Origin: Candidatus Thorarchaeota archaeon | Lineage (GTDB): Archaea; Asgardarchaeota; Thorarchaeia; Thorarchaeales; Thorarchaeaceae | Length of the DNA: 64,000 bases | Assembly: GCA_003345545.1 (NCBI GenBank) | Contig: PRDH01000081.1 | Span: 56,483-120,482, forward strand | Direction of reading: 5' to 3' | Part shown: one piece after another, positions 1-64,000 of the stretch | Layout: each line of letters opens with the position of its first letter | Numbering within the stretch: the stretch's first letter is position 1 | Program-made: the position numbers and the translations under genes | The notes under the pieces: generated by a model | The model's input: only the letters and a program-made list of their open reading frames with translations | Database searches by the model: none | Told to the model about the DNA's origin: nothing

Positions 1-132
1 CCCAGAATCCCTGTAATGTCATGCGGGCCACATAGGCAAATAGAACTGACCAAAGCCCTTTTAGGTGGAATAACCTCAGCGAGTCTAAGCGGCGAGAGCC
101 GACCCTTGTTGACATCAAGGAGATTGATCCTT

Positions 133-2604
133 TTGTCGAACTTAGAACCCAAAATCAAGTCCAAACGGTGGACACCTGAATCAGAGGCTGAACTGCTGGA
201 AACTTGGGCAAAGGAAGATACATACGAGTTCAATATGGACTCAGGGAAGAAGATCTACACGGTTGATACTCCCCCTCCCTATCTCTCAGGCCCCATGCAC
301 GTAGGGCAGGTCACGCACTATACACAGATTGACGCTATTGCACGCTACAGACGAATGCAGGGGTTCGAGGTCAATTTCCCACTTGGAATTGATCGTAATG
401 GTCTACCGGTAGAGATTCGAGTCGAGAAGGATCTCGGTATTAGTATGCACAGGACACCCCGTGATGAGTTTCTCCACCTGTGCAAGAAACGTCTAGATGA
501 TGATGAAAAGATAGCTATTCGTGCCTTCAAGAGACTTGGAATCGCCTTCAACACGTATGAGGATAGGGGCAGTTATCGTACCGATAGCCCACGATTCAGG
601 GCTGTGACTCAGGCCACGTTCATTGAGATTTGGAACAAGGGACTCGTGTATTCTGATGTACGTCCAAACAACTGGTGCTTTGAGTGTGGTACAACTATCG
701 CAGATGCTGAAGTGGAGTACTCTGAGCGTCAGACTACCCTGAACTATCTACACTTTGAGGTAGAAGGACTTGATCCGATTGAGATTGCTACAACAAGACC
801 TGAGCTACTCTGTGCATGTGGCGCAGTGTTTGTTCATCCTGATGATGCACGATATTCTGCTTATCATGGAAAGAAAGCCAGGGTTCCAATCTTCAACATT
901 GAAGTACCCATAATAGCAAGCTCTGCTGCTCAGATGGAGTTTGCCACAGGAGCTCTAATGGTCTGTAGTTATGGTGATCAGGCTGATGTGATGGCTTTCA
1001 GAGATCATGCGCTTACTCCGATTGCTGCTGTTACACCTGAGGGTACAATGACTGAGGCTGCTGGGAAATATGCCGGCATGACGATGGCTGACGCTAGGAA
1101 AGCAATTCTGGCTGATCTCAAGAAGAAGAAACTGCTTATCCGACAGGAACAGACAATGCAGAGGATACCCCTATGCTGGCGTAGTGGTACACCCATTGAG
1201 TTCATTGCGATGAACGAGTATTACGTGAAACAGGTGGAGTTCGTCGAGGACCTGCTGAAGATCGCCAGAGAAATGACCTTCTACCCACCATTTCACAGGC
1301 AGATTCTCATTGATTGGCTCAACAGAGTCACTGTAGACTGGCCAGTCAGCAGACGCAGATACTATGGCACTGAAATCCCAATCTGGTACTGCAAGTCATG
1401 CGGAGCGGCTGTTCTTCCTGAGCTGACTGGAGAGCCTAAGTATTACCAACCATGGCGAGAGAATCCTCCCTTCTCTAAGTGTCCCAAGTGTGGTGTGGAA
1501 GAGGGATTCAGAGGAGAAGAACGCACCTTTGATACATGGATGGACTCGTCTACTACTGGCCTCCAAATCATAGGATTCATGCGTAATGAAAAGCTGTTCA
1601 AGAAAGCCTTTGGAAACGTACTTCGCCCACAGGGAAAGGACATTGTAAGGACTTGGCTCTATTACTCTCTTCTCCGGACTCTGCAGCTGACAGGGAAGCC
1701 TGCGTTTAAAGAAGCATGGATTTCCGGTCATGTAGTGGATGAAAACGGCGAAACAATGAGCAAGTCCAAAGGCAACTCACCACCTCCGATGCCATTCGTC
1801 GAGAAGTATGGTGCCGATGCGATGCGTATGTTCGGAATTCTTGAGGCTGGACTCGGCAGCGATGTTCGTTTCTCCGAGGATCGCTTGGCTGGAGTATCGA
1901 AATTCATGACCAAGCTCTGGAATATCGCTCGTTTCATCTCGATGTTTCCAATACCCAAAGAGATGGGATTCAAGAAGCTCACTAGTGTGGATCAATGGAT
2001 TCTTGCAGAACTGAACAAGGTCTTGGAGCGAATAGTGCCTGAATGTGATCTTCTTGACTTTCACAAGCCCGCAACAGAAGTCCGAGGATTCACTTGGAAC
2101 TTCTTCGCGGACATTGTCATGGAGATGATCAAGGGACGTGCACTCAATACGAACGGCACCTTTTCAGCAGATGAACAGAAATCTGCCTGGTCCACCTTAC
2201 ATGAGGTATTGAAGAAAGTGACTCGAGCACTGGCTCCAATTACTCCCTTCATCACTGATCGAATCTACAGAGAGCTCTATGATGAGAGAGGAGTTCACAG
2301 ACAGAGCTATCCCTTAGTGCGTAAGGACTGGGAGTCAGATTTGACGGAACACACAGTGCTCTTGCTTCAGACAAACCAAGCACTCTGGAAATTCAAGCGT
2401 GAGAATGGGATTTCACTGAGACAGGGACTCCCTGAGGCCTATATCCCAGAGAATCTTAGACCTTGGTCAAAGGACCTTCAGGCAATGCATGGCATTGAGA
2501 GAATCAGCTTTGGACAGCCCAACGATGCCAAGTTTGTGGAAGTCAAGTTTCTTGAGGTGGAAGGTGCAATCTACATTCGTCCCCCGGCAGAGAATAAGAC
2601 ATGA
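133..2604 (+). CDS. valS: Valyl-tRNA synthetase (archaeal type)
   Basis: DTPPPY, HVGQ (HIGH-like), TTRPE and TMSKS motifs, GADAMR. ORF opens at 16; TTG at 133 is the likelier start. Confidence 0.93.
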   Translation: MSNLEPKIKSKRWTPESEAELLETWAKEDTYEFNMDSGKKIYTVDTPPPYLSGPMHVGQVTHYTQIDAIARYRRMQGFEVNFPLGIDRNGLPVEIRVEKDLGISMHRTPRDEFLHLCKKRLDDDEKIAIRAFKRLGIAFNTYEDRGSYRTDSPRFRAVTQATFIEIWNKGLVYSDVRPNNWCFECGTTIADAEVEYSERQTTLNYLHFEVEGLDPIEIATTRPELLCACGAVFVHPDDARYSAYHGKKARVPIFNIEVPIIASSAAQMEFATGALMVCSYGDQADVMAFRDHALTPIAAVTPEGTMTEAAGKYAGMTMADARKAILADLKKKKLLIRQEQTMQRIPLCWRSGTPIEFIAMNEYYVKQVEFVEDLLKIAREMTFYPPFHRQILIDWLNRVTVDWPVSRRRYYGTEIPIWYCKSCGAAVLPELTGEPKYYQPWRENPPFSKCPKCGVEEGFRGEERTFDTWMDSSTTGLQIIGFMRNEKLFKKAFGNVLRPQGKDIVRTWLYYSLLRTLQLTGKPAFKEAWISGHVVDENGETMSKSKGNSPPPMPFVEKYGADAMRMFGILEAGLGSDVRFSEDRLAGVSKFMTKLWNIARFISMFPIPKEMGFKKLTSVDQWILAELNKVLERIVPECDLLDFHKPATEVRGFTWNFFADIVMEMIKGRALNTNGTFSADEQKSAWSTLHEVLKKVTRALAPITPFITDRIYRELYDERGVHRQSYPLVRKDWESDLTEHTVLLLQTNQALWKFKRENGISLRQGLPEAYIPENLRPWSKDLQAMHGIERISFGQPNDAKFVEVKFLEVEGAIYIRPPAENKT

Positions 2605-2625
2605 TAATGCCCGCTCCACTCGATT

Positions 2626-3060
2626 CTATCCCACTGTCACTTCATTTACATGCTCAGTTGGACACTTCATGCTGTTGGACACAAGGCAGTACTTCCCAGC
2701 GAGTTCCAACGCTCGTTCTGCCTTTGGTATGAGATCTTCAGTGTCGACCGTCACCTTTGTTCTCAGAAGAAGCTTGGTGAACTGAAAGCCCTTCTCCACC
2801 TTCTCCAGCGTTCCAAGCCCTTCACAGGCGAATGACTTGAATTCAACGTGTACTTTCTTTGCGAATGTAATGAAGGTTGTCAGGAAACATGAGGTGGCAG
2901 CTGCTACAAAGAGGTCCTCTGGACTGATGATTCCTTCAGGTCCATCGAATTCAGGAGGTGCTGAGATCTGTATCTTGGGTTTTCCTTTTACAGTCAGATC
3001 TCCAACCCTACCGTGTGTCCAATCAATCTTCACAAGATACTCGTGTGACTCGTCACTCAT
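2626..3060 (-). CDS. OsmC/Ohr family protein
   Basis: SPEDLFVAAATSC ... KYCLVSNS two-Cys OsmC signature. Confidence 0.9.
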   Translation of the reverse strand: MSDESHEYLVKIDWTHGRVGDLTVKGKPKIQISAPPEFDGPEGIISPEDLFVAAATSCFLTTFITFAKKVHVEFKSFACEGLGTLEKVEKGFQFTKLLLRTKVTVDTEDLIPKAERALELAGKYCLVSNSMKCPTEHVNEVTVG

Positions 3061-3121
3061 CTCTTTCGCCGTAGTTTCTAGCCTTCATCTCCATGAAAAA
3101 AGGATTTGGTTCTTGCCGCAA

Positions 3122-3556
3122 CTACAGAACAACAATCTCAACATCATGTGAGATTGGGCACTTCATACTGTTACCAACAAAACAATACTTCTTTGCTAGC
3201 TCTAGGGCCCGACCAATCTTATCACGAAGCTCTTCGGATTCAATCTGGGCTCTAGCCCTTATCCGAATTCTGGTTATCTCAAAGCTGCGACCGACCTTCT
3301 CCAGTGTCCCGACAGCATCACATGTGAATGCCTTGAAATCGATGTGCATCTTTCTTGTGAAATCGACGAAGCCATTCATGTAGCAGACTGATGCGGAGGC
3401 TACAAAGAGGTCTTCTGGAGAATGATAGTTCGCCTCCTCAGGATCGCTTGATGAGGTACCAGTTCTTATGACTGCTTTCCCCTCGACTGATAACTTGCCG
3501 GTCCTTCCACCGGTCCAGACAAGGCTCACAGGAAAAAGTGTTGGCTCTTCACTCAT
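3122..3556 (-). CDS. OsmC/Ohr family protein (tandem paralog)
   Basis: SPEDLFVASASVC ... KYCFVGNS; clear paralog of 2626-3060. Confidence 0.9.
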   Translation of the reverse strand: MSEEPTLFPVSLVWTGGRTGKLSVEGKAVIRTGTSSSDPEEANYHSPEDLFVASASVCYMNGFVDFTRKMHIDFKAFTCDAVGTLEKVGRSFEITRIRIRARAQIESEELRDKIGRALELAKKYCFVGNSMKCPISHDVEIVVL

Positions 3557-3616
3557 TCAATACACCTATCCTTTCTCTTGCATAGTCCTGAAAAAGCATT
3601 TAGGCGTGGCAACGCT

Positions 3617-4390
3617 CTATCCCTTTTCGCCCTTGAAGACGGCAAAGAACGGAATTCGATGCTCTCGATCAAAGAACGCATCATCAGCTGTTGGCTGGGG
3701 CTCTCTGAAGGCTACGAGATTGAAGCCAGAAGCAATTAGCGCATTCAGGTATGTGCCAAGAGTTCTGTGAAAGAAGCTTATTGCTGCTGGAAATCTCTCG
3801 CCTGTCCGAGTGGTCCAATAACGTTCGTACTCTCTCTCATCAAAGTACTTGTCGACTTTGAAGTACACCCCCTCTCTTCTTCCAGTCTTAGGGTCTTTCT
3901 CACCCATCTCCCAAGAACCAGGACCATAGAGATTGAAGGCAGGGTGCACGATGGAGAATACAAGATGTCCACCTTCTCGAAGGACTCGGTAGAACTCTCT
4001 GAGTGCCTCTCTGAGGCATGGAACATTCAGAAGGACTAGATTTGCGAGCACAATGTCGAATTCGTGGTCTGGAATCGAATCCAGATGACATATGTCCGTC
4101 GCTCTGTATTCAACGATGATTCCCTCGCGCTTTGCCAGGCTCCTAGACGTTTCTATTAGACGCTCAGATAAGTCGACAGCAGTGACAGAAGCTCCCTTCC
4201 CTGCGTAATATCGAGATAGGTATCCCTCTCCACACCCTGCATCAAGGAGCTTCTTGCCCTTGACATCACCGAGGAGCTGCTCGACGCATGGATTCAGAAT
4301 GTGTCTGTGGTGAGGTGTACCACTTTCTGCAATGAGATCCGCGAATGCCTCTGCATTAGCTTCCCACTGCTGTCGAAATCGGTCGTCCAT
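3617..4390 (-). CDS. Class I SAM-dependent methyltransferase
   Basis: LLDAGCGEG motif I; RVLREGG. Confidence 0.9.
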   Translation of the reverse strand: MDDRFRQQWEANAEAFADLIAESGTPHHRHILNPCVEQLLGDVKGKKLLDAGCGEGYLSRYYAGKGASVTAVDLSERLIETSRSLAKREGIIVEYRATDICHLDSIPDHEFDIVLANLVLLNVPCLREALREFYRVLREGGHLVFSIVHPAFNLYGPGSWEMGEKDPKTGRREGVYFKVDKYFDEREYERYWTTRTGERFPAAISFFHRTLGTYLNALIASGFNLVAFREPQPTADDAFFDREHRIPFFAVFKGEKG

Positions 4391-4613
4391 GAGCTGTCAA
4401 CCTAGATCGGCTCTTCTCAAGTTTTCGCTTGCCTAACCATATTCTATCCCAGGCCTTGCGGACCCGTTTTCTGGTCTTCCCAAGTACTGGGCAACGGTCT
4501 ACTTGATTGCAGGCCCCACTTCGGCTGCAATCTCGTTTTCTACGTGAATTCATGACAAATCAGACCAATCAAAATAAGAGGTCGTAGATATCCGTGCATT
4601 TTGGTAGTTCAAG

Positions 4614-5816
4614 ATGGTCATCGACGAACGGCACTCAGATGAAGCAAAAACAGAGAGAAATCCGGCATACGTGCTTGGACTCGCCTCTTTGCTTAATGAT
4701 ACTGGATCTGATATGATTGCTCCTATCTGGCCTGCCTTTCTTACCACTCAGCTTGGCATAGATCCCGGTGTTGTACAGATGATTGATGGTCTGGCATTGA
4801 CAGTCACTTCCCTCTCAAAGCTAGGCGCTGGCTATGCTTCAGACAAAACAGGCAAACGGAAGCCATTCATTGCTCTGGGATATGCCCTGTCGTCTATTGC
4901 ACGCATAGGATTCATTCTTGCCACCTTTGGATACCAGTTCTTCCAGATACTCCTCTGGAAGTCTATGGACCGACTTGGCAAAATGCGAGGGCCCCCACGT
5001 GATGCAATAGTTGCTGCTTACGCATCAGAGAAGAAACGGGGACGTACATTTGGTGTACTGCGGGCACTTGACACCACAGGTGCAGTTCTGGGCTCGTTTA
5101 TTACCCTCCTTCTCTTTGCCTATTTAGGTTATACGGGGATTATCCTGTTGGCCGTTGTTCCAGGTCTCGGTTCCGTTGTTGTAGTTTCTGCACTTATAAA
5201 GGAAAGAAGAGGAAGAGATGCCTTCAAGGGGGTGAATTTCCGTGGTCTTGACCGCAATCTTAAGGTATTTCTCGTGGCCTCTGTTCTCTTTGCTCTTGCG
5301 ACTTTCAGCTACTCACTATTGATTCTCTATTCAGCCACTTTTGGGCACACAGTCATTCAACAGACGGCTCTCTATCTGCTGTTCACGATTGTGTACGCTG
5401 CCACAGCATACCCCTTTGGCAGAATCTCGGATAGGGTGGGTCGAAAACCTGTACTAATTGCTGCCTTCCTCTTCTTGATACTGACAGCAGTCTGGGCCTA
5501 CTCATTCACCACTGATATGCTGACTATCGTGCCTCTCTTCATCCTCTTTGGACTGATGAATGGTGCTCTCGATCCTGTTCAGACAAGCCTGGTCGCTGAC
5601 CTAGTGGAGGAGAAGCGCCGTGCGAGTGTCATTGGAGCATTTCAAATGGCGATTGGTATGTCCGCGCTTCCTGGGGGACTGATTATTGGATATCTCTGGG
5701 ATCAATTCAATCCTCAAGCAGTCTTCCTGTATTCAATCGTTCTCACATTTCTAGCATTGATTCTACTGTTACTCATACGAACGAAAAGGAGCGAACTGGT
5801 AACCAGCGCAAGTTGA
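4614..5816 (+). CDS. MFS transporter
   Basis: About 12 hydrophobic segments; GYASDKTGKRK and GRISDRVGRK motif A. Confidence 0.9.
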   Translation: MVIDERHSDEAKTERNPAYVLGLASLLNDTGSDMIAPIWPAFLTTQLGIDPGVVQMIDGLALTVTSLSKLGAGYASDKTGKRKPFIALGYALSSIARIGFILATFGYQFFQILLWKSMDRLGKMRGPPRDAIVAAYASEKKRGRTFGVLRALDTTGAVLGSFITLLLFAYLGYTGIILLAVVPGLGSVVVVSALIKERRGRDAFKGVNFRGLDRNLKVFLVASVLFALATFSYSLLILYSATFGHTVIQQTALYLLFTIVYAATAYPFGRISDRVGRKPVLIAAFLFLILTAVWAYSFTTDMLTIVPLFILFGLMNGALDPVQTSLVADLVEEKRRASVIGAFQMAIGMSALPGGLIIGYLWDQFNPQAVFLYSIVLTFLALILLLLIRTKRSELVTSAS

Positions 5817-5819
5817 AGA

Positions 5820-5926
5820 TGGTGGACCGGGCGAGATTTGAACTCGCGGCCTTCTGAAGTGTCGGCCTGTGGCTAACACCAGCAAGCTTGCGAATCAGAC
5901 GATCTACCGGTCTGATCTACCGGCCC
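5820..5926 (-). tRNA. tRNA-Ala(CGC) with 30-nt intron (5859-5888) at position 37/38; CCA encoded
   Basis: Reverse complement folds as GGGCCGG acceptor (G3:U70), TCTGA/TCAGA anticodon stem with TTCGCA, TTCAAAT T-loop, ACCA end; 77 nt after intron removal. Confidence 0.93.
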
Positions 5927-5978
5927 ACTGAGATGCTTCTCCGTATGGATTTCTTAAAAGATTGTCTGCTCATATGAA

Positions 5979-6272
5979 TCAGATCTCAATCCCAAATGCC
6001 TCGGAGAACCGTTCCATTCTAAGGAACTCCCGAAGGAACTCTCTGCCTTTCTCTGTCAGCAGGTATGACCGATTGTTACTATCAGGGCCCACCTCTTGCA
6101 CGAGTGCTTTTTCGACCAGTTCTTCCAGATATTGGGTCAATCGATCATGGGACAGATTTGCCGCGTAGAGTATCTTAGTCGGGCCTGTGCCTTCCTCCCC
6201 CTCACTCTGAATGGCACGCATCATATCTGCTAGGATGCGCATCTTTGAGCGATAGGGTCGCTTCTTACTCAT
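5979..6272 (-). CDS. Winged-helix DNA-binding protein (archaeal HTH_45-like)
   Basis: RSKMRILADM..., TKILYAANLS, YLLTEKG. Confidence 0.85.
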   Translation of the reverse strand: MSKKRPYRSKMRILADMMRAIQSEGEEGTGPTKILYAANLSHDRLTQYLEELVEKALVQEVGPDSNNRSYLLTEKGREFLREFLRMERFSEAFGIEI

Positions 6273-6886
6273 ACGTTTCGGCCTGCCTTATAGAGCATGA
6301 CCAATAGCGACAAGAAACCAAGGAATTGCGCTCCTTGGCTCAACAGATAGAGGCCGGGAGCTGCAGCGACTTGAGCCATCATAATGTGGCTCAATAGGAT
6401 GAGGAAGAATCCAACTAGGACATAACGTGCGAACTTGCTACGCGTTGCCAAGTAGTTGAGGATGGCCTGGAGAACCACCACGACTAGTACCAGTATTGCA
6501 ACGATCTCGAGACTCGGATTGACCAGAAAGGTTGCCATCAACAGCATAGTGACACTTGCTGTGTCTTGGTTCTCTGTTTCCCTACGTGTGGGTTTCGTGG
6601 AGATTACGAAAATGGCATAGGCCATGATTCTGGATACTCCGTAGGCTATTGTGACAATGTCGGAGATTACATCTGTTGGTTCCCTTACAAGAAAATACCA
6701 TGTCCCAATCACTCGCCCGAACATGCCTGCAGATAGGACAAGGAATCCAGTAGATAGATCTGAGAGTCTCTTCTCACCAGTCAGTCGATATGCCTTTGTG
6801 GCATAGTAAGACACCATCAAGGCGATTATCCCACTGACTGCTTCAAAGAGTAAGTCTAGTCTGATGATTCCGGGATCTACTTGCAT
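6269..6886 (-). CDS. Hypothetical multi-pass membrane protein, coupled to the wHTH gene
   Basis: About 6-7 TM segments; 4-bp overlap with the next gene. Confidence 0.75.
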   Translation of the reverse strand: MQVDPGIIRLDLLFEAVSGIIALMVSYYATKAYRLTGEKRLSDLSTGFLVLSAGMFGRVIGTWYFLVREPTDVISDIVTIAYGVSRIMAYAIFVISTKPTRRETENQDTASVTMLLMATFLVNPSLEIVAILVLVVVVLQAILNYLATRSKFARYVLVGFFLILLSHIMMAQVAAAPGLYLLSQGAQFLGFLSLLVMLYKAGRNV

Positions 6887-7254
6887 TGGGTGACGCCTGT
6901 CCTATTCTTGTCAGCTTTGGTCTTATTACTGGTGAATGAATCATCTATGGCTTTTCTCTAATTCGGTGACATAATCCCCTGCTTCAGACGGTCTTTAGTG
7001 CGGATACTTCTTCTAGATGAATCATCTAGTGGTATCGTTCATCGCGCCTTTATATCGAGAATGCACTATACTTAACGTGCAAATCATGGAGCATGCCAAG
7101 AAGGCACTTGCATTCGTGGTTGCACAGATGGGCCGAACTCTCACGGCCCAACACATGATGGAAGAGTTCCGACAACTGCAAGATGAGCAGACAGGTAGAC
7201 ACTGTTTCTGCTTTGAAAGGCGGAGGAAACTCCGCCCTTCCATCGCCTTTTGTT

Positions 7255-9864
7255 CTATCCCTCTTTCTTCTCTAGCATAGACTCTATCTTGTCCAATCGG
7301 TCCTTGAGGTCTCTGTTTTGTTTCTCCAGTTCTTCTATACTCTTTTTCAGAGAATCGATTTCTTTTGGCTCCTTCTTCTTGCTCAGGTTTCTAATAGCAA
7401 TCCTGCATCTACGAACGGTTCCACTCTCGGCAGCCTGCTCAGCAAGCCGTGACAGCGCAGGTATGAGAGATGCGTCCTCATAGTCTGAAATTGCGGAGAT
7501 CGTCATGCTCTGCACTCGGTATGATTTGTCAAGGATATGACTCTCAAGGATTGAGCGTATCTCGGGATGCTCCTTTTTGAAGCGCTTTCCAAGAGTGGCA
7601 AGCATGCTAGGAATAGCACGTCGAATCCAATCGCTGTTGCCCAGTTCGAGGTACTTCTTGACAACGTCAATGGCTTCCTCTTTCTCAGTCGCTGCAATTC
7701 CCTCTAGGCAGCCTATCTCGACGATATCGTGCCAGCCTGGAGGACATTTCTTCAGGAATTTTGTCAGAATGGCAAATGCATCATCATGTTGCGTCTTGCC
7801 AATGGATGTTGCAGCAGCTGCCACCACAAAGTAGCTCTCCGTATCTCCTAAGATCTTTCTTAGAGCTGTTAATGCTTTGTCGCTCTTGTAGAACTCACCG
7901 AGAGCTCTGGCGACAGCGGTTCTCGCCTTTGTGTTCTTTAGTGTGGTTGCCTTGAGAAGCCATTCTAGAGCCGGCTCGGACTTTAGCGAGCCAAGGACTC
8001 TAGCAATCTCGACCTGTGTTCCCCAGAATTTCTCCTTCAGAAGCACCTCTCCAAGAGCTCCAACAGCCTTTGGGGTTGCCTTCTTCCCCAATGCCTGTGC
8101 AGCTTTGATTTTCTGGATGGTATTAGTCCCGTTCTGTAGCTGTTCAATCCACATGGGTTCGGGTTTCTCAATATTCCAGTCCATCAGAGTCGCATAATCA
8201 GGATCAATTACTATCTGCGCTGGCTTGCTTCGAACTGGATAATAGAAACCATGCACTCGTTCATTGACCTGCATGGTATGGCGGACCCGTGTTCCTTTTT
8301 CATCTACAGACTCCACTGTGAGTGGGAATCGAAACATCTCTGGTGTCATCCCGTCATCACTACTCTGAGTCTGTTCAATGGTTACATGTACGTGGCCAAG
8401 CATCTCATCATGGGTGACCTTAATCTTGCACTCCGGGTATCCTGCCTTGTATAGCCACTGCTCGAAGAACCAACCGAAGTCTTCACCTGTCATCTCCGTG
8501 AATAGGCTCTCTAGGTCGTGTGTGTAGGCAGACCTGTGGGAGAACCGGGTCAACCACTCACCTAGTATCTTCCACCAGCGGTCCTCCCCTACAAGATGCT
8601 TCAACATATAGTATCTCCATGCTGCTCCCGGGTAGAGATGGGCATCAAAGACATCTGAGCCTCGTTCCCACTCATTCTTCACGATTGGTCGACGGTATCT
8701 ATTCTTGTCCTCGTCAAAATAGGACTGCTGCTTTCCGTATTGATCATAGAGATACTCCTCTTCGCCCTTGTCATGGCGTTTCCACTCATTCTGCATCTGA
8801 GTCCCCCACCCCTCATTGAGCCACCCATGTGACCACGTTCTGCATGTGACAAGGTCTCCGCCCCACATATGCGCCAGCTCATGTGCAACAAGGCCCTCTG
8901 AGTCAAAGTCGTTATGCGTCTTCCCATCGTGGAGCGTGGCGTCAGTCTGCGTAGTTGCACTGACATTCTCCATTCCCCCAATGACGAAATTAGCAGCAGT
9001 CACTTGCGCGTATTTTGCCCACGGGTATCTGACTCCAAGTTTTGACTCAAAGAATCTAATCATCTCAGGAGTCTTACCGAAGGAACGGTATACCGTTTCC
9101 CTGTCCCACCTCTTGTGGGCATAATAGCTTACTTCTAGACCGTTGAAACTTTCCTTGTACTCCACATATTCCGAAACTGCTATCGTCATTAGGTATGCGG
9201 GAATGGGCTTCTCTTGTACCCAGTGGAAGGTTTCCGTTCCATCACTGTTCTCTGTTCGCTCTTTCAAGTAGCCGTTGCTCATCGCAAAGAAACCCTTCGG
9301 AACGGTGACGACTGTTTCAACAGGGAACTTGTGACTTGGGTTATCATATACAGGAACACAATACCGTGCATAATCATCCTGCATCTGTGTCCAAGCACTG
9401 GTCTCGACATCTGGAAATTGAGGGCTTCGGTTAGTGAAGTACAGTCCAGTTCGAGGATGGTCTATGGAATAAACAAAGGTCAGCTCTTCCATCTCTCTCT
9501 CGTTCAGAGTCTGAACCAAGTCAACTGACATTGTCTGTTCGTCTGGCATCATCTCAAATCTCAAAGAGTTTCCTTCTTTGTCAGTTACTCTCTCAATCAT
9601 CAATTCCGTTGCGTGTAGAAAGACTCTCTTTAGTTCCGGAGCAATACTCTCTATACGAATTGAAGAAACTGCATCAACATGCTCATTCCCTAGATTCATC
9701 TTCCACTCCAATTTCAGATGCAGAATATTGTAGTGCCTTGGAGGTGCCCACTGAGGTTTTGCTGTGGGAAAAGTAAATCCCTCTCTCTCAGCCATTAACA
9801 TGTTCTCCGCTTCTCGGATGCCATCGCGCATCAATGACTCAAGATACTTATGAAAATCCGTCAC
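7255..9864 (-). CDS. pepN: M1 family aminopeptidase N with C-terminal HEAT repeats and coiled coil
   Basis: GGMEN, HELAH...E (WLNEG) zinc motif; HEAT-like repeats. Confidence 0.9.
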   Translation of the reverse strand: MTDFHKYLESLMRDGIREAENMLMAEREGFTFPTAKPQWAPPRHYNILHLKLEWKMNLGNEHVDAVSSIRIESIAPELKRVFLHATELMIERVTDKEGNSLRFEMMPDEQTMSVDLVQTLNEREMEELTFVYSIDHPRTGLYFTNRSPQFPDVETSAWTQMQDDYARYCVPVYDNPSHKFPVETVVTVPKGFFAMSNGYLKERTENSDGTETFHWVQEKPIPAYLMTIAVSEYVEYKESFNGLEVSYYAHKRWDRETVYRSFGKTPEMIRFFESKLGVRYPWAKYAQVTAANFVIGGMENVSATTQTDATLHDGKTHNDFDSEGLVAHELAHMWGGDLVTCRTWSHGWLNEGWGTQMQNEWKRHDKGEEEYLYDQYGKQQSYFDEDKNRYRRPIVKNEWERGSDVFDAHLYPGAAWRYYMLKHLVGEDRWWKILGEWLTRFSHRSAYTHDLESLFTEMTGEDFGWFFEQWLYKAGYPECKIKVTHDEMLGHVHVTIEQTQSSDDGMTPEMFRFPLTVESVDEKGTRVRHTMQVNERVHGFYYPVRSKPAQIVIDPDYATLMDWNIEKPEPMWIEQLQNGTNTIQKIKAAQALGKKATPKAVGALGEVLLKEKFWGTQVEIARVLGSLKSEPALEWLLKATTLKNTKARTAVARALGEFYKSDKALTALRKILGDTESYFVVAAAATSIGKTQHDDAFAILTKFLKKCPPGWHDIVEIGCLEGIAATEKEEAIDVVKKYLELGNSDWIRRAIPSMLATLGKRFKKEHPEIRSILESHILDKSYRVQSMTISAISDYEDASLIPALSRLAEQAAESGTVRRCRIAIRNLSKKKEPKEIDSLKKSIEELEKQNRDLKDRLDKIESMLEKKEG

Positions 9865-10049
9865 CTGGGCTCTCTCCAGTTTCTTTTACTGGGCTTCTCC
9901 ACGGATGGAGTATGTTATGAAGTTTCGTGCCTCCGCAGGTGAAAGCGCACTGAGAGCCAAGCTTGACCAGAATCATCTACTGAATGGCTCACGAATGGAG
10001 CCGCATAGCCCTTTTCTGTGGGTGCAGTTGTTTCTTTAGCAGCCCCTTG

Positions 10050-10065
10050 GAAAGCTTTTTATTAG
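10050..10065 (+). promoter_or_regulatory. Putative BRE/TATA promoter of the 16S rRNA gene
   Basis: GAAAGCTTTTTATTAG upstream of the rRNA leader. Confidence 0.4.
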
Positions 10066-10227
10066 AACTCTTCGCGGAAGAGTTTGCTTTCGCATCATAC
10101 GGTGTCAGGCCGGATGCTGTCGGCGAATGCCAAGCTATGATGGCTCGTGATTTCCAGATGCGATGACAAGATGCGGACGTGAGATAGACTGGCACACATG
10201 TGACAGAATACCCTCAGGTCTAAGAAA

Positions 10228-10300
10228 GGCTCAACAGTGTGCAGGTATAACATGGGTAAGCTATCTCTGCTAACCCCGTTAAGCCTGTACTTCATCAAGC
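10228..10300 (+). other. 5' strand of the 16S pre-rRNA processing stem (leader)
   Basis: GGCTCAACAGTG pairs with 12087-12098; GGGTAAG with CTTGCTC; TCTCTGC with GTGGAGA; CCCCGTT with GACGGGG; CCTGTACTTC with GAGGTACAGG (12007-12016); CAAGC with GCTTG. Confidence 0.8.
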
Positions 10301-11237
10301 GAATTAAGTTCTGTGTGTAAAAGTGTTGTACAAAGTGACTGAGTACTACTCCAGTCATTCCTTGCTAAGATGTACAATATTAGGACCAACTCTAGTTGAT
10401 CCTGCTAGAGGACACTGCTATCGGCTTGGGGATAAGACATGCAAGTGGAACGGGCTCGCATCCGAGTCCGTCGCGAACGGCTCAGTAGTGTCGCTAACCT
10501 ACCCTGTGGAGGTGGACAACGCCGGGAAACTGGCGTCAATCCATCATAGGAGCATCGTTCTGGAAATGATGTTGCTCTCAAAAGGATGTTCCAGGCATGT
10601 GGGACACTCCGCCGCAGGACGGGACGGCACCGGATCATACTTGTAAGTGGGGTAACTGCCCACTTAGGTTATGACCCGAACGGGCGATGTAAGTCGTGGC
10701 CCGGAGAAGGGCACTGAGACAAGGGCCCTAGCCCCACGGGGCGCAGCAGTTACGAGACCTCACCAATGCGCGAAAGCGCGAGTGGGCTAAGCCGAGTGAT
10801 GGGGGATAACTCCATCTGTGGCGGATCCGCAGGGTGGACCGCTAGAAAGGAGAGGGCAAGGCTGGTGCCAGCCGCCGCGGTAAAACCAGCTCTTCGAGTG
10901 GTGTCCACAATTATTGAGCTTAAAGCGTTCGTAGCCTGCTTGGTAGGTCCCTGCTTAAATCCGGTCGCTCAACGATTGGTCTGGTAGGGATACCACCTTG
11001 CTTGGGGACGGGAGACGGTGACGGTATTCCGTAGGTAAGGGTGAAATCTAATGATCTACGGAGGACCACCAGTGGCGAAGGCGGTCGTCGAGAACGTGCC
11101 CGACGGTGAGGAACGAAACCTAGGGGAGCAAATCGGATTAGATACCCGAGTAGTCCTAGGTGTAAACGATGTCCGTTAAGTGTTGCATTGGCCACGAGCC
11201 ACTGCAGTGCTGTAGCTAAAGCGATAAACGGACCGCT

Positions 11238-11301
<64 letters not shown>

Positions 11302-11746
11302 GCTTGCGGTTCAATTGGACTCAACGCCGGAAAACTTACCCGCCCAGACAGCCGAATGAGAGCCAGACTGATGATCTTGCTCGACGAGCTGAGAGCTGGT
11401 GCATGGCCATCGTAAATTCGTGCCGTGAGGTATCAGCTTAAGTGCTGCAACGAATGAGATCCTCGCCACCTAGTTGCCAGCCGGGAGTTTAGGCTCTGAC
11501 GGGGCACACTAGGGGGACCGCCAGCGAAAAGCTGGAGGAAGGTGGGGGCCACGGTAGGTCAGTATGCCGCGATATGGGCGGGGCCACACGCGTGCTACAA
11601 TGGCTGGGACAATACGTAACAACGCCGAAAGGTGAAGTCAATCGCGAAACCCAGTCGTAGTCGGGATCGCGGGTTGGAACTCACCCGCGTGAACCTGGAA
11701 TCCCTAGTATCCGCGTGTCACTATCGCGCGGAGAATACGTCCCTGC

Positions 11747-11776
11747 AGGGGACGTGAATCTCACGTACCCGGGGAA
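11747..11776 (+). other. 30-nt BHB intron in 16S (after ~E. coli 1386)
   Basis: Helix CCCT/GGGG, bulges GC^A and AA^T, internal hairpin; removal gives CCCTGCTTCTTGCACACACC. Confidence 0.85.
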
Positions 11777-11879
11777 TTCTTGCACACACCGCCCGTCGCT
11801 CCACGCGAGCTGTTCTTGGGTGAGGCGTCATCCACTGGGTGATTACGAATCTTGGGACGGCAAGTGGGGAGAAGTCGTA

Positions 11880-11909
11880 AAGTTGTTAGACTTCCTAGCG
11901 ACTCGATTA
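11880..11909 (+). other. 30-nt BHB intron in 16S (after ~E. coli 1499)
   Basis: Helix GTCG/CGAT, bulges TA^A and TA^A, 9-bp hairpin; removal restores AAGTCGTAACAAGG. Confidence 0.9.
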
Positions 11910-12003
11910 ACAAGGTATCCGTAGCGGAAGCTGCGGATGGATCACCTCCTAAGTTTTCACCATCTTCAAGATGGTGAAGATTAGCTTGCCTGTCTTCGGA
12001 CAG

Positions 12004-12115
12004 GTAGAGGTACAGGCCTTCGACGGGGAACGCGGTGCAATCGTAAGGTTGCCCCGACGCCAAAGTGGAGAACTTGCTCTTGCTGTCGCTGTTGAGCCAC
12101 CCTTTTCCTTTTTCA
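12004..12115 (+). repeat. 16S 3' trailer repeat copy 1 (resident; processing-stem 3' strand plus T-rich terminator)
   Basis: GTAGAGGTACAGGCCTTCGACGGGGAACGCGGTGCAATCGTAAGGTTGCCCCGACGCCAAAGTGGAGAACTTGCTCTTGCTGTCGCTGTTGAGCCACCCTTTTCCTTTTTCA. Confidence 0.92.
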
Positions 12116-12230
12116 TTCATTTACATATGCAAGTTGACTCTCTATGTGTCATCTTGGAGGAAGTCCTTTCTTGATTTTCTCCAAGAGATCTCGTACCTCG
12201 CCAAACATCGCATCATAATCGATGACTATG

Positions 12231-13442
12231 CTAGAGTATCTCCGGAGTCGATTTTGAATCAATACCTGTGCGAGTCGCGCGAATTCTTCGTCTTCTCCAA
12301 CGAAGACCAAGGATACCAATAGTGAGTGCAATTGCAATTCCAGCGGTTCCAATGACTATCAGTAGAAGGTCCTCTTGACCTGAGAGGAGAAGCATGTCAA
12401 GATTGCCTCCTGCAGAGGTTCTGAGAATACAGCCATCGTATCCTACTACCCATCCGTGCAACTCATCAACGAAACAGACAGCCATCCTGCGACTGCCTAT
12501 GTCGGTAGGAACTGATTGTTGATACCAGGTACTTCCACCATTCGGCGTGTGCATCACAGGGATCTCATCGCCTACGATCCATCCGTGCTGGTCATCAATG
12601 AATTGTATATCTGAACAATATGGAGATCTGAGCCGAAATGAAGGAAGTCTTCCGGGGACAGCCAGCTCCTCCCACGTATGGTCTTGCTCCATGTGGAGGA
12701 GGTAGCCATCACTGACACCCCATGCTTCGTCTTCGTTGGGAAACGATAGGCTCCAGCCTCCCTTATCAAAGACCTTCTCCCAGGTCTCCGCGCCATCATC
12801 GCTATGGTAGATACCATCATAGCCAATCGCCCATACTTCATGCTCGGTCAAGAAATGCATGTCCCGAGGATTATCGTCAAACGTCCAACCAGTCATATTC
12901 TGCCAGGTCTGCCCTCCATCAGTTGTTTTGAAAAGCATCTGCATCGTGGCAGTCCATCCATGGGTCTCATTGAGGAACTCCACCGTACTCATGGTCGACA
13001 GACGATTACTACCCGCAAGAGAGGTATGCCATGACGCTCCACTATCGTTTGTGAAGTAGAGACGACCGAGTCCAGTCACCCATACTGTTCGATCATTCAC
13101 TACCTCAATTTGTCTGAATATCTGCGAATCATCAGCGAGCTGGGTCTCCCAGGTGTCCCCACCGTCTTCTGTGTGAAGAATAATACCACCTCTAGTTATG
13201 TTAGGGTACAATATTCCCACGACCCATCCGTGAGAGGAATTGATGAACTCAACATCACGAAATGTAGCCTCTGGGTAGTCGCTCTCAAGGGATATCCACG
13301 TTGTGGCCTGAGTCTGTGCAGGTCCTATCGACGCTGCATCTGTAGAAGTTATAGGCAGACCTGTGTATGCAAATCCAAGTAGGATCAGCAGTAGTATAGC
13401 ACTGAGCCTGCGACCGGTTCTGGATGTTCTCAGGGGAATCAT
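12231..13442 (-). CDS. Secreted, membrane-anchored YCF48/BNR-repeat beta-propeller protein (cassette cargo)
   Basis: Repeated TxDGGxTW Asp-boxes, F...HGWVVG, signal peptide, C-terminal TM. The ORF-track N-terminus runs through the repeat, so start reset to 13442. Confidence 0.85.
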   Translation of the reverse strand: MIPLRTSRTGRRLSAILLLILLGFAYTGLPITSTDAASIGPAQTQATTWISLESDYPEATFRDVEFINSSHGWVVGILYPNITRGGIILHTEDGGDTWETQLADDSQIFRQIEVVNDRTVWVTGLGRLYFTNDSGASWHTSLAGSNRLSTMSTVEFLNETHGWTATMQMLFKTTDGGQTWQNMTGWTFDDNPRDMHFLTEHEVWAIGYDGIYHSDDGAETWEKVFDKGGWSLSFPNEDEAWGVSDGYLLHMEQDHTWEELAVPGRLPSFRLRSPYCSDIQFIDDQHGWIVGDEIPVMHTPNGGSTWYQQSVPTDIGSRRMAVCFVDELHGWVVGYDGCILRTSAGGNLDMLLLSGQEDLLLIVIGTAGIAIALTIGILGLRWRRRRIRATRTGIDSKSTPEIL

Positions 13443-13518
13443 GCTCAGCTTATTCCTTACAGAATTGGTCTTGAATGAGTTATCATATAGGTCTTTGTCC
13501 ACCTTAGGTGGATACGAA

Positions 13519-13629
13519 GTAGAGGTACAGGCCTTCGACGGGGAACGCGGTGCAATCGTCAGGTTGCCCGATGCCAAAGTGGGGAACTTGCTCGTGCTGT
13601 CGCTGTTGAGCCACCCTTTTCCTTTTTCA
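13519..13629 (+). repeat. 16S trailer repeat copy 2 (long type)
   Basis: Near-identical to copy 1. Confidence 0.92.
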
Positions 13630-13736
13630 CCCATCTATCAGACTCAGTGGACCATTTATCAATTGATTTAAGAATCAGTCTGACTCCAAGTTCCTTGACT
13701 TTGATTACGTGGTAATGATAGGGTGGCTAATGAAGA

Positions 13737-14192
13737 ATGACCAGTGACAGACTGGCAAAATGGATCATGGCTATTACAACTCTGTTTGCCCCCTTTGGCG
13801 TGTACGCTTTCTCAGTACGTAACTCTATCCTCACGGTATCAATGCACGCTGTGTTATGGGGTATCATGCCAGGAGAGTCTGGAAATACTGGGTCGACACT
13901 ATTTGATATGTACATCATTATAGGGAGGGGTTTATTTTATGGCATCTTTAACATCTGGTTTGGCATAGAGGTCATCAGATACTTCAATGACTACACCCGT
14001 AGACGAATGGCCATTCAATCGGGAATCATATCATTACTCTACCCCTTTGCAATGGTCATCATTTCATGGCCTTGGCTTCAACATTCAACAACATTTGAGT
14101 ATCTTGGACCAATTCCCATCCAATTTATCGTTGGTCTCTTGTTGATGAAGTACTTTGGAGAACAAAAACCTCTTGAACCTTGGAGCGATTAA
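13737..14192 (+). CDS. Hypothetical membrane protein (cassette cargo)
   Basis: 151-aa ORF with about 4 TM segments, immediately after repeat copy 2. Confidence 0.75.
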   Translation: MTSDRLAKWIMAITTLFAPFGVYAFSVRNSILTVSMHAVLWGIMPGESGNTGSTLFDMYIIIGRGLFYGIFNIWFGIEVIRYFNDYTRRRMAIQSGIISLLYPFAMVIISWPWLQHSTTFEYLGPIPIQFIVGLLLMKYFGEQKPLEPWSD

Positions 14193-14376
14193 AATAGTGG
14201 CATTTGCTTCTCTATCTACTACCTCGGTGGAAACCCTCTCTTGACACGTTTTAGCATGAATCGCATATTGGTTGAGAGTAGTTAATATTGACCGTTTCAG
14301 ACAACTACATAGAGAGTTGATTCACAATCCCATAGATGAAAGAGTTTAATTCATAACCTTCGGATGGTAGTACATA

Positions 14377-14613
14377 ATGATGAAAGTAAAATTCACTGCT
14401 GTTGTATGGGAAGAAGAGGGGACATACGTTTCCAAATGTCCCGAGATTGATGTATCATCTGCAGGGGACACCGTTGAAGAGGCTCTGGCTAACCTCACAG
14501 AGGCAATAGAGCTCTGGCTCGTCAATGCACGTGAGCTTGGAATCATGGATGAGTATCTTCCGATGATGACTGCCTCTGAGAAGTCCACACGTACGATCGA
14601 GATCAACGTCTGA
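14377..14613 (+). CDS. hicB: HicB-family antitoxin
   Basis: YVSKCPEIDVSSAGDTVEEALANLTEAIELWL. Confidence 0.9.
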   Translation: MMKVKFTAVVWEEEGTYVSKCPEIDVSSAGDTVEEALANLTEAIELWLVNARELGIMDEYLPMMTASEKSTRTIEINV

Positions 14614-14658
14614 GTTCTAGATTTGTATGGCCGTTATAGCTGGCACACAGTGATGTCA

Positions 14659-14892
14659 ATGAGTAAGTTACCTCAGATCAGTAGTAAGAAGCTCATCCGG
14701 AGGTTACTCAAGGCTGGTTTTCAATACGCTCCTGTGAAAGGAAAAGGTAGTCATACCGCTCTCGTCAGGTATGATGATAATCGACCATATCTCGTTATCA
14801 TTCCTCACAGAGATCCGATTCCAAAGGGAACTCTTCTCTCAATCATCAAACAGAGTGGACTATCAAAAGAGAAATTTCTAGGCTTGTTATGA
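14659..14892 (+). CDS. hicA: HicA-family toxin
   Basis: GF...KGSH, VIIPH...IPKGTLLSIIKQSGL. Confidence 0.9.
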   Translation: MSKLPQISSKKLIRRLLKAGFQYAPVKGKGSHTALVRYDDNRPYLVIIPHRDPIPKGTLLSIIKQSGLSKEKFLGLL

Positions 14893-14940
14893 AGATTCGA
14901 GTACTCCTTTTGAAGGACTGACTTGTTCATCCCAAATGAA

Positions 14941-15047
14941 TACAGGTCTTCGACGGCGGGGAACGCGGTGCAATCGTCAGGTTGCCCGATGCCAAAGTGG
15001 GGAACTTGCTCGTGCTGTTCGCTGTTGAGCCACCCTTTCGTTTTTCA
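14941..15047 (+). repeat. 16S trailer repeat copy 3 (long type)
   Basis: TACAGGTCTTCGACGG...GCTGTTGAGCCACCCTTTCGTTTTTCA. Confidence 0.9.
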
Positions 15048-15091
15048 CTAGTTACTTCAATCAGTGCTGATTGAGGTTGAATGCAGGAGTT

Positions 15092-15298
15092 TCAAGTCTC
15101 TCTGTAACTGAGTTTCAATATTGCTAGAGCCACTGCAGATAGACCTAATGCAAGCACGATCATTTGAGCTCCAGCTATCACATCTGCGTTGAAGCCGCCC
15201 GATAGACTACCCAAGAGTAATGTTGCTGTTAATAATGCTAACACTACTAGAATATACACCAAAACTGATAGAACTCTCTGATGATTAATTGGAAACAC
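15092..15298 (-). CDS. Small two-TM membrane protein (cassette cargo)
   Basis: 68 aa, two hydrophobic helices; only plausible gene between copies 3 and 4. Confidence 0.6.
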   Translation of the reverse strand: MFPINHQRVLSVLVYILVVLALLTATLLLGSLSGGFNADVIAGAQMIVLALGLSAVALAILKLSYRET

Positions 15299-15404
15299 CT
15301 CCCAGTATTACATAACTAGAGATTCACTCAGAAGAACCTTCCTCTTCTATCCTAGTATTCCATGTTATCAGCTTTTCCGAATGCATATCTCTCTGATGGA
15401 CCTC

Positions 15405-15480
15405 GGGTACGGACCAACGGGGTCGGACTGTCGGGGAACTTGCCCCTGCTGTCGCTGTTGAGCCACCCCTTCATTCTTCA
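15405..15480 (+). repeat. 16S trailer repeat copy 4 (short type)
   Basis: GGGGAACTTGCCCCTGCTGTCGCTGTTGAGCCACCCCTTCATTCTTCA; lacks the GCAATC/GGTTGC hairpin. Confidence 0.85.
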
Positions 15481-15512
15481 GCTGGCTGTTTGAGTGCAGA
15501 TTGATGGAGGAG

Positions 15513-15541
15513 TTTATATATCTACATCTACACATGTAGAT
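15513..15541 (+). promoter_or_regulatory. TATA box plus inverted-repeat operator upstream of vapBC
   Basis: TTTATATA followed by ATCTACA-CA-TGTAGAT. Confidence 0.6.
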
Positions 15542-15552
15542 TGTGAAGTAGT

Positions 15553-15801
15553 ATGACATCAAAGACAATCTCTGTGACAGAAGATGTCTACAACCTTCTC
15601 CGGAAGATGCGATTACCTGGTGAGAGTTTCGGTGATACCATCAACCGACTATGTAAGTCCAAGACATCACTCTCTCTCCGTATATGGGCTGAGTCCTCCG
15701 ATGGCTGGAGCGATTTGACCCCTGAAGAAGCTACACGACTGGAAAACACCCTTGAAACAATCCGCATCACACTTCATCCCGAAGAGGTCGATCTAGATTG
15801 A
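15553..15801 (+). CDS. vapB: VapB-type antitoxin (archaeal)
   Basis: KTISVTEDVYNLL...GESFGDTINRL; overlaps PIN gene. Confidence 0.88.
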   Translation: MTSKTISVTEDVYNLLRKMRLPGESFGDTINRLCKSKTSLSLRIWAESSDGWSDLTPEEATRLENTLETIRITLHPEEVDLD

Positions 15802-16205
15802 TCTTCTTGGACACCACCCTTCTTGTAGACATCCTGAGAAAGGATAGGGTGGCAATCTCATGGCTGAATGACCTTGAAGAGCAAGCTCTGTATACATCAG
15901 AAATCAATGTCTTTGAACTATATACCGGCCTCTTCCGCGTTTCCCAAGGTTCTACTACAAAAAGAAAGAAGAGGGCTCTCGAGCTCGAGCAACTTCTCTC
16001 CAGGATGGAAGTACTTACGTTTGACAGAAATGCTGCCATTGAATCCGCGAAGATACTCTCCCTCCTGATGAGCAGAGGAGAACCCATTGGTACGCGTGAC
16101 ATCATGATTGCTGGTGTGGCACTATCCACGGGGATAACACAGCTAGTGACACGCAATATCCAAGAGTTCCAAAGGATTCCAGGTATACGTGTTGACTCCT
16201 ACTAG
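15798..16205 (+). CDS. vapC: VapC PIN-domain toxin
   Basis: IFLDTTLLVD, ELYTG, DIMIAGVAL, LVTRN..EF. Confidence 0.92.
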   Translation: MIFLDTTLLVDILRKDRVAISWLNDLEEQALYTSEINVFELYTGLFRVSQGSTTKRKKRALELEQLLSRMEVLTFDRNAAIESAKILSLLMSRGEPIGTRDIMIAGVALSTGITQLVTRNIQEFQRIPGIRVDSY

Positions 16206-16683
16206 ATTGACTTCTTGCATGAATCAATAATCACGAAGCATAGAATGGTTCAATAACCTTGAAGCATATGAAGGCTGAAACCGTGTTAATCTCATTGCTG
16301 TTCTGTGGCAGTTCCCTGCAATCTCAGACGCCCCTCATTTCGAGATACTCTCTAGTCTTCGGTTGGTTTTCTTCATAGTTGTAATGACATACATCTGGTC
16401 TTCGCACTATCAGTCAATGAGTACTTACAAGGAAAATCAACTGCATTCAGGGTCTCCATACTCTGGGCTGTCAGTCAGACGCCTATTCATGTACTTAGCC
16501 TTCCCCGTTGTTTTACAGGGTCATATCCTGGATCGATCTTCTACACCGGTCCTACATTCATAATTCTGATTGCCGGGTTGCTCTTGATGAAGCTCGTTCG
16601 GCAACGCAGCAATAGGCTGTGGGTCGAGTCTACTCAGTAGGACACTCTCGAGACGATGAATCATGCATATGCTTTCAAGGCAA

Positions 16684-16771
16684 AATGCAGTGCAATCTTC
16701 AGGTTGCCCCGACGCCAAGGTGGGGAACTTGCCCCTGCTGTTCGCTGTTGAGCCACCCTTTTCTTTTTACA
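16684..16771 (+). repeat. 16S trailer repeat copy 5 (long type, 5' truncated)
   Basis: GTGCAATCTTCAGGTTGCCCCGACGCC...GCTGTTGAGCCACCCTTTTC. Confidence 0.9.
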
Positions 16772-16927
16772 ATATCTTTCAGAATGAGTTGAGTCTATTT
16801 TCTATCATGAGATCATTGTGATATTGAGATGTCCGTTAGAATTCTCTTCACATCATCTATTGTCAACAATCTGAAATGGACCATTATTGATGGTGTTTTT
16901 TTGAGCATCTCTATTGATTCAATCGAA

Positions 16928-17344
16928 TTAGATATTGGTCGGGTCAAGTCTTGTTAGACCTTCTATTCTATCATAGATACGATCTGTTGAAGCAATAGTA
17001 TGATCCGGATTGTCATTACTGAGTGAAACTGCTGCATAAATCGCATCAAAGATGGAACCCAATCTATAATTCTCCAAGAGATATAGCGCTGCTAGTTGAT
17101 GATCAATTGTAGAAGGGACAACTGAGATATTTGGGAACGTAACAACGTGACTTATGATATCACGAACTGAGGACACACCAGTGAGGTTTCTCAAGACATA
17201 GTAAAGTTCTATGGAGAAGATACTTGGAACAAGGACACTCCCGAACTTACCTTCTTCAATACTTGAGAAAAGTCGAGTCGCATGCGTTTTTAGATTGTCA
17301 TTCTTCTTATAGAACGCCAAGATCATATCGTTCTCGATTAGCAT
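16928..17344 (-). CDS. PIN-domain (VapC-like) toxin
   Basis: MLIENDMILA, IELYYV, IFDAIYAA, IASTDRIYD. Confidence 0.85.
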   Translation of the reverse strand: MLIENDMILAFYKKNDNLKTHATRLFSSIEEGKFGSVLVPSIFSIELYYVLRNLTGVSSVRDIISHVVTFPNISVVPSTIDHQLAALYLLENYRLGSIFDAIYAAVSLSNDNPDHTIASTDRIYDRIEGLTRLDPTNI

Positions 17345-17574
17345 TCCGTTTCTTTCCGCCTCCATCGTTTGGATACATCCTTCGCAATCTCTGCATCTGC
17401 TTTGGCAAGGAGGTCCGCAATTGGTCCCTCAATATCCAATTCTGGTTTATCAGAGGGGATAGGAAAGAGGATATGATAAGATCCAATGGTAAGGAGAAGA
17501 AAAGTATCTCCTTCGAGTCCTGCCTTTCTTGGGATTCTGATGCGTCTTTGATCATCCATTCGAACTCTTACCAT
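17338..17574 (-). CDS. AbrB/MazE-like antitoxin
   Basis: VRMDDQRRIRIPRK; overlaps PIN gene; GAGGTG Shine-Dalgarno (SD). Confidence 0.8.
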   Translation of the reverse strand: MVRVRMDDQRRIRIPRKAGLEGDTFLLLTIGSYHILFPIPSDKPELDIEGPIADLLAKADAEIAKDVSKRWRRKETEC

Positions 17575-17620
17575 CAAGATGAACACCTCGTATGATTGTA
17601 AGACAAATATGATTTAAAGA

Positions 17621-17652
17621 TATGGATGAAATTCACACTTTATGGATGAAAT
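17621..17652. promoter_or_regulatory. 12-bp direct repeat (TATGGATGAAAT x2), possible operator of the AbrB-PIN module
   Basis: Copies at 17621 and 17641, next to a TTTAAA box. Confidence 0.45.
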
Positions 17653-17720
17653 ATGTATATATTGACCTATTTCTATCAGGCTACAATATTCGGCGACATC
17701 TCATTCGATTGATTCAGGGA

Positions 17721-17786
17721 GTATCCGACGCGGAAGCTGCGGATGGAAGAAGTTGAGATTTCCTCATCTTCCATCACTCACCTCCT
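17721..17786 (+). pseudogene. Orphan 16S rRNA 3'-end fragment (h45 plus anti-SD) with its own 30-nt BHB intron (17748-17777)
   Basis: GTATCCGACGCGGAAGCTGCGGATGGA[intron]TCACCTCCT versus resident GTATCCGTAGCGGAAGCTGCGGATGGATCACCTCCT. Confidence 0.9.
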
Positions 17787-17951
17787 ATTTTTTCTACTTC
17801 ATAGAGGTAGAAGCAGCTTGGCTCGCAGTCCTTCGGGGCTGTGGGAGAAGTACGGGCCTTCGACAGCGGGGAACGCGGTGCAATCGTCAGGTTGCCCCGA
17901 CGCCAAAGTGGGGAACTTGCTCTTGCTGCGGCTGTTGAGCCACCCTTTTCG
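17787..17951 (+). repeat. 16S trailer repeat copy 6 (complete trailer with both upstream hairpins)
   Basis: Hairpin, AGCTTG, UUCG hairpin, then repeat; same layout as 11951-12115. Confidence 0.9.
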
Positions 17952-18050
17952 TTGTCTATCGTCAATTTCGGATGAGTGTAAGTCAGGTTTATCTTCTCTC
18001 TCGTTTGCTTTCAGGTTTAAATATGTGACTTGACCAAGTGGGAATAATCA

Positions 18051-18818
18051 GTGAAAGTCAAATGTTTTGATTGTGATGAAGTGATTGAAGCGGACAGCCT
18101 TGAAATGCTAGCAGATGTTTTTGTGACACATGGTATAAGGATCCATTCTTGGGAGTATCCCGAAGAGGCGATAAGAAATTACGCCTGCAATTACGCAGAA
18201 GCAGTAGAGCGACTCACAGGTGATACAGCAAGAAAAGAGGAAATTGGCGAAATCACGATACATCCAGTCACAAAGGACTCCATAGATGATTGGTTACATT
18301 TTTTCGATCATGATGGTTTCGCCGATAATCCTGGGTGGGCATCCTGCTACTGCCTCCAACCACATTTACCTACGACAGATGAGAACCTAGATCGTCCATG
18401 GCGTGAATCACGATCAATCATGGTCAAACGCCTCTTAAAGGGAGAAACATTTGGGTACTTAGCGTATGTTGATAACAAACCAGTGGGATGGGTAAACGCT
18501 TCTTTGTGCAGTGAGTATAAGCTTCTTCAACAAAGCGATCCGAATGGTCCTGAGTCAGCATCAATAATTGGTATCTCGTGTTTCGTGGTTGCTCCGCCCT
18601 ATAGAAGACATGGAATTGCGTCAGCCTTACTCGATCGTGTTATTGCGGACGCTGCCTCCCGTGGTGCATTGTGGATTGAGGGCTACCCTCGCAATAAGCC
18701 CGAGAGTAAAGATGACGCGCACTTTCGAGGACCTAGTAGTATGTACACTAATCGTGGATTCCAACCAGTTGTTGTTCGAGGACGTGATACTGTAATGCGT
18801 TTGCAGGTACACTATTGA
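18051..18818 (+). CDS. GNAT acetyltransferase with N-terminal CxxC domain (cassette cargo)
   Basis: CFVVAPPYRRHGIASALL; IEGYP. Confidence 0.85.
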   Translation: MKVKCFDCDEVIEADSLEMLADVFVTHGIRIHSWEYPEEAIRNYACNYAEAVERLTGDTARKEEIGEITIHPVTKDSIDDWLHFFDHDGFADNPGWASCYCLQPHLPTTDENLDRPWRESRSIMVKRLLKGETFGYLAYVDNKPVGWVNASLCSEYKLLQQSDPNGPESASIIGISCFVVAPPYRRHGIASALLDRVIADAASRGALWIEGYPRNKPESKDDAHFRGPSSMYTNRGFQPVVVRGRDTVMRLQVHY

Positions 18819-18862
18819 CTTCCCTTCAATGAAATTATAAGTAATCATCAACATTATGATTT

Positions 18863-19060
18863 ATGATAGATATGGGCGAGACCACTACGATTCCACTGAC
18901 TAAAGAGACACGTGATCTCCTGAAGAAACATGGTCAGAAGGGAGAGACCTACGACGAACTAATTCGTCGTCTTCTTCAGATAGCCGAACAAGTGGAGTTT
19001 GCCAGAAGACAGAAACGAATTCTCGAGGAAGAGGAGTTCGTTCCACTTGACCAAGTATAG
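18863..19060 (+). CDS. RHH-type antitoxin
   Basis: TTIPLTKETRDLL...GETYDELIRRL; overlaps relE. Confidence 0.8.
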   Translation: MIDMGETTTIPLTKETRDLLKKHGQKGETYDELIRRLLQIAEQVEFARRQKRILEEEEFVPLDQV

Positions 19061-19328
19061 GGTCTTGCTGTCCAGAACAGCAGTTGCGCAGTTAGACTTA
19101 CTGAACCCCAAACAGAAGAATCGGGTCAAATCGAGTCTAGAACAGTTGGAAGACGACCCGTTTCGAAGACGTTCTGGCGCGGACATCAAGAGACCTCTCA
19201 CTCATGGCGAACTACCTCTCTACCGATTACGCATAGGTGACCATCGCGCCATTTACTTCGTGATAGAACATGAAGTCAGAGCCACTGAAATAATCCATAG
19301 AAGTAGAGGATACAAATGGTTGGAGTAG
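19047..19328 (+). CDS. relE: RelE/ParE-family toxin
   Basis: YRVLLSRTA...LYRLRIGDHRAIY...IIHRSRGY; likely TTG start at 19047. Confidence 0.88.
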   Translation: MTKYRVLLSRTAVAQLDLLNPKQKNRVKSSLEQLEDDPFRRRSGADIKRPLTHGELPLYRLRIGDHRAIYFVIEHEVRATEIIHRSRGYKWLE

Positions 19329-19348
19329 CTCACCTCAGATAGAGTTTC

Positions 19349-19453
19349 GAAGTAGAGGGGGCGGCGAACGCGGTGCAATCGTAAGGTTGCCTCGACGCCA
19401 AAGTGGAGAACTTGCTCTTGCTGTTCGCTGTTGAGCCACCCTTTCATTTTTCA
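19349..19453 (+). repeat. 16S trailer repeat copy 7 (long type)
   Basis: GAAGTAGAG...GAACGCGGTGCAATCGTAAGGTTGCC...GCTGTTGAGCCACCCTTTCATTTTTCA. Confidence 0.9.
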
Positions 19454-19516
19454 TTAGAGCATTACTCAAATTCCTCTATCATAGTAGTGATATTTGGAAA
19501 TGTGAAGGATTGAATT

Positions 19517-19678
19517 ATGAAGAAGAACGCAACTCTCTTTGAATGTGAGGAATGCCATCTGCTGTATGATGAAGAAAGCTGGGCAAAGAAGTGTGAGCAG
19601 TGGTGTATCGAGCACAAATCATGCAATCTAGAAATAGCTCGGCACGCAACGAAACAATCCAAGCTATCACTCTCATAG
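19517..19678 (+). CDS. Small Cys-rich zinc-finger-like protein (53 aa, not in ORF track; cassette cargo)
   Basis: MKKNATLFECEECHLLYDEESWAKKCEQWCIEHKSCNLEIARHA... Confidence 0.75.
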   Translation: MKKNATLFECEECHLLYDEESWAKKCEQWCIEHKSCNLEIARHATKQSKLSLS

Positions 19679-19707
19679 TATGCTCACCAAGCGTTTCATA
19701 CGGACAC

Positions 19708-19782
19708 GAAGTAGTGGCGGAGGGGACGGGTGATTTGGGAACTTTCCTTTAGTTTGTCGCTGTTGAGCCACTCTTTTTTCAT
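19708..19782 (+). repeat. 16S trailer repeat copy 8 (short, degenerate)
   Basis: GAAGTAG...GGGAACTTT...GTCGCTGTTGAGCCACTCTTTTTTCA. Confidence 0.75.
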
Positions 19783-19903
19783 TCATCTATTCTTATGACT
19801 GGACTCTCGTTTTTGTTCGAATAAATTCCCGACTGTCACAACTCTAATATGATATTGTGATCTACATCTACTTTGAGTGGGCTAACTAGGATGGAGGTCA
19901 AAG

Positions 19904-20653
19904 ATGGCTGGCAATAGTCTTGGACTCAGTCCTCTTCAGAAGAGCATGATTATAGGCTATGCCTTCTTTGTTGTTGCGTACAGTCTAAGCATCATGACCG
20001 CACTCTTGATTGGAGGTATCGGAGGACTTGTGCCTAGGGGCTCTCTCTGGTTCCGGGTGACCTACGACCTGCTCAGGCAGAGCACCAATCTTGCAATGCC
20101 GGTGTTCATCTCCATTCTCCCCCTGTTAGTCATGCTCAACCTGAACTATATATGGTTCAAACACCTATCCACGTCCGAGCCTCTCTCTGCAAGGAAAGTG
20201 TCTATTCAGACTGTCCTTGGCGTCTTCGTTGCTCTTCCTCTCTTGATACTTGCCGTGAGCATGATGGTCGTTTCTGCAGAGTCGATTATCGGGTGGTATG
20301 AACAATGGCCTGTCTATGGTGTTATTTTCTTCGTCGTATCTCTGCTGTACATGCTTGTAATCTCCGTCATCTCAGCAAGTGAGAAGAAGCGGTTCCTAGT
20401 TCAAAGTCTTACGAGTGCTCGCCTGTGGGTGCCATATGTCCTCGTCTCCGTCTTGCTGGCTTTCCCAGTTGCTGGAGTAATTCTCCCCTTCTTCAAGGGG
20501 TATTGGATGTCAATTCCTCTTGGCCGAGCGTTAGACACTTTTTTGAGAGCATTCTGGGTATCCTTGGTCCTGCCGGTTCTTCCGTACATATTTGCTCGCC
20601 TAAGCGTGAAACCTGATTCTCCTAGCGGATTCTCAGATGAAGGCTCGAAGTAG
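19904..20653 (+). CDS. Hypothetical multi-pass membrane protein (cassette cargo)
   Basis: About 6 TM segments; stop codon is the TAG of the repeat's GAAGTAG 5' motif. Confidence 0.75.
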   Translation: MAGNSLGLSPLQKSMIIGYAFFVVAYSLSIMTALLIGGIGGLVPRGSLWFRVTYDLLRQSTNLAMPVFISILPLLVMLNLNYIWFKHLSTSEPLSARKVSIQTVLGVFVALPLLILAVSMMVVSAESIIGWYEQWPVYGVIFFVVSLLYMLVISVISASEKKRFLVQSLTSARLWVPYVLVSVLLAFPVAGVILPFFKGYWMSIPLGRALDTFLRAFWVSLVLPVLPYIFARLSVKPDSPSGFSDEGSK

Positions 20654-20751
20654 GGACGGCGGGGAACGCGGTGTAATCGTCAGGTTGCCCCGATGCCAAA
20701 GTGGGGAACTTGCTCTTGCTGTTCGCTATTGAGCCACCCTCTCATTCTTCA
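20646..20751 (+). repeat. 16S trailer repeat copy 9 (long type)
   Basis: CGAAGTAG...GGGGAACGCGGTGTAATCGTCAGGTTGCCCCG...GAGCCACCCTCTCATTCTTCA. Confidence 0.9.
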
Positions 20752-20838
20752 CCCGTCTAATCACCCCAGTTGATTCTCCATTTGCTATCTGGGGATTCCA
20801 TCTAATTCATCACTTGGGTGGAGTTTCAGAATCTCCTG

Positions 20839-21981
20839 TTAGGCCCTACCACCCTCCACGCTATCACCCGGCGTTCTTACCCTTTTCAACCACCAGCATA
20901 GGATAACAATGGCTGCTAATCCACCAACGAGTAAGAGCGGTTCCAAGCCTATGCTAGGTCCACCACTCTCTCTGATTTCCAGAATGACGAACCCGTTATC
21001 TTGGTCTGTCATATAGACTAGATTACCGACCACTTCAACACGGTTAGGCTTACCGCCATCGAAGTAGCGGGTAACTTCAGTAAGCTGAGTTGGATTTTGA
21101 ATATCTAGTAGCAGTAGTCCTAATTCAAGATCACAGAGAAATGCAAGATTGCGCTCAGTGTCAATGTGAACAGAAAAAGCATCCAAACTCTCATTGAATT
21201 CAGATACAACTCTGATGTTTGATAGATCACTTATATTCAGTACCTTGAGGCTCTTATCCCAATAACTTAGAAAAGCTAAATCTCCAACGATCTCAAGATC
21301 ACCCATGTCAGTATCGCTAGTCGACTGTCCTATGTACTGTGCTAGTAGTATTGGATTAGTGTAGTTACCAACGTCAAAAACAGTGAACCCTTTGTAGCTT
21401 GTCGTCACAAATGCCAGATTATCCAAAACCTCAATATCGGTTGCACCTCCAATTGTGATGAAACTGCTCAGTAGTGTAGGTGTGGTAGGATCCGTCACAT
21501 TGACAATCGTCAGTTTCCCACCACTGCCTGGGAATCCATTGGCAACGAAGGCTACATCTCCTATCACTTCTACATCCCACGCATAATCACCAGTGAACTG
21601 ACTCAGAACAGCGGGGCTAGATATGTTCTCGAAATCGATAATTCTGAGTCCGCCATGACCATCCCCTATGAACACTAGATTATCACGCATGACAAGTTGG
21701 TGTGCATATCCACTTGAGGAAGAAGATACGTTTGCTATCTCAATCGGATTAGTCGGGTCACTAATATCAAAGACCTTTACTCCAGAGTAACCACATGTAA
21801 CATAGGCCATGTCATTGTCGGTATCGACCCACACGTCATAGGCATCACCAGTTTCAATCTGTCCAGCTTTTGTTAGCACAATCCCACTCGTACTCGCTCC
21901 AGACGCGAAACAGATTGCTCCTGACTCTAGAATGAGGACTAACGCTAGAATGCAAACGACGGTAATGAGTCTGCTCTTCAT
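20839..21981 (-). CDS. LVIVD-repeat beta-propeller surface protein (cassette cargo)
   Basis: Repeated GLRIID/VFDISDPTNP units, signal peptide, C-terminal TM. Confidence 0.85.
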   Translation of the reverse strand: MKSRLITVVCILALVLILESGAICFASGASTSGIVLTKAGQIETGDAYDVWVDTDNDMAYVTCGYSGVKVFDISDPTNPIEIANVSSSSSGYAHQLVMRDNLVFIGDGHGGLRIIDFENISSPAVLSQFTGDYAWDVEVIGDVAFVANGFPGSGGKLTIVNVTDPTTPTLLSSFITIGGATDIEVLDNLAFVTTSYKGFTVFDVGNYTNPILLAQYIGQSTSDTDMGDLEIVGDLAFLSYWDKSLKVLNISDLSNIRVVSEFNESLDAFSVHIDTERNLAFLCDLELGLLLLDIQNPTQLTEVTRYFDGGKPNRVEVVGNLVYMTDQDNGFVILEIRESGGPSIGLEPLLLVGGLAAIVILCWWLKRVRTPGDSVEGGRA

Positions 21982-22255
21982 TCTATGTTTCCTCCATCAC
22001 TGATTTCCATCAACATTTCGGCTCCTAATGCCCTAATTCTCAGATTGCATGAAGACAAAATCATGCACCAAGAGTCGCGATGTTTCATTGAATTAAGAAT
22101 GGCGTTCAGCGCAGGCGATGTGTACATACTCCACAATGTTCGAGCATCGCAAGAAGCCATACCGCAAGAGTGTCTTCTTTCATGGCTGACATCGTGCATT
22201 AGAAATGTAATAGGAGCAGATTCCGCCGTTCCTAGGAACTGGATCTCTTGGCAGA

Positions 22256-22336
22256 GAGAAGTATAGATTGGTGGAGTCTGGTAATCAGGGAACTTGCCCC
22301 TGCTGTTCGCTGTTGAGCCACCCTTTTCATTTTTCA
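22256..22336 (+). repeat. 16S trailer repeat copy 10 (short type)
   Basis: GAGAAGTA...TCAGGGAACTTGCCCCTGCTGTTCGCTGTTGAGCCACCCTTTTCATTTTTCA. Confidence 0.85.
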
Positions 22337-22476
22337 CAGTGTTATCTTAATGAGTAGAGCCTATCTTCCTTATCGGAATGTCTTCGTTCGAAACATCTTT
22401 CACAGTTGTACCACACTCTATGAATCTGTGTAGCTTTATAACTGTCAGAACCCACGCTGATTTGAGGTACGCATCA

Positions 22477-22836
22477 ATGGTTAAAGAGATAGAGATTTCC
22501 GTGGAGGCTTACAGTCTTTTAGAAAAGGCGAGATTGCAGGGTTGGCAATAGCTGCAAGACACTTGAACAGAGTTGGACAGGTGCTTATATAGTTCAGTCC
22601 GAACTAGTCCTGTGAGGATGACCCGACATGAACTCTATCCTCACGGAGTTGTGCCCAGTGCCGTCTTCTGGGCGGACAGCACTCTGGTGTCCAAGTTTGT
22701 CCAACTAACAATGAACGGTGAAGATATCAGTGATACGATCCTCCGCCTAATAGAGTTGAGAGAACGAACTGAATTCGTCAAGCGTCAGAAGCAAATTGCT
22801 GAGGCTGAGGACTTCCTTCCACTTAATCAATCCTGA
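22477..22836 (+). pseudogene. Antitoxin gene interrupted by a 177-bp element
   Basis: Removing 22542-22718 gives a 60-aa ORF MVKEIEISVEAYSLLEKARLQG-EDISDTILRLIELRERTEFVKRQKQIAEAEDFLPLNQS, similar to 18863-19060. Confidence 0.85.
22542..22718 (+). mobile_element. Non-autonomous structured insertion element, copy 1 (177 bp)
   Basis: Interrupts an antitoxin gene; homologous to 44542-44717; lies 3' of CAGGG. Confidence 0.85.
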
Positions 22837-22896
22837 GATTGAGTCAAGTCTGAAACCAGACAGATGTCTTCATATACTCTGTCATACATAGTATAC

Positions 22897-23211
22897 ATGA
22901 TAGAGATGGGCGATGTTCTTTCAGTCAGAATGGATGAAGAATTGGAGAAGCGTCTTGCATTCCTGATGGAGAAGAAGAAGATAGTGGATAAATCATCATA
23001 TGTAAGGCAGCTCATTGATAGGTCTCTATCAGATGATCTTCTCGATTATCTGTCTGAGGAAGTTGCTGCTAGACATATCAGCATCTGGAAGGCTGCTTCT
23101 ATTGCCGGTATCCCACTCAGGGCCATGATGAGTGAGCTGGCAAAACGTAACATATCGATGTATGATGAACAAGCACTCACTGAGGACTTGATTTTTGCAG
23201 AGGGCAGATGA
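22897..23211 (+). CDS. UPF0175-like antitoxin (RHH plus HTH)
   Basis: VLSVRMDEEL..., ISIWKAASIAGIPLRAMMSEL. Confidence 0.8.
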   Translation: MIEMGDVLSVRMDEELEKRLAFLMEKKKIVDKSSYVRQLIDRSLSDDLLDYLSEEVAARHISIWKAASIAGIPLRAMMSELAKRNISMYDEQALTEDLIFAEGR

Positions 23212-23716
23212 ATTGATTGCAGTCGTCAACTCATCACCTCTCATATACTTGGGGAAACTTGGTCTTCTTAGCTTGCTACAACAATTGTTTGACCATGTGC
23301 TCACTGTTCCTTCTGTGAAGGAAGAGGTTCTTGATTCTTCTGCTTCTGAATATGCCACACTGCAGAGTGCATTCTCAGACTGGTTGATAGTGTCTGATGT
23401 TCCAAAAAGCGTTCTCTCAACAAGACTGAGCGATATGGGCCTCCATCAAGGCGAGGTGGACACTCTTGTACTTGCTTATCATACGAAAGAGCAACAATCC
23501 GATTCGGTCATTATTATTGATGACCTAGCAGCTAGAGACGTAGCTAGATCGCTAGGGCTGAGAGTGGCCGGAACTATCGGTATTATTCTACGAGCAACAA
23601 AGAATGGGTTACTTACAAAAAATGAATCACGCGCCAGAATTCGTTTTCTTGTTGAAGAAACATCATTCCGGATGTCAGCTGCATTGTACTCCAGAGTCAT
23701 CTCTGGTCTAGAATGA
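23195..23716 (+). CDS. DUF3368-like PIN-domain protein (toxin)
   Basis: VVNSSPLIYL, LHQGE, IIDDLAAR, GTIGIILRA. Confidence 0.85.
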   Translation: MQRADELIAVVNSSPLIYLGKLGLLSLLQQLFDHVLTVPSVKEEVLDSSASEYATLQSAFSDWLIVSDVPKSVLSTRLSDMGLHQGEVDTLVLAYHTKEQQSDSVIIIDDLAARDVARSLGLRVAGTIGIILRATKNGLLTKNESRARIRFLVEETSFRMSAALYSRVISGLE

Positions 23717-23743
23717 GTGAATCTTAGAGTTACTGAGAATGAC

Positions 23744-23850
23744 AGGTATGAGCCCTCGACGGCGAACGCAGTGCAACAGTCAGGTTGCCCCGACGTCAGA
23801 GTGGGGAACTTGCCCTTGCGTTCGTTGTTGAGCCACCCTCTTCATTTTAC
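23744..23850 (+). repeat. 16S trailer repeat copy 11 (long type, diverged)
   Basis: CTCGACGGCGAACGCAGTGCAACAGTCAGGTTGCCCCGACG...GTTGAGCCACCCTCTTCATTTT. Confidence 0.85.
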
Positions 23851-23924
23851 TTAGCGATTCCGCTACTAGGAACCACATCTTCATAGGCAGAGGGCACCAT
23901 AAACACCAATGAGATGATAGGTGA

Positions 23925-24593
23925 ATGAGTGATATTGAGCGTCAAACACTGTGTTTTCAGTACTGTGGTGAAGTGAATACTGAAAGAACATTGTTAGCTG
24001 CAAGAGAGCGCTGCAAGACGCTTGATTTGAGCAAAGTGGTAGTTGCTTCCGAAACTGGAAGAAGCGCCTTGAAAGCTGTTGAGGTCTTCAAGAATTCGGA
24101 TATCATCTTGATTGTTGTGACTCACTATCCTGCCTCAACATGGGGCCCAAAAGGAAGGATACCGATAGGTCTTGGTCGTCACGAATACACTGATACTCGA
24201 GAAGCTTTGGTTAACCATGGTGTCAAAATAGTCCAGAGCACAAGACCATTCGCACCACCGTCAAGATCTTTAGACTGGAACTATCCTACGCCTGAGGCAA
24301 TCATCGATCGAACACTCGATGTATTCGGTTCCGGGACCAAAATTGCTATTGAAGCGGCAATCATTGCTGTGGACTGCGGAGAAGTCGAAGAGGGTGAAGA
24401 TGTCATTTCATGTGCAGGCACATTCAAGGGACTCGATACAGCTCTATGCGTTCGGCCAACATATACGATGAATTTCTTTAAGTCATTCGAGATTCGAGAA
24501 ATAATCGCCAGACCCGTGTGCAGAGTTCAGACACTGCCAGAGCATGAACACAAGAACTGGAAAGGTAACCTCGACCAATATCTTACTCAATGA
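23925..24593 (+). CDS. Pyruvate-kinase C-terminal-like alpha/beta domain protein
   Basis: GEVNTERTL, VVASETGRSAL, GTFKGLDTA, EIREII. Confidence 0.8.
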   Translation: MSDIERQTLCFQYCGEVNTERTLLAARERCKTLDLSKVVVASETGRSALKAVEVFKNSDIILIVVTHYPASTWGPKGRIPIGLGRHEYTDTREALVNHGVKIVQSTRPFAPPSRSLDWNYPTPEAIIDRTLDVFGSGTKIAIEAAIIAVDCGEVEEGEDVISCAGTFKGLDTALCVRPTYTMNFFKSFEIREIIARPVCRVQTLPEHEHKNWKGNLDQYLTQ

Positions 24594-24641
24594 CAACAAA
24601 GTTGAATCAAGAAAGTAGATTATATCCATTCCACCACTCTT

Positions 24642-25661
24642 TTGAGAGGCCTTCTTCCGCCAAACCCTGAAATGCAAACCATTGCTGTGATTTGGCTCAT
24701 GGTCTTCTTAGGAGGATACATCGCAATCTACCTTCTAGCTGATCTCATCATCGACGCTCTAGAGAATCTCAGTCAATCATTTGCTATCTCTCCCATAGTC
24801 TTAGGACTACTAGTCCTTGGAATTGATGTAGAAGAGAGCATTGTTTCCTTAGTTGCAGCTGTAGATGGTCTCCCCTATCTTTCACTTGGCCAACTCATAG
24901 GAAACACAGTGATAGCAATTGCGATTGCATTCGGCGTACCTGCTCTCTTTCTCAGAATTGAGGTCGACCAGCTTCCAAGATTCTACTATGCTGAGCTGGT
25001 GATTGCAGGTATAGTAGTGTTGGTATCAATGGTCCTGACAAGCTACCTGATCGTATTCGGACTTCTGGCCATTGCTCTCTTCGTCATTCATTTACGCCAC
25101 ACTTTTCACATACAAAGGGAATTCAGGTCGGCCGTCAGAAGTCCGGAACGGTTTGAACTGACTCCCAATTTGGAACGTGAAAAATGCACAGGCGAAAAGA
25201 GTGAAGGTCGTGCGCGGTTTGTAATCAAATTGCTGCTGGCTCTACTTGCTGTGTTCGTTAGCGGTGAGGTCTTGGTTGTCAGTGCTGAGGAGCTTGTCGT
25301 CTTAACCGGACTAAGTGAAACTTTCTTTGGATTGGTCATAATGGCGGCTGTGACCAATGTTGAGGAGTTCTGGCTCATTGTCAAGGCGGTACAAAAAGGT
25401 CAGACTGCATTGGGTGTGAGTGCGCAGGTTGGTAAGATAATCTGGAACACCACGTTAATCTTCGGGCTCTGCAGCCTGTTTCTGTTTCAGTTCACATTTG
25501 AGATGATAATGCTGACGAGCTCGATTATCTTTGTCTTTGCACTCGTCGTATTGGTAGTTAATCTCACTCAGAATCGATCATCGAGAGCGACCGGTATTGG
25601 CTATCTATTGATTCTCCTGATTTTCCTAGCCATCAATTCCCTTGGTTTTCTGATAGGCTGA
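24642..25661 (+). CDS. Na+/Ca2+ (CaCA) exchanger family protein
   Basis: Two alpha-repeats (GLLVLG..VEES; GLVIMAAVTNVEE); about 10 TM segments. Confidence 0.8.
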   Translation: MRGLLPPNPEMQTIAVIWLMVFLGGYIAIYLLADLIIDALENLSQSFAISPIVLGLLVLGIDVEESIVSLVAAVDGLPYLSLGQLIGNTVIAIAIAFGVPALFLRIEVDQLPRFYYAELVIAGIVVLVSMVLTSYLIVFGLLAIALFVIHLRHTFHIQREFRSAVRSPERFELTPNLEREKCTGEKSEGRARFVIKLLLALLAVFVSGEVLVVSAEELVVLTGLSETFFGLVIMAAVTNVEEFWLIVKAVQKGQTALGVSAQVGKIIWNTTLIFGLCSLFLFQFTFEMIMLTSSIIFVFALVVLVVNLTQNRSSRATGIGYLLILLIFLAINSLGFLIG

Positions 25662-25675
25662 ATCTGGTGATGAAA

Positions 25676-25754
25676 GAAGTAGAGGCTGACGGAGTCAGGC
25701 GTTCAGGGAACTCTCCAGTTCCTCGAACTGGTGAGCCATCCTTCTCGTTTTCAC
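25676..25754 (+). repeat. 16S trailer repeat copy 12 (short, degenerate)
   Basis: GAAGTAGAGG...TCAGGGAACT...TGAGCCATCCTTCTCGTTTTCA. Confidence 0.65.
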
Positions 25755-25791
25755 TTATCTCATCAATCTTAGAACAGGAGCAATTCCTCGA

Positions 25792-26571
25792 TTATAGTGC
25801 CTCTCTGACCTCTCTCTTGAAGTTCTCAGCGTCAAAGAATCCTGACCTTATTGGTCGCTGGTTGACAATGCAATCAGGGACTCTGCCTCCTCTCTTCTCA
25901 ACCTCTTCAGGCTGATTGAGCTTGTTGATGGTCTGTATCGGGATGCTAGGAGAAACCTCTCTAATCAGCTGTACCATCTTTTCGACGAAGCGAATGCTGA
26001 ATGGACAAGTCCCATCGAAAAAGATCAGAGCCTTCTCTCTGTCCTCGCTCCTCCGAGTGTATCTCTCTTTTGGAGGCGTGTAGGTTACACCATCCCTTAA
26101 TGGGTAGCAGAGTAGGTGAGGATCTTCGGCGGTCGCACTAAACCCCTTCTTCCGATAGAACTCATGTTGAGTGTATGTCCCAGGAACATCAAATGCATTG
26201 GTCACAAGTGCTTTGACAGTCATATTTCTGAAACATGACACAGGAGTCGTCACATCATCGATCAAGCTCTTCAGCAAAGCGCTACCAATCCCCTTTCTAA
26301 GATGCTTGTCGCTTGGAACGAATATGCAGGCTATTTTGACCACGTTTTCGTCTGGGCAAGGCAGGTATTGAATCATACCGACAGGTTTTGTACCATCGTA
26401 GGCGAGTTTTCCGATACACCCTTTCTCGGCCAGCATACGTTCAACCCAATCAGCCTTCAGGCTTATTCCTCTCTTGAAGGAAGATTCATCAGCTCTATCA
26501 GCTGGCACACACAATCTGACGAAGTCCTCTAGGTTCTCTCTGCTGACATTCCTAGTATGAAATCTAGCCAT
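25792..26571 (-). CDS. GNAT acetyltransferase (YoaP-like)
   Basis: VGMIQYLP, IACIFV...RKGIGSALL, C-terminal CPF. Confidence 0.8.
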   Translation of the reverse strand: MARFHTRNVSRENLEDFVRLCVPADRADESSFKRGISLKADWVERMLAEKGCIGKLAYDGTKPVGMIQYLPCPDENVVKIACIFVPSDKHLRKGIGSALLKSLIDDVTTPVSCFRNMTVKALVTNAFDVPGTYTQHEFYRKKGFSATAEDPHLLCYPLRDGVTYTPPKERYTRRSEDREKALIFFDGTCPFSIRFVEKMVQLIREVSPSIPIQTINKLNQPEEVEKRGGRVPDCIVNQRPIRSGFFDAENFKREVREAL

Positions 26572-26703
26572 ATGTTCTCATACACGCCATTTGTGAATTG
26601 CATTCTACGTGAGAGAATACAAGCCTTTCCGTAATCTCTGAATCACCTGAAGCAGAACCTGATTGAGCACCAAAAGCGCCAATAGGCTACCCCGCCGCCG
26701 AAG

Positions 26704-26748
26704 CAGGGAATTTGTCCTTTGCCGTTGAGCTACTTTTTCATTTTTCGT
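26704..26748 (+). repeat. 16S trailer repeat copy 13 (degenerate remnant)
   Basis: CAGGGAATTTGTCCTTTGCCGTTGAGCTACTTTTTCATTTTTC. Confidence 0.6.
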
Positions 26749-26770
26749 TCACTTACATTTTCGAGTGAAC

Positions 26771-27697
26771 TCACTTGTTTCTGATAATGGTGAATAACAA
26801 AACCAGCCCAACCAATAACCCGACTCCAGAGGACACGCTAAAGAAGAGGTTGAATCCGTGTGTTTCTGCTTGAGCGAATGTAACAGTGCTGAGTAAGGCC
26901 ACCAATCCAGTGATGAGAACTAACATACCTCTCTCAAGCCTGGAGAAATATCTCTGATCTAATGAGAATATCCGTATCCATAGTATTGCACTCACTATCG
27001 CCAAGGGGGGGATAGTGACTAAAACAAACGAGATTGGAAGTAATAAGAGGCCACTGAGGACTGCACGTATCGTGAATAATCGTGCTCCGTACCTCTCAAA
27101 CTCCTCTTGAGCAACACGTCCATAGTCCTTTCTAATCTTGGATTGATATCCTCTCCAGATCGAGAACTTCCATGCATCTACTCTTTGGTGAACGCCACCG
27201 GTCTTTGTCTGGTCCAGATCTGGAGCATATTCGCTCTTGAGTATTGGAAGTATGTAGACCATGATGATTAGCGACCATACACCAAATATGGCTATGGCAT
27301 ACTCGATGAACGACAATGGCCTTGAGAGGAAGAGGGCACTCCATATTGTATAGATCGCATATGCTGCCAAGGCCAGCGCTGGAATTAGGACTAACAGAGT
27401 CGCCATTCTGAGCCTTTTCCTCTTTCCTCTAATCCAGGATGACAACACCCTGAAGACAAATGTGCAAAAGGATGCATAGGTCAGTGCTATTCCAAGACCA
27501 CCCAAGAAGCGCATGACTGTACCTGTGACTACCGCAAGTGTCAAAAACTCCTCCCCGAGTATCAGTGAAATAATGTCCCACCCTCTGAAGAACAGTACTA
27601 TTACATACAGAGCGAGTCCTGCTACTACTCCAATGATGTACGAATTCCTCTGATTATCCGCGATTCTTTTACTGAACTCTGCGATTGTCTTCTGCAT
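26771..27697 (-). CDS. Hypothetical multi-pass membrane protein
   Basis: 308 aa, about 7-8 TM segments. Confidence 0.75.
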   Translation of the reverse strand: MQKTIAEFSKRIADNQRNSYIIGVVAGLALYVIVLFFRGWDIISLILGEEFLTLAVVTGTVMRFLGGLGIALTYASFCTFVFRVLSSWIRGKRKRLRMATLLVLIPALALAAYAIYTIWSALFLSRPLSFIEYAIAIFGVWSLIIMVYILPILKSEYAPDLDQTKTGGVHQRVDAWKFSIWRGYQSKIRKDYGRVAQEEFERYGARLFTIRAVLSGLLLLPISFVLVTIPPLAIVSAILWIRIFSLDQRYFSRLERGMLVLITGLVALLSTVTFAQAETHGFNLFFSVSSGVGLLVGLVLLFTIIRNK

Positions 27698-27874
27698 CTG
27701 AGTACATTCCTCTGTGCTATTGTTCCTGAGTCAGGACGTCATAGTCGATAATCATCCTGTGCATATTAGCATCGTGATTTGCTGATGTGAGCATCGACAG
27801 TCTTTCAAGAGTCTGCATTGATGGAGGTGTGAGTTTGCATTAAGTGATCGATTGGCCAGACAACCCTCTTTATA

Positions 27875-28897
27875 TTGTCCATGATGAGAATACCTCAACT
27901 GGTCTTTCTACTCATGATGAATCGGATTGACGGGGTATCAAGAATTGAGATACCTACACCGTTTCCTGTTGGCAACGTCAATTGTTACTTGATAGAAGGC
28001 TCACCCCTTACTCTGATTGATACCGGTCCAAAGACCTCCAAGGGTCTAGAAGCAATGCAGAGAGAACTTCATGCATTGTCCTACGATTTGTCTGAGATTG
28101 AACAGATTCTCCTGACACACAATCACATGGATCACATTGGGCTAGTGGCACAATTCGTTAGAGAACGGGTGCGCATTGACGGCAGTCCTCCAGAGGTATG
28201 GATTCATCAAAGGGATGCTGAGGCTCTTCTCAATTATGAGCGATACATGGAGCTCTACTTGGCGTCTGTTGTGAAGCTAATCGGGGCGTCCGGTGTCCCA
28301 AAGAATGAGGCACTGAAGTTTGCACGAGGTCGCACAGAGTTTTTCAAGTCAATGGGCGGTTCTGTTCCAGCAGTTCGCTGTTTCGAAGATAAGGCATCTT
28401 TCAAAACTGGCATTGGCAAACTTTCTGTGGTCTGGGTTCCAGGTCACTCTCCCGGGTCAACATGCTTTGTATGTGATAAACAACGGGTTATCTTTAGCGG
28501 AGACCATGTCTTGGGAGATATCAGTTCAAACCCAAGCATATCGTTTGACAGATCTGAAGGAATAGGTATGGTAACCTACCTTGCGTCTTTGAATCGAATC
28601 TCACCCAGAGGAAGTTACGTTGCGCTCCCGGGTCATAGAGAGCCAATACTTGACCTTGCATCTAGGATTGAAGTGCTGCGTGCTGATTATGACGACAAAC
28701 TCCGGAGGGCTGCGGGTTTATTGACAAGCAGTCCTCTGACGGTCTATGAGATATCAAGAATGATCTATGGCGATTATGATATGAATTCGCTTATTTTGGC
28801 TGTCGCTGAGAGCTATGACCTTGTTAGAATCTTAGAAAGTAGGAATCAAGCGAAATCAACTAGTCATAATGGTGTCATCCACGTTGTCAAACATTGA
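27875..28897 (+). CDS. Metallo-beta-lactamase-fold hydrolase
   Basis: THNHMDH, PGHSPG, FSGDH, LPGH. Confidence 0.9.
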   Translation: MSMMRIPQLVFLLMMNRIDGVSRIEIPTPFPVGNVNCYLIEGSPLTLIDTGPKTSKGLEAMQRELHALSYDLSEIEQILLTHNHMDHIGLVAQFVRERVRIDGSPPEVWIHQRDAEALLNYERYMELYLASVVKLIGASGVPKNEALKFARGRTEFFKSMGGSVPAVRCFEDKASFKTGIGKLSVVWVPGHSPGSTCFVCDKQRVIFSGDHVLGDISSNPSISFDRSEGIGMVTYLASLNRISPRGSYVALPGHREPILDLASRIEVLRADYDDKLRRAAGLLTSSPLTVYEISRMIYGDYDMNSLILAVAESYDLVRILESRNQAKSTSHNGVIHVVKH

Positions 28898-28955
28898 CAA
28901 GTGAGAAGTCCAAAAGCAGCTCGGCAGTGGCCAACAGATTCCCGCTCGATAGGCA

Positions 28956-31367
28956 CTAACGCATCGACTTCTGAAATCTTCCAATGATTTCATCTTGAAT
29001 TGCTTTTCCTAAGTCCACATAATATGCACTGTAACCTGCAACTCTAACGACCAGGTTCCTGTATGAGCTGGGATTTGCCTGTGCGTCACGAAGAGTTTCC
29101 GGGTCGATCAGATTGAATTGTATATGCATGCCACCAAGCTCTACGTAGGACTTCAGTAGGGATACGAGGGACTCCAAACCATCATCTCCTGCTATGTAGC
29201 TGGGATCCAAAGAGAGCGTGAAGGCCATTCCGTTAGGATAGAGTGTATAATCAATACTTGTGACTGAACGAAGGACTGCAGTCAGACCATTGGCGGGGGC
29301 TGAAACCACAGGCGAAGCCCCATTACTCAAGGGGGTTGACGGTAGTCTTCCACTAGGCAGAGCGCCGGTGAATAGACCAAAGGGTATGTGTGTAGTCACT
29401 GAGTACATACCAGCGATAAAAGACCCACCTCTGATGTTCTTGTGTTTCTCTACTTCCTCGCTATATATACCTGCCACGAGTTGGGCATAGTCATCTACGA
29501 ATCTTTCGTCATTGCCGTACTTTGGAGCTTTGTTCAGCAGTAGTTGTCTTAGCGGCTCATCATCTTCAAATCCACCTCTCAGAGCGGTGATGAGTTCGCT
29601 CATGCTCGATTTCTTCTCCTTGAATACAATCTGGTCTATTGCTGCAAGGGAATCTGCAACATCAGCAATACCAACTCCCTGAACTCCAGTGAAGTTGTAC
29701 CTTGCCGAACCTGTCGTTATATCTCGACCAATCTCAAAGCAGTCCTCTACACAAAGTGAGAGTAATGGTGTTGGCATCATTTCTATATTCAATTGCTCGA
29801 AAGATGCAGAGCCCTCCGCCATGAGTCCTACCAAGTATGAAACCTGTTTTCGAAATGCCTGAATAACATCATCCATTGACTGGAACTGCAAAGGGTCACC
29901 CGTCTTTAGACCAAGTTCTGCTCCTAATAGTAGGCTTTTGCCGTCATTCAATGCGAGCTCCAAACACATGGCGAGGTTGAAAAGCGCGGCATCCGATGAA
30001 GTGAAGCTATTTCCAAATGGGGCCAGTTCGACACATCCAACAGTTGCGTAGTTTCTTGCCTCCTTTGTAGGGATTCCCTGTCGTTCCCATGATTTGACAA
30101 TCGTTTCATCGTTGAAGACTGCTATATTATTCGAACCCGACGCAACAATTGCTGCAATCTCTTTCAAGAGTCGTGATGGACTATTTCGATGAATCCGAAC
30201 ATGGACATTTGGCAGGGGGAGCCCCACATCCTTTGTTGCTTCTAAAATCAGGTACGTCATGTCATTTGTTGTGTCAATTCCTTCTCTATCGAAGCCACCA
30301 ATCGTCGCTGCTTGGGTAGTCAGTAACCCCTCAAAGTACAATCCAGAAAAGCTGTCATAGACTGGGACATGCTCGTTTGTCTTTATCCACAACATCTCTA
30401 GAAGTTCTAGTGCTTCCTCCCTTGTCAGTTTGCCCGATTTGATATCATTCTCATAGAATGGCTGTAGGTATTGATCAATTCGTCCCATTGAGATGGCTTG
30501 ACCATCATAGGCCTCAATACTGAGAGCGAGATGAGTGAACCTAATGAACTGAATGGCCTCATGGAAATTCCTTGGCGGTCTGGCAGGAACCCATTGACAT
30601 ATCTCAGCAATCCTCTCAAGCTCTTCCTTTCTCTGGATGTCTTTTTCACCCTTCGCCATCATCGCTGCTTTTTTGGAATAGCGATGCGCGAATTGGATTA
30701 TTGCATCAGCCACTGTCTTGGTTGCCTTATAGAAGTGGGTCTTGTTAAGATGCTCTTGGCCTGTTTTCGAACTGTGTTCGCCAATTCGTTTCTCAGCCAT
30801 CTTGCTGAGTCTATCAAAGCCTATAGAAAAGAGCATAGGGTAGTTTATGCTTAAATGTCCGAATCCCGCCACTTCTGTGAGAAGAAACACAGAACCAGTG
30901 TACAACGTTTCCATTATCTTCTCAGGAGTCCTTTTTTCAGCCTGTGCCAACATGGACCTTTCCGCCCAATATGACGCAATATCATCCTGCACAGTCTTGA
31001 TGTCTTCAGGCGTGACTTCTATCACTCGGCAATCTCGTGTCTTTAATCCTTCAAGCTCAGGAATTATTCGAGATCCGTGAGCCTCTGGATAAATCATAGC
31101 ACCGCGAATCTTGTCTGCAATAGTCCCAACAACAAGTTCCTCGGGGAATATTCTCACAGAAATGTGTTCTAGCAGGTATGCCAGAGCTTTTGCTTGTCGG
31201 AGTATCTGTGGCTCCCCTTCAGTCGTCTTCATGGACTCGGTATACAATCTGGTCCTCTCGATACATAGATGTGTCGCAGACTCCAGAATACGACTCCGCA
31301 TTGCCTGGCTCTTCGAAAGCATCGTTTTCACTGCTGATTCTATGCATACTCTGTCCATATATCTCAT
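28956..31367 (-). CDS. Glycyl-radical enzyme (PflD/PFL2-like)
   Basis: C-terminal VRVAGYSA glycyl loop; single-Cys GCVE loop; GRIDQYL. Confidence 0.9.
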   Translation of the reverse strand: MRYMDRVCIESAVKTMLSKSQAMRSRILESATHLCIERTRLYTESMKTTEGEPQILRQAKALAYLLEHISVRIFPEELVVGTIADKIRGAMIYPEAHGSRIIPELEGLKTRDCRVIEVTPEDIKTVQDDIASYWAERSMLAQAEKRTPEKIMETLYTGSVFLLTEVAGFGHLSINYPMLFSIGFDRLSKMAEKRIGEHSSKTGQEHLNKTHFYKATKTVADAIIQFAHRYSKKAAMMAKGEKDIQRKEELERIAEICQWVPARPPRNFHEAIQFIRFTHLALSIEAYDGQAISMGRIDQYLQPFYENDIKSGKLTREEALELLEMLWIKTNEHVPVYDSFSGLYFEGLLTTQAATIGGFDREGIDTTNDMTYLILEATKDVGLPLPNVHVRIHRNSPSRLLKEIAAIVASGSNNIAVFNDETIVKSWERQGIPTKEARNYATVGCVELAPFGNSFTSSDAALFNLAMCLELALNDGKSLLLGAELGLKTGDPLQFQSMDDVIQAFRKQVSYLVGLMAEGSASFEQLNIEMMPTPLLSLCVEDCFEIGRDITTGSARYNFTGVQGVGIADVADSLAAIDQIVFKEKKSSMSELITALRGGFEDDEPLRQLLLNKAPKYGNDERFVDDYAQLVAGIYSEEVEKHKNIRGGSFIAGMYSVTTHIPFGLFTGALPSGRLPSTPLSNGASPVVSAPANGLTAVLRSVTSIDYTLYPNGMAFTLSLDPSYIAGDDGLESLVSLLKSYVELGGMHIQFNLIDPETLRDAQANPSSYRNLVVRVAGYSAYYVDLGKAIQDEIIGRFQKSMR

Positions 31368-31387
31368 GCTCTCTACCAGAACATAGA

Positions 31388-31416
31388 AACGCGATGCAAT
31401 GGTCAGGTTGACCCGA
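31388..31416 (+). repeat. Remnant of the 16S trailer repeat (internal hairpin portion)
   Basis: AACGCGATGCAATGGTCAGGTTGACCCGA; 26/29 identical to the long-type repeat core. Confidence 0.6.
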
Positions 31417-31429
31417 GATTATAATGTAG

Positions 31430-33274
31430 TTAACTGGGCTCCTTCCCACGCAGTTTGAGCAATGATTTAGCGAAACGCGGTCTTACAAGTCTATCTAGAA
31501 TCTGCATTGAGGGTATTGCCGCTACTAATGCAAAAGCCCCTATTCCAGCTTCAACTGGGAAAACATAACCAAAGTACTCAAACACTCCACTGAAGATGAC
31601 ATAGAGCACAGCAATGACCACGAGCAGTGGTAGCCACAGTACAACAGCAGCTCTGAATTGAAATCGATAGCGAAACGCAGAGAGTGCAATGATGAAACAG
31701 ATGCCCGTGAGCACTGCTGGTAGAAACCAGCCTCCTAGCAAGAAGCTCTCGCCGTATAGCTCAATGAATCCCAATACAGAGAGACCTGTTCGTCCTTGAA
31801 TTGTAAAGAATGGTAGAATGAAGCCTGCACCAAGTGCGAAGACTCCAATCATATAGGGAATCTCCCGGATGAGATGAATCCTCCGAGGGTGCCATATGTT
31901 GAAATGGAGAAGGAGCAATATTCCCAGGCTAGATAGAATGAGCAACGCCGGAAAGAAGATAGAACCTGCGCTTCCTACGAAAATCCTCGATGATATCTGA
32001 ATCGAGTCCTCTTGCATGATGACTATAAAGAAGAGGACCTTTCCATTTGCAAGCGGTACTATCTCTCCTGTGTAATACTTGAAGAGAGCTCCACTTCCGG
32101 GCTCCAACTCAGTGGAGAACCATACGGCCCCCGGTTCACTTGATCTCCAGCACAGGAAGACACTATCCGCATTCTCTACCTCTGCTATGACTTTGATTGT
32201 GCTTCCCTGAAGCGTTATCTCGTTGTTGTACAAGACTTCGTATGATGGAATGGGTGCGCCATCTCTGAATTTACAGTCAATCCACCTGACGATGTTATGA
32301 CTCCATTGAGGATTGACTCCGTGGCCCCAGTTTGGAACGATGTTCAGGGTAAGTTCAGCATCTATTGACTCGATAGTGTCCATCATTGACGTAATCGGAA
32401 AGAACGGGTCATTAGTGCCAATTATCATGAAAACAGGGTCAGTCAGCAGTCTCGTATATGCAAGAGGGTCAAACCACCTTATTATATTGGTCATTTCCAC
32501 GGATCCAATTTGATATGTGGGCACTACTATACTATTGAGCAGAGACCCTGAAGTCAATGAGTTGAGGAGATTCCCTCCAGCAATCATCGGGACTGACCCA
32601 TCAACACGCGTATCAATCCCCGAGAGGATGAATGTAGCCAGCGCTCCCATTGAGTTGCCTGCAACAACCATGGCATCAGTTCGTACCTGAGGTACTATTT
32701 CAAGGAGTGTCAACGCTCGGGACGCAGCCCAGACAGAGTGATAGAGGCTAGAATCCTGAGGCCCATTTGTCACGCTCAAAAAAGTGAATGAATTGAGAGC
32801 TGGATATCCTGTGGAGCTGCCCGACCCTGGTTGATCAATTCCCATGACTACAAACCCTGCCGCGGCTAACTCCCTCAGCATCTGCATGAACTCTGCATAT
32901 TGCTCACCAAAACCATGAAGGTACAGAATTGCAGGTGTCGGCGTCGTGAGATTCTGTCTCATGAGAATAATGGAGTTTATTCTTACGGCTTCGCCATTGA
33001 ACATTTCACTCATGTAATCAAAGTACCACTCGTGAACAGAAACTGTCGCATTTTGATACTCAACATCAGAAGTAGTGATCGAATGATTCTTCACATCAAG
33101 AGGTGATACAAGCGCGTCAGTGATGTTCCAAAAACTGGTATCAAAGTCGTCTTCCGAGGGGGGAGCCGCAGTTCTCATAGGAAAGTTCAAGCCTGCGAAG
33201 AATAGCATAGCTGTGATACTGCCCATGAACAGGACCATCACAGCAACTGCAGCAACTGATACTCCCGTTTCCAT
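31430..33274 (-). CDS. Membrane-anchored alpha/beta hydrolase
   Basis: LHGFG, GNSMG nucleophile elbow, GTNDPFF, GH; TM segments at both termini. Confidence 0.8.
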   Translation of the reverse strand: METGVSVAAVAVMVLFMGSITAMLFFAGLNFPMRTAAPPSEDDFDTSFWNITDALVSPLDVKNHSITTSDVEYQNATVSVHEWYFDYMSEMFNGEAVRINSIILMRQNLTTPTPAILYLHGFGEQYAEFMQMLRELAAAGFVVMGIDQPGSGSSTGYPALNSFTFLSVTNGPQDSSLYHSVWAASRALTLLEIVPQVRTDAMVVAGNSMGALATFILSGIDTRVDGSVPMIAGGNLLNSLTSGSLLNSIVVPTYQIGSVEMTNIIRWFDPLAYTRLLTDPVFMIIGTNDPFFPITSMMDTIESIDAELTLNIVPNWGHGVNPQWSHNIVRWIDCKFRDGAPIPSYEVLYNNEITLQGSTIKVIAEVENADSVFLCWRSSEPGAVWFSTELEPGSGALFKYYTGEIVPLANGKVLFFIVIMQEDSIQISSRIFVGSAGSIFFPALLILSSLGILLLLHFNIWHPRRIHLIREIPYMIGVFALGAGFILPFFTIQGRTGLSVLGFIELYGESFLLGGWFLPAVLTGICFIIALSAFRYRFQFRAAVVLWLPLLVVIAVLYVIFSGVFEYFGYVFPVEAGIGAFALVAAIPSMQILDRLVRPRFAKSLLKLRGKEPS

Positions 33275-33468
33275 CGATATATCACAGCTCTGTGCGGTGG
33301 ACCGCGAGTTCTTCGATCTTGGTCATTCTCTGACTTGCCCTCTGAAGGAATTTGACGTTTAAGAATTCCCTGATTTCTTTTTAGCTATCGGTATCAGCAA
33401 TCGTGTGAGAGAACTTCAGCGGCTCTTTAAAAGGCAACGCACAATAGCAGTTGTCGGTGAAAAGTCAA

Positions 33469-33648
33469 ATGCCTGACAATAAGGAACTCGTCTACAAAGC
33501 GTTCACAAAATCCACAAAACCCCTCAAGGCTGGAGAGGTGGCAGATATCACAGGTATTGAAAAGGCTGAGGTCGCTAAGATCATCAAGACGCTGCAAAAA
33601 GAGGGAAAACTGGTTTCTCCCAAGAACTGCTACTATGCACCCTCCTGA
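33469..33648 (+). CDS. Small winged-HTH protein
   Basis: PLKAGEVADITGIEKAEVAKIIKTLQKEGKLVSPKNCYY. Confidence 0.8.
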   Translation: MPDNKELVYKAFTKSTKPLKAGEVADITGIEKAEVAKIIKTLQKEGKLVSPKNCYYAPS

Positions 33649-33710
33649 AACCTGACCCAAGTCGTTGTGACACAAGGAAGTGCAGATAGCGGAAGTCTTT
33701 TGTGGAGACG

Positions 33711-33724
33711 TTCACTATAGTTAA
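33711..33724. promoter_or_regulatory. Palindromic operator (consensus TTAACTATAGTTAA)
   Basis: TTCACTATAGTTAA directly before structured RNA copy 1. Confidence 0.65.
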
Positions 33725-33726
33725 CT

Positions 33727-33868
33727 TGTCCAGGCAGGTGGGTACGCAAGGGACACATAACATTCGTGTACTGAGCTCATCGCTCAAAACGGCGAAAGAA
33801 CGATGGGTGATTAAGACATTACGGGAATGGGTCGAACAAGTGTCTTAGGCTTACGGCCCGCTTGGACA
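33727..33868 (+). ncRNA. Putative structured ncRNA, copy 1 (unknown family)
   Basis: Homologous to 38135-38274 with compensatory stem changes; followed by a T-rich tract. Confidence 0.65.
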
Positions 33869-33932
33869 CCTTATTTTGTGCTGAATCGAAACTCTGAATT
33901 TGTTATTGTGACTGAAGTGACCATAGTGATGG

Positions 33933-34850
33933 ATGTTCCTTCTTAATGAAACTCATAGTGAGGATGGCAACGTAGTGGAAATAGTGAAGTGGGATGGTAG
34001 GCGAGAGCAGTTCGACCTGGACAAATTGCGACATAGCATACTCCGGCTAGGGGCACCTCTGGAGCTTGCCAAGAGTGTTTCAGAACAAATAGAGAGAGAA
34101 GCTTACTCTGGTATGACCTCCAAAGAGATCTTTGATTTGGTCACTGCCAAGCTGAGGACGCATGAACCCGCCATCTCTCTTCGAGAGGACCTAAAGACTG
34201 GACTTGCAAGAATGAAGGGCGGGTCCGAATTCGAGGAGTACGTTCGCCTTATCTTTCGAGCTCATGGATATAGTGTGAAGGGCAATACAGTAGTTCAAGG
34301 TCGATGCGTGACGCATGAAATAGATGGAATTGCTGAGCGAGATGATGAATGTATCTACCTTGAGATCAAGCATCATTCAAGCCCTCACAGCTACACTCCT
34401 TTTGATGTCACTTTGGCGGCCAAGGCAAAATGGGATGACCTACAGTCAGGACACGAATCGGGTTCCACGAGCTATTGTTTCAATCGTGTTCTTGTTGTCA
34501 GTAACACCAGATTGAGTGCGCATGCGCGTCAGTATGCAGAATGCGTAGGTATTGGTCATTTGGGGTGGAATACACCGCCTGGTCGTGGTCTAGATTGCAT
34601 GATTGAAGAGAAGGGTCTCTATCCAATCACTGTTCTGAAGGCTCTGCATGAGGAAGAACGAGATATCCTATCGGGGAATGGAATCCTGACACTCCAGCAA
34701 CTTGAAGCGGCCACAACAGGAGTAGATGGCATTCAGGAATCACGTTTCAATGAGTTGAAAGATCAAGCGGCCAAAATCATGAAGACACGTCTGCAAGAGA
34801 ACTGTGACTCTGTGCGTCAAGACCTGGCAGATACTAAAGGTCGCAAATAG
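33933..34850 (+). CDS. ATP-cone plus Mrr-like restriction endonuclease domain protein
   Basis: IVKWDGRREQFDLDKL ATP cone; FEEYV...HEIDG...EIK PD-(D/E)xK. Confidence 0.8.
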   Translation: MFLLNETHSEDGNVVEIVKWDGRREQFDLDKLRHSILRLGAPLELAKSVSEQIEREAYSGMTSKEIFDLVTAKLRTHEPAISLREDLKTGLARMKGGSEFEEYVRLIFRAHGYSVKGNTVVQGRCVTHEIDGIAERDDECIYLEIKHHSSPHSYTPFDVTLAAKAKWDDLQSGHESGSTSYCFNRVLVVSNTRLSAHARQYAECVGIGHLGWNTPPGRGLDCMIEEKGLYPITVLKALHEEERDILSGNGILTLQQLEAATTGVDGIQESRFNELKDQAAKIMKTRLQENCDSVRQDLADTKGRK

Positions 34851-34952
34851 CACAAAAGGCCTCCACTGATTATTCCTTGGAACAACTCCGATTGCATCCT
34901 TGAGCACCAGCCGACATCCCCTTTCGCAAGACTCATATTGAAACGAATCATA

Positions 34953-34966
34953 TTAACAATAGTGAA
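34953..34966. promoter_or_regulatory. Palindromic operator copy
   Basis: TTAACAATAGTGAA, 4 nt before ATG 34971. Confidence 0.55.
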
Positions 34967-34970
34967 TACT

Positions 34971-35216
34971 ATGAAGACGATGTCCAAGCAGACAAAGCTC
35001 ACTTCAGAGAAAATCATGGAGAAGGCCAAGGAGTACTTCGTTGGCAGGTTTGGATTCAGGATTGTTGAAGAAACAGCCAATTGTTGTGTGGCTTTCGAAA
35101 ACAATCTTGGTTTTGTCAATGTACAAGTCCTGAACAAGGGTGACTGCCGAGAAATAACGCTGACCACCAGAGAATGGGAATATCAGATTGGAGAATTCCT
35201 TGGGAAGCTGAAGTAG
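34971..35216 (+). CDS. Hypothetical protein
   Basis: 81-aa ORF, ...AKEYFVGRFGF...TREWEYQIGEFL. Confidence 0.7.
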   Translation: MKTMSKQTKLTSEKIMEKAKEYFVGRFGFRIVEETANCCVAFENNLGFVNVQVLNKGDCREITLTTREWEYQIGEFLGKLK

Positions 35217-35257
35217 AGAATCACTAGTGTACTGTCCACATGATTACTAAATAAGAG

Positions 35258-35515
35258 GTGAAAGGAATGGAAGAGAGAGTCGAGGGCATTATTGTGGCAT
35301 CAGTGGTAGAGCCAATTAGCGACACTGACATGAAGGCTGGCTTCATAACAGTCAAAACATCTGAAGATGACTACGTGAAGTTGGAGGTCGGCAGCTACAC
35401 TACCTTTGCCACTCTGGAGGAAGGAGAGAAAGTATTGGTTCAGGCGGAAACGCTGGGATCCACAGGAGTGATATACGCCAAGAGTGTGATTCTCAGCGAA
35501 CGTTCCGCTAAATGA
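35258..35515 (+). CDS. Hypothetical protein (possible OB-fold)
   Basis: Beta-rich 85-aa ORF with GAGGTG SD. Confidence 0.65.
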   Translation: MKGMEERVEGIIVASVVEPISDTDMKAGFITVKTSEDDYVKLEVGSYTTFATLEEGEKVLVQAETLGSTGVIYAKSVILSERSAK

Positions 35516-35539
35516 GTGACCCCATTGTTTTTACTACGA

Positions 35540-37171
35540 CTAGGTTTCCTCCATATATCGATATACGAACTGCCGTGGGGAGATGAAATTCTCCTTGATG
35601 GTCCTCGGTGAAACCCACCGCAGGAGGTTGATTCTACTACCCGCTTTGTCATTCGTCCCTGAAGCTCGAGCTCCACCAAAGGGCTGACGGCCGACCACTG
35701 CTCCCGTAGGCTTGTCATTGATGTAGAAATTGCCAGCAGCGTTTTCAAGTATGTTCGTGGCAAGTAGTATTGCCTCTCTGTCCTTGGCAAAGATTGAACC
35801 AGTAAGAGCATATGGTGAGGTCTCGTCACAGAGATGCAAGGTCTTCTCATATTCCCTATCGGGGTAGACAAAGACTGTCAGAACAGGTCCAAAGATCTCA
35901 TCTTCCAGCATCTTGGACCTTGGATTCGTGGAGAGAACGATTGTGGGCTCTATGAAATAGCCTACCAAGTCATTGTAGGTCCCCCCTGCTAGGATCTCCA
36001 AGTCTGGCGATTCTCTTGCATACTCAATGTACCTGACTATCTTGTCGAATGCTTCCTTATCGATTATCGCATTGACCAGAGTTGTAAAGTCCTCGACATC
36101 ACCCACACGGATTCTCTTGAGTGACTCGAGTAGCTTCTTTCTGACATGTGGCCAGATTGATTTAGGAATATACGTTCGAGAAGCTGCAGAGCACTTCTGA
36201 CCTTGGTATTCAAAGGCGCCACGGACCAATGCCGTTACGAGAGCATCTACATCTGCAGACTTGTGGGCGACTACAAATCCCTTGCCGCCTGTTTCCCCAA
36301 TGAGTCGAGGGTATGTTCTATATGTGTGAATATTCCCGGCGACTTGCTTCCACATCTCTCTGAAGGTTGCTGTACTGCCTGTGAAATGGACGCCTGCCAA
36401 TGCCGGATGGTTCAGTACTGGGTCTCCTACTTCTTGGCCTTTGCCCGGAACGAAGTTGATGACACCTGGGGGAATTCCGGCTTCCATCAGTACTCTCATC
36501 ACGTGGTATGCCACATAGACAGCTGTTGAGGCTGGTTTCCAGACCACGACATTTCCCATCATGGCCGGCGCAGTTGGAAGGTTGCCCATGATGCTGACAA
36601 AGTTGAATGGAGTCACAGCAAAGACAAAGCCTTCAAGAGGCCTGTACTCCATCCTATTCCATTCGTCAGCTCCAGAAGCAACCTGTGTTTCATAGATCTC
36701 TTGTGCGTAGTATGCATTGAAACGCAGAAAATCAACAAGCTCATTTGCAGTATCTATCTCCGCCTGGTAGACATTCTTGCTCAGGCCGAGCATACTAGCC
36801 GCATTCAACATCAGCCGGCTTGGTCCTGCAAGTTGATTAGCGGCCCTGAGGAAAATTGCCAAACGATCAGGCCAGGAAGTACGAGCCCAAGTCCTCCTCG
36901 CTTCTAGAGATGCCTCTATGGCCTTCAACACTTCCTCCTCTCCTGCCATGTGATACTCCGCCAAAACATGTTGATGACTGTGCGGCATCACAGACTGTTT
37001 CAGTCTTCCAGTCCGTACCTCTTCTCCTCCAATGATCAGAGGAATTTCTAGCCTCTTGGATTTGAGTTCCTCGAGTTTCTTCTTGAGTTCTACCCTCTCT
37101 TCACTGCCCACAAGATATCCCAAGGTTGGTTCGTTGAAGGGCTTTGGAACAACGAAACTTGCATTTTGCAT
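35540..37171 (-). CDS. pruA: 1-pyrroline-5-carboxylate dehydrogenase
   Basis: QAEID, FTGS, ETGGK, EYQGQKCSA, EIFGPVL, SGTNDKAG. Confidence 0.93.
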   Translation of the reverse strand: MQNASFVVPKPFNEPTLGYLVGSEERVELKKKLEELKSKRLEIPLIIGGEEVRTGRLKQSVMPHSHQHVLAEYHMAGEEEVLKAIEASLEARRTWARTSWPDRLAIFLRAANQLAGPSRLMLNAASMLGLSKNVYQAEIDTANELVDFLRFNAYYAQEIYETQVASGADEWNRMEYRPLEGFVFAVTPFNFVSIMGNLPTAPAMMGNVVVWKPASTAVYVAYHVMRVLMEAGIPPGVINFVPGKGQEVGDPVLNHPALAGVHFTGSTATFREMWKQVAGNIHTYRTYPRLIGETGGKGFVVAHKSADVDALVTALVRGAFEYQGQKCSAASRTYIPKSIWPHVRKKLLESLKRIRVGDVEDFTTLVNAIIDKEAFDKIVRYIEYARESPDLEILAGGTYNDLVGYFIEPTIVLSTNPRSKMLEDEIFGPVLTVFVYPDREYEKTLHLCDETSPYALTGSIFAKDREAILLATNILENAAGNFYINDKPTGAVVGRQPFGGARASGTNDKAGSRINLLRWVSPRTIKENFISPRQFVYRYMEET

Positions 37172-37184
37172 TCAAATCACCGGT

Positions 37185-37212
37185 TATTAACTATGGTTAA
37201 TACATTTATAAA
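37185..37212 (-). promoter_or_regulatory. TATA box plus palindromic operator upstream of pruA
   Basis: TATTAACTATGGTTAATA between TTTATAAA and the start codon. Confidence 0.7.
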
Positions 37213-37310
37213 GTCGCAGATACTCACGAGTTTCTTGAGGCCTACTTCACCCGGACACTACATTGTCCTCTCCAGACATGCAATATCCGGCCAGGCTCTC
37301 ATGTGATAGC

Positions 37311-37877
37311 TTAGTTCAGCGATAGAGTTTCCCTGTTGGTAGTCGTGTACGTGTCGTACGCAACTCTGAGTATACTCCTGATCTTCTCAGTATGCCATGA
37401 TCCTCTCTGCCGATCAAAGAGCTCATCAGATGCATCAACTGACATGACCTCGCCAATGAAGAGTACATGGTTTCCTACAGGGATCTCATTAACGACCTTG
37501 CATTCAAATGATGCAACAGCCTCTCCTATCGATACAGCGTTGACATTCCACCCACTTCGCTGACTAGTAAGACCAGCTGCTGTAATCTTATCCTTGTGCT
37601 GCCTACCGGTATGAGTACCTGCCCACACTGTCTGTTTCAGGATATCTGTTGATGGCACATTCACTGTGAATACACCAGCACTTCTGATCATCTGAGATGT
37701 GTGCTTGTTCGGTGAGATTGAGATTCCAAAGAGTGGAGGCCTCACAGAGAGAGGTGTTGCCCATTCCACAGCTAGTACCTCCGTTGCTCCATTACTGCTA
37801 TCCGCCACAGTCACTAAGAAGGTCTGACGTGGTGCTGCAACTCCAGAGAAATGACTTCTACTACACGACTGCCTCAT
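37311..37877 (-). CDS. Flavin reductase family protein
   Basis: PPLFGISI, FTVNVP, ECKV...GNHVLFIGEV; likely start at 37877. Confidence 0.85.
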   Translation of the reverse strand: MRQSCSRSHFSGVAAPRQTFLVTVADSSNGATEVLAVEWATPLSVRPPLFGISISPNKHTSQMIRSAGVFTVNVPSTDILKQTVWAGTHTGRQHKDKITAAGLTSQRSGWNVNAVSIGEAVASFECKVVNEIPVGNHVLFIGEVMSVDASDELFDRQRGSWHTEKIRSILRVAYDTYTTTNRETLSLN

Positions 37878-37881
37878 GATA

Positions 37882-37895
37882 TTAACTATAGTGAA
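37882..37895. promoter_or_regulatory. Palindromic operator copy
   Basis: TTAACTATAGTGAA, 4 nt upstream of the flavin reductase ATG. Confidence 0.65.
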
Positions 37896-38103
37896 ATCCT
37901 CTATTAAATGATACGATAGGCACATTCACTGACCGCTCATCGAGCAACATCCGAGAGCCGCATTCGCCGAGCATGGATATGCGATTGGTGACTCCCAGAG
38001 CATTCTTGCGTATCGACAATTCAATGGAGTTGGCTCTGTGATTCAGCGAAAGATCAAGTTCAGTAAATCAATCCAGTACATCTATTCTGCAGGCATCAGA
38101 ATG

Positions 38104-38131
38104 TTTATATTGATTTATTCACTATAGTTAA
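38104..38131 (+). promoter_or_regulatory. TATA box plus palindromic operator upstream of structured RNA copy 2
   Basis: TTTATAT (38104) then TTCACTATAGTTAA (38118-38131). Confidence 0.65.
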
Positions 38132-38134
38132 TTT

Positions 38135-38274
38135 ACCCAAGCGGATGAGTACGCAAGGGACACAGAGCATTCTCGCACTGAGCTCGTCACTTAAAACGAC
38201 TGAAGAGCGATGGGTTACAAAGACGTCTCGGGAATGGGTCGTATAAGCGTCCTAGGCTTATAGCCCGCTTGGGT
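38135..38274 (+). ncRNA. Putative structured ncRNA, copy 2
   Basis: Closing stem ACCCAAGCGG/CCGCTTGGGT; homologous to 33727-33868; pyrimidine tract follows. Confidence 0.65.
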
Positions 38275-38337
38275 CTTCATCTTTCTTTGGCTACAGCTGT
38301 TCACTCATCATATCTGAGCAGTTCAAGCACTTCATCT

Positions 38338-39225
38338 CTATAGTCCGCTGACCTTTGTCTGAATCAATTCCTTTAGTTTCTTCTTATCCAGTGCACGCTG
38401 AAATAGAGGTCTCTTGTCCACGTCATAGATGCCTGAGTTCTCTTCGAATGTGGCCCTGGGAAGACCTCTGTAGAGAACACCAAGTGGATACTTATCATGT
38501 TCGATGGCTTTCTCAAATGCGGCCAATCGATCGGTCGAATCATATGCACCATCCAAGTAGTATGTGTTGTTCTTGAACCACCGAAACGTGTTGATCTTGT
38601 TGTATGTGACACATGGTTGGAAAATGTCTACAAGCGAGAACCCTTTGTGCTGGATTGCTTTCTTCATTATCTCTTTTGTTTGCTCTGTGTCACCAATGAA
38701 GGCCCTTGCCACAAATGACGCATTCATTGCCACGCCTAGGGCAAGTGGATTGAAAGGTTCAGAGGTCACACCTTGCCTATCCGCAGTCTGCACAAGTGTT
38801 TCAAAGCCTCTCTGGCTAGTGGGAGATGCTTGGCCCTTAGTCAGACCGTACACCATGTTATTGTGCACAAAGACACTGATATCCGGGTTGCGAAGCATGG
38901 TATGCATCAAGTGATTGCCGCCTTCCCCATACATGCATCCATCACCACTCTCTGCAATGACTGTTAGCTCTGGATTAGCGGCTTTGATTGCCATTGCCGC
39001 TGGTAGGGCCCTTCCATGCAGTCCATTGAACACGTTTGTGCGTATGTAGTGCGGTGTCTTTGCAGCCTGACCTATGCCCGAAACTATGACAGTCTCTTGG
39101 GGCTTCAAATCGAGTTCCGCAAGTGCGAGCATCAATGCACTCCTGATTTGGTAGTTGCCGCAGCCTGGACACCAAGCTATGTCGTACTGAACATCGTTCA
39201 TTATTTCAAAATCATCCGGCTTCAA
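38338..39225 (-). CDS. korB: 2-oxoacid:ferredoxin oxidoreductase beta subunit
   Basis: [26 protein letters not shown]. Confidence 0.92.
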
Positions 39226-40949
39226 TTCATGATCATCTCCTCTTTTGCTATACCCCTCAGAAAGTCCATCACCTCTTCGACAGCAAATGGAAGTCCATTG
39301 TACTTCAGGAGCATACTGTTTCTATCGATTCCAAATCCAGTTTCTCTCTGAATCAAACCAGCGAATTGAGCTGTTGCATTGTTTTCAACGATTGCAACTC
39401 TCTTTGCTGAACGAAGATACTCAAGTGAGGCTTCGTGCAATGGATAGACCTGGCAAAAGTGGAGCATGGCGATACTGTCCTGGCCAAGCTCAGATATTGC
39501 TTCTTTGACCACATGATAGTTGGATCCCCAAGCAATAACAAGGATACTTGGTTCCTTTGCTCCCACCAGCGTTGGAGGGACTGTATTCTCTTGCAACAGT
39601 GCGGCCTTTTTTCTCAGTCTCTTGTCCACCATCTTGGTTCGAAGGTGCAGGTCTTCTGTTATGTGCCCACTCTCATCATGTTCATCGCTGTCTACGACGA
39701 CGAGGCCCTCTCCATAGCCGGGAATTCCTCGGGGAGAGATACCCGTTTCCGTCAAGAGATACCTTCTGTAGTCACTCTTCGTCTTGACTACATGTTGCTC
39801 TATCTTTGTGTCTGCCAGTTTCAACATTGGAAGAGTTCCCAATGAGTCAAGTAGAAACTGGTCTGTTAGAACAAAGACTGGCACTTGATAGTGTGCGGCC
39901 ATGTTGAACGCTTTCTGAGTGAGAAAGAATGCCTCTTCGTATGTTCCCGGAGTGTAGATCACTCTGGGAAACTCGCCGTGAGATGCGCCAAGGACATGCT
40001 TGAGATCCTCTTGCGCAGTTCTTGTTGGCAATCCCGTCGCGGGACCTGGTCTCTGTCCAAGGAGTATCACCATCGGGCTCTCCAGCATGCCAGCGAGACT
40101 TAGCCCCTCAGTCATCAGGGCAAACCCTCCTCCTGAGGTCGTCACAATTGCACGTCCGCCAGCGAACCATGCTCCAAGACCTTTGTTCATTCCGGCTATC
40201 TCGTCTTCAGCTTGATCTACTAAAACACCGAAATCTCTCGCATGTTGGGCGAGAAATGTTAGAACACCGGTCGAGGGTGACATTGGGTAGGACGAAATGA
40301 AGTTGCAGCCGCCTGCTAGCGCACCCAGAGCCACGGATTCACTCCCACTCAAAAGAAGTTGTGAACGCACACCAGGATTGGGTTTTATGCGCATGGGCCC
40401 CAGAATGTCACTGATTCTCTGCCCAATTTGAAATCCTCTCGTATACGCATCAATATTCTTTTTGACGATTTCTTCCCCTTTTGAACCAAACCGCTCACTT
40501 AGGTACGCCTGAACAGTCGACTCTTTCACGTCGAAGTATGCTGCAACCAAGCCAGCTGCTATCGAGTTCAAGTAAATTGTGCCACCAACCTCCTTGGCAA
40601 TCTCTGAGAACGGCACAGCTATCACGTATCTCGAATCATGGTCAATAGCTCCAATGTTTTTCTCCTCACCAACGATGATTGTATCTTCGCTGATACGAGA
40701 GTGTCTATTCAGATGCTCGGAAGCGCCCTCGTCAAGGACAACCGCGATATTCGTTCTAAATGTATAGGCCCCTGTCCTGTCATCTGTTACCCTGAGCTGC
40801 GCGGAGTTGATGCCTCCTCTTATTCTGGACATGAATTCTCTCCATACAAAAACGTGTAGACCCGATTCCTTCAGGATTGCCGCCAGAAAATCTGCGACGG
40901 TATCGATTCCCTGCCCTGCTGCTCCTGAAATTGCTATTGAGTATTTCAT
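39222..40949 (-). CDS. korA: 2-oxoacid:ferredoxin oxidoreductase alpha subunit (gamma-alpha fusion)
   Basis: [33 protein letters not shown]. Confidence 0.92.
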
Positions 40950-41080
40950 AGTTGCCAGTCTCCTAAGAGAATCCGATTATCAGTGAATCACGAATTCTGC
41001 AACTTGTACTCCACTAGACTTGCTTCTCCAACTATACATATCCACTATTTGGCTTATTCTTTGGGTGCCATCTGCTGTCT

Positions 41081-42370
41081 TCAATCCACTGCTGAGCCGC
41101 GTTGAACTCTCTTCTTCATTGGGTCTTCAGCTCTTAGAAGTGAGAGACCTGCCATCCCTAGGATAAGGGAAGCTGCTGCGAAAGGCAGTACGCCGATGAG
41201 CCCTGCATGGGTTGCCCCAGCCACGGGTATTGCTGTTCTGTCTGCTATGTAGCCAAGGAGCAGTGGCCCAGCAATGAACCCCATGTCGCTTATCATTCGG
41301 TAGAGTCCCATCGAGACTTCGAGCTTGTCTTGTGGTGACACATCTGTTACGTATGCAGCAATCGGCCCAGATAGTCCTACGATTGCGCCATAGATTGCCA
41401 TGGAGATCAATAGCTCGAACAGATTACTAGAGAAGGGAATCCACACTGTGATGACTGCTGTGAGAAACAGACACAGTACCAGAGGATTTCTTCTTCCTAT
41501 TCGATCAGAGAGCTTTCCCATCGGAACCATAGTGGCCGCAGTCGCCACCCCCGCCACTGTAAGAATCCCTCCTATGTGACTTGCATCCAATCCTAGGTTA
41601 TTTGCAGAGAATAGGGGAACAAGGGTACTTCTCACTCCAGTTCGGATGAAGAACAGAGCAAAGGTTGCAAACGTTGCGAGGAGGAATGAGGGATGGGTCA
41701 GTACTTGCCACATGTCTCCGAGGGTCGACCGGTTTTCGTCATACTCAGAAACACGCGCAGAGGTCTCGATTTTGGGCAAGGTGAGAGTAGGAATCACACC
41801 CAGACCTGCCACTGCAGCATAGGCAAAGAATGGAGAACGCAATCCGGATACTGAAGCTATGACGCCTCCAAAGGTGGGACCGAAAATGCTTCCCAGTAAC
41901 AGCATGCCTGAATAGAGGCTCATCCACTGCCCCCGTTTTTCTTTTCCTGATATCTGTGCGAGGAAGACAGTGGCTGCTGTGACGTAGCATGCAGAACCGG
42001 CTCCCTCAATCATCCTTGCTACTACCAGAGTAATGTAGTCTGGTGCAAGGCCTGCCATTATGGACGAGGCATAGAGTAGGGCTAAGCCAAATATCATGAT
42101 GTTTTTCTTGTCATGTCTTCTTGAGAGGAGCCCTGCAGGGATATCCAATATCATCCTTGCGACAGCGAAGGAGGATATCACAAAGCCAACGAGAGTGTAC
42201 GAAACTTGGAAGCTCTCTGCATAGCTAGGGAGAATGGGCGAAACCATGTTCAATCCCAGTAATACCAAGAAGGTCACTATGGAGAGGTTGAGAACTGTGA
42301 TCAACTGCGAGTTTCTTGGAGTGTCTGATGCAGAGTTCTGATCAGAGCAGTCTTGGTCTTTGAAGTCCAC
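41081..42370 (-). CDS. MFS transporter
   Basis: GKLSDRIGRR; about 12 TM segments. Confidence 0.9.
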   Translation of the reverse strand: MDFKDQDCSDQNSASDTPRNSQLITVLNLSIVTFLVLLGLNMVSPILPSYAESFQVSYTLVGFVISSFAVARMILDIPAGLLSRRHDKKNIMIFGLALLYASSIMAGLAPDYITLVVARMIEGAGSACYVTAATVFLAQISGKEKRGQWMSLYSGMLLLGSIFGPTFGGVIASVSGLRSPFFAYAAVAGLGVIPTLTLPKIETSARVSEYDENRSTLGDMWQVLTHPSFLLATFATFALFFIRTGVRSTLVPLFSANNLGLDASHIGGILTVAGVATAATMVPMGKLSDRIGRRNPLVLCLFLTAVITVWIPFSSNLFELLISMAIYGAIVGLSGPIAAYVTDVSPQDKLEVSMGLYRMISDMGFIAGPLLLGYIADRTAIPVAGATHAGLIGVLPFAAASLILGMAGLSLLRAEDPMKKRVQRGSAVD

Positions 42371-42517
42371 AGTCTTATCCTTCTTACTGCCGCTACGTCT
42401 AGTTGTCTGGTTAAAGTGTTTTGATGTTGTACCAAGTTCATTCTGCTAGTCGATTCGAAACAATTGTAGTGATATTGATGCCATGAACATGTTTCTCTAA
42501 GATGTTATGAGATGACT

Positions 42518-42853
42518 CTACTCTGTTCTATAGCGGTCCGGCTCTAAGAAGAAATCCACCACTCGGACAAACGTCTTGAATTCTGCTTGGTGAACTACTC
42601 CAGCTGGAATATGATACGAATCTCTTCCTCTGTATGTTCGAGTGTCATCTCCTATTGTGAGGGCCATCTCACCTTCGAACACATATCCGAACTGCTCACC
42701 GTGACTATGCGGAGCGACCTGCACTCCTGATTCTATCTCAAAGAATACCATCTGGAACTCTCTTCCTTGAGCGACCCAAGCCTGCACTCCTGAGAGGGGG
42801 ACTCTAGCTCTTGCGAGAGCCTTGATACAATCTGGATACCTCTTAGTGTTCAT
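42518..42853 (-). CDS. Cupin domain protein
   Basis: PHSHGEQFGYVFEG...IPAGVVH; likely start at 42853. Confidence 0.85.
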   Translation of the reverse strand: MNTKRYPDCIKALARARVPLSGVQAWVAQGREFQMVFFEIESGVQVAPHSHGEQFGYVFEGEMALTIGDDTRTYRGRDSYHIPAGVVHQAEFKTFVRVVDFFLEPDRYRTE

Positions 42854-43025
42854 TTCAATCAGTCTACTGCAGGACTGCCTAGCTAGAATTTTAGCATTAT
42901 GCAAAACAAAGAAACACGAAGTATTCCCTGCAGATCTATCACAAGAAAAGAAAGGTGACCGATGAGTCACTCCAGCCAACTGGAGCTTCATACAAAGCCG
43001 ACTCACCAGTCCCTAGTTGTCCACA

Positions 43026-43127
43026 CTATACAGTGGGCTTCTCTTCACTAGGCTTAGGCTGTACTTCTTTATGCGCCGCCTTTGCTCCCTTCTTCGGCTT
43101 TCTAGTCATTGGTTTCTTGCTTCCCAT
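43026..43127 (-). CDS. Putative 33-aa Lys-rich micropeptide
   Basis: MGSKKPMTRKPKKGAKAAHKEVQPKPSEEKPTV; GGAGGTGA SD. Confidence 0.55.
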   Translation of the reverse strand: MGSKKPMTRKPKKGAKAAHKEVQPKPSEEKPTV

Positions 43128-43223
43128 TGTGTCACCTCCATGCATTAGTACACTTTGTTGATGTTGCTCAGGTGACTAGTACAGACCGATGATTGGTCTG
43201 TGACGAAACGATGCAGAATGGAA

Positions 43224-43307
43224 CTAAAAATCATCATCGTCCCAATCATCATCGTCGTCCCAGTCTTCGTCATCGTCGTCCCAGGTATCTTCATCGTCGA
43301 AGACCAT
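43224..43307 (-). CDS. Putative 27-aa hyperacidic Asp/Trp micropeptide
   Basis: MVFDDEDTWDDDDEDWDDDDDWDDDDF; GAGGTGA SD; mixed GAC/GAT codons. Confidence 0.6.
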   Translation of the reverse strand: MVFDDEDTWDDDDEDWDDDDDWDDDDF

Positions 43308-43560
43308 TTCTTCACCTCTTGACATGGTTATGAACAACATGTGTAAAATATGTCTCATTCGTGTATCCCACTTTATAACCCCCTATTCATCAAAAGCAAT
43401 GTTATGAACCCATTAGAAATCAATGCGCGACCAATCAACTTCATTTACATGAACCAAGATGATTAGGTTGCCACAATAAAGATTTTAACGACTATGCCTA
43501 TCCTACTCATGTGTCACTCTGGTTTTTGTACACGTTATAGGTCAAGAATCGGATTCCAAT

Positions 43561-44421
43561 ATGGATGGTTCAGCAGTCGTGAACGAGGTAAACACTGAGA
43601 GCATCAATCTTGAACGGCAGGATCTGAAGGGCACATCACAGCTGATTGTACTTCTTGGGTCGAAAGAAGGAATCAAAGGAGTCTCAAAAAGACTCAGACA
43701 GTACAACGATTTTGTGAGGGTCGGAAAGGGTTTGCTCATTGCAGGATCTAATACGGGGCTGTACACAGATATTCTTCAGTCTATACCTAGGCTCTCTTTT
43801 ATCCGGACCCGCGAGATTCCAAGAAGAAAGGATCGTTTCGATGATCCTCATGCCTTTCGAGCATATTCGATAGTGACTTACAATTTCAATAGTCCCACGG
43901 CGAAACAGAAAAAGCGTGTTGAGCGCCTCATAAGAAGGTCAGCAGCAATTCGACTTAGACCTGGGGTTCTCCTCTTCCCCGTGCTTCGTTCCAAAGAGCG
44001 CAGAAGAGTGCTTGCTGAGGAAAAAGAGCATTCATTGCTAGACTCGAAAGAATTCAATCATCAACTCGAATTGATGGGTGCAAGTTCCACGCGGTGGTCG
44101 CGGCTTAAGTTGGTAGATCCACTGGATGCAGCACAAATCAAGGAGGCAATTGAGAGAACTATCACTAGGGATTTGTTTTCCATTGAATCCAGGCTTCAAA
44201 ATCTTCGTGAGTTGACCAAGAATCCACAGGTTTCTACAGATAGTCTCAGGAAGAAGTCAGCAGCTGCATTACGACGTTACCACATTCTCAAATTCAAGTG
44301 GATCCTTGCAAAGACTCTCTGGTACTATGATGCCGAGAAAGCCTTGAAACGCGTATACAATCTAGGACTTAATACCAAATACCTGATTGATGAGCGAAGT
44401 TGGGCATTGGATTCAGGATAG
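43561..44421 (+). CDS. Hypothetical protein with ChrB-N/PaaX-like segment
   Basis: YSIVTYNFNSPT...RVERLIRRSAAIRLRPGVLLFP. Confidence 0.65.
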   Translation: MDGSAVVNEVNTESINLERQDLKGTSQLIVLLGSKEGIKGVSKRLRQYNDFVRVGKGLLIAGSNTGLYTDILQSIPRLSFIRTREIPRRKDRFDDPHAFRAYSIVTYNFNSPTAKQKKRVERLIRRSAAIRLRPGVLLFPVLRSKERRRVLAEEKEHSLLDSKEFNHQLELMGASSTRWSRLKLVDPLDAAQIKEAIERTITRDLFSIESRLQNLRELTKNPQVSTDSLRKKSAAALRRYHILKFKWILAKTLWYYDAEKALKRVYNLGLNTKYLIDERSWALDSG

Positions 44422-44541
44422 TTCTCTTGAATCATTGTGGAAGTTCCCTATCCTCTCAGTCAGTTTCGTAAGAGAGCTGCTCACAGGTAAGGTGATGGTG
44501 AAACGGCTCTGACATGGTCACAGACTTGGCTGTATCACGTG

Positions 44542-44717
44542 CCGTTCATTGTTAGTTGGACAATCTTGGAGACTGGGGTGTTGTCCGCCCAGAAACGGCA
44601 CTGGGCTTGACTCCATGAGGCCAGATTCCGTGTCGAGTCAGCCTCAGCATCCTGTTTCTGACCTCACCATATGAACACCTGTCCGACTCTGTCCAAGTTT
44701 TCTGCAGCTGTCACATA
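44542..44717 (-). mobile_element. Non-autonomous structured insertion element, copy 2 (176 bp)
   Basis: Homologous to 22542-22718; lies 3' of CAGGG at the end of an MFS gene; removal restores ...HSQGT-stop. Confidence 0.85.
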
Positions 44718-46282
44718 CCCTGTGAATGGTCCTTGTCTTCCAGATGTTCAGAGGTCTGCTTCAGTTCTGGGTCTGTCTTCTTCTGTATCAGGTTTCTCTT
44801 CTTTCGTCTTTTTCTCATGGAATCTGAGTCTTCGGACACTGGAATGTGAAACGTGTGCCGTAACCCATCAACAGTCGATAGTGTCCTCACATTTCTTCTC
44901 GTTTCTTCCATGATGGCATCTATTACAATGTGCTCATCCACCTCGCCTGTTTCCTTGACCCTTGACAAACGATACAATGAGTAGAATCCAATGATGGCAG
45001 AAATGATGAAGACGAAATCAAGTCCTGTGATATCATATGCTGGGAAGTTGCTGAAGATTCCCCCTGGAAACTCAAATGTGAGATCAAGTCTGAATCCGTA
45101 CTCTGTGAAGACGTCTGCAGCTGCTCCACCAATCAGCGGAGCTGCGGTTCCGGCCACAGCCATGACACTTCCCCTCGATGCTAGATATGATGTGGCCTCA
45201 CCCCTAGGTGCAAGTTTCAGTCCAATATTACTCGTCGCGAGATTGACGCCCGCAGATGAAAAACCAGAAACGACATGTATTAGAATTAGGAGTGGAATCT
45301 TCAGAGAATAGAAGTCCGCCACTGCTGTGAAGGTCCACATCACTGTGCTGATGATGAAGAGAGGGGATGATACCTGAAGGATAGATTTGTTGCTGAATCT
45401 ATCTGAGAGTCGCCCCCAGAATCTGAAGAATGCAATGCTAACAAGCTGGGTAACAGCGACAAGTATCGTGATTGCGGGCAGGTCCAGTCCAGCGCGATTG
45501 AGTAGATAGACTGTGAAGAATGGAGAAGCGAGGGCGGTACTGAATGTCCATACGACTGAGAACCATATTAGCTGCCTGAAGTTGTCATCTTTGAATGGTT
45601 CTTCTACAATCTGTGAGAACTTCACTGCCCGATCCGGAACAATCAGTTTGGGTTCCGGCGTGGTGGACGTGAAGTAGACTGCAATCATGCCAAATACAAA
45701 GGCAACAAAGAACAGAATCGAGTATCCTATGCTTGGGTCCTGGCTATATGCTTCAGTCCACAGTCCAATGAACTGACCACCAAGTAGAGCCACAATAATC
45801 GCGACCACTCCTGTCGCTGCCATCCTTACTGAAAAGAATCTGCCCAAGCGATCGATTGGCACGAGGTCTCTTAGCCAAGAGTTCCAGCTCGGAGATCCTA
45901 TGGCGTTGAAGATGGCTTGAATTGCCACGAAGACAACCAAGAGAACAAGACGGACATCAGAAACTGAGAGAAAGGGAATCAACGCCATTCCCAAGATTGC
46001 CATTCTGTTCCCCAGCTGAGTAACAACATTGACAATCTTTCTCTTGCCTGCTCTATGAATTATGTAGACCGAAGGAATCTGAAGGAGCTGGGCTAAGAAC
46101 GGAATAGCCGCCAGTATGCCAATCAATGTGTTCGGCGCGTTCAATACGACAACAGCAAATCCAACAAGAAAGACGCTCTCAGTAAGCGTCATCCTGACCT
46201 GTGATGTTATACCCTGCCATGTCATCTTTCGCAGGCCCAGTTCTCTCTGGTCCTGTGTCAATGAATCATCGTCAGAGCTCAT
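44711..46282 (-). CDS. MFS transporter
   Basis: WGRLSDRFSNK; about 12 TM segments; current stop codon lies inside the inserted element. Confidence 0.88.
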   Translation of the reverse strand: MSSDDDSLTQDQRELGLRKMTWQGITSQVRMTLTESVFLVGFAVVVLNAPNTLIGILAAIPFLAQLLQIPSVYIIHRAGKRKIVNVVTQLGNRMAILGMALIPFLSVSDVRLVLLVVFVAIQAIFNAIGSPSWNSWLRDLVPIDRLGRFFSVRMAATGVVAIIVALLGGQFIGLWTEAYSQDPSIGYSILFFVAFVFGMIAVYFTSTTPEPKLIVPDRAVKFSQIVEEPFKDDNFRQLIWFSVVWTFSTALASPFFTVYLLNRAGLDLPAITILVAVTQLVSIAFFRFWGRLSDRFSNKSILQVSSPLFIISTVMWTFTAVADFYSLKIPLLILIHVVSGFSSAGVNLATSNIGLKLAPRGEATSYLASRGSVMAVAGTAAPLIGGAAADVFTEYGFRLDLTFEFPGGIFSNFPAYDITGLDFVFIISAIIGFYSLYRLSRVKETGEVDEHIVIDAIMEETRRNVRTLSTVDGLRHTFHIPVSEDSDSMRKRRKKRNLIQKKTDPELKQTSEHLEDKDHSQGM

Positions 46283-46362
46283 CCAGTACTCACCTAGTTG
46301 GAACCCGGCCTGCGATTATTGCCAGATAAAGACGTCTCAATAGACTCAACCTAGACTATCGG

Positions 46363-46827
46363 CTAGAGTGCTTCCTCCTCTAAATTTCCTTCGGAATCAT
46401 GCGGGAGAAGATTGTCCAAGATTCTATGTAGGAACGTTTCGAACTCATCAATCTCCTCATCAGTGAATCCATTGTAGAACAGCTTTGTCATCTCGACAGA
46501 GAGATTGATGTATACCTTCTGAAGCTTTTGTGTCCTCTCTGTCAATCTAATCAGCATTTTCCTTCGATCTTCTTCTGATTGTTCTCTGCGGACAAATCCT
46601 GCCTTCTCAAGATTGTCCAGTAGTTCACTCAGCGTAGATTTCCTTAGGAGCGTCCTCTCAACCAAATCGTTGATTGGGACGCCATCCTTCTGCCAGAGCG
46701 CGAATAGGATTCTGCCCTGCCCTGGCCCTATCTCTATTTCCTGCTTCCTTAGAAGTTCTGTGAACACTCTTCTTCCTAGGTGGTGAATCTGTGTGATAAG
46801 AAAACCACCTGCTCGCTGCGACATCAC
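46363..46827 (-). CDS. MarR family regulator
   Basis: QGRILFALW, LEKAGFVRR...DRRK. Confidence 0.92.
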   Translation of the reverse strand: MMSQRAGGFLITQIHHLGRRVFTELLRKQEIEIGPGQGRILFALWQKDGVPINDLVERTLLRKSTLSELLDNLEKAGFVRREQSEEDRRKMLIRLTERTQKLQKVYINLSVEMTKLFYNGFTDEEIDEFETFLHRILDNLLPHDSEGNLEEEAL

Positions 46828-46833
46828 CTTGAA

Positions 46834-47298
46834 TCACCTGAGCTCAAGTCTGAACGTTTCTGTACCGCTCCATCCTTTCGCCATAGTTGGAAGTAAGCGG
46901 AGAACCGTGTGGTCTGGATCGTCATACCCCTGTGGGTAGTACTTGTTCCATTCCGGGTGCCAGATCGCTTTCTTGGTACGAGAATCATTGACAATCTCGA
47001 TGAGACCGCTGAACATCACTCCTCTCCACGTATCTGGATTGCAGTAGTACACTGACACTGCCTTGTTCGATTTGATGTCATCAATTTTCGTAGAGGATGT
47101 ATTGGTTGTGAATATCAGTGTGAAATCATCTTTCTGTTCCTCAAAGAGCTTCATTAGTCTTGGAAAGTGTTTCCTGTTCCTGAGATTGAACATGGCCCTC
47201 GTCTGTGGAAACCCCTTCTTGTCAACTGTTGTGACGTAGGCTGGCCAACCCGTTTCCAAGAGGTCGTGACACAGTTCTTTGATTGCTTTTTCATCCAT
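46834..47298 (-). CDS. Pyridoxamine 5'-phosphate oxidase-like FMN-binding protein
   Basis: TVDKKGFPQTRAM, FTTNTSSTK, YYPQGYDDPD. Confidence 0.85.
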   Translation of the reverse strand: MDEKAIKELCHDLLETGWPAYVTTVDKKGFPQTRAMFNLRNRKHFPRLMKLFEEQKDDFTLIFTTNTSSTKIDDIKSNKAVSVYYCNPDTWRGVMFSGLIEIVNDSRTKKAIWHPEWNKYYPQGYDDPDHTVLRLLPTMAKGWSGTETFRLELR

Positions 47299-47325
47299 GA
47301 TGAGTCAGCTCCGACACCACCCAAC

Positions 47326-47348
47326 TAGTTCGGAACCGAACTATATAT
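47326..47348 (-). promoter_or_regulatory. Inverted-repeat operator next to TATA, likely MarR site
   Basis: TAGTTCGG-AA-CCGAACTA abutting TATATA. Confidence 0.65.
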
Positions 47349-47427
47349 CTTTTGGTTTGGGCTTACACCCGTTACTCGGAGCTGCTGCACGTCATCCACG
47401 CCAACATATGTCCGCTCTGAATGGTGT

Positions 47428-47853
47428 CTACTTCGGTCTGTAACCAGATGTTGGCATGAAATCATCGAAAGACTTCTTTGCCCTTGCGCGCCTTGCTGCT
47501 TCCGGATCACTAGTCTTCTTCAATTCCTTCAGATTCACAATGACTACATTGCTTCCATTGATTTCAACTTTGATTACTTTCAACGCATCCAAGTTCTCTT
47601 TTTCTAGTAATACAATGAAATCCCTCTGCATTTCATCATCCGTCATGATTAGTCCAAAAGAGGACATCATCTGATCCATGAAGGTCCAAAGTTTGGCCAG
47701 TGCAATACCGACTTGAGAGCTGCTATGACCTATATCAATCAGCGTCTTGTTGATATCATCTGTGATCTTGTGGAACTTCTCAAGGTTCCATTTCTCTTCA
47801 GACCATCTCCTCACAACAATATCAAATGATTCTTGCATTTGAGCACCATCCAT
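47428..47853 (-). CDS. Hypothetical protein
   Basis: 141-aa ORF. Confidence 0.65.
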   Translation of the reverse strand: MDGAQMQESFDIVVRRWSEEKWNLEKFHKITDDINKTLIDIGHSSSQVGIALAKLWTFMDQMMSSFGLIMTDDEMQRDFIVLLEKENLDALKVIKVEINGSNVVIVNLKELKKTSDPEAARRARAKKSFDDFMPTSGYRPK

Positions 47854-47970
47854 TTGGGGTTACGCTCCTTCGTAAGAGTATTATGTCTAAACGAAAGACA
47901 GTTGAAAAAGAAGTCTTTCTGAAAAAAAAGAGAGAGGAAGCAGGAACACTGCTTCCAGGCTAGATTGCTT

Positions 47971-48939
47971 CTATCGTCTCTTGACAATCACTGCAACTAG
48001 GAGAAGAACTACAATAGCTCCGCCAATGATTGCAAGAGTCATTGGGTCCAGTACGATACCCGTGGATGTTGAGGACTCAACACCAAGAATGGGATCATAC
48101 TCGAGTGTACCATTGCCAAAGTTCTCGAAGGCTAGATAGATTGCTTCACCAGCTTCCAATCCAGTGCCTCCTCCGTAACTGGCCATGACCTGTAATGAGT
48201 TATTGGCTGCCAAGGCAGTTTCATTGTACTCAAAGTACCCATTCTCGAACTGGAACTTGGTACCTGTCTTGTGGAAGCCAGCAGGATCCTGATCTCCTTG
48301 GACTTCGCCATGATTGCTCTGAGTCACATTGAACTGAAGCACTAGAATGGAATCCTCATAGGTCCAATCCCATCCTCCTACAATGAGGTCGAACTTCATC
48401 TCACCTGGTGTGGACAAATAGAGATGGACTCTTACCTCAATTGTTACATTGAATGATGCAAGACTTGGCAGACTGCCGTAGTCCATTCCGACACCCTCAG
48501 GACGTGGATCAAACTCTGTGGCGGTTGTGAAATTGAAGTGAACAGCTGTGGCGTTTCCAGCCTCCTCTTCAACTACAAAACCACTGAACTCCCATCCGAT
48601 AGTTGGCAGGGCTAGTGGAGCACCAATCATTGTGTCTGTACCATTAGTGTAGACACCATCTGCGTTTGTATCGTTAGCCTCAAACATCTTCACGAACATG
48701 ACATGATAGTCAACTGTCGGATTATTGGGATCCCACCAGTGAAAGTGTGGAGCTTGGTTGTTGCCTGTTACTTTGATAGAGATATCATCAGTTGTCAGAG
48801 TCACAATACCTGCTGAATATTGATACTCTATGCTGTTGCCCTGAGCAGCTGCTAGGGGTACACCAATACCCACAACCAGAACTGCAAGGGCCGCAAGGAT
48901 AGTTTTCTTGTAAGTGTTCATTAGATCACCAAGAAACAC
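47971..48939 (-). CDS. Secreted, C-terminally anchored surface protein
   Basis: Signal peptide, several N-x-S/T sequons, terminal TM plus KRR. Confidence 0.8.
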   Translation of the reverse strand: MFLGDLMNTYKKTILAALAVLVVGIGVPLAAAQGNSIEYQYSAGIVTLTTDDISIKVTGNNQAPHFHWWDPNNPTVDYHVMFVKMFEANDTNADGVYTNGTDTMIGAPLALPTIGWEFSGFVVEEEAGNATAVHFNFTTATEFDPRPEGVGMDYGSLPSLASFNVTIEVRVHLYLSTPGEMKFDLIVGGWDWTYEDSILVLQFNVTQSNHGEVQGDQDPAGFHKTGTKFQFENGYFEYNETALAANNSLQVMASYGGGTGLEAGEAIYLAFENFGNGTLEYDPILGVESSTSTGIVLDPMTLAIIGGAIVVLLLVAVIVKRR

Positions 48940-49070
48940 TGCGAATTTAGTATATATAGCCAGTATTAACTAGAAACAGGTTTCTGGATATTGATTAGGC
49001 ATAAGAATGCCACAAATGCACATAGAAGTTTTATGAATGCTTCTAAAGATGCATAAAGCCTTCATCATAC

Positions 49071-51074
49071 TTATTCCGCAAGAAGTTCTTGAGCACGTTT
49101 CACGACATTCTCAACAGTAAATCCATACTTCTCAAAGAGAACCTCTGCAGGCGCAGAGGCACCGAATCTGTCAATGCACAAATATCTCGCATTCTCTCCG
49201 ACCCAGTGCTCCCATCCTTGAGCCACTCCTGCCTCGACGACGAGGCGTCTTTTCATCTTCGGTGGAAGGACTGAGTCACGGTAGTCCTGACTCTGCGCTC
49301 TGAATAGTTCCCAGCTTGGGAATGACACAAGACGCACAGCAGTACCTTTCGAGTAAAGCACCTCTCCCGCTTGAACGACTATTCCCAACTCTGAACCCGA
49401 TGCTATTAGGACTATTTCTGGGTCCTTGCCGAGGTCTGCCAGCACATAGGCTCCTCTACTTAATCCAGTTGCAGCAGCATACTTGCTTCGGTCTAGCACT
49501 GGCACGTTTTGCCTGGTCAAGGCCATAAGAGTCGGACCCTTCCTGTTTGAGATTGCGGCTCTCCATGTCTCCACTACTTCATTTGCATCGCCAGGTCTCA
49601 CAACAGTAAGATTTGGAATTGCACGAAGTGCAGCCAAGTGTTCTACCGGTTGATGAGTAGGACCGTCCTCCCCAACACCAATGCTGTCATGAGTGAATAC
49701 CCAAATACTCCGATGCCCTGACAGCGCAGAGAGTCGTATTGCTGGCCGCATGTAGTCTGAGAACATCAGAAACGTAGCTGCATACGGAATGACTCCCCCG
49801 TGTGCAGCCATACCATTCACAGCACCTCCCATCGCGTGCTCTCGAACTCCATAGTGTATATTCCGACCAGACAAAGCTCCCGCCTGAAATGAGGGACTTC
49901 CATCAATCCATGACTTGTTCGAAGTCGTGAGATCCGCGGAGCCGCCGATAAGTTCGGGAATCTTCACTGCAAGAGCATTGATTACCTTTCCAGATGCCAC
50001 TCGCGTAGCCATCCCCTTTGCATCTGCTGGAAATGTAGGAAGAGTGTCTTCCCATCCAGAGGTTAGTTCGCCTTTCATGCGTCTCCTGAGTTCTTCTGCT
50101 AAATCGGGATACTTCTGTGTATAAGCAACATAGTTGGATTGCCACTCTGATTCGAGGGTCTTTCCTTTCTTGACAGCCTTTCGAAAGTGAATAAGAACAT
50201 CATCAGGTATGAAGAAGCGAGGCTGCAGAGGCCAGCCTAGGTTTCTCTTGGCACCCTCCAGTTCCTCCTCCCCTGGAGGCTCACCATGAGCTTTGGAGCT
50301 GTCCTGTTTCTTGGGCAATCCAAAACCGATATGGGTTCTACAGATTATCAACGATGGACGAGGATCCTTCTTCGCGTTCGATATGGCAGAATCTACCAGG
50401 TCAACATCATTTCCGTCAGCAATCCTCTGAACATGCCAGTCATATGCTTCAAACCTTGCCCCTCGGTCCTCAGAGAACGTTAAATCTGTGCTACCATCTA
50501 TCGAGATTCGATTGTCATCATACATCAGTATGATCTTACCTAGCCGTAGATGCCCCGCAAGAGAAGCGGCCTCAGAGGAAACCCCCTCCATAAGGTCTCC
50601 ATCGGTCACTATTCCGTAGATATTGTGATTGACCACCTTGTATTCATCCCTGTTGAAGACAGCAGATAGATGTGCCTCTGCTATCGCCATGCCCACACAG
50701 TTGGCAAATCCCTGTCCCAGTGGTCCGGTTGTGACTTCGACACCGGGTGTTCTGAAACACTCTGGATGTCCAGGTGTCTTACTCTCCCACTGCCTGAATT
50801 TCTTGATATCATCTAATGAAACATCATACCCCGTCAGGTGAAGAAGAGAATACAGGAGCATTGATCCATGTCCCCCTGAGAGCACGAATCTATCTCGATC
50901 CCACCAGTTAGGATTCTTGGGATTGAATCGAAGGTGACGAGTCCAAAGAACATACGCCATTGCAGCTGCACCCATTGGCATACCGGGATGTCCAGAATTA
51001 GCCTGTTGTACAGCATCAGCGGAAAGAAATCGGATTGTATTGATTGCACGGTTCAAGAGTGATTCGTCCGTCAT
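49071..51074 (-). CDS. tkt: Transketolase (single-chain, bacterial type)
   Basis: [18 protein letters not shown], GDGxxxEG-like [24 protein letters not shown]; start uncertain (ORF extends to 51119). Confidence 0.95.
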
Positions 51075-51204
51075 CGGAAACTGCTCCATGCTTTGGTTGA
51101 CTCGTTGACGAGTGCCCACCCGAAGGGCATAATCCCGTATCGGTCGGCCTTCTTTTGCATCTTGTGCTTCGCAGAACTGTCCTGCCTTTCACTCTTTCGC
51201 CAGA

Positions 51205-51774
51205 CTATGGTCCACTGACCTGTGTTCCTGGTGGGTATTGTTTGAGAAAGTCTTCCCGAATGGCATCCATGACTACAAAATCGTGGAACTTTCCCATCAT
51301 GTAGGTTGCCTGTCTATAGAGCCCAGCCCGTTTGAAACCTGCTTTTTCGTATGCATGCTGAGCTCGCACGTTGGTATCCAGCGTCACTAGGAATATGCTG
51401 TTTAGACCAAGGATATGAAACCCAACCCAAAGCATCAGCCTTACAGCGTCAGTTCCATAACCTCTTCCAAAGTTCTCTGGGTTGTGAATTGCTATACCAA
51501 ATTCAGCTCTCTGATTCTGTTTTGATATATCAAAGAAACTCGTAGAACCGAGGAACTTCTTTGTCTTCTTATCCTCGATGGCGAGCACCATTCCACCATC
51601 TTTCCACGGATCCATGGTAGTCACCCGTTCCAACCATTTTCGCTCTATGTTTTTCGACATAGGCCATGCAGTGGCTAGGAACTGCCTCATCTCAAGGTTG
51701 TTCCAGTTTTCCATGACGACGTCTAAATCCTCAAGCTCTAGAGCTCTCAGATGAACCTTCTCTCCATAGTACAT
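51205..51774 (-). CDS. RimJ/RimL-type GNAT acetyltransferase
   Basis: AEFGIAI...GRGYGT, N.RA..AYEKAGF. Confidence 0.88.
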   Translation of the reverse strand: MYYGEKVHLRALELEDLDVVMENWNNLEMRQFLATAWPMSKNIERKWLERVTTMDPWKDGGMVLAIEDKKTKKFLGSTSFFDISKQNQRAEFGIAIHNPENFGRGYGTDAVRLMLWVGFHILGLNSIFLVTLDTNVRAQHAYEKAGFKRAGLYRQATYMMGKFHDFVVMDAIREDFLKQYPPGTQVSGP

Positions 51775-51881
51775 GACAAAATGCTCGTATTTTGAGAGTT
51801 AAAAATGCCGCAGTAATGCCTAGGTCGATACACTCTTTATCCTACTTCTCTCCTCCTCTTCCGAGAGGGAGTCTACACGCT

Positions 51882-52484
51882 ATGAGCCCGAGGAAATTGT
51901 ACTTTGATGAACCCATTGTTCGTGTAGACATTTCCAGAGTACGTTTCCCGAGAGTATGTCCTGTCTGCGGAAACCCAGCAACAACAACATCACGCCTGAC
52001 CATCGTATCAGGAAAGCCTCAGTACTTACGACGTGAATGGGACCCCTACTTTGATCCTCGGGTTCGGAGAAGACAAGGAATCCCACAACCAAACCTGAAG
52101 GTTCTGCCTATCCAGGTATGTGACAATCATTACTACACCGACGAGGGGGAGGACCGTTACAAATCATTATGCCTCATAGTAGATGGACTTGCGATGGCTT
52201 TCGTGTTCTTCGGACTGCTGTTATTGGGCGACTCGATATCAAGAGGGAGTTCTATCTCTCCATGGGTATCCGCCTTTGCTGTATTCTTTGCAGTATCTCT
52301 GGTTGCGACAGTTATTGCCTTCCGATCCAATTCACTTGCAAGAGCTGTGAGAATCGTGGGTTTTGATGCTGGGATGCAGAATGTTCTTCTTGCCTTCAAG
52401 AGCGGAACCTATCGCGAGGAGTTCGTCAAGGAAAATCCTCTGAATTCCGAGCTTGTCAGCTGGGTTGTGAAGACAGATATGTAA
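51882..52484 (+). CDS. Hypothetical membrane protein with CxxC
   Basis: FPRVCPVCG...C..H; 2 TM segments. Confidence 0.7.
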   Translation: MSPRKLYFDEPIVRVDISRVRFPRVCPVCGNPATTTSRLTIVSGKPQYLRREWDPYFDPRVRRRQGIPQPNLKVLPIQVCDNHYYTDEGEDRYKSLCLIVDGLAMAFVFFGLLLLGDSISRGSSISPWVSAFAVFFAVSLVATVIAFRSNSLARAVRIVGFDAGMQNVLLAFKSGTYREEFVKENPLNSELVSWVVKTDM

Positions 52485-52631
52485 TGATTGAAGTACGGAA
52501 AACAAAGAATGAAGTGCTCAGGTTGCTTCGAGCATGAGCACTTCCTCAGGGGTCATGCAACAACGCCTAGCCTTGTCGTTGGGTGAGCTAGAGTGATTTT
52601 CAAGAGTAGTCTTATCAGGAGTCATCGTGAT

Positions 52632-52718
52632 CTACCTGTACATGTATGCATAGGTGATTGCATCAGTGGAGATTCTCTTGTTGGAGTAATTCCTGATTGT
52701 TCTCTTCGCTTGAGTCAT
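52632..52718 (-). CDS. Putative micropeptide B (28 aa)
   Basis: MTQAKRTIRNYSNKRISTDAITYAYMYR; GGAGGT SD; paralog of 52725-52829. Confidence 0.6.
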   Translation of the reverse strand: MTQAKRTIRNYSNKRISTDAITYAYMYR

Positions 52719-52724
52719 GATTCT

Positions 52725-52829
52725 TTACCTCCTATACTGGTAGGCGTAGGTGATTGCCTCGGTCGAGAAGATTCGACCAGTCATGTTCTTCATCGCAGAT
52801 GTGTTTCGGGTGTTAGTTGCTTGAGCCAT
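52725..52829 (-). CDS. Putative micropeptide A (34 aa)
   Basis: MAQATNTRNTSAMKNMTGRIFSTEAITYAYQYRR; TATATATA box about 35 nt upstream. Confidence 0.6.
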   Translation of the reverse strand: MAQATNTRNTSAMKNMTGRIFSTEAITYAYQYRR

Positions 52830-53152
52830 AATAGTTCACAAGAAATACTGCTCAGACTGAGTATATATAGCGGAGCCACTTTTGAGGGACACAAGATGAA
52901 GTCACAAGATGTGACTATGCCCGGAACGCTCTGGAGGGACTGTATGGTCATATGGAGGAAGCTGTTGCCTTCGAAACTGTGTTCCTTGGAACTTGAAAGA
53001 CCCGTGAGGAATGATTCTCCTGTCTGCAGCCTTCGAAGGCTCTGAAGGCAACAGGATTCGGTTCTCCCAGTATGGATGAAAATCAGAGCAGTGGAAGTCT
53101 GCCACTCTATTCTGTGAGCAGGCTCCAACCACTGTCATTGAACTTGGTGAAA

Positions 53153-53533
53153 CTAGAGCTTGAGCTCTTTCTCACTCTTCCAAAGCCCATGAATGTTGCA
53201 GTAGGCAGTTGCCATCAGAGTTCCCGCTTTCTTGGTCATGAATGTGAACACTGCGCATGGCTCTGTGTACACAGAGCTTGTATCTGCCCCCTTGACTGAC
53301 TCTCCATGCGTATCAAAACTGACATAGCCAATCTCAACGGGGAATTTCTCATCGTCCGGCCATAAGAACAAGTCAACCCATTTTATGTGATGAGCTGTTG
53401 TATTCGGATGCGGGATCTCCTTTCCAACGGTGACCTTCACATTGACCCGACCATCTTTGACCTTCTCTATTTCAATCACAGGGATATGTTTCTCAGTCTT
53501 CCAATCAGCAGTCTGTATCCATTTTTGGCTCAT
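53153..53533 (-). CDS. sor: Superoxide reductase (neelaredoxin type)
   Basis: EKHIP, HPNTTAHHI, YCNIHGLW. Confidence 0.93.
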   Translation of the reverse strand: MSQKWIQTADWKTEKHIPVIEIEKVKDGRVNVKVTVGKEIPHPNTTAHHIKWVDLFLWPDDEKFPVEIGYVSFDTHGESVKGADTSSVYTEPCAVFTFMTKKAGTLMATAYCNIHGLWKSEKELKL

Positions 53534-53686
53534 TTTTCCCTACCTCTCGTATAGGAAGTGGGAGTATGTTCAACTACCCATCCCCTCCTATGCGCAGTTC
53601 TTGTTAAAATACTTCTCTTTGTCTTGGCTCAGAGTTATATGCTGTTTCTTTTCTGTCGTCTTGTCGACACTTCCAGCGTATAGAAG

Positions 53687-54271
53687 ATGAGATCGATGGA
53701 GTACTTTCATCCAAGATATCCGAATTCGGCCCTCTATTTATCATTGCTCGCAATCCTAACGGCCCTGACAACAGTGGCGACACTCGTGTTGGTAGTCCCG
53801 TTTCCAACTACGAGTGGCTACTTCAATCTTGGAGATGTATTGGTAATGCTGAGCGGGCTTCTTCTTGGGCCTCTTGGCGGCTTTGTTGCAGGCGGGATTG
53901 GTTCTGCCATTGCTGACCTAATACTTGCGCCTTGGTATGCCCCAATCACATTGATTGTGAAGGGTTTTGAAGGAATGGCAGTGGGTCTTATCTGCAGCCG
54001 GACACGCCGAGAGTCAAGGATAAGTCCATGGGACATAGTCGCTGTCATAGTTGCCTCCTGTGTCATGTTGGTAGGCTATCTAATGGGGGAAGTTCTTGTC
54101 CTAGGCTATTCTATAGGAGTCGCTCTCACTGAGCTGGTGACCATTAACTCGATACAGGTCATTGTAGGCTCCTTTGGTTCGCTGACGGTAGGTCCTATAG
54201 TTCGCTCCTACCTCCGAAATCTCAGGTACAGCAAAGAGAACACTCAGAAATTGGAGTTTCGTGACCAATGA
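53687..54271 (+). CDS. ECF transporter S component
   Basis: GYFNLGD, GIGSAIADL, TLIVKG. Confidence 0.88.
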   Translation: MRSMEYFHPRYPNSALYLSLLAILTALTTVATLVLVVPFPTTSGYFNLGDVLVMLSGLLLGPLGGFVAGGIGSAIADLILAPWYAPITLIVKGFEGMAVGLICSRTRRESRISPWDIVAVIVASCVMLVGYLMGEVLVLGYSIGVALTELVTINSIQVIVGSFGSLTVGPIVRSYLRNLRYSKENTQKLEFRDQ

Positions 54272-54408
54272 GGAATCGGAATGTTGGTTCATAGAGCGAT
54301 CCTATCAGTCCAGCTCTGGTCAGAACGGTTTTTAGGCTCCACTTTACTCAGCACTTCGTGGTATCGTACTCGCCGTAGCATGCCAAACCAGATGGGTGGC
54401 GTATTGAA

Positions 54409-55689
54409 ATGATCAATAGAAAAAAGCTGCTAATTGATGAAGACGAACTAAGAGAGATCAATGATTTCCTTCTCAGCGATGAGAATCAACTTGTGACCGA
54501 TCTTCTTGTCTTGATCGATAAGTATGGCGGAGTCAGAGAGATCAACAGAAAGGCACGCGAAGCACGCAGGCTCGATAACCTCCTGACAATGCTTGATTCA
54601 AAGAAGTCTCCGTATATCAGAGATCTTCAGTGGCTTCAAGAACAGCGTGACAATCGTGTATTCATTTCAATTCCTGAGTATAGGCGACGGGTGCTCGATG
54701 ACAAGGCAGACTCCATGAAATTCGATGATAGTTTTGCTGTTACTCTTGAGATTAGTGCATGCCAGTACTTTCCATGGCTCATCACAGAAACCAAACAGGC
54801 TATTGAGAAGGATGAGATAATGCCAGGTCGCTTCATAAGGGTTAGAAGAATGGCAGAACAATCTGCAGATGATGACGTCATTGCGTTTGCCGCAGCGATG
54901 CAGATATTCGGTTCTTCATATGTTGAAACACTTGATACCAAGGGCACCTACCCAGGTCCAGATGGAGCGCCAGTGAATGTTCATCTGGGTGGCCCTGCGA
55001 CGATCACAGGGTATTTCGGCGGTGTTGGGATGCCAAATGAGTTTCCCTTGAAATGGGCAGACGAGTTTCTGTACTATTATACGAAGTATGGCGTCAAACA
55101 GGTCCTCAATATCAACCCCGGGAGTGTGCTAGTGGGCTACATGATGCATAAGCTCGGTATCGATATAGAGTTCAAGATATCAGTGTTCATGGGCAACGAT
55201 AATCCATATGCATGCCTATGGACGCTAATGACAGCGAAATTATTCAGCCGTACCAATGGGACAAGCCCTCTCATCGGATTCAACCTCTCTAACAGCGTCA
55301 ACAAAGTAACCATAGAGGTGGCCGCGCAAATCCGGAAGGCCTTTGATTTTGAAGATGTCGTGAGAATTGAGCATCATATTACAGAAACCTACAAGTCCAT
55401 TGTTCGGCAACCATATGACAGGCTTTCTGACCTGCTTGATCTAGCAGACCATGTGAAGAATATCAGCGCAAAACACGAGGGCGGCGTTGTCCAGAACGAA
55501 ACGGTACGCGAACATCCTAGTGATATCCTTGATTACTTCCGGACCAAAGAGGACATTCTCAAAGCAGGGCACATGCCTCTGCTCCTGCAGAACTACCTGG
55601 ATAAGCACCATGCGCTGAATCGAACGGCTGAAGAGCTGACGAAACGTGGACTGACATTCATAGCGGCACCTGAGCTTCACGAGTTATGA
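54409..55689 (+). CDS. Conserved hypothetical protein
   Basis: 426-aa ORF; no function recognised. Confidence 0.8.
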   Translation: MINRKKLLIDEDELREINDFLLSDENQLVTDLLVLIDKYGGVREINRKAREARRLDNLLTMLDSKKSPYIRDLQWLQEQRDNRVFISIPEYRRRVLDDKADSMKFDDSFAVTLEISACQYFPWLITETKQAIEKDEIMPGRFIRVRRMAEQSADDDVIAFAAAMQIFGSSYVETLDTKGTYPGPDGAPVNVHLGGPATITGYFGGVGMPNEFPLKWADEFLYYYTKYGVKQVLNINPGSVLVGYMMHKLGIDIEFKISVFMGNDNPYACLWTLMTAKLFSRTNGTSPLIGFNLSNSVNKVTIEVAAQIRKAFDFEDVVRIEHHITETYKSIVRQPYDRLSDLLDLADHVKNISAKHEGGVVQNETVREHPSDILDYFRTKEDILKAGHMPLLLQNYLDKHHALNRTAEELTKRGLTFIAAPELHEL

Positions 55690-55740
55690 TCACAATCACT
55701 CATGTGCCAATATGTGCCATGATATCTTGGACTGCTCACC

Positions 55741-56208
55741 TTACATATCTGGTTGGAAGATGTCATCATACATATTCTGAAGTCTATCCTTGTGTGCTTG
55801 CTCTTCCTTCGCAAGGATTTCGAATACAGATCGGTGTTTTCCACTTCCAGTCAGTTCTGATAGTGACTTGTAGAAGCTGTGTGCTGCGGCCTCCCTTTTG
55901 ATTGCCACTATGAGCACCTCTTGGGAAGTGGATGATGGCACCAGTGGAATATCGACAAGATATCTACTCAGATCCATCTTCTCAAGTTCTTCCACTGTGC
56001 CGCACTTGAATGTCTGACAGACTCCCTCTTTCTGAGCAGACTGCAGTTTCTTCTTATGAATTTCCTCCTGATGAGCTAAATCTTTGAGTAGCTTTGCTGA
56101 TGGTTTGAATTCGGAATCTTTGGCTGCCTTCATGTAAAACTCGTATGATTCATCCTCTCTCTGAATTGCAAGCGAAACAAGTTTTTCGAAAGTCTGTTGC
56201 ACGTTCAT
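55741..56208 (-). CDS. Rubrerythrin/ferritin-like di-iron protein
   Basis: AIQRE...EEIH and AIKRE...EQAH. Confidence 0.88.
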   Translation of the reverse strand: MNVQQTFEKLVSLAIQREDESYEFYMKAAKDSEFKPSAKLLKDLAHQEEIHKKKLQSAQKEGVCQTFKCGTVEELEKMDLSRYLVDIPLVPSSTSQEVLIVAIKREAAAHSFYKSLSELTGSGKHRSVFEILAKEEQAHKDRLQNMYDDIFQPDM

Positions 56209-56397
56209 TAATGGTGCACCTCAACGACGGAATTCAGCTGGTCGTTTTAAGCATAATGATTGAACAGCAAACTGCCTGATATTGCAGACCAATCTGTATC
56301 TCGATTTCTAGTTCAAACAATTGGTACATATACGAGAAAGCAAGAGGCTGAAGATGTATATGGAAGCAACCCGCGACGATAGCGGTCACAGGCTCTG

Positions 56398-57186
56398 ATG
56401 GTGGTAATCTCGATGGATAATAATCCCCTTCTTGAGACACGAGACCTGCGTGTCGAAGTGAGTGGCATCCCAATCCTTGTTGGAGTGGACCTTGCTTTTC
56501 GAGCTGGACAGGTGTACGCCATTCTTGGTCCCAACGCCTCTGGCAAGTCCACACTTGCGAAGACCATCATGGGTTTGCCGGAGTACAGAATCACTGGTGG
56601 TGATATTCTCTTCAATGGCACATCGATTCAGAACAAATCGATTACGGAGCGTGCGCGAATGGGAATTGCCTACGCTTTTCAGACACCTCCGCGCATATCG
56701 GGTGTCAAGCTCGATGATTTCATCTGTAGAGTCTGTCCTGATTACCAATGTACCGATGTGCACGATGCCCTGATGGGCGAAACATGTGTATGCAAACAGA
56801 TATTGTACGATGATTTTGAAAGACTTGGCATCAGGAATCTTGCAAACCGTGACCTCAATGATGGATTCTCCGGTGGCGAATCAAAGAGAAGTGAGCTCTT
56901 TCAAGTTTTATCAATGCGCCCCAAAATAATGTTCCTTGATGAGCCTGACAGTGGGCTTGACTATGACTCCCTCAAGACAGTCGGAAGAGAACTCAAAGCG
57001 ATCAAAGAGAAGCATGATGTCACCCTCGTAATAATCAGTCATCATCGCTATATCCTGGAGTTCCTGGAGGTGGACGCAGTCTACATACTACAGCGCGGTA
57101 GACTTGTCTACACAGGTGACATGAGTGATATTCCTGTCTTAGAAGAGAAAGGTTACGAGAAGTTCTTGGCTGAAATGACAGGATAG
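56398..57186 (+). CDS. sufC: SufC/SmsC Fe-S assembly ATPase
   Basis: GPNASGKST, FSGGE, LDEPDSG. Confidence 0.9.
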   Translation: MVVISMDNNPLLETRDLRVEVSGIPILVGVDLAFRAGQVYAILGPNASGKSTLAKTIMGLPEYRITGGDILFNGTSIQNKSITERARMGIAYAFQTPPRISGVKLDDFICRVCPDYQCTDVHDALMGETCVCKQILYDDFERLGIRNLANRDLNDGFSGGESKRSELFQVLSMRPKIMFLDEPDSGLDYDSLKTVGRELKAIKEKHDVTLVIISHHRYILEFLEVDAVYILQRGRLVYTGDMSDIPVLEEKGYEKFLAEMTG

Positions 57187-57196
57187 GGAGGTTCAT

Positions 57197-58429
57197 TTGA
57201 TGCCATCTGACGACACCAAGAAACGCGCACGTTCAGCAAAAGAGAAGACAGCCCCATATGGTAGCGACCTAGACCTGGACAAGTATGAATACTCCCCCTC
57301 TAAATCGGGTGATCTCGAATCAATTGATGACCTCTCAGAGAAGGATCGTGCATTAGTACGAGAGGTGGGATTTGACCCCGCACAAGAGAGGGTTTCGGGG
57401 TCTTTCATACAGTTCGACAACGAAACTCTCCTTGCAGATGTCCTCCTTCAACAGAAAGGGCTTGAAGTCTTGCCAACGAACTTGGCTCTTCAGAAGTATG
57501 ATTGGCTGCATGACTATCTCTGGAACGCTGTTCCAGTTGATACGGATAAGTACACAGCGAGAAGTGAGCTAGAGGAGTACAATGGCTACTTCATCCGGGC
57601 AGCTGCTGGAGCCAGAATCGAAATGCCAGTTCAGAGTTGTCTGATACTGAAGAAGAACCGATTCGTTCAGAATGTCCATAATATTGTCATAGCCGAAGAG
57701 GGCTCAGAACTTCATGTCATCACGGGTTGCGCTACGCCCTCTAATGTGGAACATTCACTGCATTTGGGAGTGACAGAATTCTATGTCAAGAAGAAGGCTC
57801 GGCTCACTTTCACCATGGTTCACAGGTGGAGTGAGAAGACAGACGTGCGCCCGCGAACTGCAACTCTTGTTGAGGATAATGGCACGTTCATCTCAAGCTA
57901 TGCAATATTGAGTTCTCCCAAATCCATTCAGGCATTCCCCAAGGTCAGGCTGATTGGAACCGGAGCCAAGGCGGACCTATACTCGGTTGTCTACGGAAGC
58001 AGGAAGTCGAAGTATGATATTGGAGGTTCCTTGAGTCTCGAAGCGACCAAGTCCAGTGGCAAAGTCATTTCAAGGTCAATAGCGACTGATGAGTGCGAGA
58101 TCATCGCTCGGGGGGATCTGGTTGGTCTTTCCAGCGAAACAAAGGGCAGACTTGAGTGCGATGGATTGCTTGTCAGCAACTCAGCGGTGATTAGAGCTGT
58201 ACCTATGCTTGCAGCCCGGGCAGAGGGTACTGAGCTCAGTCACGAGGCTACGATTGGGAAAGTCGGAGCTGAACAACTCAGTTATCTTATGAGCCGAGGG
58301 TTGGATGAGGAGGAAGCAACCTCACTCATCATTCGCGGTTTTGTTAAGTTGAAGGTTCCAGATCTTCCACCTACACTTCAGAAATCGATAGACGATACCA
58401 TCAGGATGAGCCTAGAAGGTGGCATGTGA
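57197..58429 (+). CDS. sufB: SufB/SmsB Fe-S scaffold
   Basis: QNVHN, ITGC, ECDGLL, LSHEATIGK, YLMSRGL. Confidence 0.9.
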   Translation: MMPSDDTKKRARSAKEKTAPYGSDLDLDKYEYSPSKSGDLESIDDLSEKDRALVREVGFDPAQERVSGSFIQFDNETLLADVLLQQKGLEVLPTNLALQKYDWLHDYLWNAVPVDTDKYTARSELEEYNGYFIRAAAGARIEMPVQSCLILKKNRFVQNVHNIVIAEEGSELHVITGCATPSNVEHSLHLGVTEFYVKKKARLTFTMVHRWSEKTDVRPRTATLVEDNGTFISSYAILSSPKSIQAFPKVRLIGTGAKADLYSVVYGSRKSKYDIGGSLSLEATKSSGKVISRSIATDECEIIARGDLVGLSSETKGRLECDGLLVSNSAVIRAVPMLAARAEGTELSHEATIGKVGAEQLSYLMSRGLDEEEATSLIIRGFVKLKVPDLPPTLQKSIDDTIRMSLEGGM

Positions 58430-58438
58430 CCAGCCAGT

Positions 58439-59737
58439 CTATGCTCCTGGTGCAATCTCTTTCATCCCAGAGGGGAGATATCTGTGAAGCGCAGAAGGTA
58501 TCTTGACACTGCCATCTTCTTGTTGGTAGACCTCCAGAATGGCGACCAAAGTTCTAGTATTTGCCATCATCGTGCTATTCAGCGTGTGCAGGTAGGCCTT
58601 CTCAGTGCCACCCCTCTTGATTCTGTACTTTATGCCCAGACGGGTTGCCTGGTATGCTGTGCAGTTACTGCAGGAGCCGCCCTCACGATATTTCTGCTGC
58701 CCAGGGAACCAGTACTCAAGGTCATACTTCTTGGCTGCAACGATCCCAATATCGCCGGTACAGACATTCACTATGCGGTATGGGAGCTTGAGGGCTTGTA
58801 CATACTCCTCCTCATTTCGAATCAATTCCTCGTGAATCGGCCATGATTCATCTGGATGACAGAAGACGAATTGCTCAACCTTATTGAACTGATGTACTCT
58901 GAATATTCCCTTTGTGTCCTTACCATGAGCGCCTGCCTCCTTTCTGAAGCATGTGCTGACTCCCGCTAGTTTGAGTGGAAGTTCTTCTGGTTCGAGAATC
59001 TCTCCCATATACATGGCAGCTATCGGGTGCTCAGACGTGGCAATCAGATACAGGTCCTCTCCCTCAATCTTGTACATGACATCCTCAAAATCTGCTAGGT
59101 CCGTCACTCCCTCGTAGGGCTCCCGCCGCATCATGAATGGCGGATAAATGAGAGAATACCCCTTCTTCCTGAGTATGTCTAGGGCCATCTGCTGCATAGC
59201 AAGATCGAGCATCACAAGTTCATTCTTGAGATAGTAGAATCTAGCGCCAGCAACTTTGGCTGCCCTTGCCAGATCCCCAATATCAAGCGAATCTAGCAAA
59301 TCCACATGGCTATGCACCTTGAAACCGAACTCTGGTCGGCCCCCCCATTCCCTCACCAGCTCATTGTCCTCCTCGTCTGCTCCATACGGTACACTCTCGT
59401 GAAGGATATTGGGAATACTCATCTGTATCTTCTTTTGTTCCACTTGGGCTTCATCGGTTTCTGTTTCAATCTCGGAGATTCTCTTGTTCACTTGATTGGA
59501 CTGTTCCACGAGCTGCGGGTCATCCTGCCCGGATTTCTTCAGCTTGCCGACCTCTCTTGAGAGTCTATTACGTAGGGTTCTGAGGTCCTGTATCTCTTTC
59601 TGGAGAGCTCTAGTTCTATTGTCCAGAGCAAGAAATCGTTCAAATGCCTCGAGTTTGGTGCTATCCCTGCGTCGTTCTAGGTTCTTTCGAATCAGATCGA
59701 TATTTTGACGGATGAATCGGATATCCAACAACTGCAA
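58439..59737 (-). CDS. serS: Seryl-tRNA synthetase
   Basis: TSEHP, CFRKEAGAHG, FRVHQFNKVEQF, HTLNST. Confidence 0.96.
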   Translation of the reverse strand: MQLLDIRFIRQNIDLIRKNLERRRDSTKLEAFERFLALDNRTRALQKEIQDLRTLRNRLSREVGKLKKSGQDDPQLVEQSNQVNKRISEIETETDEAQVEQKKIQMSIPNILHESVPYGADEEDNELVREWGGRPEFGFKVHSHVDLLDSLDIGDLARAAKVAGARFYYLKNELVMLDLAMQQMALDILRKKGYSLIYPPFMMRREPYEGVTDLADFEDVMYKIEGEDLYLIATSEHPIAAMYMGEILEPEELPLKLAGVSTCFRKEAGAHGKDTKGIFRVHQFNKVEQFVFCHPDESWPIHEELIRNEEEYVQALKLPYRIVNVCTGDIGIVAAKKYDLEYWFPGQQKYREGGSCSNCTAYQATRLGIKYRIKRGGTEKAYLHTLNSTMMANTRTLVAILEVYQQEDGSVKIPSALHRYLPSGMKEIAPGA

Positions 59738-59812
59738 TCTCTCCTGTATTGTCTGGCTGATTCAAGGAGAACATGCTTACTCATAAGTTGTTTTCCCTAT
59801 CTACCAGGTTCT

Positions 59813-60922
59813 TCATCTCTTCCGCTCAATAGCCCTCCTGTAGACTTGTTCGATTTGACCAATCTGACTACTCCAAGAGTACTTCTCCTCGATCTTCTTT
59901 CTACAACGCCTTCCCATTCTCTGTCTCAGGTCTTTATCCTCTACCAAGGTCTTCATGGCATCAACGATTGCTCCAACATTCTCTGGTTCAACCAAGATTC
60001 CCTCATCTTTGTCAAGTAGTCTTACCGTTTCGCCGATTGCGGTGGTTATCACTGGGAGCCCACAACCCATTGCTTCTAGGACACTCATCCCAAGCCCCCC
60101 AATATTCTGTGGAATTACGAATGCATCCATCTTCTGCAGGACTGCAGGAATCTCATCATGATTCATGGTGCCCAACCAGCAGAGGGAGCCATCATCCACA
60201 TGACCATCAATCTGGCGTTTCAGCATGCCGTCACCGATGAGTGTGAGCTTAGTCTTCGGGTTCTCTCGATGATATATGCGAAAGGCATCTAATAATAGAT
60301 GAACACCCTTATCATAGCTCAGGCGCCCAACATATACAAAATTCACAGTTTCATCGTCTTGTTTCTTCCTGGTGTCCGGCTTGAAGAGGTTGATGTCAAC
60401 ACCGTTCTTAATCACAGATACGTTATCTTCAGAGAATCCGCTCTTGAGAAAGTATGGTTTCTGAGATGGGTCAACAAGAATGACTTCATCGTATTTTCTA
60501 CAGGCAAAGAGTGACGCTTTCCATGCTATGCCAAATAGAGCTGTATAGAGCGAGCCACCTGCTGCATAGGCAAGGTGGTAAGTGACAACAAGTGGAGGCA
60601 ATGATCTCTTGAAGTATGGCAGTATGAACTCCGTACTTCCTGAGTTCATCTGAATGTGCAGTACATCAATATGGTATTCTCTGCATTGCCTTGAAATAGC
60701 ACTCGGAGCTGCGACAGTATCAATGGAAAAATGTGGGTTCAACTGAACTGCTCTGAATCTGTGTGTTTTATCCTCAGGAAGTCCCTCCACCCGTTTGGAT
60801 TGAGTGAACGCATGTACATCATGATTCTGTTCAGTCAATCCTCTGAGGACCGCATTGGCAATGACGCAGAGCCCATCTGGAGCACCAAACTTGCTCACCA
60901 ATCCAATCCTCATTGTTATCAC
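59813..60922 (-). CDS. GT4 family glycosyltransferase
   Basis: YVGRL..DKG, LEAMGCGLPVI. Confidence 0.9.
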   Translation of the reverse strand: MITMRIGLVSKFGAPDGLCVIANAVLRGLTEQNHDVHAFTQSKRVEGLPEDKTHRFRAVQLNPHFSIDTVAAPSAISRQCREYHIDVLHIQMNSGSTEFILPYFKRSLPPLVVTYHLAYAAGGSLYTALFGIAWKASLFACRKYDEVILVDPSQKPYFLKSGFSEDNVSVIKNGVDINLFKPDTRKKQDDETVNFVYVGRLSYDKGVHLLLDAFRIYHRENPKTKLTLIGDGMLKRQIDGHVDDGSLCWLGTMNHDEIPAVLQKMDAFVIPQNIGGLGMSVLEAMGCGLPVITTAIGETVRLLDKDEGILVEPENVGAIVDAMKTLVEDKDLRQRMGRRCRKKIEEKYSWSSQIGQIEQVYRRAIERKR

Positions 60923-60976
60923 AACAACTGGTCCTTGGGTTCGATTCTATCCTCTTTTAACGTCTTCCGATACTGT

Positions 60977-61624
60977 TCAGTCGAAAAGCTCTGCTGAGGG
61001 ACAAAGGTCGTTGATGGGGCATGTTGAACATCTGGGGCGTGCCGACTTGCATGCCAGCCTACCATGTGTTCCGATGAATCGAGCATAATCAATCCATTTG
61101 TTCTTTGGCAGAAGTTGCATGAGATCCTTCTCAATCTTGTCCGGTTTCTTATCATGTTGGCTGAAACCAAGTCTTACACTGACTCTCATAACGTGAGTAT
61201 CTACTACAATGCCCTCAGCTTGTCCAAATACAACTTGAAGTACTACATTCGCGGTCTTTCGATTCACACCGGGGAGTCGAATGAGTTCGTCGAGAGTCTT
61301 AGGAACTTCCCCACCAAAATCCTCCACAAGCATTGTGGCTGTTGCCTTTATGTATGCGGACTTTCGATTGTAAGTACCACAGGAACGAATGATCTTTGCT
61401 ATACTCTCAATATCGGCATTTGCTAGACTCTCTGGATCTGGATATCTGCCAAAAAGCTCTGGAGTCGCCTTGTTTACGCCCGCATCTGTTGCTCTCGCTG
61501 ATAGAATAGTTGCTATGAGCATTTCAAATGGACTGCTGAACATCAAGTATGTTGGCGGTGCGTGAGGATATTCCTTGGCAAGTCTACGAAGAATCTCAAG
61601 AGCTCTCTCTCTTTGCTCGCTCAT
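60977..61624 (-). CDS. nth: Endonuclease III
   Basis: LPGVNRKTAN, VDTHV, C-terminal Cx6Cx2Cx5C. Confidence 0.93.
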   Translation of the reverse strand: MSEQRERALEILRRLAKEYPHAPPTYLMFSSPFEMLIATILSARATDAGVNKATPELFGRYPDPESLANADIESIAKIIRSCGTYNRKSAYIKATATMLVEDFGGEVPKTLDELIRLPGVNRKTANVVLQVVFGQAEGIVVDTHVMRVSVRLGFSQHDKKPDKIEKDLMQLLPKNKWIDYARFIGTHGRLACKSARPRCSTCPINDLCPSAELFD

Positions 61625-61690
61625 TAGTACCCCTTCAGATCTCCGGAATTCTATTGTGGTGCTTCAAATACAGTATGATTTAGTCTTATT

Positions 61691-63202
61691 CTATTCACCT
61701 ATCTGCACTTCTTGGGCTGTTTGCCCTTTTACAGTCAAGTCATAGCGAGCTATTGCTGCAAGAAGGATTATGTTTAGAATGAACACAGCAACAAAGAGAT
61801 ACAAGATACCTATTGCTTCAGAGATCATTCCTCCCACTAGAGGACCTAATGAGGAAGACAACCATACAACGATCCAAAACAGACTAAGGATCTTTGATGT
61901 ATCATGACTTGGCAGCCTCTTTCGAATGAGCACCAGAACAATGATGTACCACAATGTATCATTCACATATTTGAGAACTACCGCAAGAAATGACGTCTTG
62001 AAGATCACTCCAAGTCCAGGAATGAGAGTGTTTGCAGCAGCCGAGAATGACAGAGGTGCCCAATCAGGAATCCAGTAAGCTACAATCAATAGAGCTGCAG
62101 ATATTGGCATGATTGCATATACCAAGAGTGCCGTAGATTTCACTCCTTCTCTATCGGTGAGTCTTCCTACTTTCAGCAGGAGTGGAACCTGTATCAGAAG
62201 CGTGGCAATTAGCATGATTACCATTGATGGAATATCGATATACAGGACCTCATACATGTAGATTAGAGCACCCAGTCTGAAGAATGAGTCACTTATGCTA
62301 TCGAAGATGCACACCACAATCATTCCTGGAATTACAGATAGCAATATCCCCAGTGCTCGCCTGTTATCCTGGATGAAGGTTCTCCATAGTCTGGTTCCGG
62401 CCTCTCTCTTCTTTTGAGGACTGCTCTTCAAATAGGCTGCTCTCAGCACGGTAGAAAACAGGAGTAGGATACCACCAGCCAGGTGAAGTTGCCGGAACGC
62501 CTCGAACTCCATAAATGGATACAGCAGTCCAAAGGCTGCAAGTGTGATGATCGAAAACGTTCTGCCCGCAGTGAATAACGACAATGCAAATCCACTATGT
62601 TCTCGAGGTATGTTGTCCATTATGTATGCCGTTGAGCCGCCCTTGGTAATCTCAATAGAGGAATAAATCGCAAGAGCAACGAAAATCAGAATGGGTTCCC
62701 TGAATATCCCAATCATCAGATAATAGGTCGCCATTAGGAGCATCGATACTACTGCCAGAGTCTTACGGTTTGAAGTATCTCCCACATACCCGCCAAAGAA
62801 CCTTGCAATAGTTGATATGGCATAGGTAGCTGTGTAAATAGCGCCAATTAGAAGTAGACTTAGGTTCAAGTTCCAAAGATACAGATTGAGAAAGCTCCCG
62901 AGATATTCAAAAGCGTTGAATATCCAGGCTGTGGCTAGATATACTCTATAATTTTTCCATGAAAAAACAGCTTTCAGAGAGGCCCTAAGATTATCCTGTT
63001 GTCCCTGCCTCTCTTGAACATCCAAATGGTCCGTATCTTCGTTATGGGCTGGTAAGCGTGTCTTATCATCCAATGGATCGCTGTCCACGCTGTTGTCACT
63101 CCACGCCTCATGTTTCCGGACCACTTTCATTTTTAGTCTATCTCCGAACAACACTCTCAGCCAAGCTTCTCCAAGTCCTCTCTTGACTTGGTACTTGAGC
63201 AA
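61691..63202 (-). CDS. MFS transporter
   Basis: GGYVGDTSNRK, GRLTDREG; about 12 TM segments; start uncertain. Confidence 0.85.
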   Translation of the reverse strand: MLKYQVKRGLGEAWLRVLFGDRLKMKVVRKHEAWSDNSVDSDPLDDKTRLPAHNEDTDHLDVQERQGQQDNLRASLKAVFSWKNYRVYLATAWIFNAFEYLGSFLNLYLWNLNLSLLLIGAIYTATYAISTIARFFGGYVGDTSNRKTLAVVSMLLMATYYLMIGIFREPILIFVALAIYSSIEITKGGSTAYIMDNIPREHSGFALSLFTAGRTFSIITLAAFGLLYPFMEFEAFRQLHLAGGILLLFSTVLRAAYLKSSPQKKREAGTRLWRTFIQDNRRALGILLSVIPGMIVVCIFDSISDSFFRLGALIYMYEVLYIDIPSMVIMLIATLLIQVPLLLKVGRLTDREGVKSTALLVYAIMPISAALLIVAYWIPDWAPLSFSAAANTLIPGLGVIFKTSFLAVVLKYVNDTLWYIIVLVLIRKRLPSHDTSKILSLFWIVVWLSSSLGPLVGGMISEAIGILYLFVAVFILNIILLAAIARYDLTVKGQTAQEVQIGE

Positions 63203-63312
63203 CTAGATGTCTGTTCGAGGATATTTAGGCTCCTTATCTCATCTTATTCTCACTCTTCGAGAGACCCAATCTCTCGAATGTGAAGTTACTTTCTTTCTTG
63301 ACTACCGGCGGT

Positions 63313-63564
63313 TCACTGTTCAAACACAAGCACTTTGACCTCGCCATCTGCTGTGGGAATAGCCATCAGTCTGTGCGTGCATATGTCAGCTGTGATCACT
63401 AGGCACTCTGGAGGCGCGTGTGCTGTCATGAGGTTTCTAACTGCAAGCTCAAGATTGATTGCAGTCAATCTAACAACCTCTGGGTCAGTAAACGGATCCA
63501 CTTCGCGGCCTGTTTCGGCAGTCATAATGTTTTCAAGTACTGGCTCGATTCTTTCAGTTATCAT
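63313..63564 (-). CDS. Hypothetical protein
   Basis: MITERIEP... with AGGAG SD. Confidence 0.6.
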   Translation of the reverse strand: MITERIEPVLENIMTAETGREVDPFTDPEVVRLTAINLELAVRNLMTAHAPPECLVITADICTHRLMAIPTADGEVKVLVFEQ

Positions 63565-64000
63565 TTGTTTTTTCTCCTTTTTACTACACGGATTTGTCCG
63601 CGTCTTTGAACTACCATGGTTCTGGTAATTCATCACCTGGCTTTTGATTCATTCTGGTTTTTCTCCTCCTGCTCATGTTCTCTTTCGATTTTGTGAATGG
63701 TTGGCGTTAGGCTCCTACTTTGACTCCGGAAGCCATGCTAGGATCCTATCGCCAGTCTCTGTTGTTTTGTCTAGGTGAACTCTCACACTGCAGAGAATGG
63801 CTAAGAATCTCATACCAACCAATGTCCAGCAACGAGAATCTTCAATCGCTGTTCGCTCACATGTGTGCTTGATTCCGATTACCATGTCTAGTATCCACTA
63901 GAATGGGCACGGATCTTCGCACGGTGGCTGAACAACGGTTGAGATACCGCGCACGACACCAATTGATAGTAACTCCAATGCGGCACGATTCTTGGTCATG

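Follow-up and report, generated by a model that had tools for sequence, protein, structure and literature searches.

Why should inserts in different stable RNA genes of one archaeal contig share both a length and a layout, and does the common size reflect the splicing enzyme, the way in which the inserts arose or selection on their shape? In the window (the whole 64,000-nt stretch of Candidatus Thorarchaeota DNA analysed), inserts of exactly 30 nt lie in tRNA-Ala(CGC), at two sites in the 16S rRNA gene and in a second, spare 16S tail (the orphan), as an earlier, sequence-only reading had claimed; the span that it singled out, 5859-17777, opens exactly where the tRNA intron begins and closes exactly where the orphan intron ends (Table 1). 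The four are tRNA-type bulge-helix-bulge (BHB) mini-introns of Thorarchaeota.

Four 30-nt inserts with one BHB layout

Table 1. Stable RNA features and their 30-nt inserts in the window, with the basis or position of each.
Feature	Start	End	Strand	Basis or position
tRNA-Ala(CGC) gene, 104 nt with intron	5823	5926	-	Rfam RF00005, 56 bits, model positions 1-71
tRNA-Ala BHB intron, 30 nt, canonical 37/38 site	5859	5888	-	37 nt between anticodon-stem strands = 7 + 30
16S rRNA gene	10389	11950	+	Rfam RF01959, 1246 bits, full length
16S intron 1, 30 nt	11747	11776	+	Exact 30-column gap relative to seven other 16S genes
16S intron 2, 30 nt	11880	11909	+	Exact 30-column gap relative to intron-less congeners
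Orphan 16S tail copy	17721	17786	+	blastn of 16S against the genome; pairwise blast
Orphan BHB intron, 30 nt	17748	17777	+	~1531/1532, between helix 45 and the anti-Shine-Dalgarno

The single architecture proposed for the inserts also held: all four parse into 1 nt (A in each), a 23-nt hairpin, 4 nt that pair with the exon and 2 nt, which is the canonical 3-4-3 bulge-helix-bulge. Each thus has two 3-nt bulges with a 4-bp helix between them and splice sites placed symmetrically in the bulges, as a BHB is defined, and cutting after the second bulge base gives the same boundaries as those defined by alignment. The central helix is fully paired in the three rRNA inserts (CCCU/GGGG, GUCG/CGAU and GAUG/CAUC) and pairs at 3 of 4 positions in the tRNA insert (UUCG/CGAC), with the one mismatch that had been noted there. 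The rRNA introns do have the 5-nt loops AATCT, ACTTC and ATTTC; the 9-bp stems ascribed to all three were slightly generous, being found in 16S intron 2 (9/9, two of them G-U) but not in 16S intron 1 or the orphan (8/9 each, with a G-A and a U-U mismatch respectively). By our own arithmetic, a random 30-mer would combine a 4/4 helix with at least 8 of 9 stem pairs with a chance of ~5e-5. No insert encodes a homing endonuclease (LAGLIDADG), 30 nt being too short for a coding sequence. Outside tRNA-Ala 37/38, where the anticodon stem forms the outer helix, the strict hBHBh' motif, with an exon-exon helix directly outside both bulges, was not found: the exon flanks at the 16S sites and at the T-loop sites described below read as unpaired, and the introns there are predicted to be relaxed BHBs, requiring a broad-specificity EndA.

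In tRNA-Ala(CGC), whose orthologue in genome G001 is likewise 104 nt, the intron reads A, the 23-nt hairpin, CGAC and AC, and its hairpin, which closes a loop of 4 nt with 9 pairs and contains one bulged C, folds at -9.8 kcal/mol (z = -2.5). The 16S introns were mapped as gaps in a MAFFT alignment with same-genus 16S genes without inserts (L005, L006), and removal of each restores the conserved 16S of intron-less congeners letter for letter. Intron 1 follows GUCCCUGC, at about E. coli 1386/1387, and reads A, GGGGACGTG, AATCT, CACGTACCC, GGGG and AA, with CCCT as the exon strand and bulges GC/A and AA/T (the slash marking the cut); its hairpin folds at -10.8 kcal/mol (z = -3.8). Intron 2 lies between AAGUCGUA and ACAAGG, at about E. 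coli 1499/1500, and reads A, AGTTGTTAG, ACTTC, CTAGCGACT, CGAT and TA, with GTCG as the exon strand; its 30-nt orthologue in the 16S gene of G015 has three differences, all of them pair-preserving. Both positions would bias surveys of this Thorarchaeota genus, as intron 2 splits the 1492R primer site and only 5 nt separate intron 1 from the 1406R site downstream of it. The 23S gene is not linked to the 16S gene and lies on another contig (G000:C34:17067-20140).

The orphan consists of 27 nt of helix 45 (with two mismatches, which break two pairs), the 30-nt intron and then TCACCTCCT. Its intron, which reads A, GAAGTTGAG, ATTTC, CTCATCTTC, CATC and AC and folds at -7.0 kcal/mol (z = -4.3), has a 32-nt homologue in G015, where it occupies the equivalent position of the working 16S gene, and the orphan trailer is closer to that of the resident 16S gene in G015 than to the 16S trailer of its own genome. 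The orphan would be a displaced or spare 16S tail retaining an intron that the resident gene lost or never had. Alternatively, insertion of an element at the 3' end of 16S may have pushed the original tail away; the trailers fit such an insertion, but the repeat array extends past the orphan and the 16S downstream regions in relatives are not syntenic, so that it is no more than a candidate explanation. The ~100-nt repeat showed no covariation in its consensus fold.

Intron lengths in the genome and across the genus

About 26 introns were delimited in this genome, in a tRNA census that is incomplete (only 23 tRNAs above the Rfam cut-off) and with boundaries outside the 7-nt loops (D-arm, variable region) in some cases uncertain by 1-2 nt. 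Some 24 measure 28-34 nt and two, in tRNA-Trp and tRNA-Met, 61-63 nt; longer introns are possibly under-counted because detection favours short inserts. Exactly 30 nt was found in ~14: those of tRNAs Ala-CGC, Thr-CGU, Thr-GGU, His, Leu-CAG, Leu-CAA (T-loop), Leu-GAG, Leu-UAA, Val-CAC, iMet (T-loop) and Gly-GCC, the two in 16S and that of the orphan. The other short introns are of 28 nt (one), 29 nt (four), 31 nt (two), 32 nt (two) and ~34 nt (one), and multi-intron tRNA genes of 133, 148 and 162 nt equal the mature length plus two or three ~30-nt units. Lengths tabulated genome-wide are hence narrowly distributed, not broadly spread as they would be if four 30-mers were a coincidence. Of the fixed size put forward by the sequence-only reading, the shared size is real in the lineage, but 30 nt is its mode only, with introns of 28-34 nt and of 61-63 nt beside it.

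An architecture-blind screen of T-loops, allowing lengths of 8-100 nt, gave nine well-formed introns, all within 28-31 nt and five at exactly 30 nt, and a few isolated longer calls that are apparently spurious; its flat background of ~5 matches per length persisted until a D-arm filter was applied. All nine, detected in this motif-free manner, pair at 4/4 helix positions and fold into clean hairpins (-6 to -10 kcal/mol), and removal of the tRNA inserts restores 7-nt anticodon or T loops. Because of the introns, standard finders miss roughly every second tRNA gene; ARAGORN found no tRNA in the window without its intron mode and made unreliable intron calls with it (-i). BHB scans were informative only inside stable RNA genes. 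A genome-wide scan for 9+5+9 hairpins (one mismatch, 3/4 helix pairs) returned 1964 matches, mostly noise and with no loop enrichment, and a first BHB scan of tRNA genes was dominated by noise; both were set aside.

In five congeners, tRNA genes measure 71-87, 103-119 or 134-137 nt and none 88-102 nt. Their full-length tRNA matches above 80 nt fall at 80-87 (n = 7), 103-108 (n = 24), 111-119 (n = 19) and 134-137 nt (n = 8), with zero at 88-102 and at 120-133 nt, so that gene length is quantised at about +30 and +60 nt; four other Asgard genomes, in contrast, have many tRNA genes of 88-102 nt and no such quantisation. About 30 nt is therefore the usual intron size across this Thorarchaeota genus, and a property of the lineage.

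Orthologous introns usually agree in length to within ±2 nt (up to 4 for Leu-UAA), with gene lengths of 107-108 nt for Val-UAC, 105-106 for Lys, 134-135 for Trp and 103-105 for Thr-CGU. Length is thus mostly kept between species, while the hairpin sequences are often unrelated. Within the genome, hairpin identity averages 0.35 against 0.26 expected from composition (top pairs 0.74 and 0.65), with most stems unrelated. The loops of ten 30-nt introns share a bias (A at position 1 in 9/10, T at 3 in all ten, C at 5 in 7/10) that is weak in orthologues from other species, and may reflect merely T-rich loops or shared descent within the genome. In 23S, comparison of five same-genus genes, which can show polymorphic insertions only, revealed none of 30 nt; the genes differ solely by an expansion segment and by a 783-nt intron in G010. 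No such intron occurs in 5S or in RNase P RNA (340 nt), and SRP RNA was looked for in the genome but not found.

Splicing enzymes and the origin of the narrow size range

The genome encodes one RtcB (587 bits) and two EndA paralogues (PF01974), of 188 aa on G000:C12 and of 212 aa on G000:C16. One paralogue has Tyr, His and Lys at the catalytic-triad positions and the other lacks the His, as judged from translations read by eye and unaligned. To the question raised earlier of which EndA type is present, the predicted answer is a two-subunit (alpha-beta)2 enzyme, as described for Asgard archaea (PMC5829648). Between about a third and a half of the 16S words occur in six RNA runs, and metatranscriptome contigs match conserved 16S parts only, leaving the organism-specific 11832-11903 uncovered, so that intron-less junctions could stem from relatives. 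One RNA contig (X17), joining 11746 to ~11777-11785, was not counted, as its shorter side is 21 nt and its register ambiguous, and it possibly derives from intron-less relatives. From the sequences we infer that these predicted introns are spliced.

We favour, with a probability of roughly 0.6, a lineage-specific family of BHB mini-introns whose narrow size range (28-34 nt) would come from common descent plus stabilising selection on hairpin geometry. In the precursor, four exon bases ending 2 nt before the 5' splice site would pair with four intron bases ending 2 nt before the 3' splice site, to form a 4-bp helix flanked by two 3-nt bulges, the intron side stacking on the ~9-bp hairpin. At most sites (T-loop, 16S decoding region) the exon-exon outer helix would be weak or absent, and the long intron hairpin may supply the helix that EndA needs. 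Introns with far shorter hairpins are spliced in other archaea, and a 9-bp requirement is therefore no known property of EndA. RtcB would join the exons and probably circularise the intron. On this model 30 nt (1 + 23 + 4 + 2) would be the modal size of a family that fills all tRNA arms, often with two or three introns per gene, as well as the 16S 3' end, and whose stems would drift through pair-preserving changes; the 4-nt strand would be constrained by the unchanging exon bases that it pairs with. The sequence-only reading had suggested a mechanism that tailors the 4-nt helix to each new site; selection explains this equally well, because only inserts that form a BHB are spliceable and survive, and a dedicated generator is possible without direct support.

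The size might instead have been inherited from a source copy, and not selected, if the introns form a mobile family with a copying mechanism, which we consider somewhat unlikely. Introns that have been excised or circularised might reverse-splice into 4-nt-matching RNA sites, or spread by DNA-level collaborative homing, in which copying would be aided by nuclease cutting of intron-less alleles. Mobility would fit the presence and absence of introns among close relatives, with three 16S sites variously occupied in this genome, G015, G017 and G006, and with the elongator tRNA-Met intron at 28/29 here and in G001 but at 43/44 in G002. It would also fit the occupation of T-loop site 58/59 (strand GAAC plus AA) in several different tRNAs, some hairpins from different sites whose identity reaches 65-74% (the set averages 35%, and composition predicts 26%), the A-N-T-T-C bias common to the loops, and two TnpB-like genes that adjoin tRNA genes. 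However, no reverse transcriptase (RVT_1) was found in the 93%-complete genome, a guide-like 16-mer copy of the intron-less 16S junction occurs nowhere else in it, and a 2026 preprint on Asgard tRNA introns found no general route of arrival (10.64898/2026.10.13.758758). Moreover, most stems are unrelated and introns are kept at orthologous sites across species with 7-8% 16S divergence, which argues for old, vertical inheritance. A genus in which ORF-less hairpin mini-introns are actively made or moved with their size preserved, by EndA plus RtcB reverse splicing or nuclease-assisted homing, seems to us quite unlikely; if true, new BHB-compatible sites would be seeded in tRNA, rRNA and possibly mRNA, a prokaryotic example, among the organisms closest to eukaryotes, of proliferating introns.

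A molecular ruler, by which EndA, RtcB or a factor binding the hairpin loop would accept only ~30-nt introns, is very unlikely. It would account for a range that is narrow and lineage-specific while broad in other Asgard lineages, for length kept through complete turnover of the hairpin sequence and for the biased loop composition, but introns of 61-63 nt (Trp, Met) and of 28-34 nt would have to be spliced in the same genome. In addition, nothing indicates that the ruler-like endonuclease constraint once suggested exists: this EndA appears to be of the ordinary (alpha-beta)2 type, and archaeal EndA is established to recognise the BHB and not intron length (PMC5829648, PMC4090602). Neither a true enzyme ruler nor a site-tailoring generator is supported. 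That the inserts are not introns at all, but assembly artefacts or expansion hairpins kept in the mature RNAs, is already close to refuted. Spliced RNA of the organism was not seen, as this would predict, but a 390-nt contig from a public DNA run (X1, one of the wetland runs X1-X5 that contain this genome), possibly of the very sample behind the assembly, crosses both 16S inserts without differences, at least 92% of the words sampled from the stretch are present in each of the DNA runs from two more studies, and orthologous inserts occur in other genomes. The inserts have exact 3-4-3 BHB geometry and occupy the decoding centre, the immediate neighbourhood of the anti-Shine-Dalgarno and, in tRNAs, the T and anticodon loops, and a 30-nt hairpin at such rRNA and tRNA sites is incompatible with function.

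Relation to known archaeal introns

No relatives of eukaryotes closer than the Asgard archaea are known, and the spread and persistence of introns in them are hence of wide interest. This genus provides an unusually clean case, with one architecture of near-constant size at dozens of tRNA sites and at the 16S decoding end, variable among close relatives, so that what limits the size and how introns are gained both become testable. The elements themselves, BHB mini-introns, are of a known kind, and their unusually narrow size range is the unexplained part.

The tRNA-Trp intron of Haloferax volcanii and other archaea contains a box C/D guide. The tRNA-Trp of this genus likewise has a long (61-nt) intron at 37/38 with a sequence conserved in the genus, in which only a shared GGGGTCA(A) motif with AUGA-like elements was seen. 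Sugahara in 2008 and Fujishima in 2010 reportedly described non-canonical and multiple tRNA introns in archaea. Such introns are documented in Thermoproteales and Asgard (PMC11291895; bioRxiv 10.64898/2026.10.13.758758), and those of the present genome have in common with them BHBs in the D-arm, anticodon arm, variable region and T-arm, genes with more than one intron, a predicted dependence on a broad-specificity (alpha-beta)2 EndA and, probably, repeated gain. Published Asgard tRNA introns have a median of 22-23 nt, in a preprint that covers neither Thorarchaeota nor rRNA (10.64898/2026.10.13.758758), whereas those reported here fall mostly within 28-34 nt, peak at exactly 30 nt and form a family shared with 16S rRNA.

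Small (<50 nt) hairpin ('HP') BHB introns have been described in 16S genes of Thermoproteales, Desulfurococcales and Aigarchaeota (Jay and Inskeep, 2015, PMC4496867). Like these, the 16S introns found here are ORF-less hairpins with BHB ends that lie in conserved 16S regions, break up the sites of universal primers and are present in some relatives but absent from others. They differ in having an Asgard (Thorarchaeota) host, in their sites (~1386, 1499 and 1531, compared to published loci from 374 to 1391) and in an architecture and size that also dominate the tRNA introns.

Boundaries and architecture of the four inserts

The window spans positions 56483-120482 of contig C81 in an archaeal genome bin (G000; 2.69 Mb in 82 contigs, 93% complete) whose 23S gene is on another contig. 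All close homologues of one protein encoded in the window belong to Candidatus Thorarchaeota bins, which identifies the organism as an Asgard archaeon. Alignment of its 16S gene with seven other 16S genes, four from the same genus, delimited two insertions of exactly 30 columns each. Together with the anticodon-stem spacing in tRNA-Ala and comparison of the orphan, a spare copy of the 16S tail, this bears out the sequence-only reading that all four introns are 30 nt long with one architecture. Each comprises 1 nt, a 23-nt hairpin, 4 nt and 2 nt, the 4-nt strand partnering exon bases that stop two positions short of the 5' splice site (exon/intron pairings CCCU/GGGG, GUCG/CGAU, GAUG/CAUC and UUCG/CGAC), and the geometry is that of a textbook 3-4-3 bulge-helix-bulge (BHB). 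Of the 9-bp stems ascribed to the rRNA introns, one is paired at 9/9 and the other two at 8/9; the tRNA-Ala hairpin has nine pairs, a bulge and a tetraloop. Folding of three inserts (tRNA-Ala, 16S-1, orphan) gave -7 to -11 kcal/mol (z -2.5 to -4.3). A 390-nt contig from a public wetland DNA run covers both 16S inserts with zero differences, and the stretch is also present in DNA runs of further studies; the 16S inserts are therefore real DNA and not an assembly error.

Coordinates of the features discussed (window positions, or positions on contigs, C plus number, of the organism's own genome, G000)
Feature	Location	Strand	Remarks
tRNA-Ala(CGC)	5926-5823	minus	Rfam; only tRNA in window
tRNA-Ala intron	5888-5859	minus	30 nt at canonical 37/38; 37 nt between anticodon-stem strands = 7 loop + 30
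16S, full-length archaeal	10389-11950	plus	Rfam; only one in window
16S-1	11747-11776	plus	after GUCCCUGC; ~E. coli 1386/1387, approximate (numbered from 1406R primer site)
16S-2	11880-11909	plus	between AAGUCGUA and ACAAGG; ~E. coli 1499/1500
Orphan	17721-17786		27-nt copy of helix 45 3' half, two mismatches; intron (30 nt, 17748-17777); TCACCTCCT
Element copies, ~85-100 nt	12003-12115, 13519-13629, 14941-15048, 16684-16771, 17843-17958, 19362-19454, 20657-20752, 23744-23851	plus
Partial element copies	~15433-15480, 22290-22336	plus
tRNA-Trp	C68:9443-9577		61-nt anticodon-loop intron
tRNA-Met	C16:48175-48311		63-nt anticodon-loop intron
tRNA-Leu-UAA	C16:52378-52492
tRNA-Lys(UUU)	C16:14685-14790
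tRNA-Gly(GCC)	C40 ~3560-3720	minus	162 nt
TnpB-like ORF	C22 ~8.1-9.8 kb		adjoins tRNA-Gly C22:10249-10323
TnpB-like ORF	C16 ~24.4-26 kb		adjoins doubly interrupted tRNA C16:23757-23893

A highly conserved element of ~85-100 nt, ending in GTTGAGCCACCC and a T-rich tail, recurs in ten plus-strand copies spaced 1.2-1.6 kb apart in the window, the first directly 3' of 16S and the fifth after the orphan tail; a related element lies 3' of 16S in congeners. It had no Rfam match and showed no covariation, and looks like a border of gene cassettes that can be exchanged 3' of 16S.

Intron lengths in the genome, the genus and other Asgard archaea

Rfam recognised only 23 tRNAs in the genome, 12 of them longer than 100 nt (103-107, 115 and 135-137 nt). 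Infernal alignments placed introns of 30 nt in Ala, Thr-CGU (T-loop), Leu-UAA, Leu-GAG and Val-CAC (D-arm), 29 nt in Asp and elongator Met, 31 nt in Ser-GGA, ~32 nt in Lys and Val-UAC, and 61 and 63 nt in Trp and Met, respectively. A screen for T-loop interruptions of 8-100 nt, which avoids circularity by using tRNA features only (T-stem, T-loop consensus, acceptor, D-arm), found nine well-formed introns (five of 30 nt, two of 29, one each of 28 and 31), each combining a fully paired 4-bp helix with a clean hairpin; the few longer calls are isolated and appear spurious. ARAGORN, run again after removal of BHB-like candidates, recovered further hidden tRNAs (His, Leu-CAG, Thr-GGU, Glu, Arg-UCU, Ala-GGC), and multi-intron genes of 133, 148 and 162 nt exceed the mature length by two or three ~30-nt units. 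Altogether, ~14 of ~26 delimited introns are exactly 30 nt; ~24 have lengths of 28-34 nt and two of 61-63 nt. The four 30-mers are thus no coincidence: 30 nt is the genome-wide mode, although not the "fixed size" of the sequence-only reading.

The 162-nt tRNA-Gly(GCC) is interrupted in the D-loop, at the variable/T-stem junction and in the T-loop by three introns (~30, ~30 and ~31 nt), two of which lie only a few bases apart. The long Trp and Met introns and the Leu-UAA intron share a GGGGTCA(A) motif and AUGA-like elements, with sequence conserved genus-wide, and may be box C/D-like guide introns. U33 is universal in tRNAs; tRNA-Lys(UUU) has C at this position (loop CCTTTAA), whereas four congeners have U33 (CTTTTAA), either through assembly error or as an unusual tRNA. 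No archaeal SRP RNA was detected in the 93%-complete genome (E <= 0.001); it may be unassembled or masked by introns.

Among 132 tRNA matches in five congeners, full-length matches above 80 nt fell at 80-87 nt (n=7, class II or Sec), 103-108 (n=24), 111-119 (n=19) and 134-137 nt (n=8), with none at 88-102 or 120-133 nt. Genes of 88-102 nt are numerous in four other Asgard genomes, one from another family in the same order and three from other families, in agreement with the median of 22-23 nt published for Asgard introns (bioRxiv 10.64898/2026.10.13.758758); a narrow size is thus peculiar to this lineage.

Gene lengths of orthologues stay close at each site (Val-UAC 107-108, Lys 105-106, Trp 134-135, Thr-CGU 103-105 nt; loosest in Leu-UAA, 115-119 nt). 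The 4-nt strand and two terminal bases are unchanged, and hairpin sequences are often wholly different (Thr-CGU in congener G017, Lys in G013); the congeners diverge by 7-8% in 16S, so saturation is probable at unconstrained positions. The sites themselves are also subject to turnover. The elongator tRNA-Met intron lies at 28/29 in this genome and congener G001 but at 43/44 in G002, and occupancy of the three 16S sites varies in combination among relatives: congeners G017 and G006 lack both 16S inserts, and congener G015 lacks 16S-1 but has a 30-nt 16S-2 with three stem changes relative to ours, all pair-preserving. At the site of the orphan's intron, the working 16S of G015 carries a homologous intron of 32 nt (same 5' arm, both with a CATC strand), and the orphan's trailer is closer to that of G015 than to the resident one. 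The 23S gene of one congener (locus L081 in G010:C21) has a 783-nt intron at ~position 2576, absent from the other four genomes compared.

Splicing and the origin of the narrow size

The inserts are very probably BHB introns that the splicing endonuclease EndA and the RNA ligase RtcB would remove. They occupy the decoding centre, the foot of the anti-Shine-Dalgarno and the T and anticodon loops, and a hairpin retained at any of these sites could not be tolerated. Metatranscriptome contigs gave zero coverage of this organism's variable 16S stretch. The genome encodes one RtcB and two EndA paralogues, of 188 aa (Tyr, His and Lys at the expected catalytic-triad positions) and 212 aa (without the triad His), as judged by eye from translations and not by alignment. 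Checked in this way, the EndA type is, from sequence, (alpha-beta)2, an arrangement reported from Asgard and TACK archaea and known for its broad substrate range (PMC5829648). Two TnpB-like ORFs, with open frames of 571 and 552 aa, adjoin tRNA genes; no RVT_1 reverse transcriptase was found in the 93%-complete genome, nor a guide-like copy of any intron-less 16S junction anywhere in it.

We attribute the narrow size, with a probability of about 0.6, to common descent of one intron type with stabilising selection on the 9-bp, 5-nt-loop hairpin, because length is kept despite sequence turnover, changes keep pairs and the distribution is lineage-specific; such a hairpin would substitute for the exon helix missing from relaxed BHBs. 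Equal sizes would likewise follow from a mechanism that copies introns, at which site turnover, the 65-74% identity of some hairpins at different sites and an A-N-T-T-C loop bias hint, though we hold it to be rather unlikely. The ruler-like endonuclease constraint of the sequence-only reading, by which biochemistry would set the size, fits poorly and is very improbable, since the same cell must splice introns of 28-34 and 61-63 nt too. Nor does the "tailored" 4-nt strand need a special mechanism, as only inserts that pair with their site are spliceable.

Relation to known introns

The literature searched yielded no account of rRNA mini-introns in Thorarchaeota, nor of a 30-nt size mode. The inserts belong to a known kind of element. 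Dense non-canonical tRNA introns occur in Thermoproteales, Atabeyarchaeia, Freyarchaeia and other Asgard archaea (PMC11291895; bioRxiv 10.64898/2026.10.13.758758), and small ORF-less hairpin introns interrupt 16S genes of Thermoproteales and relatives (PMC4496867), albeit at loci that differ from those occupied in this Thorarchaeota genome.

Follow-up and report, generated by a model that had tools for sequence, protein, structure and literature searches.

Two 30-nt inserts in the 16S rRNA gene of a Thorarchaeota archaeon are probably protein-spliced BHB introns of a Thorarchaeia-wide family

The locus studied here raises the question of why the 16S rRNA gene of a Thorarchaeota archaeon is interrupted twice by short blocks of sequence, and what becomes of those blocks in the 16S rRNA. 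The window referred to below is the whole stretch of DNA that was analysed, 64,000 nt in length. An Rfam search of the window identified a single, full-length archaeal SSU rRNA (RF01959, 1246 bits) of 1562 nt at 10389-11950 on the forward strand, and no 23S rRNA within the window. The gene consists of 1502 nt of exon sequence and two 30-nt introns, and the 16S genes of intron-less congeners are 1502 nt long. It is the sole copy, with one match in the 2.69-Mb assembly of 82 contigs. The host genome is a MAG that is 93% complete with 5.4% contamination, so a second, intron-less copy may exist.

Two blocks were left unplaced when the gene was aligned to the Rfam model. The first block is within GUCCCUGC...UUCUUGCACACACC (GUCCC-UGC...UUCUUGCACACACC) and the second block is within AAGUCGUA...ACAAGGUA. 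Read from the sequence, these blocks are 11747-11776 and 11880-11909, each of 30 nt. Intron-less congeners read GTCCCTGC joined directly to TTCTTGCAC at the site of insert 1 and GAAGTCGTA joined directly to ACAAGGTA at the site of insert 2. Deletion of both blocks yields the exact sequence of the intron-less congeners. The earlier note on this DNA had placed two 30-nt inserts at these positions and had claimed that cleavage after the second bulge base restores the conserved sequence exactly; both claims agree with the Rfam model and with the congeners. The borders of insert 1 are unique. The border of insert 2 can be shifted by one base each way, as A and A adjoin at both ends, with the product unchanged, and insert 2 was placed at 11880-11909 because the BHB rule selects that register.

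Both inserts are located inside invariant columns of the Rfam model and not in variable regions. We take insert 1 to lie at approximately 1386/1387 and insert 2 at approximately 1499/1500 in E. coli numbering, from motif alignment. The sites are near the decoding centre, in universally conserved, functionally critical stretches, namely a strand of neck helix 28 and the 1492-1506 linker beside A1492/A1493.

Both inserts exhibit the same layout in their MFE folds, where four exon nucleotides are paired with four intron nucleotides, followed by a 3-nt bulge and a 9-bp hairpin with a 5-nt loop. Intron 1 (11747-11776, forward strand) consists of A, the stem strand 11748-11756, the loop AAUCU (11757-11761), the stem strand 11762-11770, GGGG (11771-11774), and AA (11775-11776). 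The exon strand of its central helix (H2a) is CCCU at 11741-11744 (E. coli ~1381-1384), which pairs with 11771-11774 in the MFE fold and is 100% paired among 11 distinct sequences. The 5' bulge is GCA (11745-11747, forward strand), a 3-nt bulge in the fold with the predicted cut after 11746, and this border restores the congener sequence. The 3' bulge is AAU (11775-11777, forward strand), with the predicted cut after 11776; it is unpaired in the fold without an outer helix, and its AA is invariant among the 11 sequences.

Intron 2 (11880-11909, forward strand) consists of A, the stem strand 11881-11889, the loop ACUUC (11890-11894), the stem strand 11895-11903, CGAU (11904-11907), and UA (11908-11909). 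The exon strand of its central helix (H2a) is GUCG at 11874-11877 (E. coli ~1494-1497), which pairs with 11904-11907 and is 95.3% paired among 16 sequences. The 5' bulge in the fold is UAA (11878-11880, forward strand), with the predicted cut after 11879 and a border that restores AAGTCGTAACAAGG. The 3' bulge is UAA (11908-11910, forward strand), with the predicted cut after 11909 and a 3' flank that is unpaired in the fold without an outer helix.

The 4-bp central helix of a BHB intron is hence present at both sites (CCCU with GGGG and GUCG with CGAU), and it was seen together with the hairpin in the very register that gives back the exon sequence. Both inserts also have the form of short-hairpin introns (less than about 50 nt, with a predictable hairpin and the BHB kept), as each has 30 nt, a 9-bp stem, and a 5-nt loop. 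The strict hBHBh' motif, in which both bulges are closed by helices, was not found in either insert. The 5' bulge is closed and the 3' cut site is without an outer exon helix. The outer helix was looked for in the folds and by eye between 11733-11740 and 11778-11785 and between 11866-11873 and 11911-11918. The 3' flanks are unpaired in both MFE folds, and no exon-exon outer helix was found, therefore the motifs are assigned to the relaxed HBh' form. The outer exon helix had been described beforehand as relaxed, which the folds bear out. The claim of two 3-nt bulges in each insert stands for the geometry, the borders, and the closed 5' bulge; the second 3-nt bulge is not closed by a helix.

Other kinds of intron were also considered. 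A self-splicing (group I/II) or homing-endonuclease intron was rejected, as no Rfam intron family was found above threshold in the window. No endonuclease ORF is possible because the inserts have only 30 nt, in agreement with the earlier claim that neither insert encodes a homing endonuclease.

A register-exact motif of 37 nt (4/4 pairs in H2 and at least 8/9 pairs in H3) was then counted. The motif matches at 284 of the 5.4 million positions in the genome, a rate of about 5e-5 per position, as compared to 238-277 matches (about 250) in shuffled sequences. The expectation is about 0.07 matches per 1.5-kb gene, and the matches in the 16S gene are exactly the two inserts, with no other match in 16S and none in 23S. 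Since the genome count is near the shuffled counts, the motif alone is unfit for finding further introns. The motif is non-specific genome-wide, therefore the case for the two inserts rests on register, comparison, and covariation.

The distribution of the inserts was surveyed in 87 Thorarchaeia species genomes, which do not form independent samples, and each count covers only those genomes in which the site was assembled. The intron at the site of intron 2 (site C, ~1499) was identified in 19 species and the intron-less junction in 23 species, i.e. 19/42, and the site-C intron is found in 8 of the 17 genera. The intron at the site of intron 1 (site B) was identified in 7 of the 30 Thorarchaeia species with that site assembled, and also in eight metagenome contigs where it is always exactly 30 nt. 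The site-C pattern matched 16 archaeal records (11 of them labelled Thorarchaeota) and three bacterial records among GTDB species representatives. The inserts of the 16 archaeal matches are 30 nt except for one of 29 nt. The three bacterial matches (L033, L035, and L049) are unrelated sequence and were rejected. The introns are 30 nt long in 11/11 cases at site B, 19/21 at site C, and 4/4 at a further site, A. A metagenome 16S gene with exons 98.7% identical to those of the window carries an identical intron 1 and has no intron 2, so the gain or loss of these introns is recent. Transfer of the 3' domain was considered as the source of the introns and rejected, as exon identity to other genera is not raised in the 3' segment.

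Covariation across species supports both hairpins. At site C, 95.7% of cells are paired among 16 distinct sequences, seven of nine stem pairs are compensatory, and 0/500 shuffles are as good. At site B, 94.4% of cells are paired among 11 distinct sequences, five of nine stem pairs are compensatory, and again 0/500 shuffles are as good. Site A exhibits 92.3% pairing with five of nine stem pairs compensatory. Controls with the register slid exhibit only 21-56% pairing (22-56% at site C). The 4-bp exon-intron helix is invariant at site B and about 95% paired at site C.

The same module is present at no fewer than seven 16S sites across Thorarchaeia, i.e. at least 7, with a fixed layout of 1 + 9 + 5 + 9 + 4 + 2 = 30 nt and a loop that is usually A(C/U)UUC. 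The further sites are ~1338, after GAACCTGGA, and ~1531, between GGATGGA and TCACCTCCT (30-33 nt); in relatives the 30-nt module also occurs at ~908, ~1344, and ~1374. One relative (L039) has five such introns in one 16S gene. The 4-nt segment of the intron matches the local exon at each site, as in CCUG with CAGG, CCCU with GGGG, GUCG with CGRN, and GAUG with CAUC. As part of the whole explanation given here, the window introns very probably belong to one Thorarchaeia-wide family whose members are gained and lost between close relatives.

These comparisons bear on a rival reading, in which the inserts stay in the mature rRNA and form small expansion hairpins, as 16S insertions do in some uncultured lineages. 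Such hairpins may in principle protrude from the ribosome. However, an expansion of that kind would be expected in a variable region and without pairing to conserved flanks, whereas the inserts break universally conserved, critical stretches and at every site the 3' end of the intron can pair with the exon. The exon bases with which it must pair have other partners in the mature fold. The 4-nt complementarity, which is tailored to each site, is required by a BHB but would be superfluous in a retained hairpin. The sequence of the inserts drifts, yet their length and the register of the cut sites are kept, and close relatives have no inserts. Retention is thus considered very unlikely, and splicing is the preferred reading.

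The enzymes that splicing would require were found in the genome. Two EndA paralogues are encoded, one of 188 aa (G000 C12) with both Pfam domains and Tyr/His/Lys, and one of 212 aa (G000 C16) without the His. The 188-aa protein is closest to the (alpha-beta)2 EndA of Aeropyrum pernix (3P1Z_B, 1.5e-41). This catalytic EndA aligns to 3P1Z_B through the N-terminal loop region, and its alignment to the alpha4 enzyme of M. jannaschii starts only downstream of that region. An RtcB ligase is also encoded. From these matches, the genome is predicted to encode a two-subunit splicing endonuclease of crenarchaeal type, able to cut relaxed motifs, and a ligase. This agrees with published work in which the (alpha-beta)2 EndA of Asgard archaea, Thorarchaeota among them, carries the L1 loop that confers relaxed-BHB cleavage, and in which (alpha-beta)2 and epsilon2 enzymes accept the relaxed HBh' form as a substrate (PMC5829648). 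Since no closed bulge surrounds the 3' cut site, cleavage would need an enzyme of broad specificity such as the one predicted in Thorarchaeota. The leader strand of the pre-rRNA processing stem (10228-10293, forward strand) pairs with the trailer at 12007-12098 in a cofold with 72 intermolecular pairs and -148 kcal/mol. According to this model, the pre-16S transcript would already be a substrate of EndA type through its leader-trailer stem. A metagenome scan for the lineage-specific site-C junction, spliced or unspliced, gave 0 matches.

The proposed mechanism is as follows. In the pre-16S transcript, the last six bases of the intron and the next exon base would loop back to the exon, where four of the intron bases would pair with an exon tetranucleotide that ends two nucleotides ahead of the 5' splice site. 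This would give a 3-nt bulge with the 5' cut site, the 9-bp hairpin, and the second cut site 4 bp off on the opposite strand. The (alpha-beta)2 endonuclease, whose catalytic subunit has the crenarchaeal-type extra loop, would cut each bulge behind its second base, and the exons would then be joined by RtcB. The products would be a normal 16S rRNA of 1502 nt and 30-nt intron circles.

Excision could also leave the exons unjoined, so that the 16S rRNA would be fragmented. Fragmented rRNAs occur in other organisms, and the endonuclease alone would yield unjoined exons. However, the RtcB ligase is encoded, the 3' fragments of about 40 and 140 nt would have little pairing to hold them, and known archaeal rRNA introns are ligated (PMC4496867, PMC7714728); we regard this outcome as extremely improbable. 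We put the probability at about 0.85 that both inserts are archaeal protein-spliced BHB introns of the smallest hairpin class that are removed by the tRNA-splicing enzymes, with cutting and ligation as the steps that we infer. The basis of this reading is the borders, the geometry, the covariation, the patchy distribution, and the presence of the enzymes.

Larger introns are present at one of the sites listed above. Some relatives have an intron of 740-900 nt at ~908 (L006:461-1360 in G014, and L046 in G089), and the intron of G014 encodes a LAGLIDADG protein of 279 aa (PF14528, 6.8e-14). Other relatives have a mini-intron of 30 or 41 nt at that site. Archaeal rRNA introns are active in the genus, because a congener 16S gene holds a classical LAGLIDADG intron at ~908.

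No insert of about 30 nt was found in the 23S gene of this genome when it was aligned with three congeners, and the sole large indel is in a variable helix. In this lineage the 23S gene, too, has orphan tails, with additional copies of its 3' end in G001 (C17:31-201 and C32:9323-9457), and a large intron, an insert of about 780 nt at position ~2578 in G010 (C21:20571-21353) and G005 (C43:389-1181).

Aragorn identified 30 tRNA genes with introns allowed, of which 20 are interrupted and six have introns of 28-31 nt. These tRNA introns were considered as members of the same family and rejected, since the hairpins are not clearly related and the Aragorn borders are imprecise. Many tRNAs probably carry non-canonical introns that are missed by Aragorn. 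Within the window, Aragorn without the intron option reported no tRNA, and a tRNA-Ala(CGC) gene at 5823-5926 on the reverse strand has a 30-nt intron at the canonical position with a layout like that of the rRNA introns and one mismatch in the central helix.

A repeat array adjoins the 3' end of the 16S gene. About 13 direct copies of a repeat of ~100 nt that ends in GTTGAGCCACCC were observed at 12008-25754 with a spacing of 0.3-1.9 kb. The repeats separate small cassettes that by eye carry toxin-antitoxin-like and acetyltransferase-like genes. The array repeat is the 16S trailer, which forms the 3' strand of the stem for pre-16S processing, opposite the leader at 10228-10293. An integron was considered for the array and rejected; the core GTTGAGC resembles the R' box of attC, but no matching R'' was seen and the repeat is a strand of the processing stem. 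The array also contains an orphan 16S 3' end at 17721-17790 on the forward strand, 5.8 kb downstream of the 16S gene, which runs from helix 45 to the anti-SD and then the trailer. This orphan tail has an intron at 17748-17777 with the same 30-nt layout at the ~1531 site, which the resident 16S gene does not have. The same ~1531 insert is present in the working 16S end of four relatives (G015, G001, G003, and G014) and in a contig-edge 16S tail of G010. Another contig-edge 16S 3' end (G054 C61:13257-13361, L082) has a divergent helix 44/45 (GGGTTAAGTCGTAACAAGGTATCTGTAGGGGAACC) and is probably from another binned archaeon.

The earlier note had proposed that intron clustering beside the array may block or mark integration targets. 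Six of the seven intron sites are in the last 200 nt of the gene, adjoining the array, and the gene's 3' end takes part in recombination, because the orphan 16S tail sits in the array (17721-17790). However, the trailer repeat is also present behind intron-less 16S genes (L004 and L005), and five intron-bearing ones (L038, L039, L042, L045, and L048) have no copy within several kb. Introns at sites C and D occur in all four combinations, and one site, ~908, is far from the 3' end. Both window introns are upstream of the start of the orphan homology (GTATCCG, 11915), and no integrase-type target was seen. The correlation of array and introns across genomes that the note had called for exhibits no association in the small sample compared. 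The proposal is thus not upheld, and a role of the introns in integration is highly improbable.

A class-wide search outside 16S with the intron-free site-C 14-mer and the site-B unit identified loci that bear on why the introns exist. Five relatives have a TnpB-like protein of 580-626 aa followed by segments prefixed with GGTCGG (L081:1715-3800, L085:1192-3045, L084, L086, and L083 in G063, G097, G001, G067, and G023). The protein has a Cas12f1-like TNB domain and the RuvC-like motifs GIDLG and NADKNAAINI, and two of the proteins are 57% identical. The segments start about 50-250 nt past the gene, and 10-27 nt of each are identical to intron-free 16S. A total of 14 of the 16 prefixed segments extend across one of the intron sites A/F, B, C, or D, and the other two begin 3 nt after site C. 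One match, G097 C9:22988, was considered as a second 16S copy and rejected, as it is one 27-nt segment of the TnpB-like locus.

Nuclease avoidance or homing is suggested because the TnpB-like genes of these relatives precede segments that are identical to intron-free 16S sites. The introns may tentatively be regarded as the immunity or homing partner of an RNA-guided TnpB/Cas12f-like nuclease, which would add a reason for their existence and would not replace splicing. A 30-nt intron would break the target, so that intron-bearing genes would be spared while intron-free alleles would be cut and perhaps converted. In favour of this possibility, the guide-like segments match uninterrupted 16S sites, with 14/16 spanning intron sites, and in three genomes the locus is about 7 kb downstream of the 16S gene on the same contig. 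All three genomes that have both an exact site-B segment and an assembled 16S gene (G001, G067, and G097) carry the B intron, as compared to 7/30 overall, and G063, whose B segment is mismatched, has no B intron. On the other hand, G097 has a 13-nt antisense site-C segment yet no C intron, no consistent TAM was seen, and the genomes are few and related to one another.

A guide locus was also looked for in the assembly of the genome studied here, where there is no junction-spanning match of at least 13 nt, no GGTCGG unit, and no cluster of 16S-like segments. Its two TnpB-like homologues (45% and 40% identity) adjoin tRNA genes. They are located at C22:8443-10116 (L079:355-2028) and at C16:24095-25744 (L080:1180-2829, reverse strand) of the genome (G000), with a tail that reads ...ACACAGAAGT...TTCACTCA... 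before the tRNA gene. Three repeats of GGTCAGTGGAAGGC plus variable sequence were observed 3' of the C22 homologue. Nuclease avoidance or homing is not taken to explain this window, and as the reason why the mini-introns exist we consider it possible but doubtful. If true, it would explain the spread of gene-less 30-nt introns and their clustering in the 16S 3' domain, and a TnpB with several guides would resemble a step between TnpB and CRISPR-Cas12. If the link in the relatives holds, it would offer a route for ORF-less introns to persist and spread.

The inserts have a practical consequence for surveys of this lineage. Intron 2 splits the site of primer 1492R between AAGTCGTA and ACAAGGTA, as the earlier note had pointed out, and therefore only eight contiguous bases are left for the 3' end of 1492R on genomic DNA. 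The 1492R site is split in about 45% (19/42) of the Thorarchaeia species for which it was assembled, and these species should therefore be under-counted in PCR surveys of full-length 16S. The inserts lower rRNA model scores, and they may add to the broken assembly of 16S in MAGs.

Jay and Inskeep (2015, PMC4496867) described short (<50 nt) hairpin BHB introns in the 16S genes of Thermoproteales, Desulfurococcales, and Aigarchaeota, with 13 loci between positions 374 and 1391. The introns in this work are similar to these in being ORF-less hairpins of less than 50 nt that keep the BHB and interrupt conserved parts of 16S, including 'universal' primer sites. Both are also patchy among relatives and coexist with LAGLIDADG introns at nearby or identical loci (~908 in this work). 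However, the host in this work belongs to Asgard/Thorarchaeia and not to TACK, the window sites of ~1386/87 and ~1499/1500 are outside the 13 described loci, and one fixed 30-nt layout with a shared loop occurs at no fewer than seven sites, where a single gene can hold as many as five introns. No description of 16S mini-introns in Thorarchaeota or Asgard archaea was found among the papers searched. Asgard archaea are the closest prokaryotic relatives of eukaryotes. With these findings, the known range of protein-spliced rRNA introns would reach beyond thermophilic TACK archaea and include Asgard archaea, with a uniform 30-nt module at many sites of an essential gene.

The canonical archaeal tRNA intron at position 37/38 reportedly has the hBHBh' motif (Marck and Grosjean 2003). 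The rRNA introns share its topology in the pairing of four exon bases with intron positions -6 to -3, in the two 3-nt bulges, and in the predicted cut after the second bulge base, and the tRNA-Ala(CGC) gene of the window has a 30-nt intron of similar layout. They differ in that there is no exon-exon outer helix equivalent to the anticodon stem, so that only the relaxed HBh' form is present, and in that the host RNA is rRNA.

TnpB assists the homing of IS200/IS605 elements. As with those elements and with homing-endonuclease rRNA introns, a nuclease directed at the uninterrupted site would favour the interrupted allele. Unlike in those systems, the nuclease is encoded outside the intron, the introns are not transposons, and the locus is absent from this genome.

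The tRNA genes of Thermoproteales share intron families between sites, described as 'intron transposition' (Fujishima et al. 2010, as relayed in 10.64898/2026.10.13.758758). To the extent of that second-hand account, the introns in this work are alike in that related introns occupy different positions under BHB constraint, and they differ in that introns at different sites have layout, length, and loop in common but mostly unrelated stems. A recent census reported almost no such shared families among Asgard tRNA introns (10.64898/2026.10.13.758758). Compared with all these systems, the introns of the window represent a type of element that is already known, but their lineage and their sites are new.

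Follow-up and report, generated by a model that had tools for sequence, protein, structure and literature searches.

A gene-cassette array anchored on the 16S rRNA tail of a thorarchaeon, possibly built by host homologous recombination

The 16S rRNA gene of an Asgard archaeon (Candidatus Thorarchaeota) is trailed by 13 same-strand copies of a ~105-nt unit, on which repeat searching, nhmmer, and a covariance model agree. What is repeated is the distal 3' strand of the stem by which pre-16S RNA is processed, together with its T-tract. We interpret the locus as a gene-cassette array anchored on the rRNA tail and, on balance, favor host homologous recombination over a dedicated integrase as its agent. 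A sequence-only reading of the same DNA had reported about 13 direct copies of the 16S 3' trailer, at positions within a few tens of bases of those recovered here, and had known of no such system; likewise, we found no description of an rRNA-tail cassette array in the published literature. The window (the whole stretch analyzed, 64,000 nt of contig PRDH01000081.1) comes from a metagenome-assembled genome (MAG; G000, assembly GCA_003345545.1) that is 93% complete, in 82 contigs, with 5.4% estimated contamination. G001 denotes the sister species, and Gnnn:Cnn a contig in a related genome.

The array is anchored by the 16S rRNA gene (10389..11950, + strand; Rfam RF01959, 1246 bits), which is the sole copy in the genome, is unlinked from the 23S gene on contig C34, and reaches 1562 nt because of short insertions. 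Its 5' leader (10198..10386, +) is nearly identical in G006; it supplies the 5' strand of the stem, and within it lies GGCTCAACAG, complementary to the unit core. The genuine 3' trailer (11951..12115, +) comprises two proximal hairpins (11951-12005) and then unit c01 (12006-12115, +), which starts 55 nt past the gene and ends in GCTGTTGAGCCACCC plus the T-tract. RNAduplex pairs leader 10198-10386 with trailer copy 1 at -102 kcal/mol. The general model of archaeal pre-rRNA processing (PMC7038931) has a leader-trailer helix with bulge-helix-bulge sites, of which this copy is the 3' strand. The other 12 copies, in contrast, lie between protein genes without a partner leader, and they are expected to have no processing role.

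With up to three mismatches allowed, the 15-mer GCTGTTGAGCCACCC has 12 + strand matches from 12088 to 25741; shuffling the whole window gave a mean of 1.46 matches, and none of 100 shuffles reached 15. The 2.69-Mb assembly holds 16 copies of the unit, 13 on one strand of the 16S array and only three elsewhere (C12:6813-6918, +; C81:53895-53950, -; C81:54437-54544, -), so the repeat is not scattered genome-wide. A TTGAGCC 3' block and the GAAC of the preceding hairpin are invariant in all 16. The lowest unit scores belong to c12 and c13, in line with the earlier claim that the copies farthest from the 16S gene are the most decayed; however, c04, c08, c10, and c12 represent a second trailer type (type B) rather than decayed copies, and in G006 and G017 a type B trailer adjoins the 16S gene itself.

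A T-tract, which in archaea is a termination signal, closes every unit. The copies might accordingly be kept for an RNA-level or transcriptional function, as terminators, insulators, or leader decoys, with gene turnover incidental. Consistent with such a function, the unit blocks involved in leader pairing are the best conserved, such pairing remains feasible for several internal units (-58 to -75 kcal/mol vs. ~-46 for shuffled sequence), and the hairpin GGGG-AACTTG-CCCC alternates among A-U, G-U, and G-C pairs between copies. On the other hand, c11 and c13 pair with the leader no better than shuffled sequence, the unit matches no Rfam family, and the copies would need to serve genes on either strand; a terminator role also leaves the pseudo-16S ends, reordering, and recombinant units described below unexplained. 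We consider this explanation very unlikely.

Cassettes span 0.25-2 kb and carry genes in both orientations. Pfam bears out most of the cargo read from sequence (five toxin-antitoxin [TA] pairs, two GNATs, YCF48 and LVIVD propellers, and a cation exchanger), and several multi-transmembrane (TM) proteins are there too, but the zinc finger on that list was not found. Cassette 1 (12231..13520, -) encodes a YCF48/BNR-type beta-propeller (PF14870, 3.5e-26) with an 81%-identical homologue in G001:C30, and its mechanical ORF extends into unit c02 (type A; 13521..13629, +). Cassette 2 (13737..14892, +) consists of two + strand modules fused without a unit at 14208/14209, a 151-aa membrane protein (by TM count) and a HicB-like/HicA pair (14377-14613 and 14623-14892; Pfam), whose counterparts lie in separate arrays, G003:C139 and G001:C30/G029:C14. 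Unit c03 (type A; 14939..15048, +) precedes cassette 3 (15092..15298, -), a 68-aa protein with two TM segments and no Pfam match, and c04 (type B; 15380..15480, +) precedes cassette 4 (15553..16205, +), a VapB antitoxin and PIN (VapC) toxin (PF02697, PF01850) with homologues in the G001, G003, and G014 arrays. Past c05 (type A, diverged; 16663..16769, +), cassette 5 (16928..17555, -) encodes a PIN-domain protein (PF01850) that overlaps its 82-aa partner; the two probably form a TA pair and have homologues in G001:C30 and G029:C14.

The extended unit c06 (17721..17958, +) begins with a pseudo-16S 3' end, made up of a copy of helix 45, an inserted 30-nt hairpin, and finally TCACCTCC; it continues through the proximal trailer hairpins and closes with the 105-nt unit (17846-17958, +). 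It keeps the helix-45 and anti-SD copy, with the exact 18-mer GCGGAAGCTGCGGATGGA at 17730; its 30-nt insertion is missing from the source's real 16S gene, whereas G001 and G029 have it at the end of theirs. Cassette 6 (18051..19328, +) again joins two + strand modules, at ~18819/18826: a GNAT acetyltransferase (18051-18818; Pfam) and a ParD-like antitoxin (18863-19060) with ParE (18999-19328; Pfam and translation). The whole is 95% identical to G001:C17, and in eight other arrays the GNAT and ParE modules occur as cassettes of their own.

Unit c07 (type A; 19340..19454, +) is followed by cassette 7 (19455..19688, +), which at 0.23 kb has small ORFs only and is 86% identical to G001:C17, where it comes after cassette 9. 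Next are c08 (type B; 19689..19786, +) and cassette 8 (19904..20653, +), a 249-aa multi-TM protein for which no homologue was found in G001, then c09 (type A; 20641..20751, +) and cassette 9 (20839..21981, -), an LVIVD-repeat beta-propeller (PF08309, 1.2e-34) that is 93% identical to G001:C17 and also present in the G011, G006, and G017 arrays. After c10 (type B; 22239..22336, +), cassette 10 (22538..23716, +) combines a ~182-nt MITE-like repeat with dispersed copies (22538-22720) and UPF0175 (22864-23211, +) and DUF3368 (23195-23716, +) genes assigned by Pfam; the latter two are probably a TA pair, with homologues in G005:C86 and G029:C14. Unit c11 (type A; 23743..23850, +) leads to cassette 11 (23925..25661, +), whose products are a 222-aa protein, PK_C-like on a weak match, and a member of the Na+/Ca2+ exchanger family (Na_Ca_ex; 24642-25661) that has homologues in the G006 and G009 arrays. 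Unit c12 (type B, low score; 25654..25754, +), cassette 12 (25792..26571, -; the second GNAT acetyltransferase, PF00583), and c13 (26649..26748, +; the last recognizable copy and the most diverged) complete the array, and a sensitive covariance-model search found no unit past 26749. The variable region beyond (26771..38087), without recognizable units, encodes a 308-aa membrane protein, a metallo-beta-lactamase-fold protein, a hydrolase, and others, and includes a pyruvate formate-lyase-like gene (28956-31367) that is absent from G001 and is flanked by two units in G011:C230.

A covariance-model scan of relatives, as the sequence-only reading had suggested, revealed arrays across the whole archaeal family. 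Model R1 detected them in 27/27 sampled species of the genus, with matches in 4/9 other genera of the family; 24 genomes from outside the family gave none. The 16S end was located in six genomes from four genera, and the array begins at it in every one: in the window and in G001:C31, G006, G017, G029, and G030, the 16S gene runs directly or after a short gap into the first unit. Cassettes recur in other species' arrays in changed order: the window has cassettes 6-7-8-9 where G001 has 6-9-7, and cassettes 8 and 10-12 have no counterpart in G001. Cassette order is thus not invariant across relatives, and the proposed dynamic array anchored on the 16S 3' end stands. Repeated capture at that end was also proposed, but gain and loss reach beyond the 16S-proximal part of the array, as the cassettes absent from G001 indicate. 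An assembly or binning artifact at a repeated rRNA locus might be suspected from the contig number and estimated contamination of the MAG, and relatives' contigs often break inside arrays. The same architecture, however, appears in 28 independently assembled genomes, with the 16S gene and first units on one contig in six of them; array copies differ by 6-50% and are therefore not collapsed reads, and core-genome collinearity with G001 is restored past the array at ~38087. An artifact is thus exceedingly improbable.

The unlinked 23S gene has an array of its own, built from its own 3' end and trailer, whose sequence is unrelated to the 16S unit. Copies of the 23S tail at +0.9 and +1.9 kb, 97-98% identical and ending at the T-tract, flank a HepT/MNT pair and a YdjM gene; the tail is also multicopy in G001, G002, G010, G017, and G024. 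The absence of an integrase, described from the window beside integron-like cargo, holds at genome scale: PF00589, PF00239, PF00078, and PF01797 were not found in the 93%-complete G000, which leaves no tyrosine or serine recombinase, reverse transcriptase, or Y1 transposase there, and the search for a co-occurring recombinase elsewhere in the genome came back empty for these families. Two TnpB-like genes lie on other contigs of the source MAG. Among the 28 genomes of the genus, which are incomplete MAGs, PF00589 occurs in 8/28 and PF00239 in 8/28; 20/28 have no PF00589 match, arrays are present in 28/28, and none of the recombinase matches listed lies on a contig with a listed R1 match. Of the two agents initially put forward, a trans-encoded recombinase and homology-facilitated recombination, the latter is favored by the parallel 23S array and by the absence of known recombinase families from most genomes of the genus.

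The repeated unit copies the 3' part of the pre-16S transcript: some copies extend from helix 45, most cover just the last ~105 nt of the trailer, and all stop at the terminator T-tract. We propose that such units serve RadA-type host homologous recombination as portable homology arms. Two direct units would recombine to loop out a circle carrying a cassette and one hybrid unit; the circle, or imported unit-bearing DNA, could then loop in at any resident unit. The usual exchange point would be the longest conserved block, the core TGCTGTTCGCTGTTGAGCCACCC plus T-tract, which is constant across species because it is paired with the conserved 5' leader in the genuine trailer. Homologous recombination is probably the agent; circular intermediates and the way in which DNA passes between cells are likewise inferred. 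Among the features observed, this model predicts an intact resident processing stem, cassettes with their own, often foreign-type, distal unit, and ragged 5' but uniform 3' unit ends.

In HMM coordinates, units start raggedly (3-227) and end at 263-280 except in a few truncated copies; the 5' starts of extended units recur near the beginning of helix 45. In both mapped rearrangements the exchange falls within the final 25-45 nt of the unit, and in the G001 recombinant units (alignments A5 and A6) the parent switches between GGGAACTTGCCCC and the T-tail. Because an exchange at the unit 3' end leaves the resident trailer in place, the earlier suggestion that each incoming trailer pushes the older one outward fits only extended copies with a pseudo-16S end, such as c06, and not the mapped exchanges. 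Interspecies BLAST matches continue through the downstream unit ~4 times as often as through the upstream unit, with right ends concentrated at model positions 100-119 (39 ends), left ends concentrated at 80-89, and only 10 matches beginning at the unit 5' end. The downstream units of ParE cassettes (G001, G003, G011, G014, G017, and G029) are 65-80% identical, against a background of ~55%. Counting against the model, a paired test of whether the upstream or the downstream unit accompanies a cassette showed no difference (63.6% vs. 64.0%, n = 30). Gene conversion would keep the units of one genome alike: the nearest unit is in the same genome for 43/88 units (expected 7.5), units average 68-94% identity within genomes against 66% between them, and one internal copy in G001 matches the real tail at ~98% identity along ~245 nt, the match being confined exactly to the homology block. 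Against homologous recombination, many unit pairs are just 60-75% identical, a poor substrate outside the core; the repeated helix-45 starts could reflect a defined element end; and both crossovers also fit a single fixed site in the ~25-nt core, which holds GTTGAGC, matching the integron R' consensus GTTRRRY. Cassette junctions without a unit (14208/14209, 18819/18826) imply that other processes act too.

That fixed-site fit would also suit an unrecognized, possibly divergent, dedicated site-specific recombinase acting on the conserved core, its gene lying elsewhere in the genome or on an element left out of the bin, as would the invariant 3' block, the uniform 3' boundary, the more frequent linkage of cassettes to the downstream unit, and the TA-dominated cargo, like that of sedentary chromosomal integrons. 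An enrichment of integrons and CALINs in Asgard MAGs has been reported (Ghaly et al. 2022, PMC9668308), and such arrays, archaeal ones included, resemble the 16S array in their one-directional short repeats between modules of one to three genes, in a cargo rich in TA pairs and acetyltransferases, and in an exchange point at the repeat 3' end within a GTTRRRY motif. They differ in starting at intI/attI instead of an rRNA gene, whereas the 16S array has no IntI or other tyrosine recombinase, carries genes on both strands without a common promoter, and coexists with a second array on a different, unrelated repeat at the 23S gene. Moreover, attC is an imperfect palindrome with an inverse core; the unit reproduces the 16S trailer (in some copies the 16S 3' end) and has neither an RYYYAAC inverse core nor a long imperfect palindrome, and RNAalifold over all copies retains just two 3-bp hairpins. 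These differences, the missing recombinase families, and an IntegronFinder survey of archaea with only two Thorarchaeaceae MAGs, at 2 attC each, make a dedicated recombinase rather doubtful.

Tandem accretion of self-mobile integrative elements at the 16S 3' end, as in tycheposons and tRNA-targeting islands, would have each element bring a replacement tail and displace the old one, its integrase and replication genes being deleted later. Partial copies of a stable-RNA gene 3' end are the classic scar of such integration (10.1101/2020.12.28.424599), and the extended units with a pseudo-16S end, including the c06 insertion still carried by the sister's real 16S gene, are in keeping with it. Prochlorococcus tycheposon islands (same source) and tRNA/tmRNA 3'-end islands likewise grow beside a stable-RNA gene, with module boundaries marked by partial 3'-end copies, older material farther out, and cargo swapped between strains. 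Every element in those systems, however, encodes a tyrosine or serine recombinase of its own, often with replication genes, and none was found here; the 16S array also has far smaller modules, is anchored on an rRNA trailer, and shows its mapped exchanges at the distal end of the repeat, not at its 5' end. In Ca. Heimdallarchaeum, the mobile elements HeimM2 and HeimV2 also lie exactly downstream of the only 16S gene (Wu et al. 2022, PMC8813620), but each is a lone element (8 kb and 44 kb) that brings its own genes, homing-endonuclease-like or viral, and no trailer-copy array is described there. Accretion is further opposed by the lack of any integrase or fragment on array contigs among the matches listed for the 28 genomes, by cassettes in the distal half of the array that are also missing from the sister species, and by the finding of no unit in IMG/VR viral contigs; we judge it improbable.

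Host homologous recombination between portable rRNA-tail units is therefore the reading we prefer, with the original observation confirmed and its interpretation partly supported. By analogy with chromosomal integrons, the toxin-antitoxin cassettes probably guard the array against deletion collapse. If a dedicated recombinase does act on these units, the system would be a functional analogue of the integron, in which the 16S trailer takes the part of attI and the cassette units that of attC.

The genome of this archaeon (G000) carries a single archaeal 16S rRNA gene at window positions 10389–11950, the sole 16S copy in the 2.69-Mb, 82-contig, 93% complete assembly; its 23S gene lies on a different contig (C34), and it encodes tRNA-Sec. 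Rfam also places a 104-nt tRNA, presumably intron-containing, at 5823–5926 on the minus strand, which is absent from the ARAGORN output. Directly 3′ of the 16S gene, 13 co-oriented units of ~105 nt span 12006–26748, so that the array of 16S-trailer copies reported in the sequence-only reading is real. The core of the unit, GCTGTTGAGCCACCC, is matched 15 times in the window when up to three mismatches are allowed (1.46 expected), and the rest of the assembly holds just three more copies of the unit. Since 13 of the 16 copies sit in one same-strand array and three elsewhere, the unit is neither a dispersed MITE nor a generic terminator; the genome-wide scatter in both orientations that would mark a MITE, REP or dispersed terminator repeat is absent. 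Two trailer units of opposite orientation lie at G000:C81:53895–54544, 2 kb before the window and some 12 kb 5′ of the 16S gene, where they flank a 141-aa ORF lacking a Pfam match and form a stray mini-array away from any rRNA gene.

The first unit, c01, is the genuine 16S trailer: the leader (10198–10386) and trailer (11946–12125) form a long duplex (−102 kcal/mol), with leader blocks GGCTCAACAG and GCCTGTAC complementary to CTGTTGAGCC and GTACAGGC of the unit. This complementarity identifies the unit as the distal 3′ strand of the pre-16S processing stem followed by a T-tract, at which transcription should end. The T-tract terminates every unit of the window's array; only copy 1 combines a position immediately 3′ of the 16S gene with complementarity to the 5′ leader. 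Type B units (c04, c08, c10 and c12) have only the last ~45 nt in common with the window's own, type A, trailer, to which they are 51–60% identical, as against 65–73% identity to the 16S-adjacent trailers of two other species (G006 and G017). Separate leaders for the two types, which would oppose the earlier proposal that each new trailer pushes an older tail outward, were rejected, as the window and G006 have almost the same leader, a near-invariant sequence with which either type pairs. A solitary type B unit is found at G000:C12:6813–6918, between a ThiI gene with a 103-aa ORF and a group of small ORFs, 1.3 kb from the tRNA-Sec gene and a KTI12/PSTK-like kinase.

Pfam searches bear out the cargo that had been named for the array, namely YCF48 and LVIVD propellers, toxin–antitoxin pairs, two GNATs and an exchanger. 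The full set comprises a YCF48/BNR propeller, HicB/HicA, VapB/PIN, a PIN protein with a small partner, a GNAT, ParE with a ParD-like partner, an LVIVD propeller, UPF0175/DUF3368, a Na+/Ca2+ exchanger and a second GNAT, in addition to several small or multi-TM proteins. Cassettes 1, 3, 5, 9 and 12 are encoded on the minus strand and the remaining cassettes on the plus strand, which departs from the co-oriented, mostly promoterless cassettes read from Pc that define an integron or CALIN. Cassettes 2 and 6 each consist of two modules fused without an intervening unit (at 14208/14209 and 18819/18826), the halves of which are separate elsewhere. In a set of 19 array loci drawn from 13 genomes, ParE, GNAT and PIN are the most recurrent families, and one TnpB-like gene is among the recurrent array genes. 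A TnpB-like gene (Cas12f1-like TNB domain, 580 aa) lies within the 16S arrays of G030:C9 (L035, 11192–12934) and of the sister species at G001:C31 (L026, about 5900–7751); the two TnpB-like genes of G000 are on contigs other than that of the array. A ~182-nt MITE-like repeat with short terminal inverted repeats (GTTGGACA...TGTCCAAC) occurs at 22538–22720, inside cassette 10, where it overlaps a mechanical 87-aa ORF, and at 44542–44722; with six copies in G000 and about 30 in G001, on many contigs, it is genuinely dispersed, unlike the trailer unit.

To describe the distribution of the unit we used a covariance model (R1), which matched all 27 species sampled from the genus and four of nine other genera of the family, always in same-strand clusters, and 0 of 24 genomes outside the family. 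Arrays are present in genera g1–g4 and g8, and the R1 search found none in g5–g7, g9 and g10. In all six genomes with a located 16S 3′ end (the window, G006:C24, G017:C205, G029:C2, G030:C9 and G001:C31), the first unit begins at that end or a short distance past it. Arrays often occupy entire contigs or reach contig ends, and that of G001 is in three pieces totaling about 40 kb. Among genera without an R1 match, the 7.7 kb 3′ of the 16S gene in G031 contain no trailer repeats; its use as an array-free "empty site" was rejected, for the flank has nothing in common with the window. In G035, also from such a genus, a 592-kb contig (C2) ends 34 nt past a 2.4-kb intron-rich 16S gene, the kind of break that a diverged trailer repeat would be expected to cause there as well. 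Scanning IMG/VR with two core patterns returned chance matches only, none fitting R1; the core pattern in genome contigs was found only in G001 and in chance bacterial matches, and in metagenome contigs it recovered eight short contigs (1–3.8 kb) with units and no informative context.

BLAST comparison of the window's array with the other arrays reveals that its modules recur in the arrays of other species in different orders and beside different neighbors. Relative to G001, whose core genome is ~90% identical, cassettes 6, 9 and 7 are 95%, 93% and 86% identical, respectively, and occur in the order 6-9-7 rather than the 6-7-8-9 of the window. Accretion would place new elements next to the RNA gene and older ones outward; the proximal cassettes 1–5 have G001 relatives of only 75–83% identity, scattered on another G001 contig, cassettes 6, 7 and 9 stand at 86–95%, and the distal cassettes 8 and 10–12 have no counterpart in G001. 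Order and content therefore vary among relatives, and the repeat tends to travel with the cassette, with no bias toward either side in a paired co-travel test. A sensitive covariance search found no unit past c13 up to 42 kb, and the region is variable to about 38087. Within this stretch, the gene for an 803-aa pyruvate formate-lyase-like glycyl-radical enzyme (28956–31367) behaves like a cassette: in G011:C230 it has a trailer unit on either side, and it is absent at the syntenic place in G001.

Some units extend into the 16S gene itself. The unit c06 (17721–17958), which is longer than the others in the window, opens with a copy of helix 45 (the exact 18-mer GCGGAAGCTGCGGATGGA), followed by a 30-nt hairpin insertion (17748–17777, between GGATGGA and TCACCTCC), the TCACCTCC segment, two proximal trailer hairpins and the unit proper. 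This insertion, which G001 and G029 carry in their real 16S genes, is missing from that of the window. The window's real gene contains another ~30-nt hairpin insertion at 11879–11908, between GAAGTCGTAA and ACAAGG; the presence of such insertions near the 16S 3′ end varies among close relatives. Helix 45 and the anti-SD tail are included in c06 and in many units of relatives, and extended units repeatedly begin near the start of helix 45. Fixed 3′ and ragged 5′ ends suggested a retro-copy origin, which we set aside because no reverse transcriptase was found in the genome and c06 keeps its insertion unspliced.

To locate the exchanges, we compared two recombinant G001 units with the parental units of the window. 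Unit X is c07-like on its left (flank and first half of the unit) and c09-like from the first diagnostic T-tail base, while unit Y is type B, c10-like, up to GGGACTCGCCCC and c07-like from the T-tail on (alignments A5 and A6, respectively). These switch points place both exchanges within TGCTGTTCGCTGTTGAGCCACCC and the T-tract. Among 294 between-genome BLAST matches, 39 right ends fall at unit positions 100–119, left ends cluster at 80–89, and only 10 matches start at the unit 5′ end. ParE cassettes in six genomes retain a similar downstream unit, and a decayed remnant of the downstream unit follows cassette 7 in G001. The cassette thus tends to travel in an integron-like layout, as T-tail, genes and next unit up to the core. 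Since the paired comparison of upstream with downstream units over all cassettes gave no difference, and a downstream bias is seen only in the BLAST-end histogram and the ParE family, this layout is a tendency and not a rule.

The 23S gene of G000 has its own small array (C34:19900–24018), built on a repeat unrelated in sequence to the 16S unit. The last 25–57 nt of the 23S gene and ~95 nt of trailer are repeated at +0.9 and +1.9 kb with 97–98% identity, ending at a T-tract, and these copies bound a HepT/MNT toxin–antitoxin pair and a YdjM membrane protein gene. Multiple copies of the 23S tail also occur in G001, G002, G010, G017 and G024, and G001 has a pseudo-23S end 12.5 kb past the real one. 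The 23S cassettes have nothing in common with the 16S arrays compared. The 23S array would be left unexplained by a recombinase that recognizes only the 16S core.

What agent moves the cassettes? No intI adjoins the array, and G000, at 93% completeness, has no match to PF00589, PF00239, RVT_1 or Y1_Tnp. Of 28 genomes of the genus, only eight have a tyrosine recombinase (PF00589) and only eight a serine recombinase (PF00239), and none of these matches is on a listed array contig. As in tycheposon islands, which carry tandem partial tRNA copies, each module lies between partial copies of the 3′ end of the target gene; tycheposon islands, however, come with integrases, and no PF00589 or PF00239 match that could mark a site-targeting integrase or its remnant was found in the window, in G000 or on the array contigs listed for the genus. 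Classical accretion of integrase-bearing elements, against which cassette size and these missing integrase remnants both count, is accordingly improbable.

The ends of the units and their relationships point elsewhere. Unit 5′ ends are ragged (HMM starts 3 to 227) and 3′ ends uniform; homology arms that differ in length would give such a pattern. The nearest unit is in the same genome for 43 of 88 units, against 7.5 expected, and an internal extended unit of G001 matches the real 16S tail at ~98% identity along ~245 nt, a match confined exactly to the homologous block; gene conversion would predict both the within-genome likeness and this block. In real trailers the leader holds the core constant, making it the longest stretch of identity common to units of different origin, and homologous exchange would be expected there. 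The lack of a known recombinase, the ragged 5′ and uniform 3′ ends, the within-genome likeness, the 23S array and the conserved core together favor homologous recombination, and the mechanism is most likely integrase-free and homology-driven. The original interpretation is partly supported: the cassette array anchored on the 16S 3′ end, its integron-like cargo and the lack of an integrase stand; as for the agent, left there between a trans-encoded recombinase and homology, homologous recombination is favored.

A dedicated enzyme of unrecognized kind acting on the units is a less likely agent; both mapped exchanges also fit a single site, extended units recurrently start near helix 45, and GTTGAGC in the unit fits the integron R′ consensus GTTRRRY. 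An attC site is an imperfect palindrome of the form R″(RYYYAAC)-L″...L′-R′, folding as a single strand with extrahelical bases. The RYYYAAC partner of R′ is absent from the unit, the 5′ arm being CTTCGAC with G–T pairs. Folding the type A copies, the type B copies and the full set with RNAalifold yielded no conserved long stem of the attC kind, and the consensus fold over all copies retains only two 3-bp hairpins. With similarly low probability, the Thorarchaeia may have independently evolved an integron counterpart, in which both rRNA 3′ tails serve as attachment sites and yet-unrecognized machinery captures and shuffles cassettes; candidates for this machinery would be recombinases of a new family, or else a process tied to transcription termination or to breakage at rRNA terminators. 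Such a counterpart, if real, would supply accessory genes to a lineage largely without classical integrases.

Integrons have been reported in 75 archaeal MAGs, with enrichment in Asgard, as defined by IntegronFinder attC and IntI calls, and the supplement of that study lists only two Thorarchaeaceae MAGs, with two attC each (PMC9668308). Every sampled species of the genus has an array, which, set against those two MAGs, indicates that these arrays have evidently not been described as integrons. In Heimdallarchaeum, two elements lie directly 3′ of the 16S gene. We found no description of trailer-bounded arrays in the literature on Asgard, rRNA trailers, cassettes or direct repeats; the array is a variant of the cassette-array or island-accretion kind that is previously undescribed in the literature searched. 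In practical terms, arrays of this kind break assemblies at rRNA genes, and their spare 16S tails can mislead rRNA annotation and binning.

Eukaryotes have their closest known relatives among the Asgard archaea, whose gene exchange is poorly understood. Behind the sole 16S gene, the whole family keeps a large, swappable store of accessory genes that in some species reaches at least 40 kb, and behind the 23S gene a smaller one, with boundary elements that are copies of a sequence constrained by ribosome biogenesis and with no integrase found. A homology-driven mechanism may escape notice elsewhere, because tools of the IntegronFinder type look for attC and IntI. If homologous recombination on borrowed conserved sequences suffices to build and trade these arrays, integron-like evolvability would be attained without a dedicated enzyme.

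Follow-up and report, generated by a model that had tools for sequence, protein, structure and literature searches.

An ectopic copy of the 16S rRNA gene 3' end, with a mini-intron-like insert and trailer, in a cassette array of Thorarchaeota

The window, a stretch of 64,000 nucleotides of contig C81 from the metagenome-assembled genome of a Thorarchaeota (Asgard) archaeon (G000; 2.69 Mb, 93% complete), contains a single 16S rRNA gene with the following features in and around it.

5823-5926, minus strand: tRNA-Ala(CGC) gene with a 30-nt intron after position 37, found by Rfam and missed by ARAGORN
10224-10293, plus strand: leader strand of the pre-16S processing stem (inverted repeats I22 and I25)
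10389-11950, plus strand: resident 16S rRNA gene (Rfam RF01959, 1246 bits)
11747-11776 and 11880-11909, plus strand: resident 16S mini-introns, 30 nt each, at the conserved sites about 1386 and 1500
11951-12115, plus strand: resident trailer, with hairpin A (11956-11978), a cUUCGg hairpin B, and the first array repeat (12008-12112)

The resident gene ends in GTATCCGTAGCGGAAGCTGCGGATGGA followed directly by TCACCTCCT (11915-11950), without an insert at E. coli position 1531; such ends are referred to below as type I. The leader segments GGCTCAACAG (10228-10237) and GCCTGTAC (10283-10293) pair with CTGTTGAGCC and GTACAGGC, which are found in the trailer and in the array repeats.

Behind the 16S gene, about a dozen co-oriented repeats of ~105 nt, spaced 0.3 to 1.9 kb apart, reach to about 25.7 kb; a short form of ~70 nt is also present. 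These repeats represent the 3' strand of the pre-16S processing stem, i.e., the strand that pairs with the 16S leader. The blocks between them carry small cargo genes on either strand, among them genes for PIN toxins, GNAT acetyltransferases, a YCF48-like protein, and an LVIVD-repeat protein. A reading of the repeat as the coding N-terminus of minus-strand genes was abandoned, since both strands carry cargo and the 16S leader pairs with the repeat. No Rfam families other than SSU rRNA were matched in the array. At its far end lies a gene for a 308-aa multi-pass membrane protein without a Pfam match (26771-27697, minus strand), 86% conserved at the same place in the genome G052. Outside the array, a stray short-form repeat is located on another contig (G000:C12:6830-6905), 1.3 kb from a tRNA-Sec gene, and two repeats in the inverted orientation (G000:C81:53922 and 54464) lie 2 to 2.5 kb upstream of the window start.

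One of the array repeats, located 5.8 kb downstream of the resident end, is preceded by a second copy of the 16S 3' end, here termed the orphan.

16928-17586, minus strand: VapBC-type toxin-antitoxin cargo, with a PIN toxin at 16928-17365 (Pfam PIN, E 1e-6) and a small upstream ORF at 17338-17586
17721-17747, plus strand: orphan h45 copy GTATCCGACGCGGAAGCTGCGGATGGA, 27 nt, with two mismatches in the 5' strand (sequence read)
17748-17777, plus strand: mini-intron-like insert of 30 nt, consisting of A, a 23-nt hairpin, CATC, and AC
17778-17786, plus strand: orphan anti-Shine-Dalgarno tail TCACCTCCT
17792-17812, plus strand: orphan hairpin A, TTCTACTTC-ATA-GAGGTAGAA, of the type II trailer
17822-17845, plus strand: orphan hairpin B, cUUCGg, of the type II trailer
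17851-17955, plus strand: array repeat of ~105 nt that closes the orphan, a copy of the processing stem 3' strand
17868-17898, plus strand: inner hairpin of this array repeat
17932-17945, plus strand: invariant core CTGTTGAGCCACCC of this array repeat

A sequence-only reading of this stretch had reported that 36 nt of the 16S end recur here with two mismatches and are followed by a full trailer with two hairpins, and both observations were borne out. The copy spans 17721-17786, its mismatches (TA to AC) both fall in the 5' strand of h45 and both break pairs, and the two trailer hairpins, one of them with the cUUCGg loop, occupy 17792-17845, where they are joined by GCAGCTTGG, and precede the array repeat that runs to 17955. 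The 18-mer GCGGAAGCTGCGGATGGA of h45 occurs at two places in the window, the resident and orphan ends, compared to 0.03 expected by chance, and no third copy was found in the 2.69-Mb genome. Upstream of 17721, 16S homology was not significant against shuffled controls; a GCGAC..TCGATT arrangement resembling the 1500 intron was rejected because it scored no better than such controls. The orphan was not called as rRNA by cmscan even at E<=1, the resident gene being the sole full-length match to RF01959. The five repeats between the resident end and the orphan carry no 16S piece, as is the case for most repeats of the array.

Two further properties of the orphan sequence can be noted. On the minus strand, positions 17786-17740 read AGGAGGTGAGTGATG, a perfect Shine-Dalgarno sequence with a start codon, and a frame of 33 codons comes next. 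Complementarity to GGATGG and to the anti-Shine-Dalgarno tail probably accounts for this arrangement as a by-product. For hairpin A of either trailer type, two pairings are open to the 3' strand (GAGGTAG or GATGGTGA), which can bind its own 5' strand or else the anti-Shine-Dalgarno tail (read at 17778-17812 and 11942-11978 of the window); in the precursor, this alternative pairing could act as a masking switch.

When the 87 genomes of the order were searched with the query 17700-17960 and the fetched loci were read, about 30 orphan ends emerged in cassette arrays of at least 17 Thorarchaeota genomes from 9 genera, often several per array. The orphan, taken in the sequence-only reading for a displaced terminus, thus belongs to a regular class of cassette-end repeats and is no isolated accident. 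Most copies carry inserts of 30 to 33 nt; the insert-free orphans are only four, three in G026:C9 and one in G036, and the three from G026 match the resident end of that same genome, which fits local duplication as well as import. Two of these three (in G026:C9:10061-13492) start exactly at AACAAGG, the 1500 mini-intron site, and have TCTCT before it.

This recurrence bears on the possibility that the orphan is an assembly artefact or that the contig is chimeric. The window comes from a metagenome-assembled genome, JGI metagenome contigs did not contain the exact junction 39-mer, and contigs C30 and C17 of G052 terminate in one shared stretch of 57 nt within a type II copy, so that assemblies evidently break at the repeats and arrays become split over contigs. 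However, the same architecture is seen in many independent assemblies, and the flank-to-copy junction behind the VapBC cargo is the same, at 92%, in the genome G053. An artefact, which had been named as one of two outcomes that would undo the original claim, is therefore extremely improbable.

The type II module is defined by the insert after GGATGGA, then TCACCTCC, then TTCTAYYTC..GAGGTAGAA GCAGCTTG. Searched as an exact pattern over one genome per species (185,579 species), it was found in 28 stretches, all of them in Thorarchaeota assemblies. The proposal that related 16S genes should be searched for this insert and trailer proved productive: in 13 species (G052, G037, G054, G042, G060, G071, G024, G074, G075, G076, G020, G016, and G018), the type II module, with a TTCTAC..GTAGAA trailer and a 30- to 33-nt insert at exactly the same site, is the end of the resident 16S gene itself. 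The other outcome that would have undone the original claim, a lack of full-length 16S genes with this intron site or trailer type, thus did not occur. Eighteen other species, G000 included, have insert-free type I resident ends with other hairpins, and two metagenome contigs combine an insert-free end with a type-II-like trailer. Type II resident ends are found in four species from the same genus as the window.

The nearest relative of the window's orphan, judged by its left module, is the resident end of one of these congeners, G037 (93% identity). Elsewhere, resident ends are nearest to orphans of their own genome (G052, 96%; G024, 94%) or to orphans of other species (G020, 99%; G071, 95%). 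Identity among copies within genomes (0.839) exceeds that between genomes (0.785); the observed value was reached in 0 of 2000 label permutations. Orphans and resident ends thus appear, from these identities, to form one pool. The description of the orphan as a displaced earlier or foreign 16S terminus is accordingly supported by the resident ends of the relatives, which fit "earlier" and "foreign" alike.

Conservation along the orphans is uneven. The 5' strand of h45 decays, and the sequence from GCGGAAGC onward is at least 90% conserved. Left edges are ragged: some copies begin at AACAAGG and most at GTATCC or later, which is read here as an edge effect of repeated conversion rather than the mark of a fixed recombinase site. 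The same data could be read as selection on a working RNA element, i.e., an alternative terminal exon, an anti-Shine-Dalgarno decoy or regulator, or a processing site in a read-through pre-rRNA: the h45 3' strand, insert, tail, and hairpin A are conserved to at least 90% and show compensatory changes, and all copies are co-oriented with the 16S gene. However, repeated conversion from selected resident ends explains both this conservation and its fall-off toward the edge, and the 16S-derived part is missing from most array repeats, which makes a function of this kind very unlikely.

The 30-nt insert had been described as an intron with a bulge-helix-bulge (BHB) motif. Its CATC does pair with the exon GATG, leaving bulges GA/A and AC/T (slashes mark the junctions), so that each junction follows base 2 of a 3-base bulge beside a 4-bp helix, and removal in this conformer restores GGATGGA/TCACC exactly. 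Such junction geometry is that of canonical pre-tRNA introns. However, the lowest-energy structure is an uninterrupted stem of 9 bp, with the BHB conformer lying 3 to 13 kcal/mol above it (median, 6.4). There is no outer exon-exon helix of the strict hBHBh' form, since GCTGCG and CACCTCC do not pair, and the insert would be at best a relaxed BHB form. Across 42 copies the insert and hairpin A covary, in a way that does not separate the plain hairpin from the BHB register. Thus, the insert and the formable conformer were corroborated, and splicing is a prediction.

These folding results would also suit an insert that is not spliced at all, being either an expansion hairpin that is retained or an insertion that does no more than mark array copies, as would its presence in nearly all orphans versus about 40% of resident ends. 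Against this, in 13 species the insert separates h45 from the anti-Shine-Dalgarno tail in the sole 16S gene, and it is precisely absent from otherwise similar contexts. Two inserts of the same build (11747-11776 and 11880-11909) interrupt the universally conserved 1386 and 1500 regions of the resident gene, and the 30-nt intron of tRNA-Ala(CGC), which must be spliced for a working tRNA, shares this build as well. Hairpin introns of under 50 nt are known in 16S genes (PMC4496867). An unspliced insert is accordingly considered distinctly unlikely.

The comparative evidence favours an intron. The 16S body lengths in the order are 1463, 1493, 1523, and 1583 nt, i.e., they include 0, 1, 2, or 4 units of 30; the sites used are universally conserved; and insert-free ends occur before type-II-like trailers. 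The insert is precisely present or absent at one site (13 resident genes with it, 18 without), even between the sister species G023 and G024. Type II 16S transcripts can be expected to be spliced by the tRNA splicing endonuclease, which would join GGAUGGA directly to UCACCUCC. The 16S gene of G074 contains an additional insertion of ~830 nt.

Where the cassettes are cut and joined can be read from G052, which shares several cassettes with the window at 93 to 95% identity in a different order. At one rearranged junction, the G052 repeat matches the window repeat at 19346 up to the GCTG of the core and the repeat at 20644 from CCACCCTC on, so the crossover took place within TTGAGCCACCCT. This interval includes a conserved GTTRRRY-like core, and the exchanged bond can be placed only to that interval. 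A crossover at the far end of the repeat means that the repeat body belongs to the cargo upstream. By this logic, the orphan would be the downstream boundary repeat of the VapBC cassette. The same succession of VapBC cargo and type II copy is seen in G053 (cargo 92 to 97% identical) and in G024. Against this assignment, identity between the window and G053 already falls some 70 nt ahead of the copy. Also, GNAT cassettes like the one at 18051-18818 have a type II copy in front in four genomes, behind four different upstream cargoes, which blurs the ownership of the copy; with all type II copies 78 to 93% alike, sliding identity cannot decide between upstream and downstream cargo.

The sister pair G023 and G024 provides a view of exchange at the resident end. 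In a tree of 21 16S gene bodies, on which end type requires 2 to 4 changes, the type I species G023 and the type II species G024 form a fully supported sister pair. Their last 300 bases of 16S are identical up to GGATGG. There follows a differing patch of ~100 nt, which comprises the insert and trailer hairpins A and B; near-identity resumes from GGTACnGGCGGG to the core CTGTTGAGCACCC and gives way to complete divergence after it, as expected of a cassette junction at the core. The left edge of the patch lies inside the gene, so exchange reaches into the 16S. The suggestion that crossovers can fall within the rRNA gene thus holds for this patch, whereas the cassette crossovers map to the core and not to the 16S piece. 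The companion claim, that the 16S end and its insert are exchanged, gains direct backing from this pair and from the 13 species in which the module is the resident end. Since related species use the type II module as their working 16S end, recombination would have swapped the tail of an essential gene together with its intron.

Enzymes that could drive such exchange were looked for in G000. No integrase was found in the cassettes, their flanks, or the genome, and searches for tyrosine recombinases (PF00589), serine recombinases (PF00239), and Y1 transposases (PF01797) gave no match in this 93%-complete assembly, in which not even a XerA-type tyrosine recombinase was detected. Among the 87 genomes of the order, PF00589 is present in 29, never on an array contig, and is absent from the array-rich G052, G026, G041, and G035. 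With no recombinase in G000 and a repeat that does not fold like an attC site, homology-driven exchange is favoured here, although the lack of a recombinase also counts against the reading of the array given below, and from the pattern as a whole we infer both the direction of transfer and the repair mechanism.

The reading preferred here, with a probability of roughly 0.65, is that the orphan is an ectopic type II module without a ribosomal role that forms the boundary repeat of the VapBC cassette, the cassette being joined at the core and the 16S part copied by conversion. From left to right, the module would comprise h45, the 30-nt mini-intron after 1531, the anti-Shine-Dalgarno tail, both hairpins of the trailer, and the processing-stem 3' strand. 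Cassettes would be cut and joined inside the invariant core TTGAGCCACCC, with the repeat body traveling with the upstream cargo, and the 16S-derived left part of the orphan would have been copied from the type II 16S end of an ancestor or of a species of the same genus. A likely route is homology-driven repair by one-ended gene conversion, with the shared ~105-nt repeat as the priming site and the tract extending back into the gene; this would account for the ragged left edges. Copies and resident ends would keep converting one another, and the insert and trailer type would flip between sister species. The further step, that array copies serve as donor templates through which the single, essential 16S gene gains or loses the 1531 mini-intron and has its trailer exchanged, is put forward tentatively, at somewhat less than even odds.

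The same observations could have arisen in place. The orphan might be the former resident end, pushed downstream when circles bearing cargo and a type I end entered by Campbell-type integration, which assumes a single crossover in or before h45. That four same-genus species keep type II resident ends, one of them 93% identical to the orphan, would suit such a history, as would the patch breakpoints at h45 and the G026 orphans that equal their own resident type. Five intervening repeats without a 16S piece, mapped cassette junctions at the core rather than at h45, and the presence of such a copy with the same VapBC cargo in two other genomes argue against it, and this in-place origin is viewed as unlikely.

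The 16S rRNA gene is regarded as the least exchangeable of genes and serves as the standard of phylogeny. In these archaea, the last ~130 bases of 16S plus trailer, with an insert beside the anti-Shine-Dalgarno tail, behave as an exchangeable unit, of which a gene-cassette array stores spare copies. This provides a testable case of recombination into an essential rRNA gene and of mini-intron spread without a homing enzyme, as well as of a cassette system that lacks an integrase and has rRNA processing signals as its anchor, in the archaea closest to eukaryotes. Should the array copies indeed be donor templates, introns that lack endonucleases would have a route to move, and the 16S 3' end, with its processing signals and the sequence around the anti-Shine-Dalgarno tail, would be exchanged horizontally together with cassettes in Asgard archaea. 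There is also a practical side: the inserts at the 1386, 1500, and 1531 regions sit in or beside widely used "universal" primer sequences, and assemblies break at the repeats.

Several known systems resemble parts of this arrangement. Integrative elements leave duplicated 3' ends of tRNA genes (attL/attR) and, similarly, a direct, slightly diverged copy of a structural-RNA 3' end marks the far side of the inserted DNA here. In contrast to such elements, the present array has no integrase, its many small cassettes are stacked, the left edge of the copy is ragged, and the target is the 16S end with its processing stem.

Integrase-less attC clusters (CALINs) have been reported to be enriched in Asgard archaea (Ghaly et al. 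2022, PMC9668308), in a study that does not mention rRNA; the CALINs reported there may include arrays of the present kind. Both have small cassettes with toxin-antitoxin pairs and GNAT acetyltransferases, co-oriented repeats, and a GTTRRRY-like core (GTTGAGC here) at the repeat end; the crossover interval mapped here includes that core. The present array differs in lacking IntI or any tyrosine recombinase and in carrying cargo in both orientations. Unlike attC sites, the repeat does not fold into one imperfect hairpin when single-stranded (z-scores between +0.5 and +0.9, whichever strand is folded); it is a copy of the 16S trailer and, at the orphan, also of the gene end.

Hairpin-forming BHB introns of <50 nt have been described in the 16S genes of Thermoproteales and Aigarchaeota (Jay & Inskeep 2015, PMC4496867). 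The insert resembles them in being a short hairpin at a conserved site, without a homing endonuclease, whose removal restores the canonical sequence and whose distribution among relatives is patchy. It differs in its site, as the position after 1531 does not appear in their list of loci (374 to 1391), in its Asgard host, and in having copies outside the gene as well, in a cassette array.

Finally, the archaeal pre-16S processing stem with its BHB site has been reviewed previously (PMC8339473), and the right part of the orphan, ~105 nt in length, is like its 3' strand in pairing with the 16S leader. In the array, however, this strand is repeated a dozen times downstream, away from any leader.
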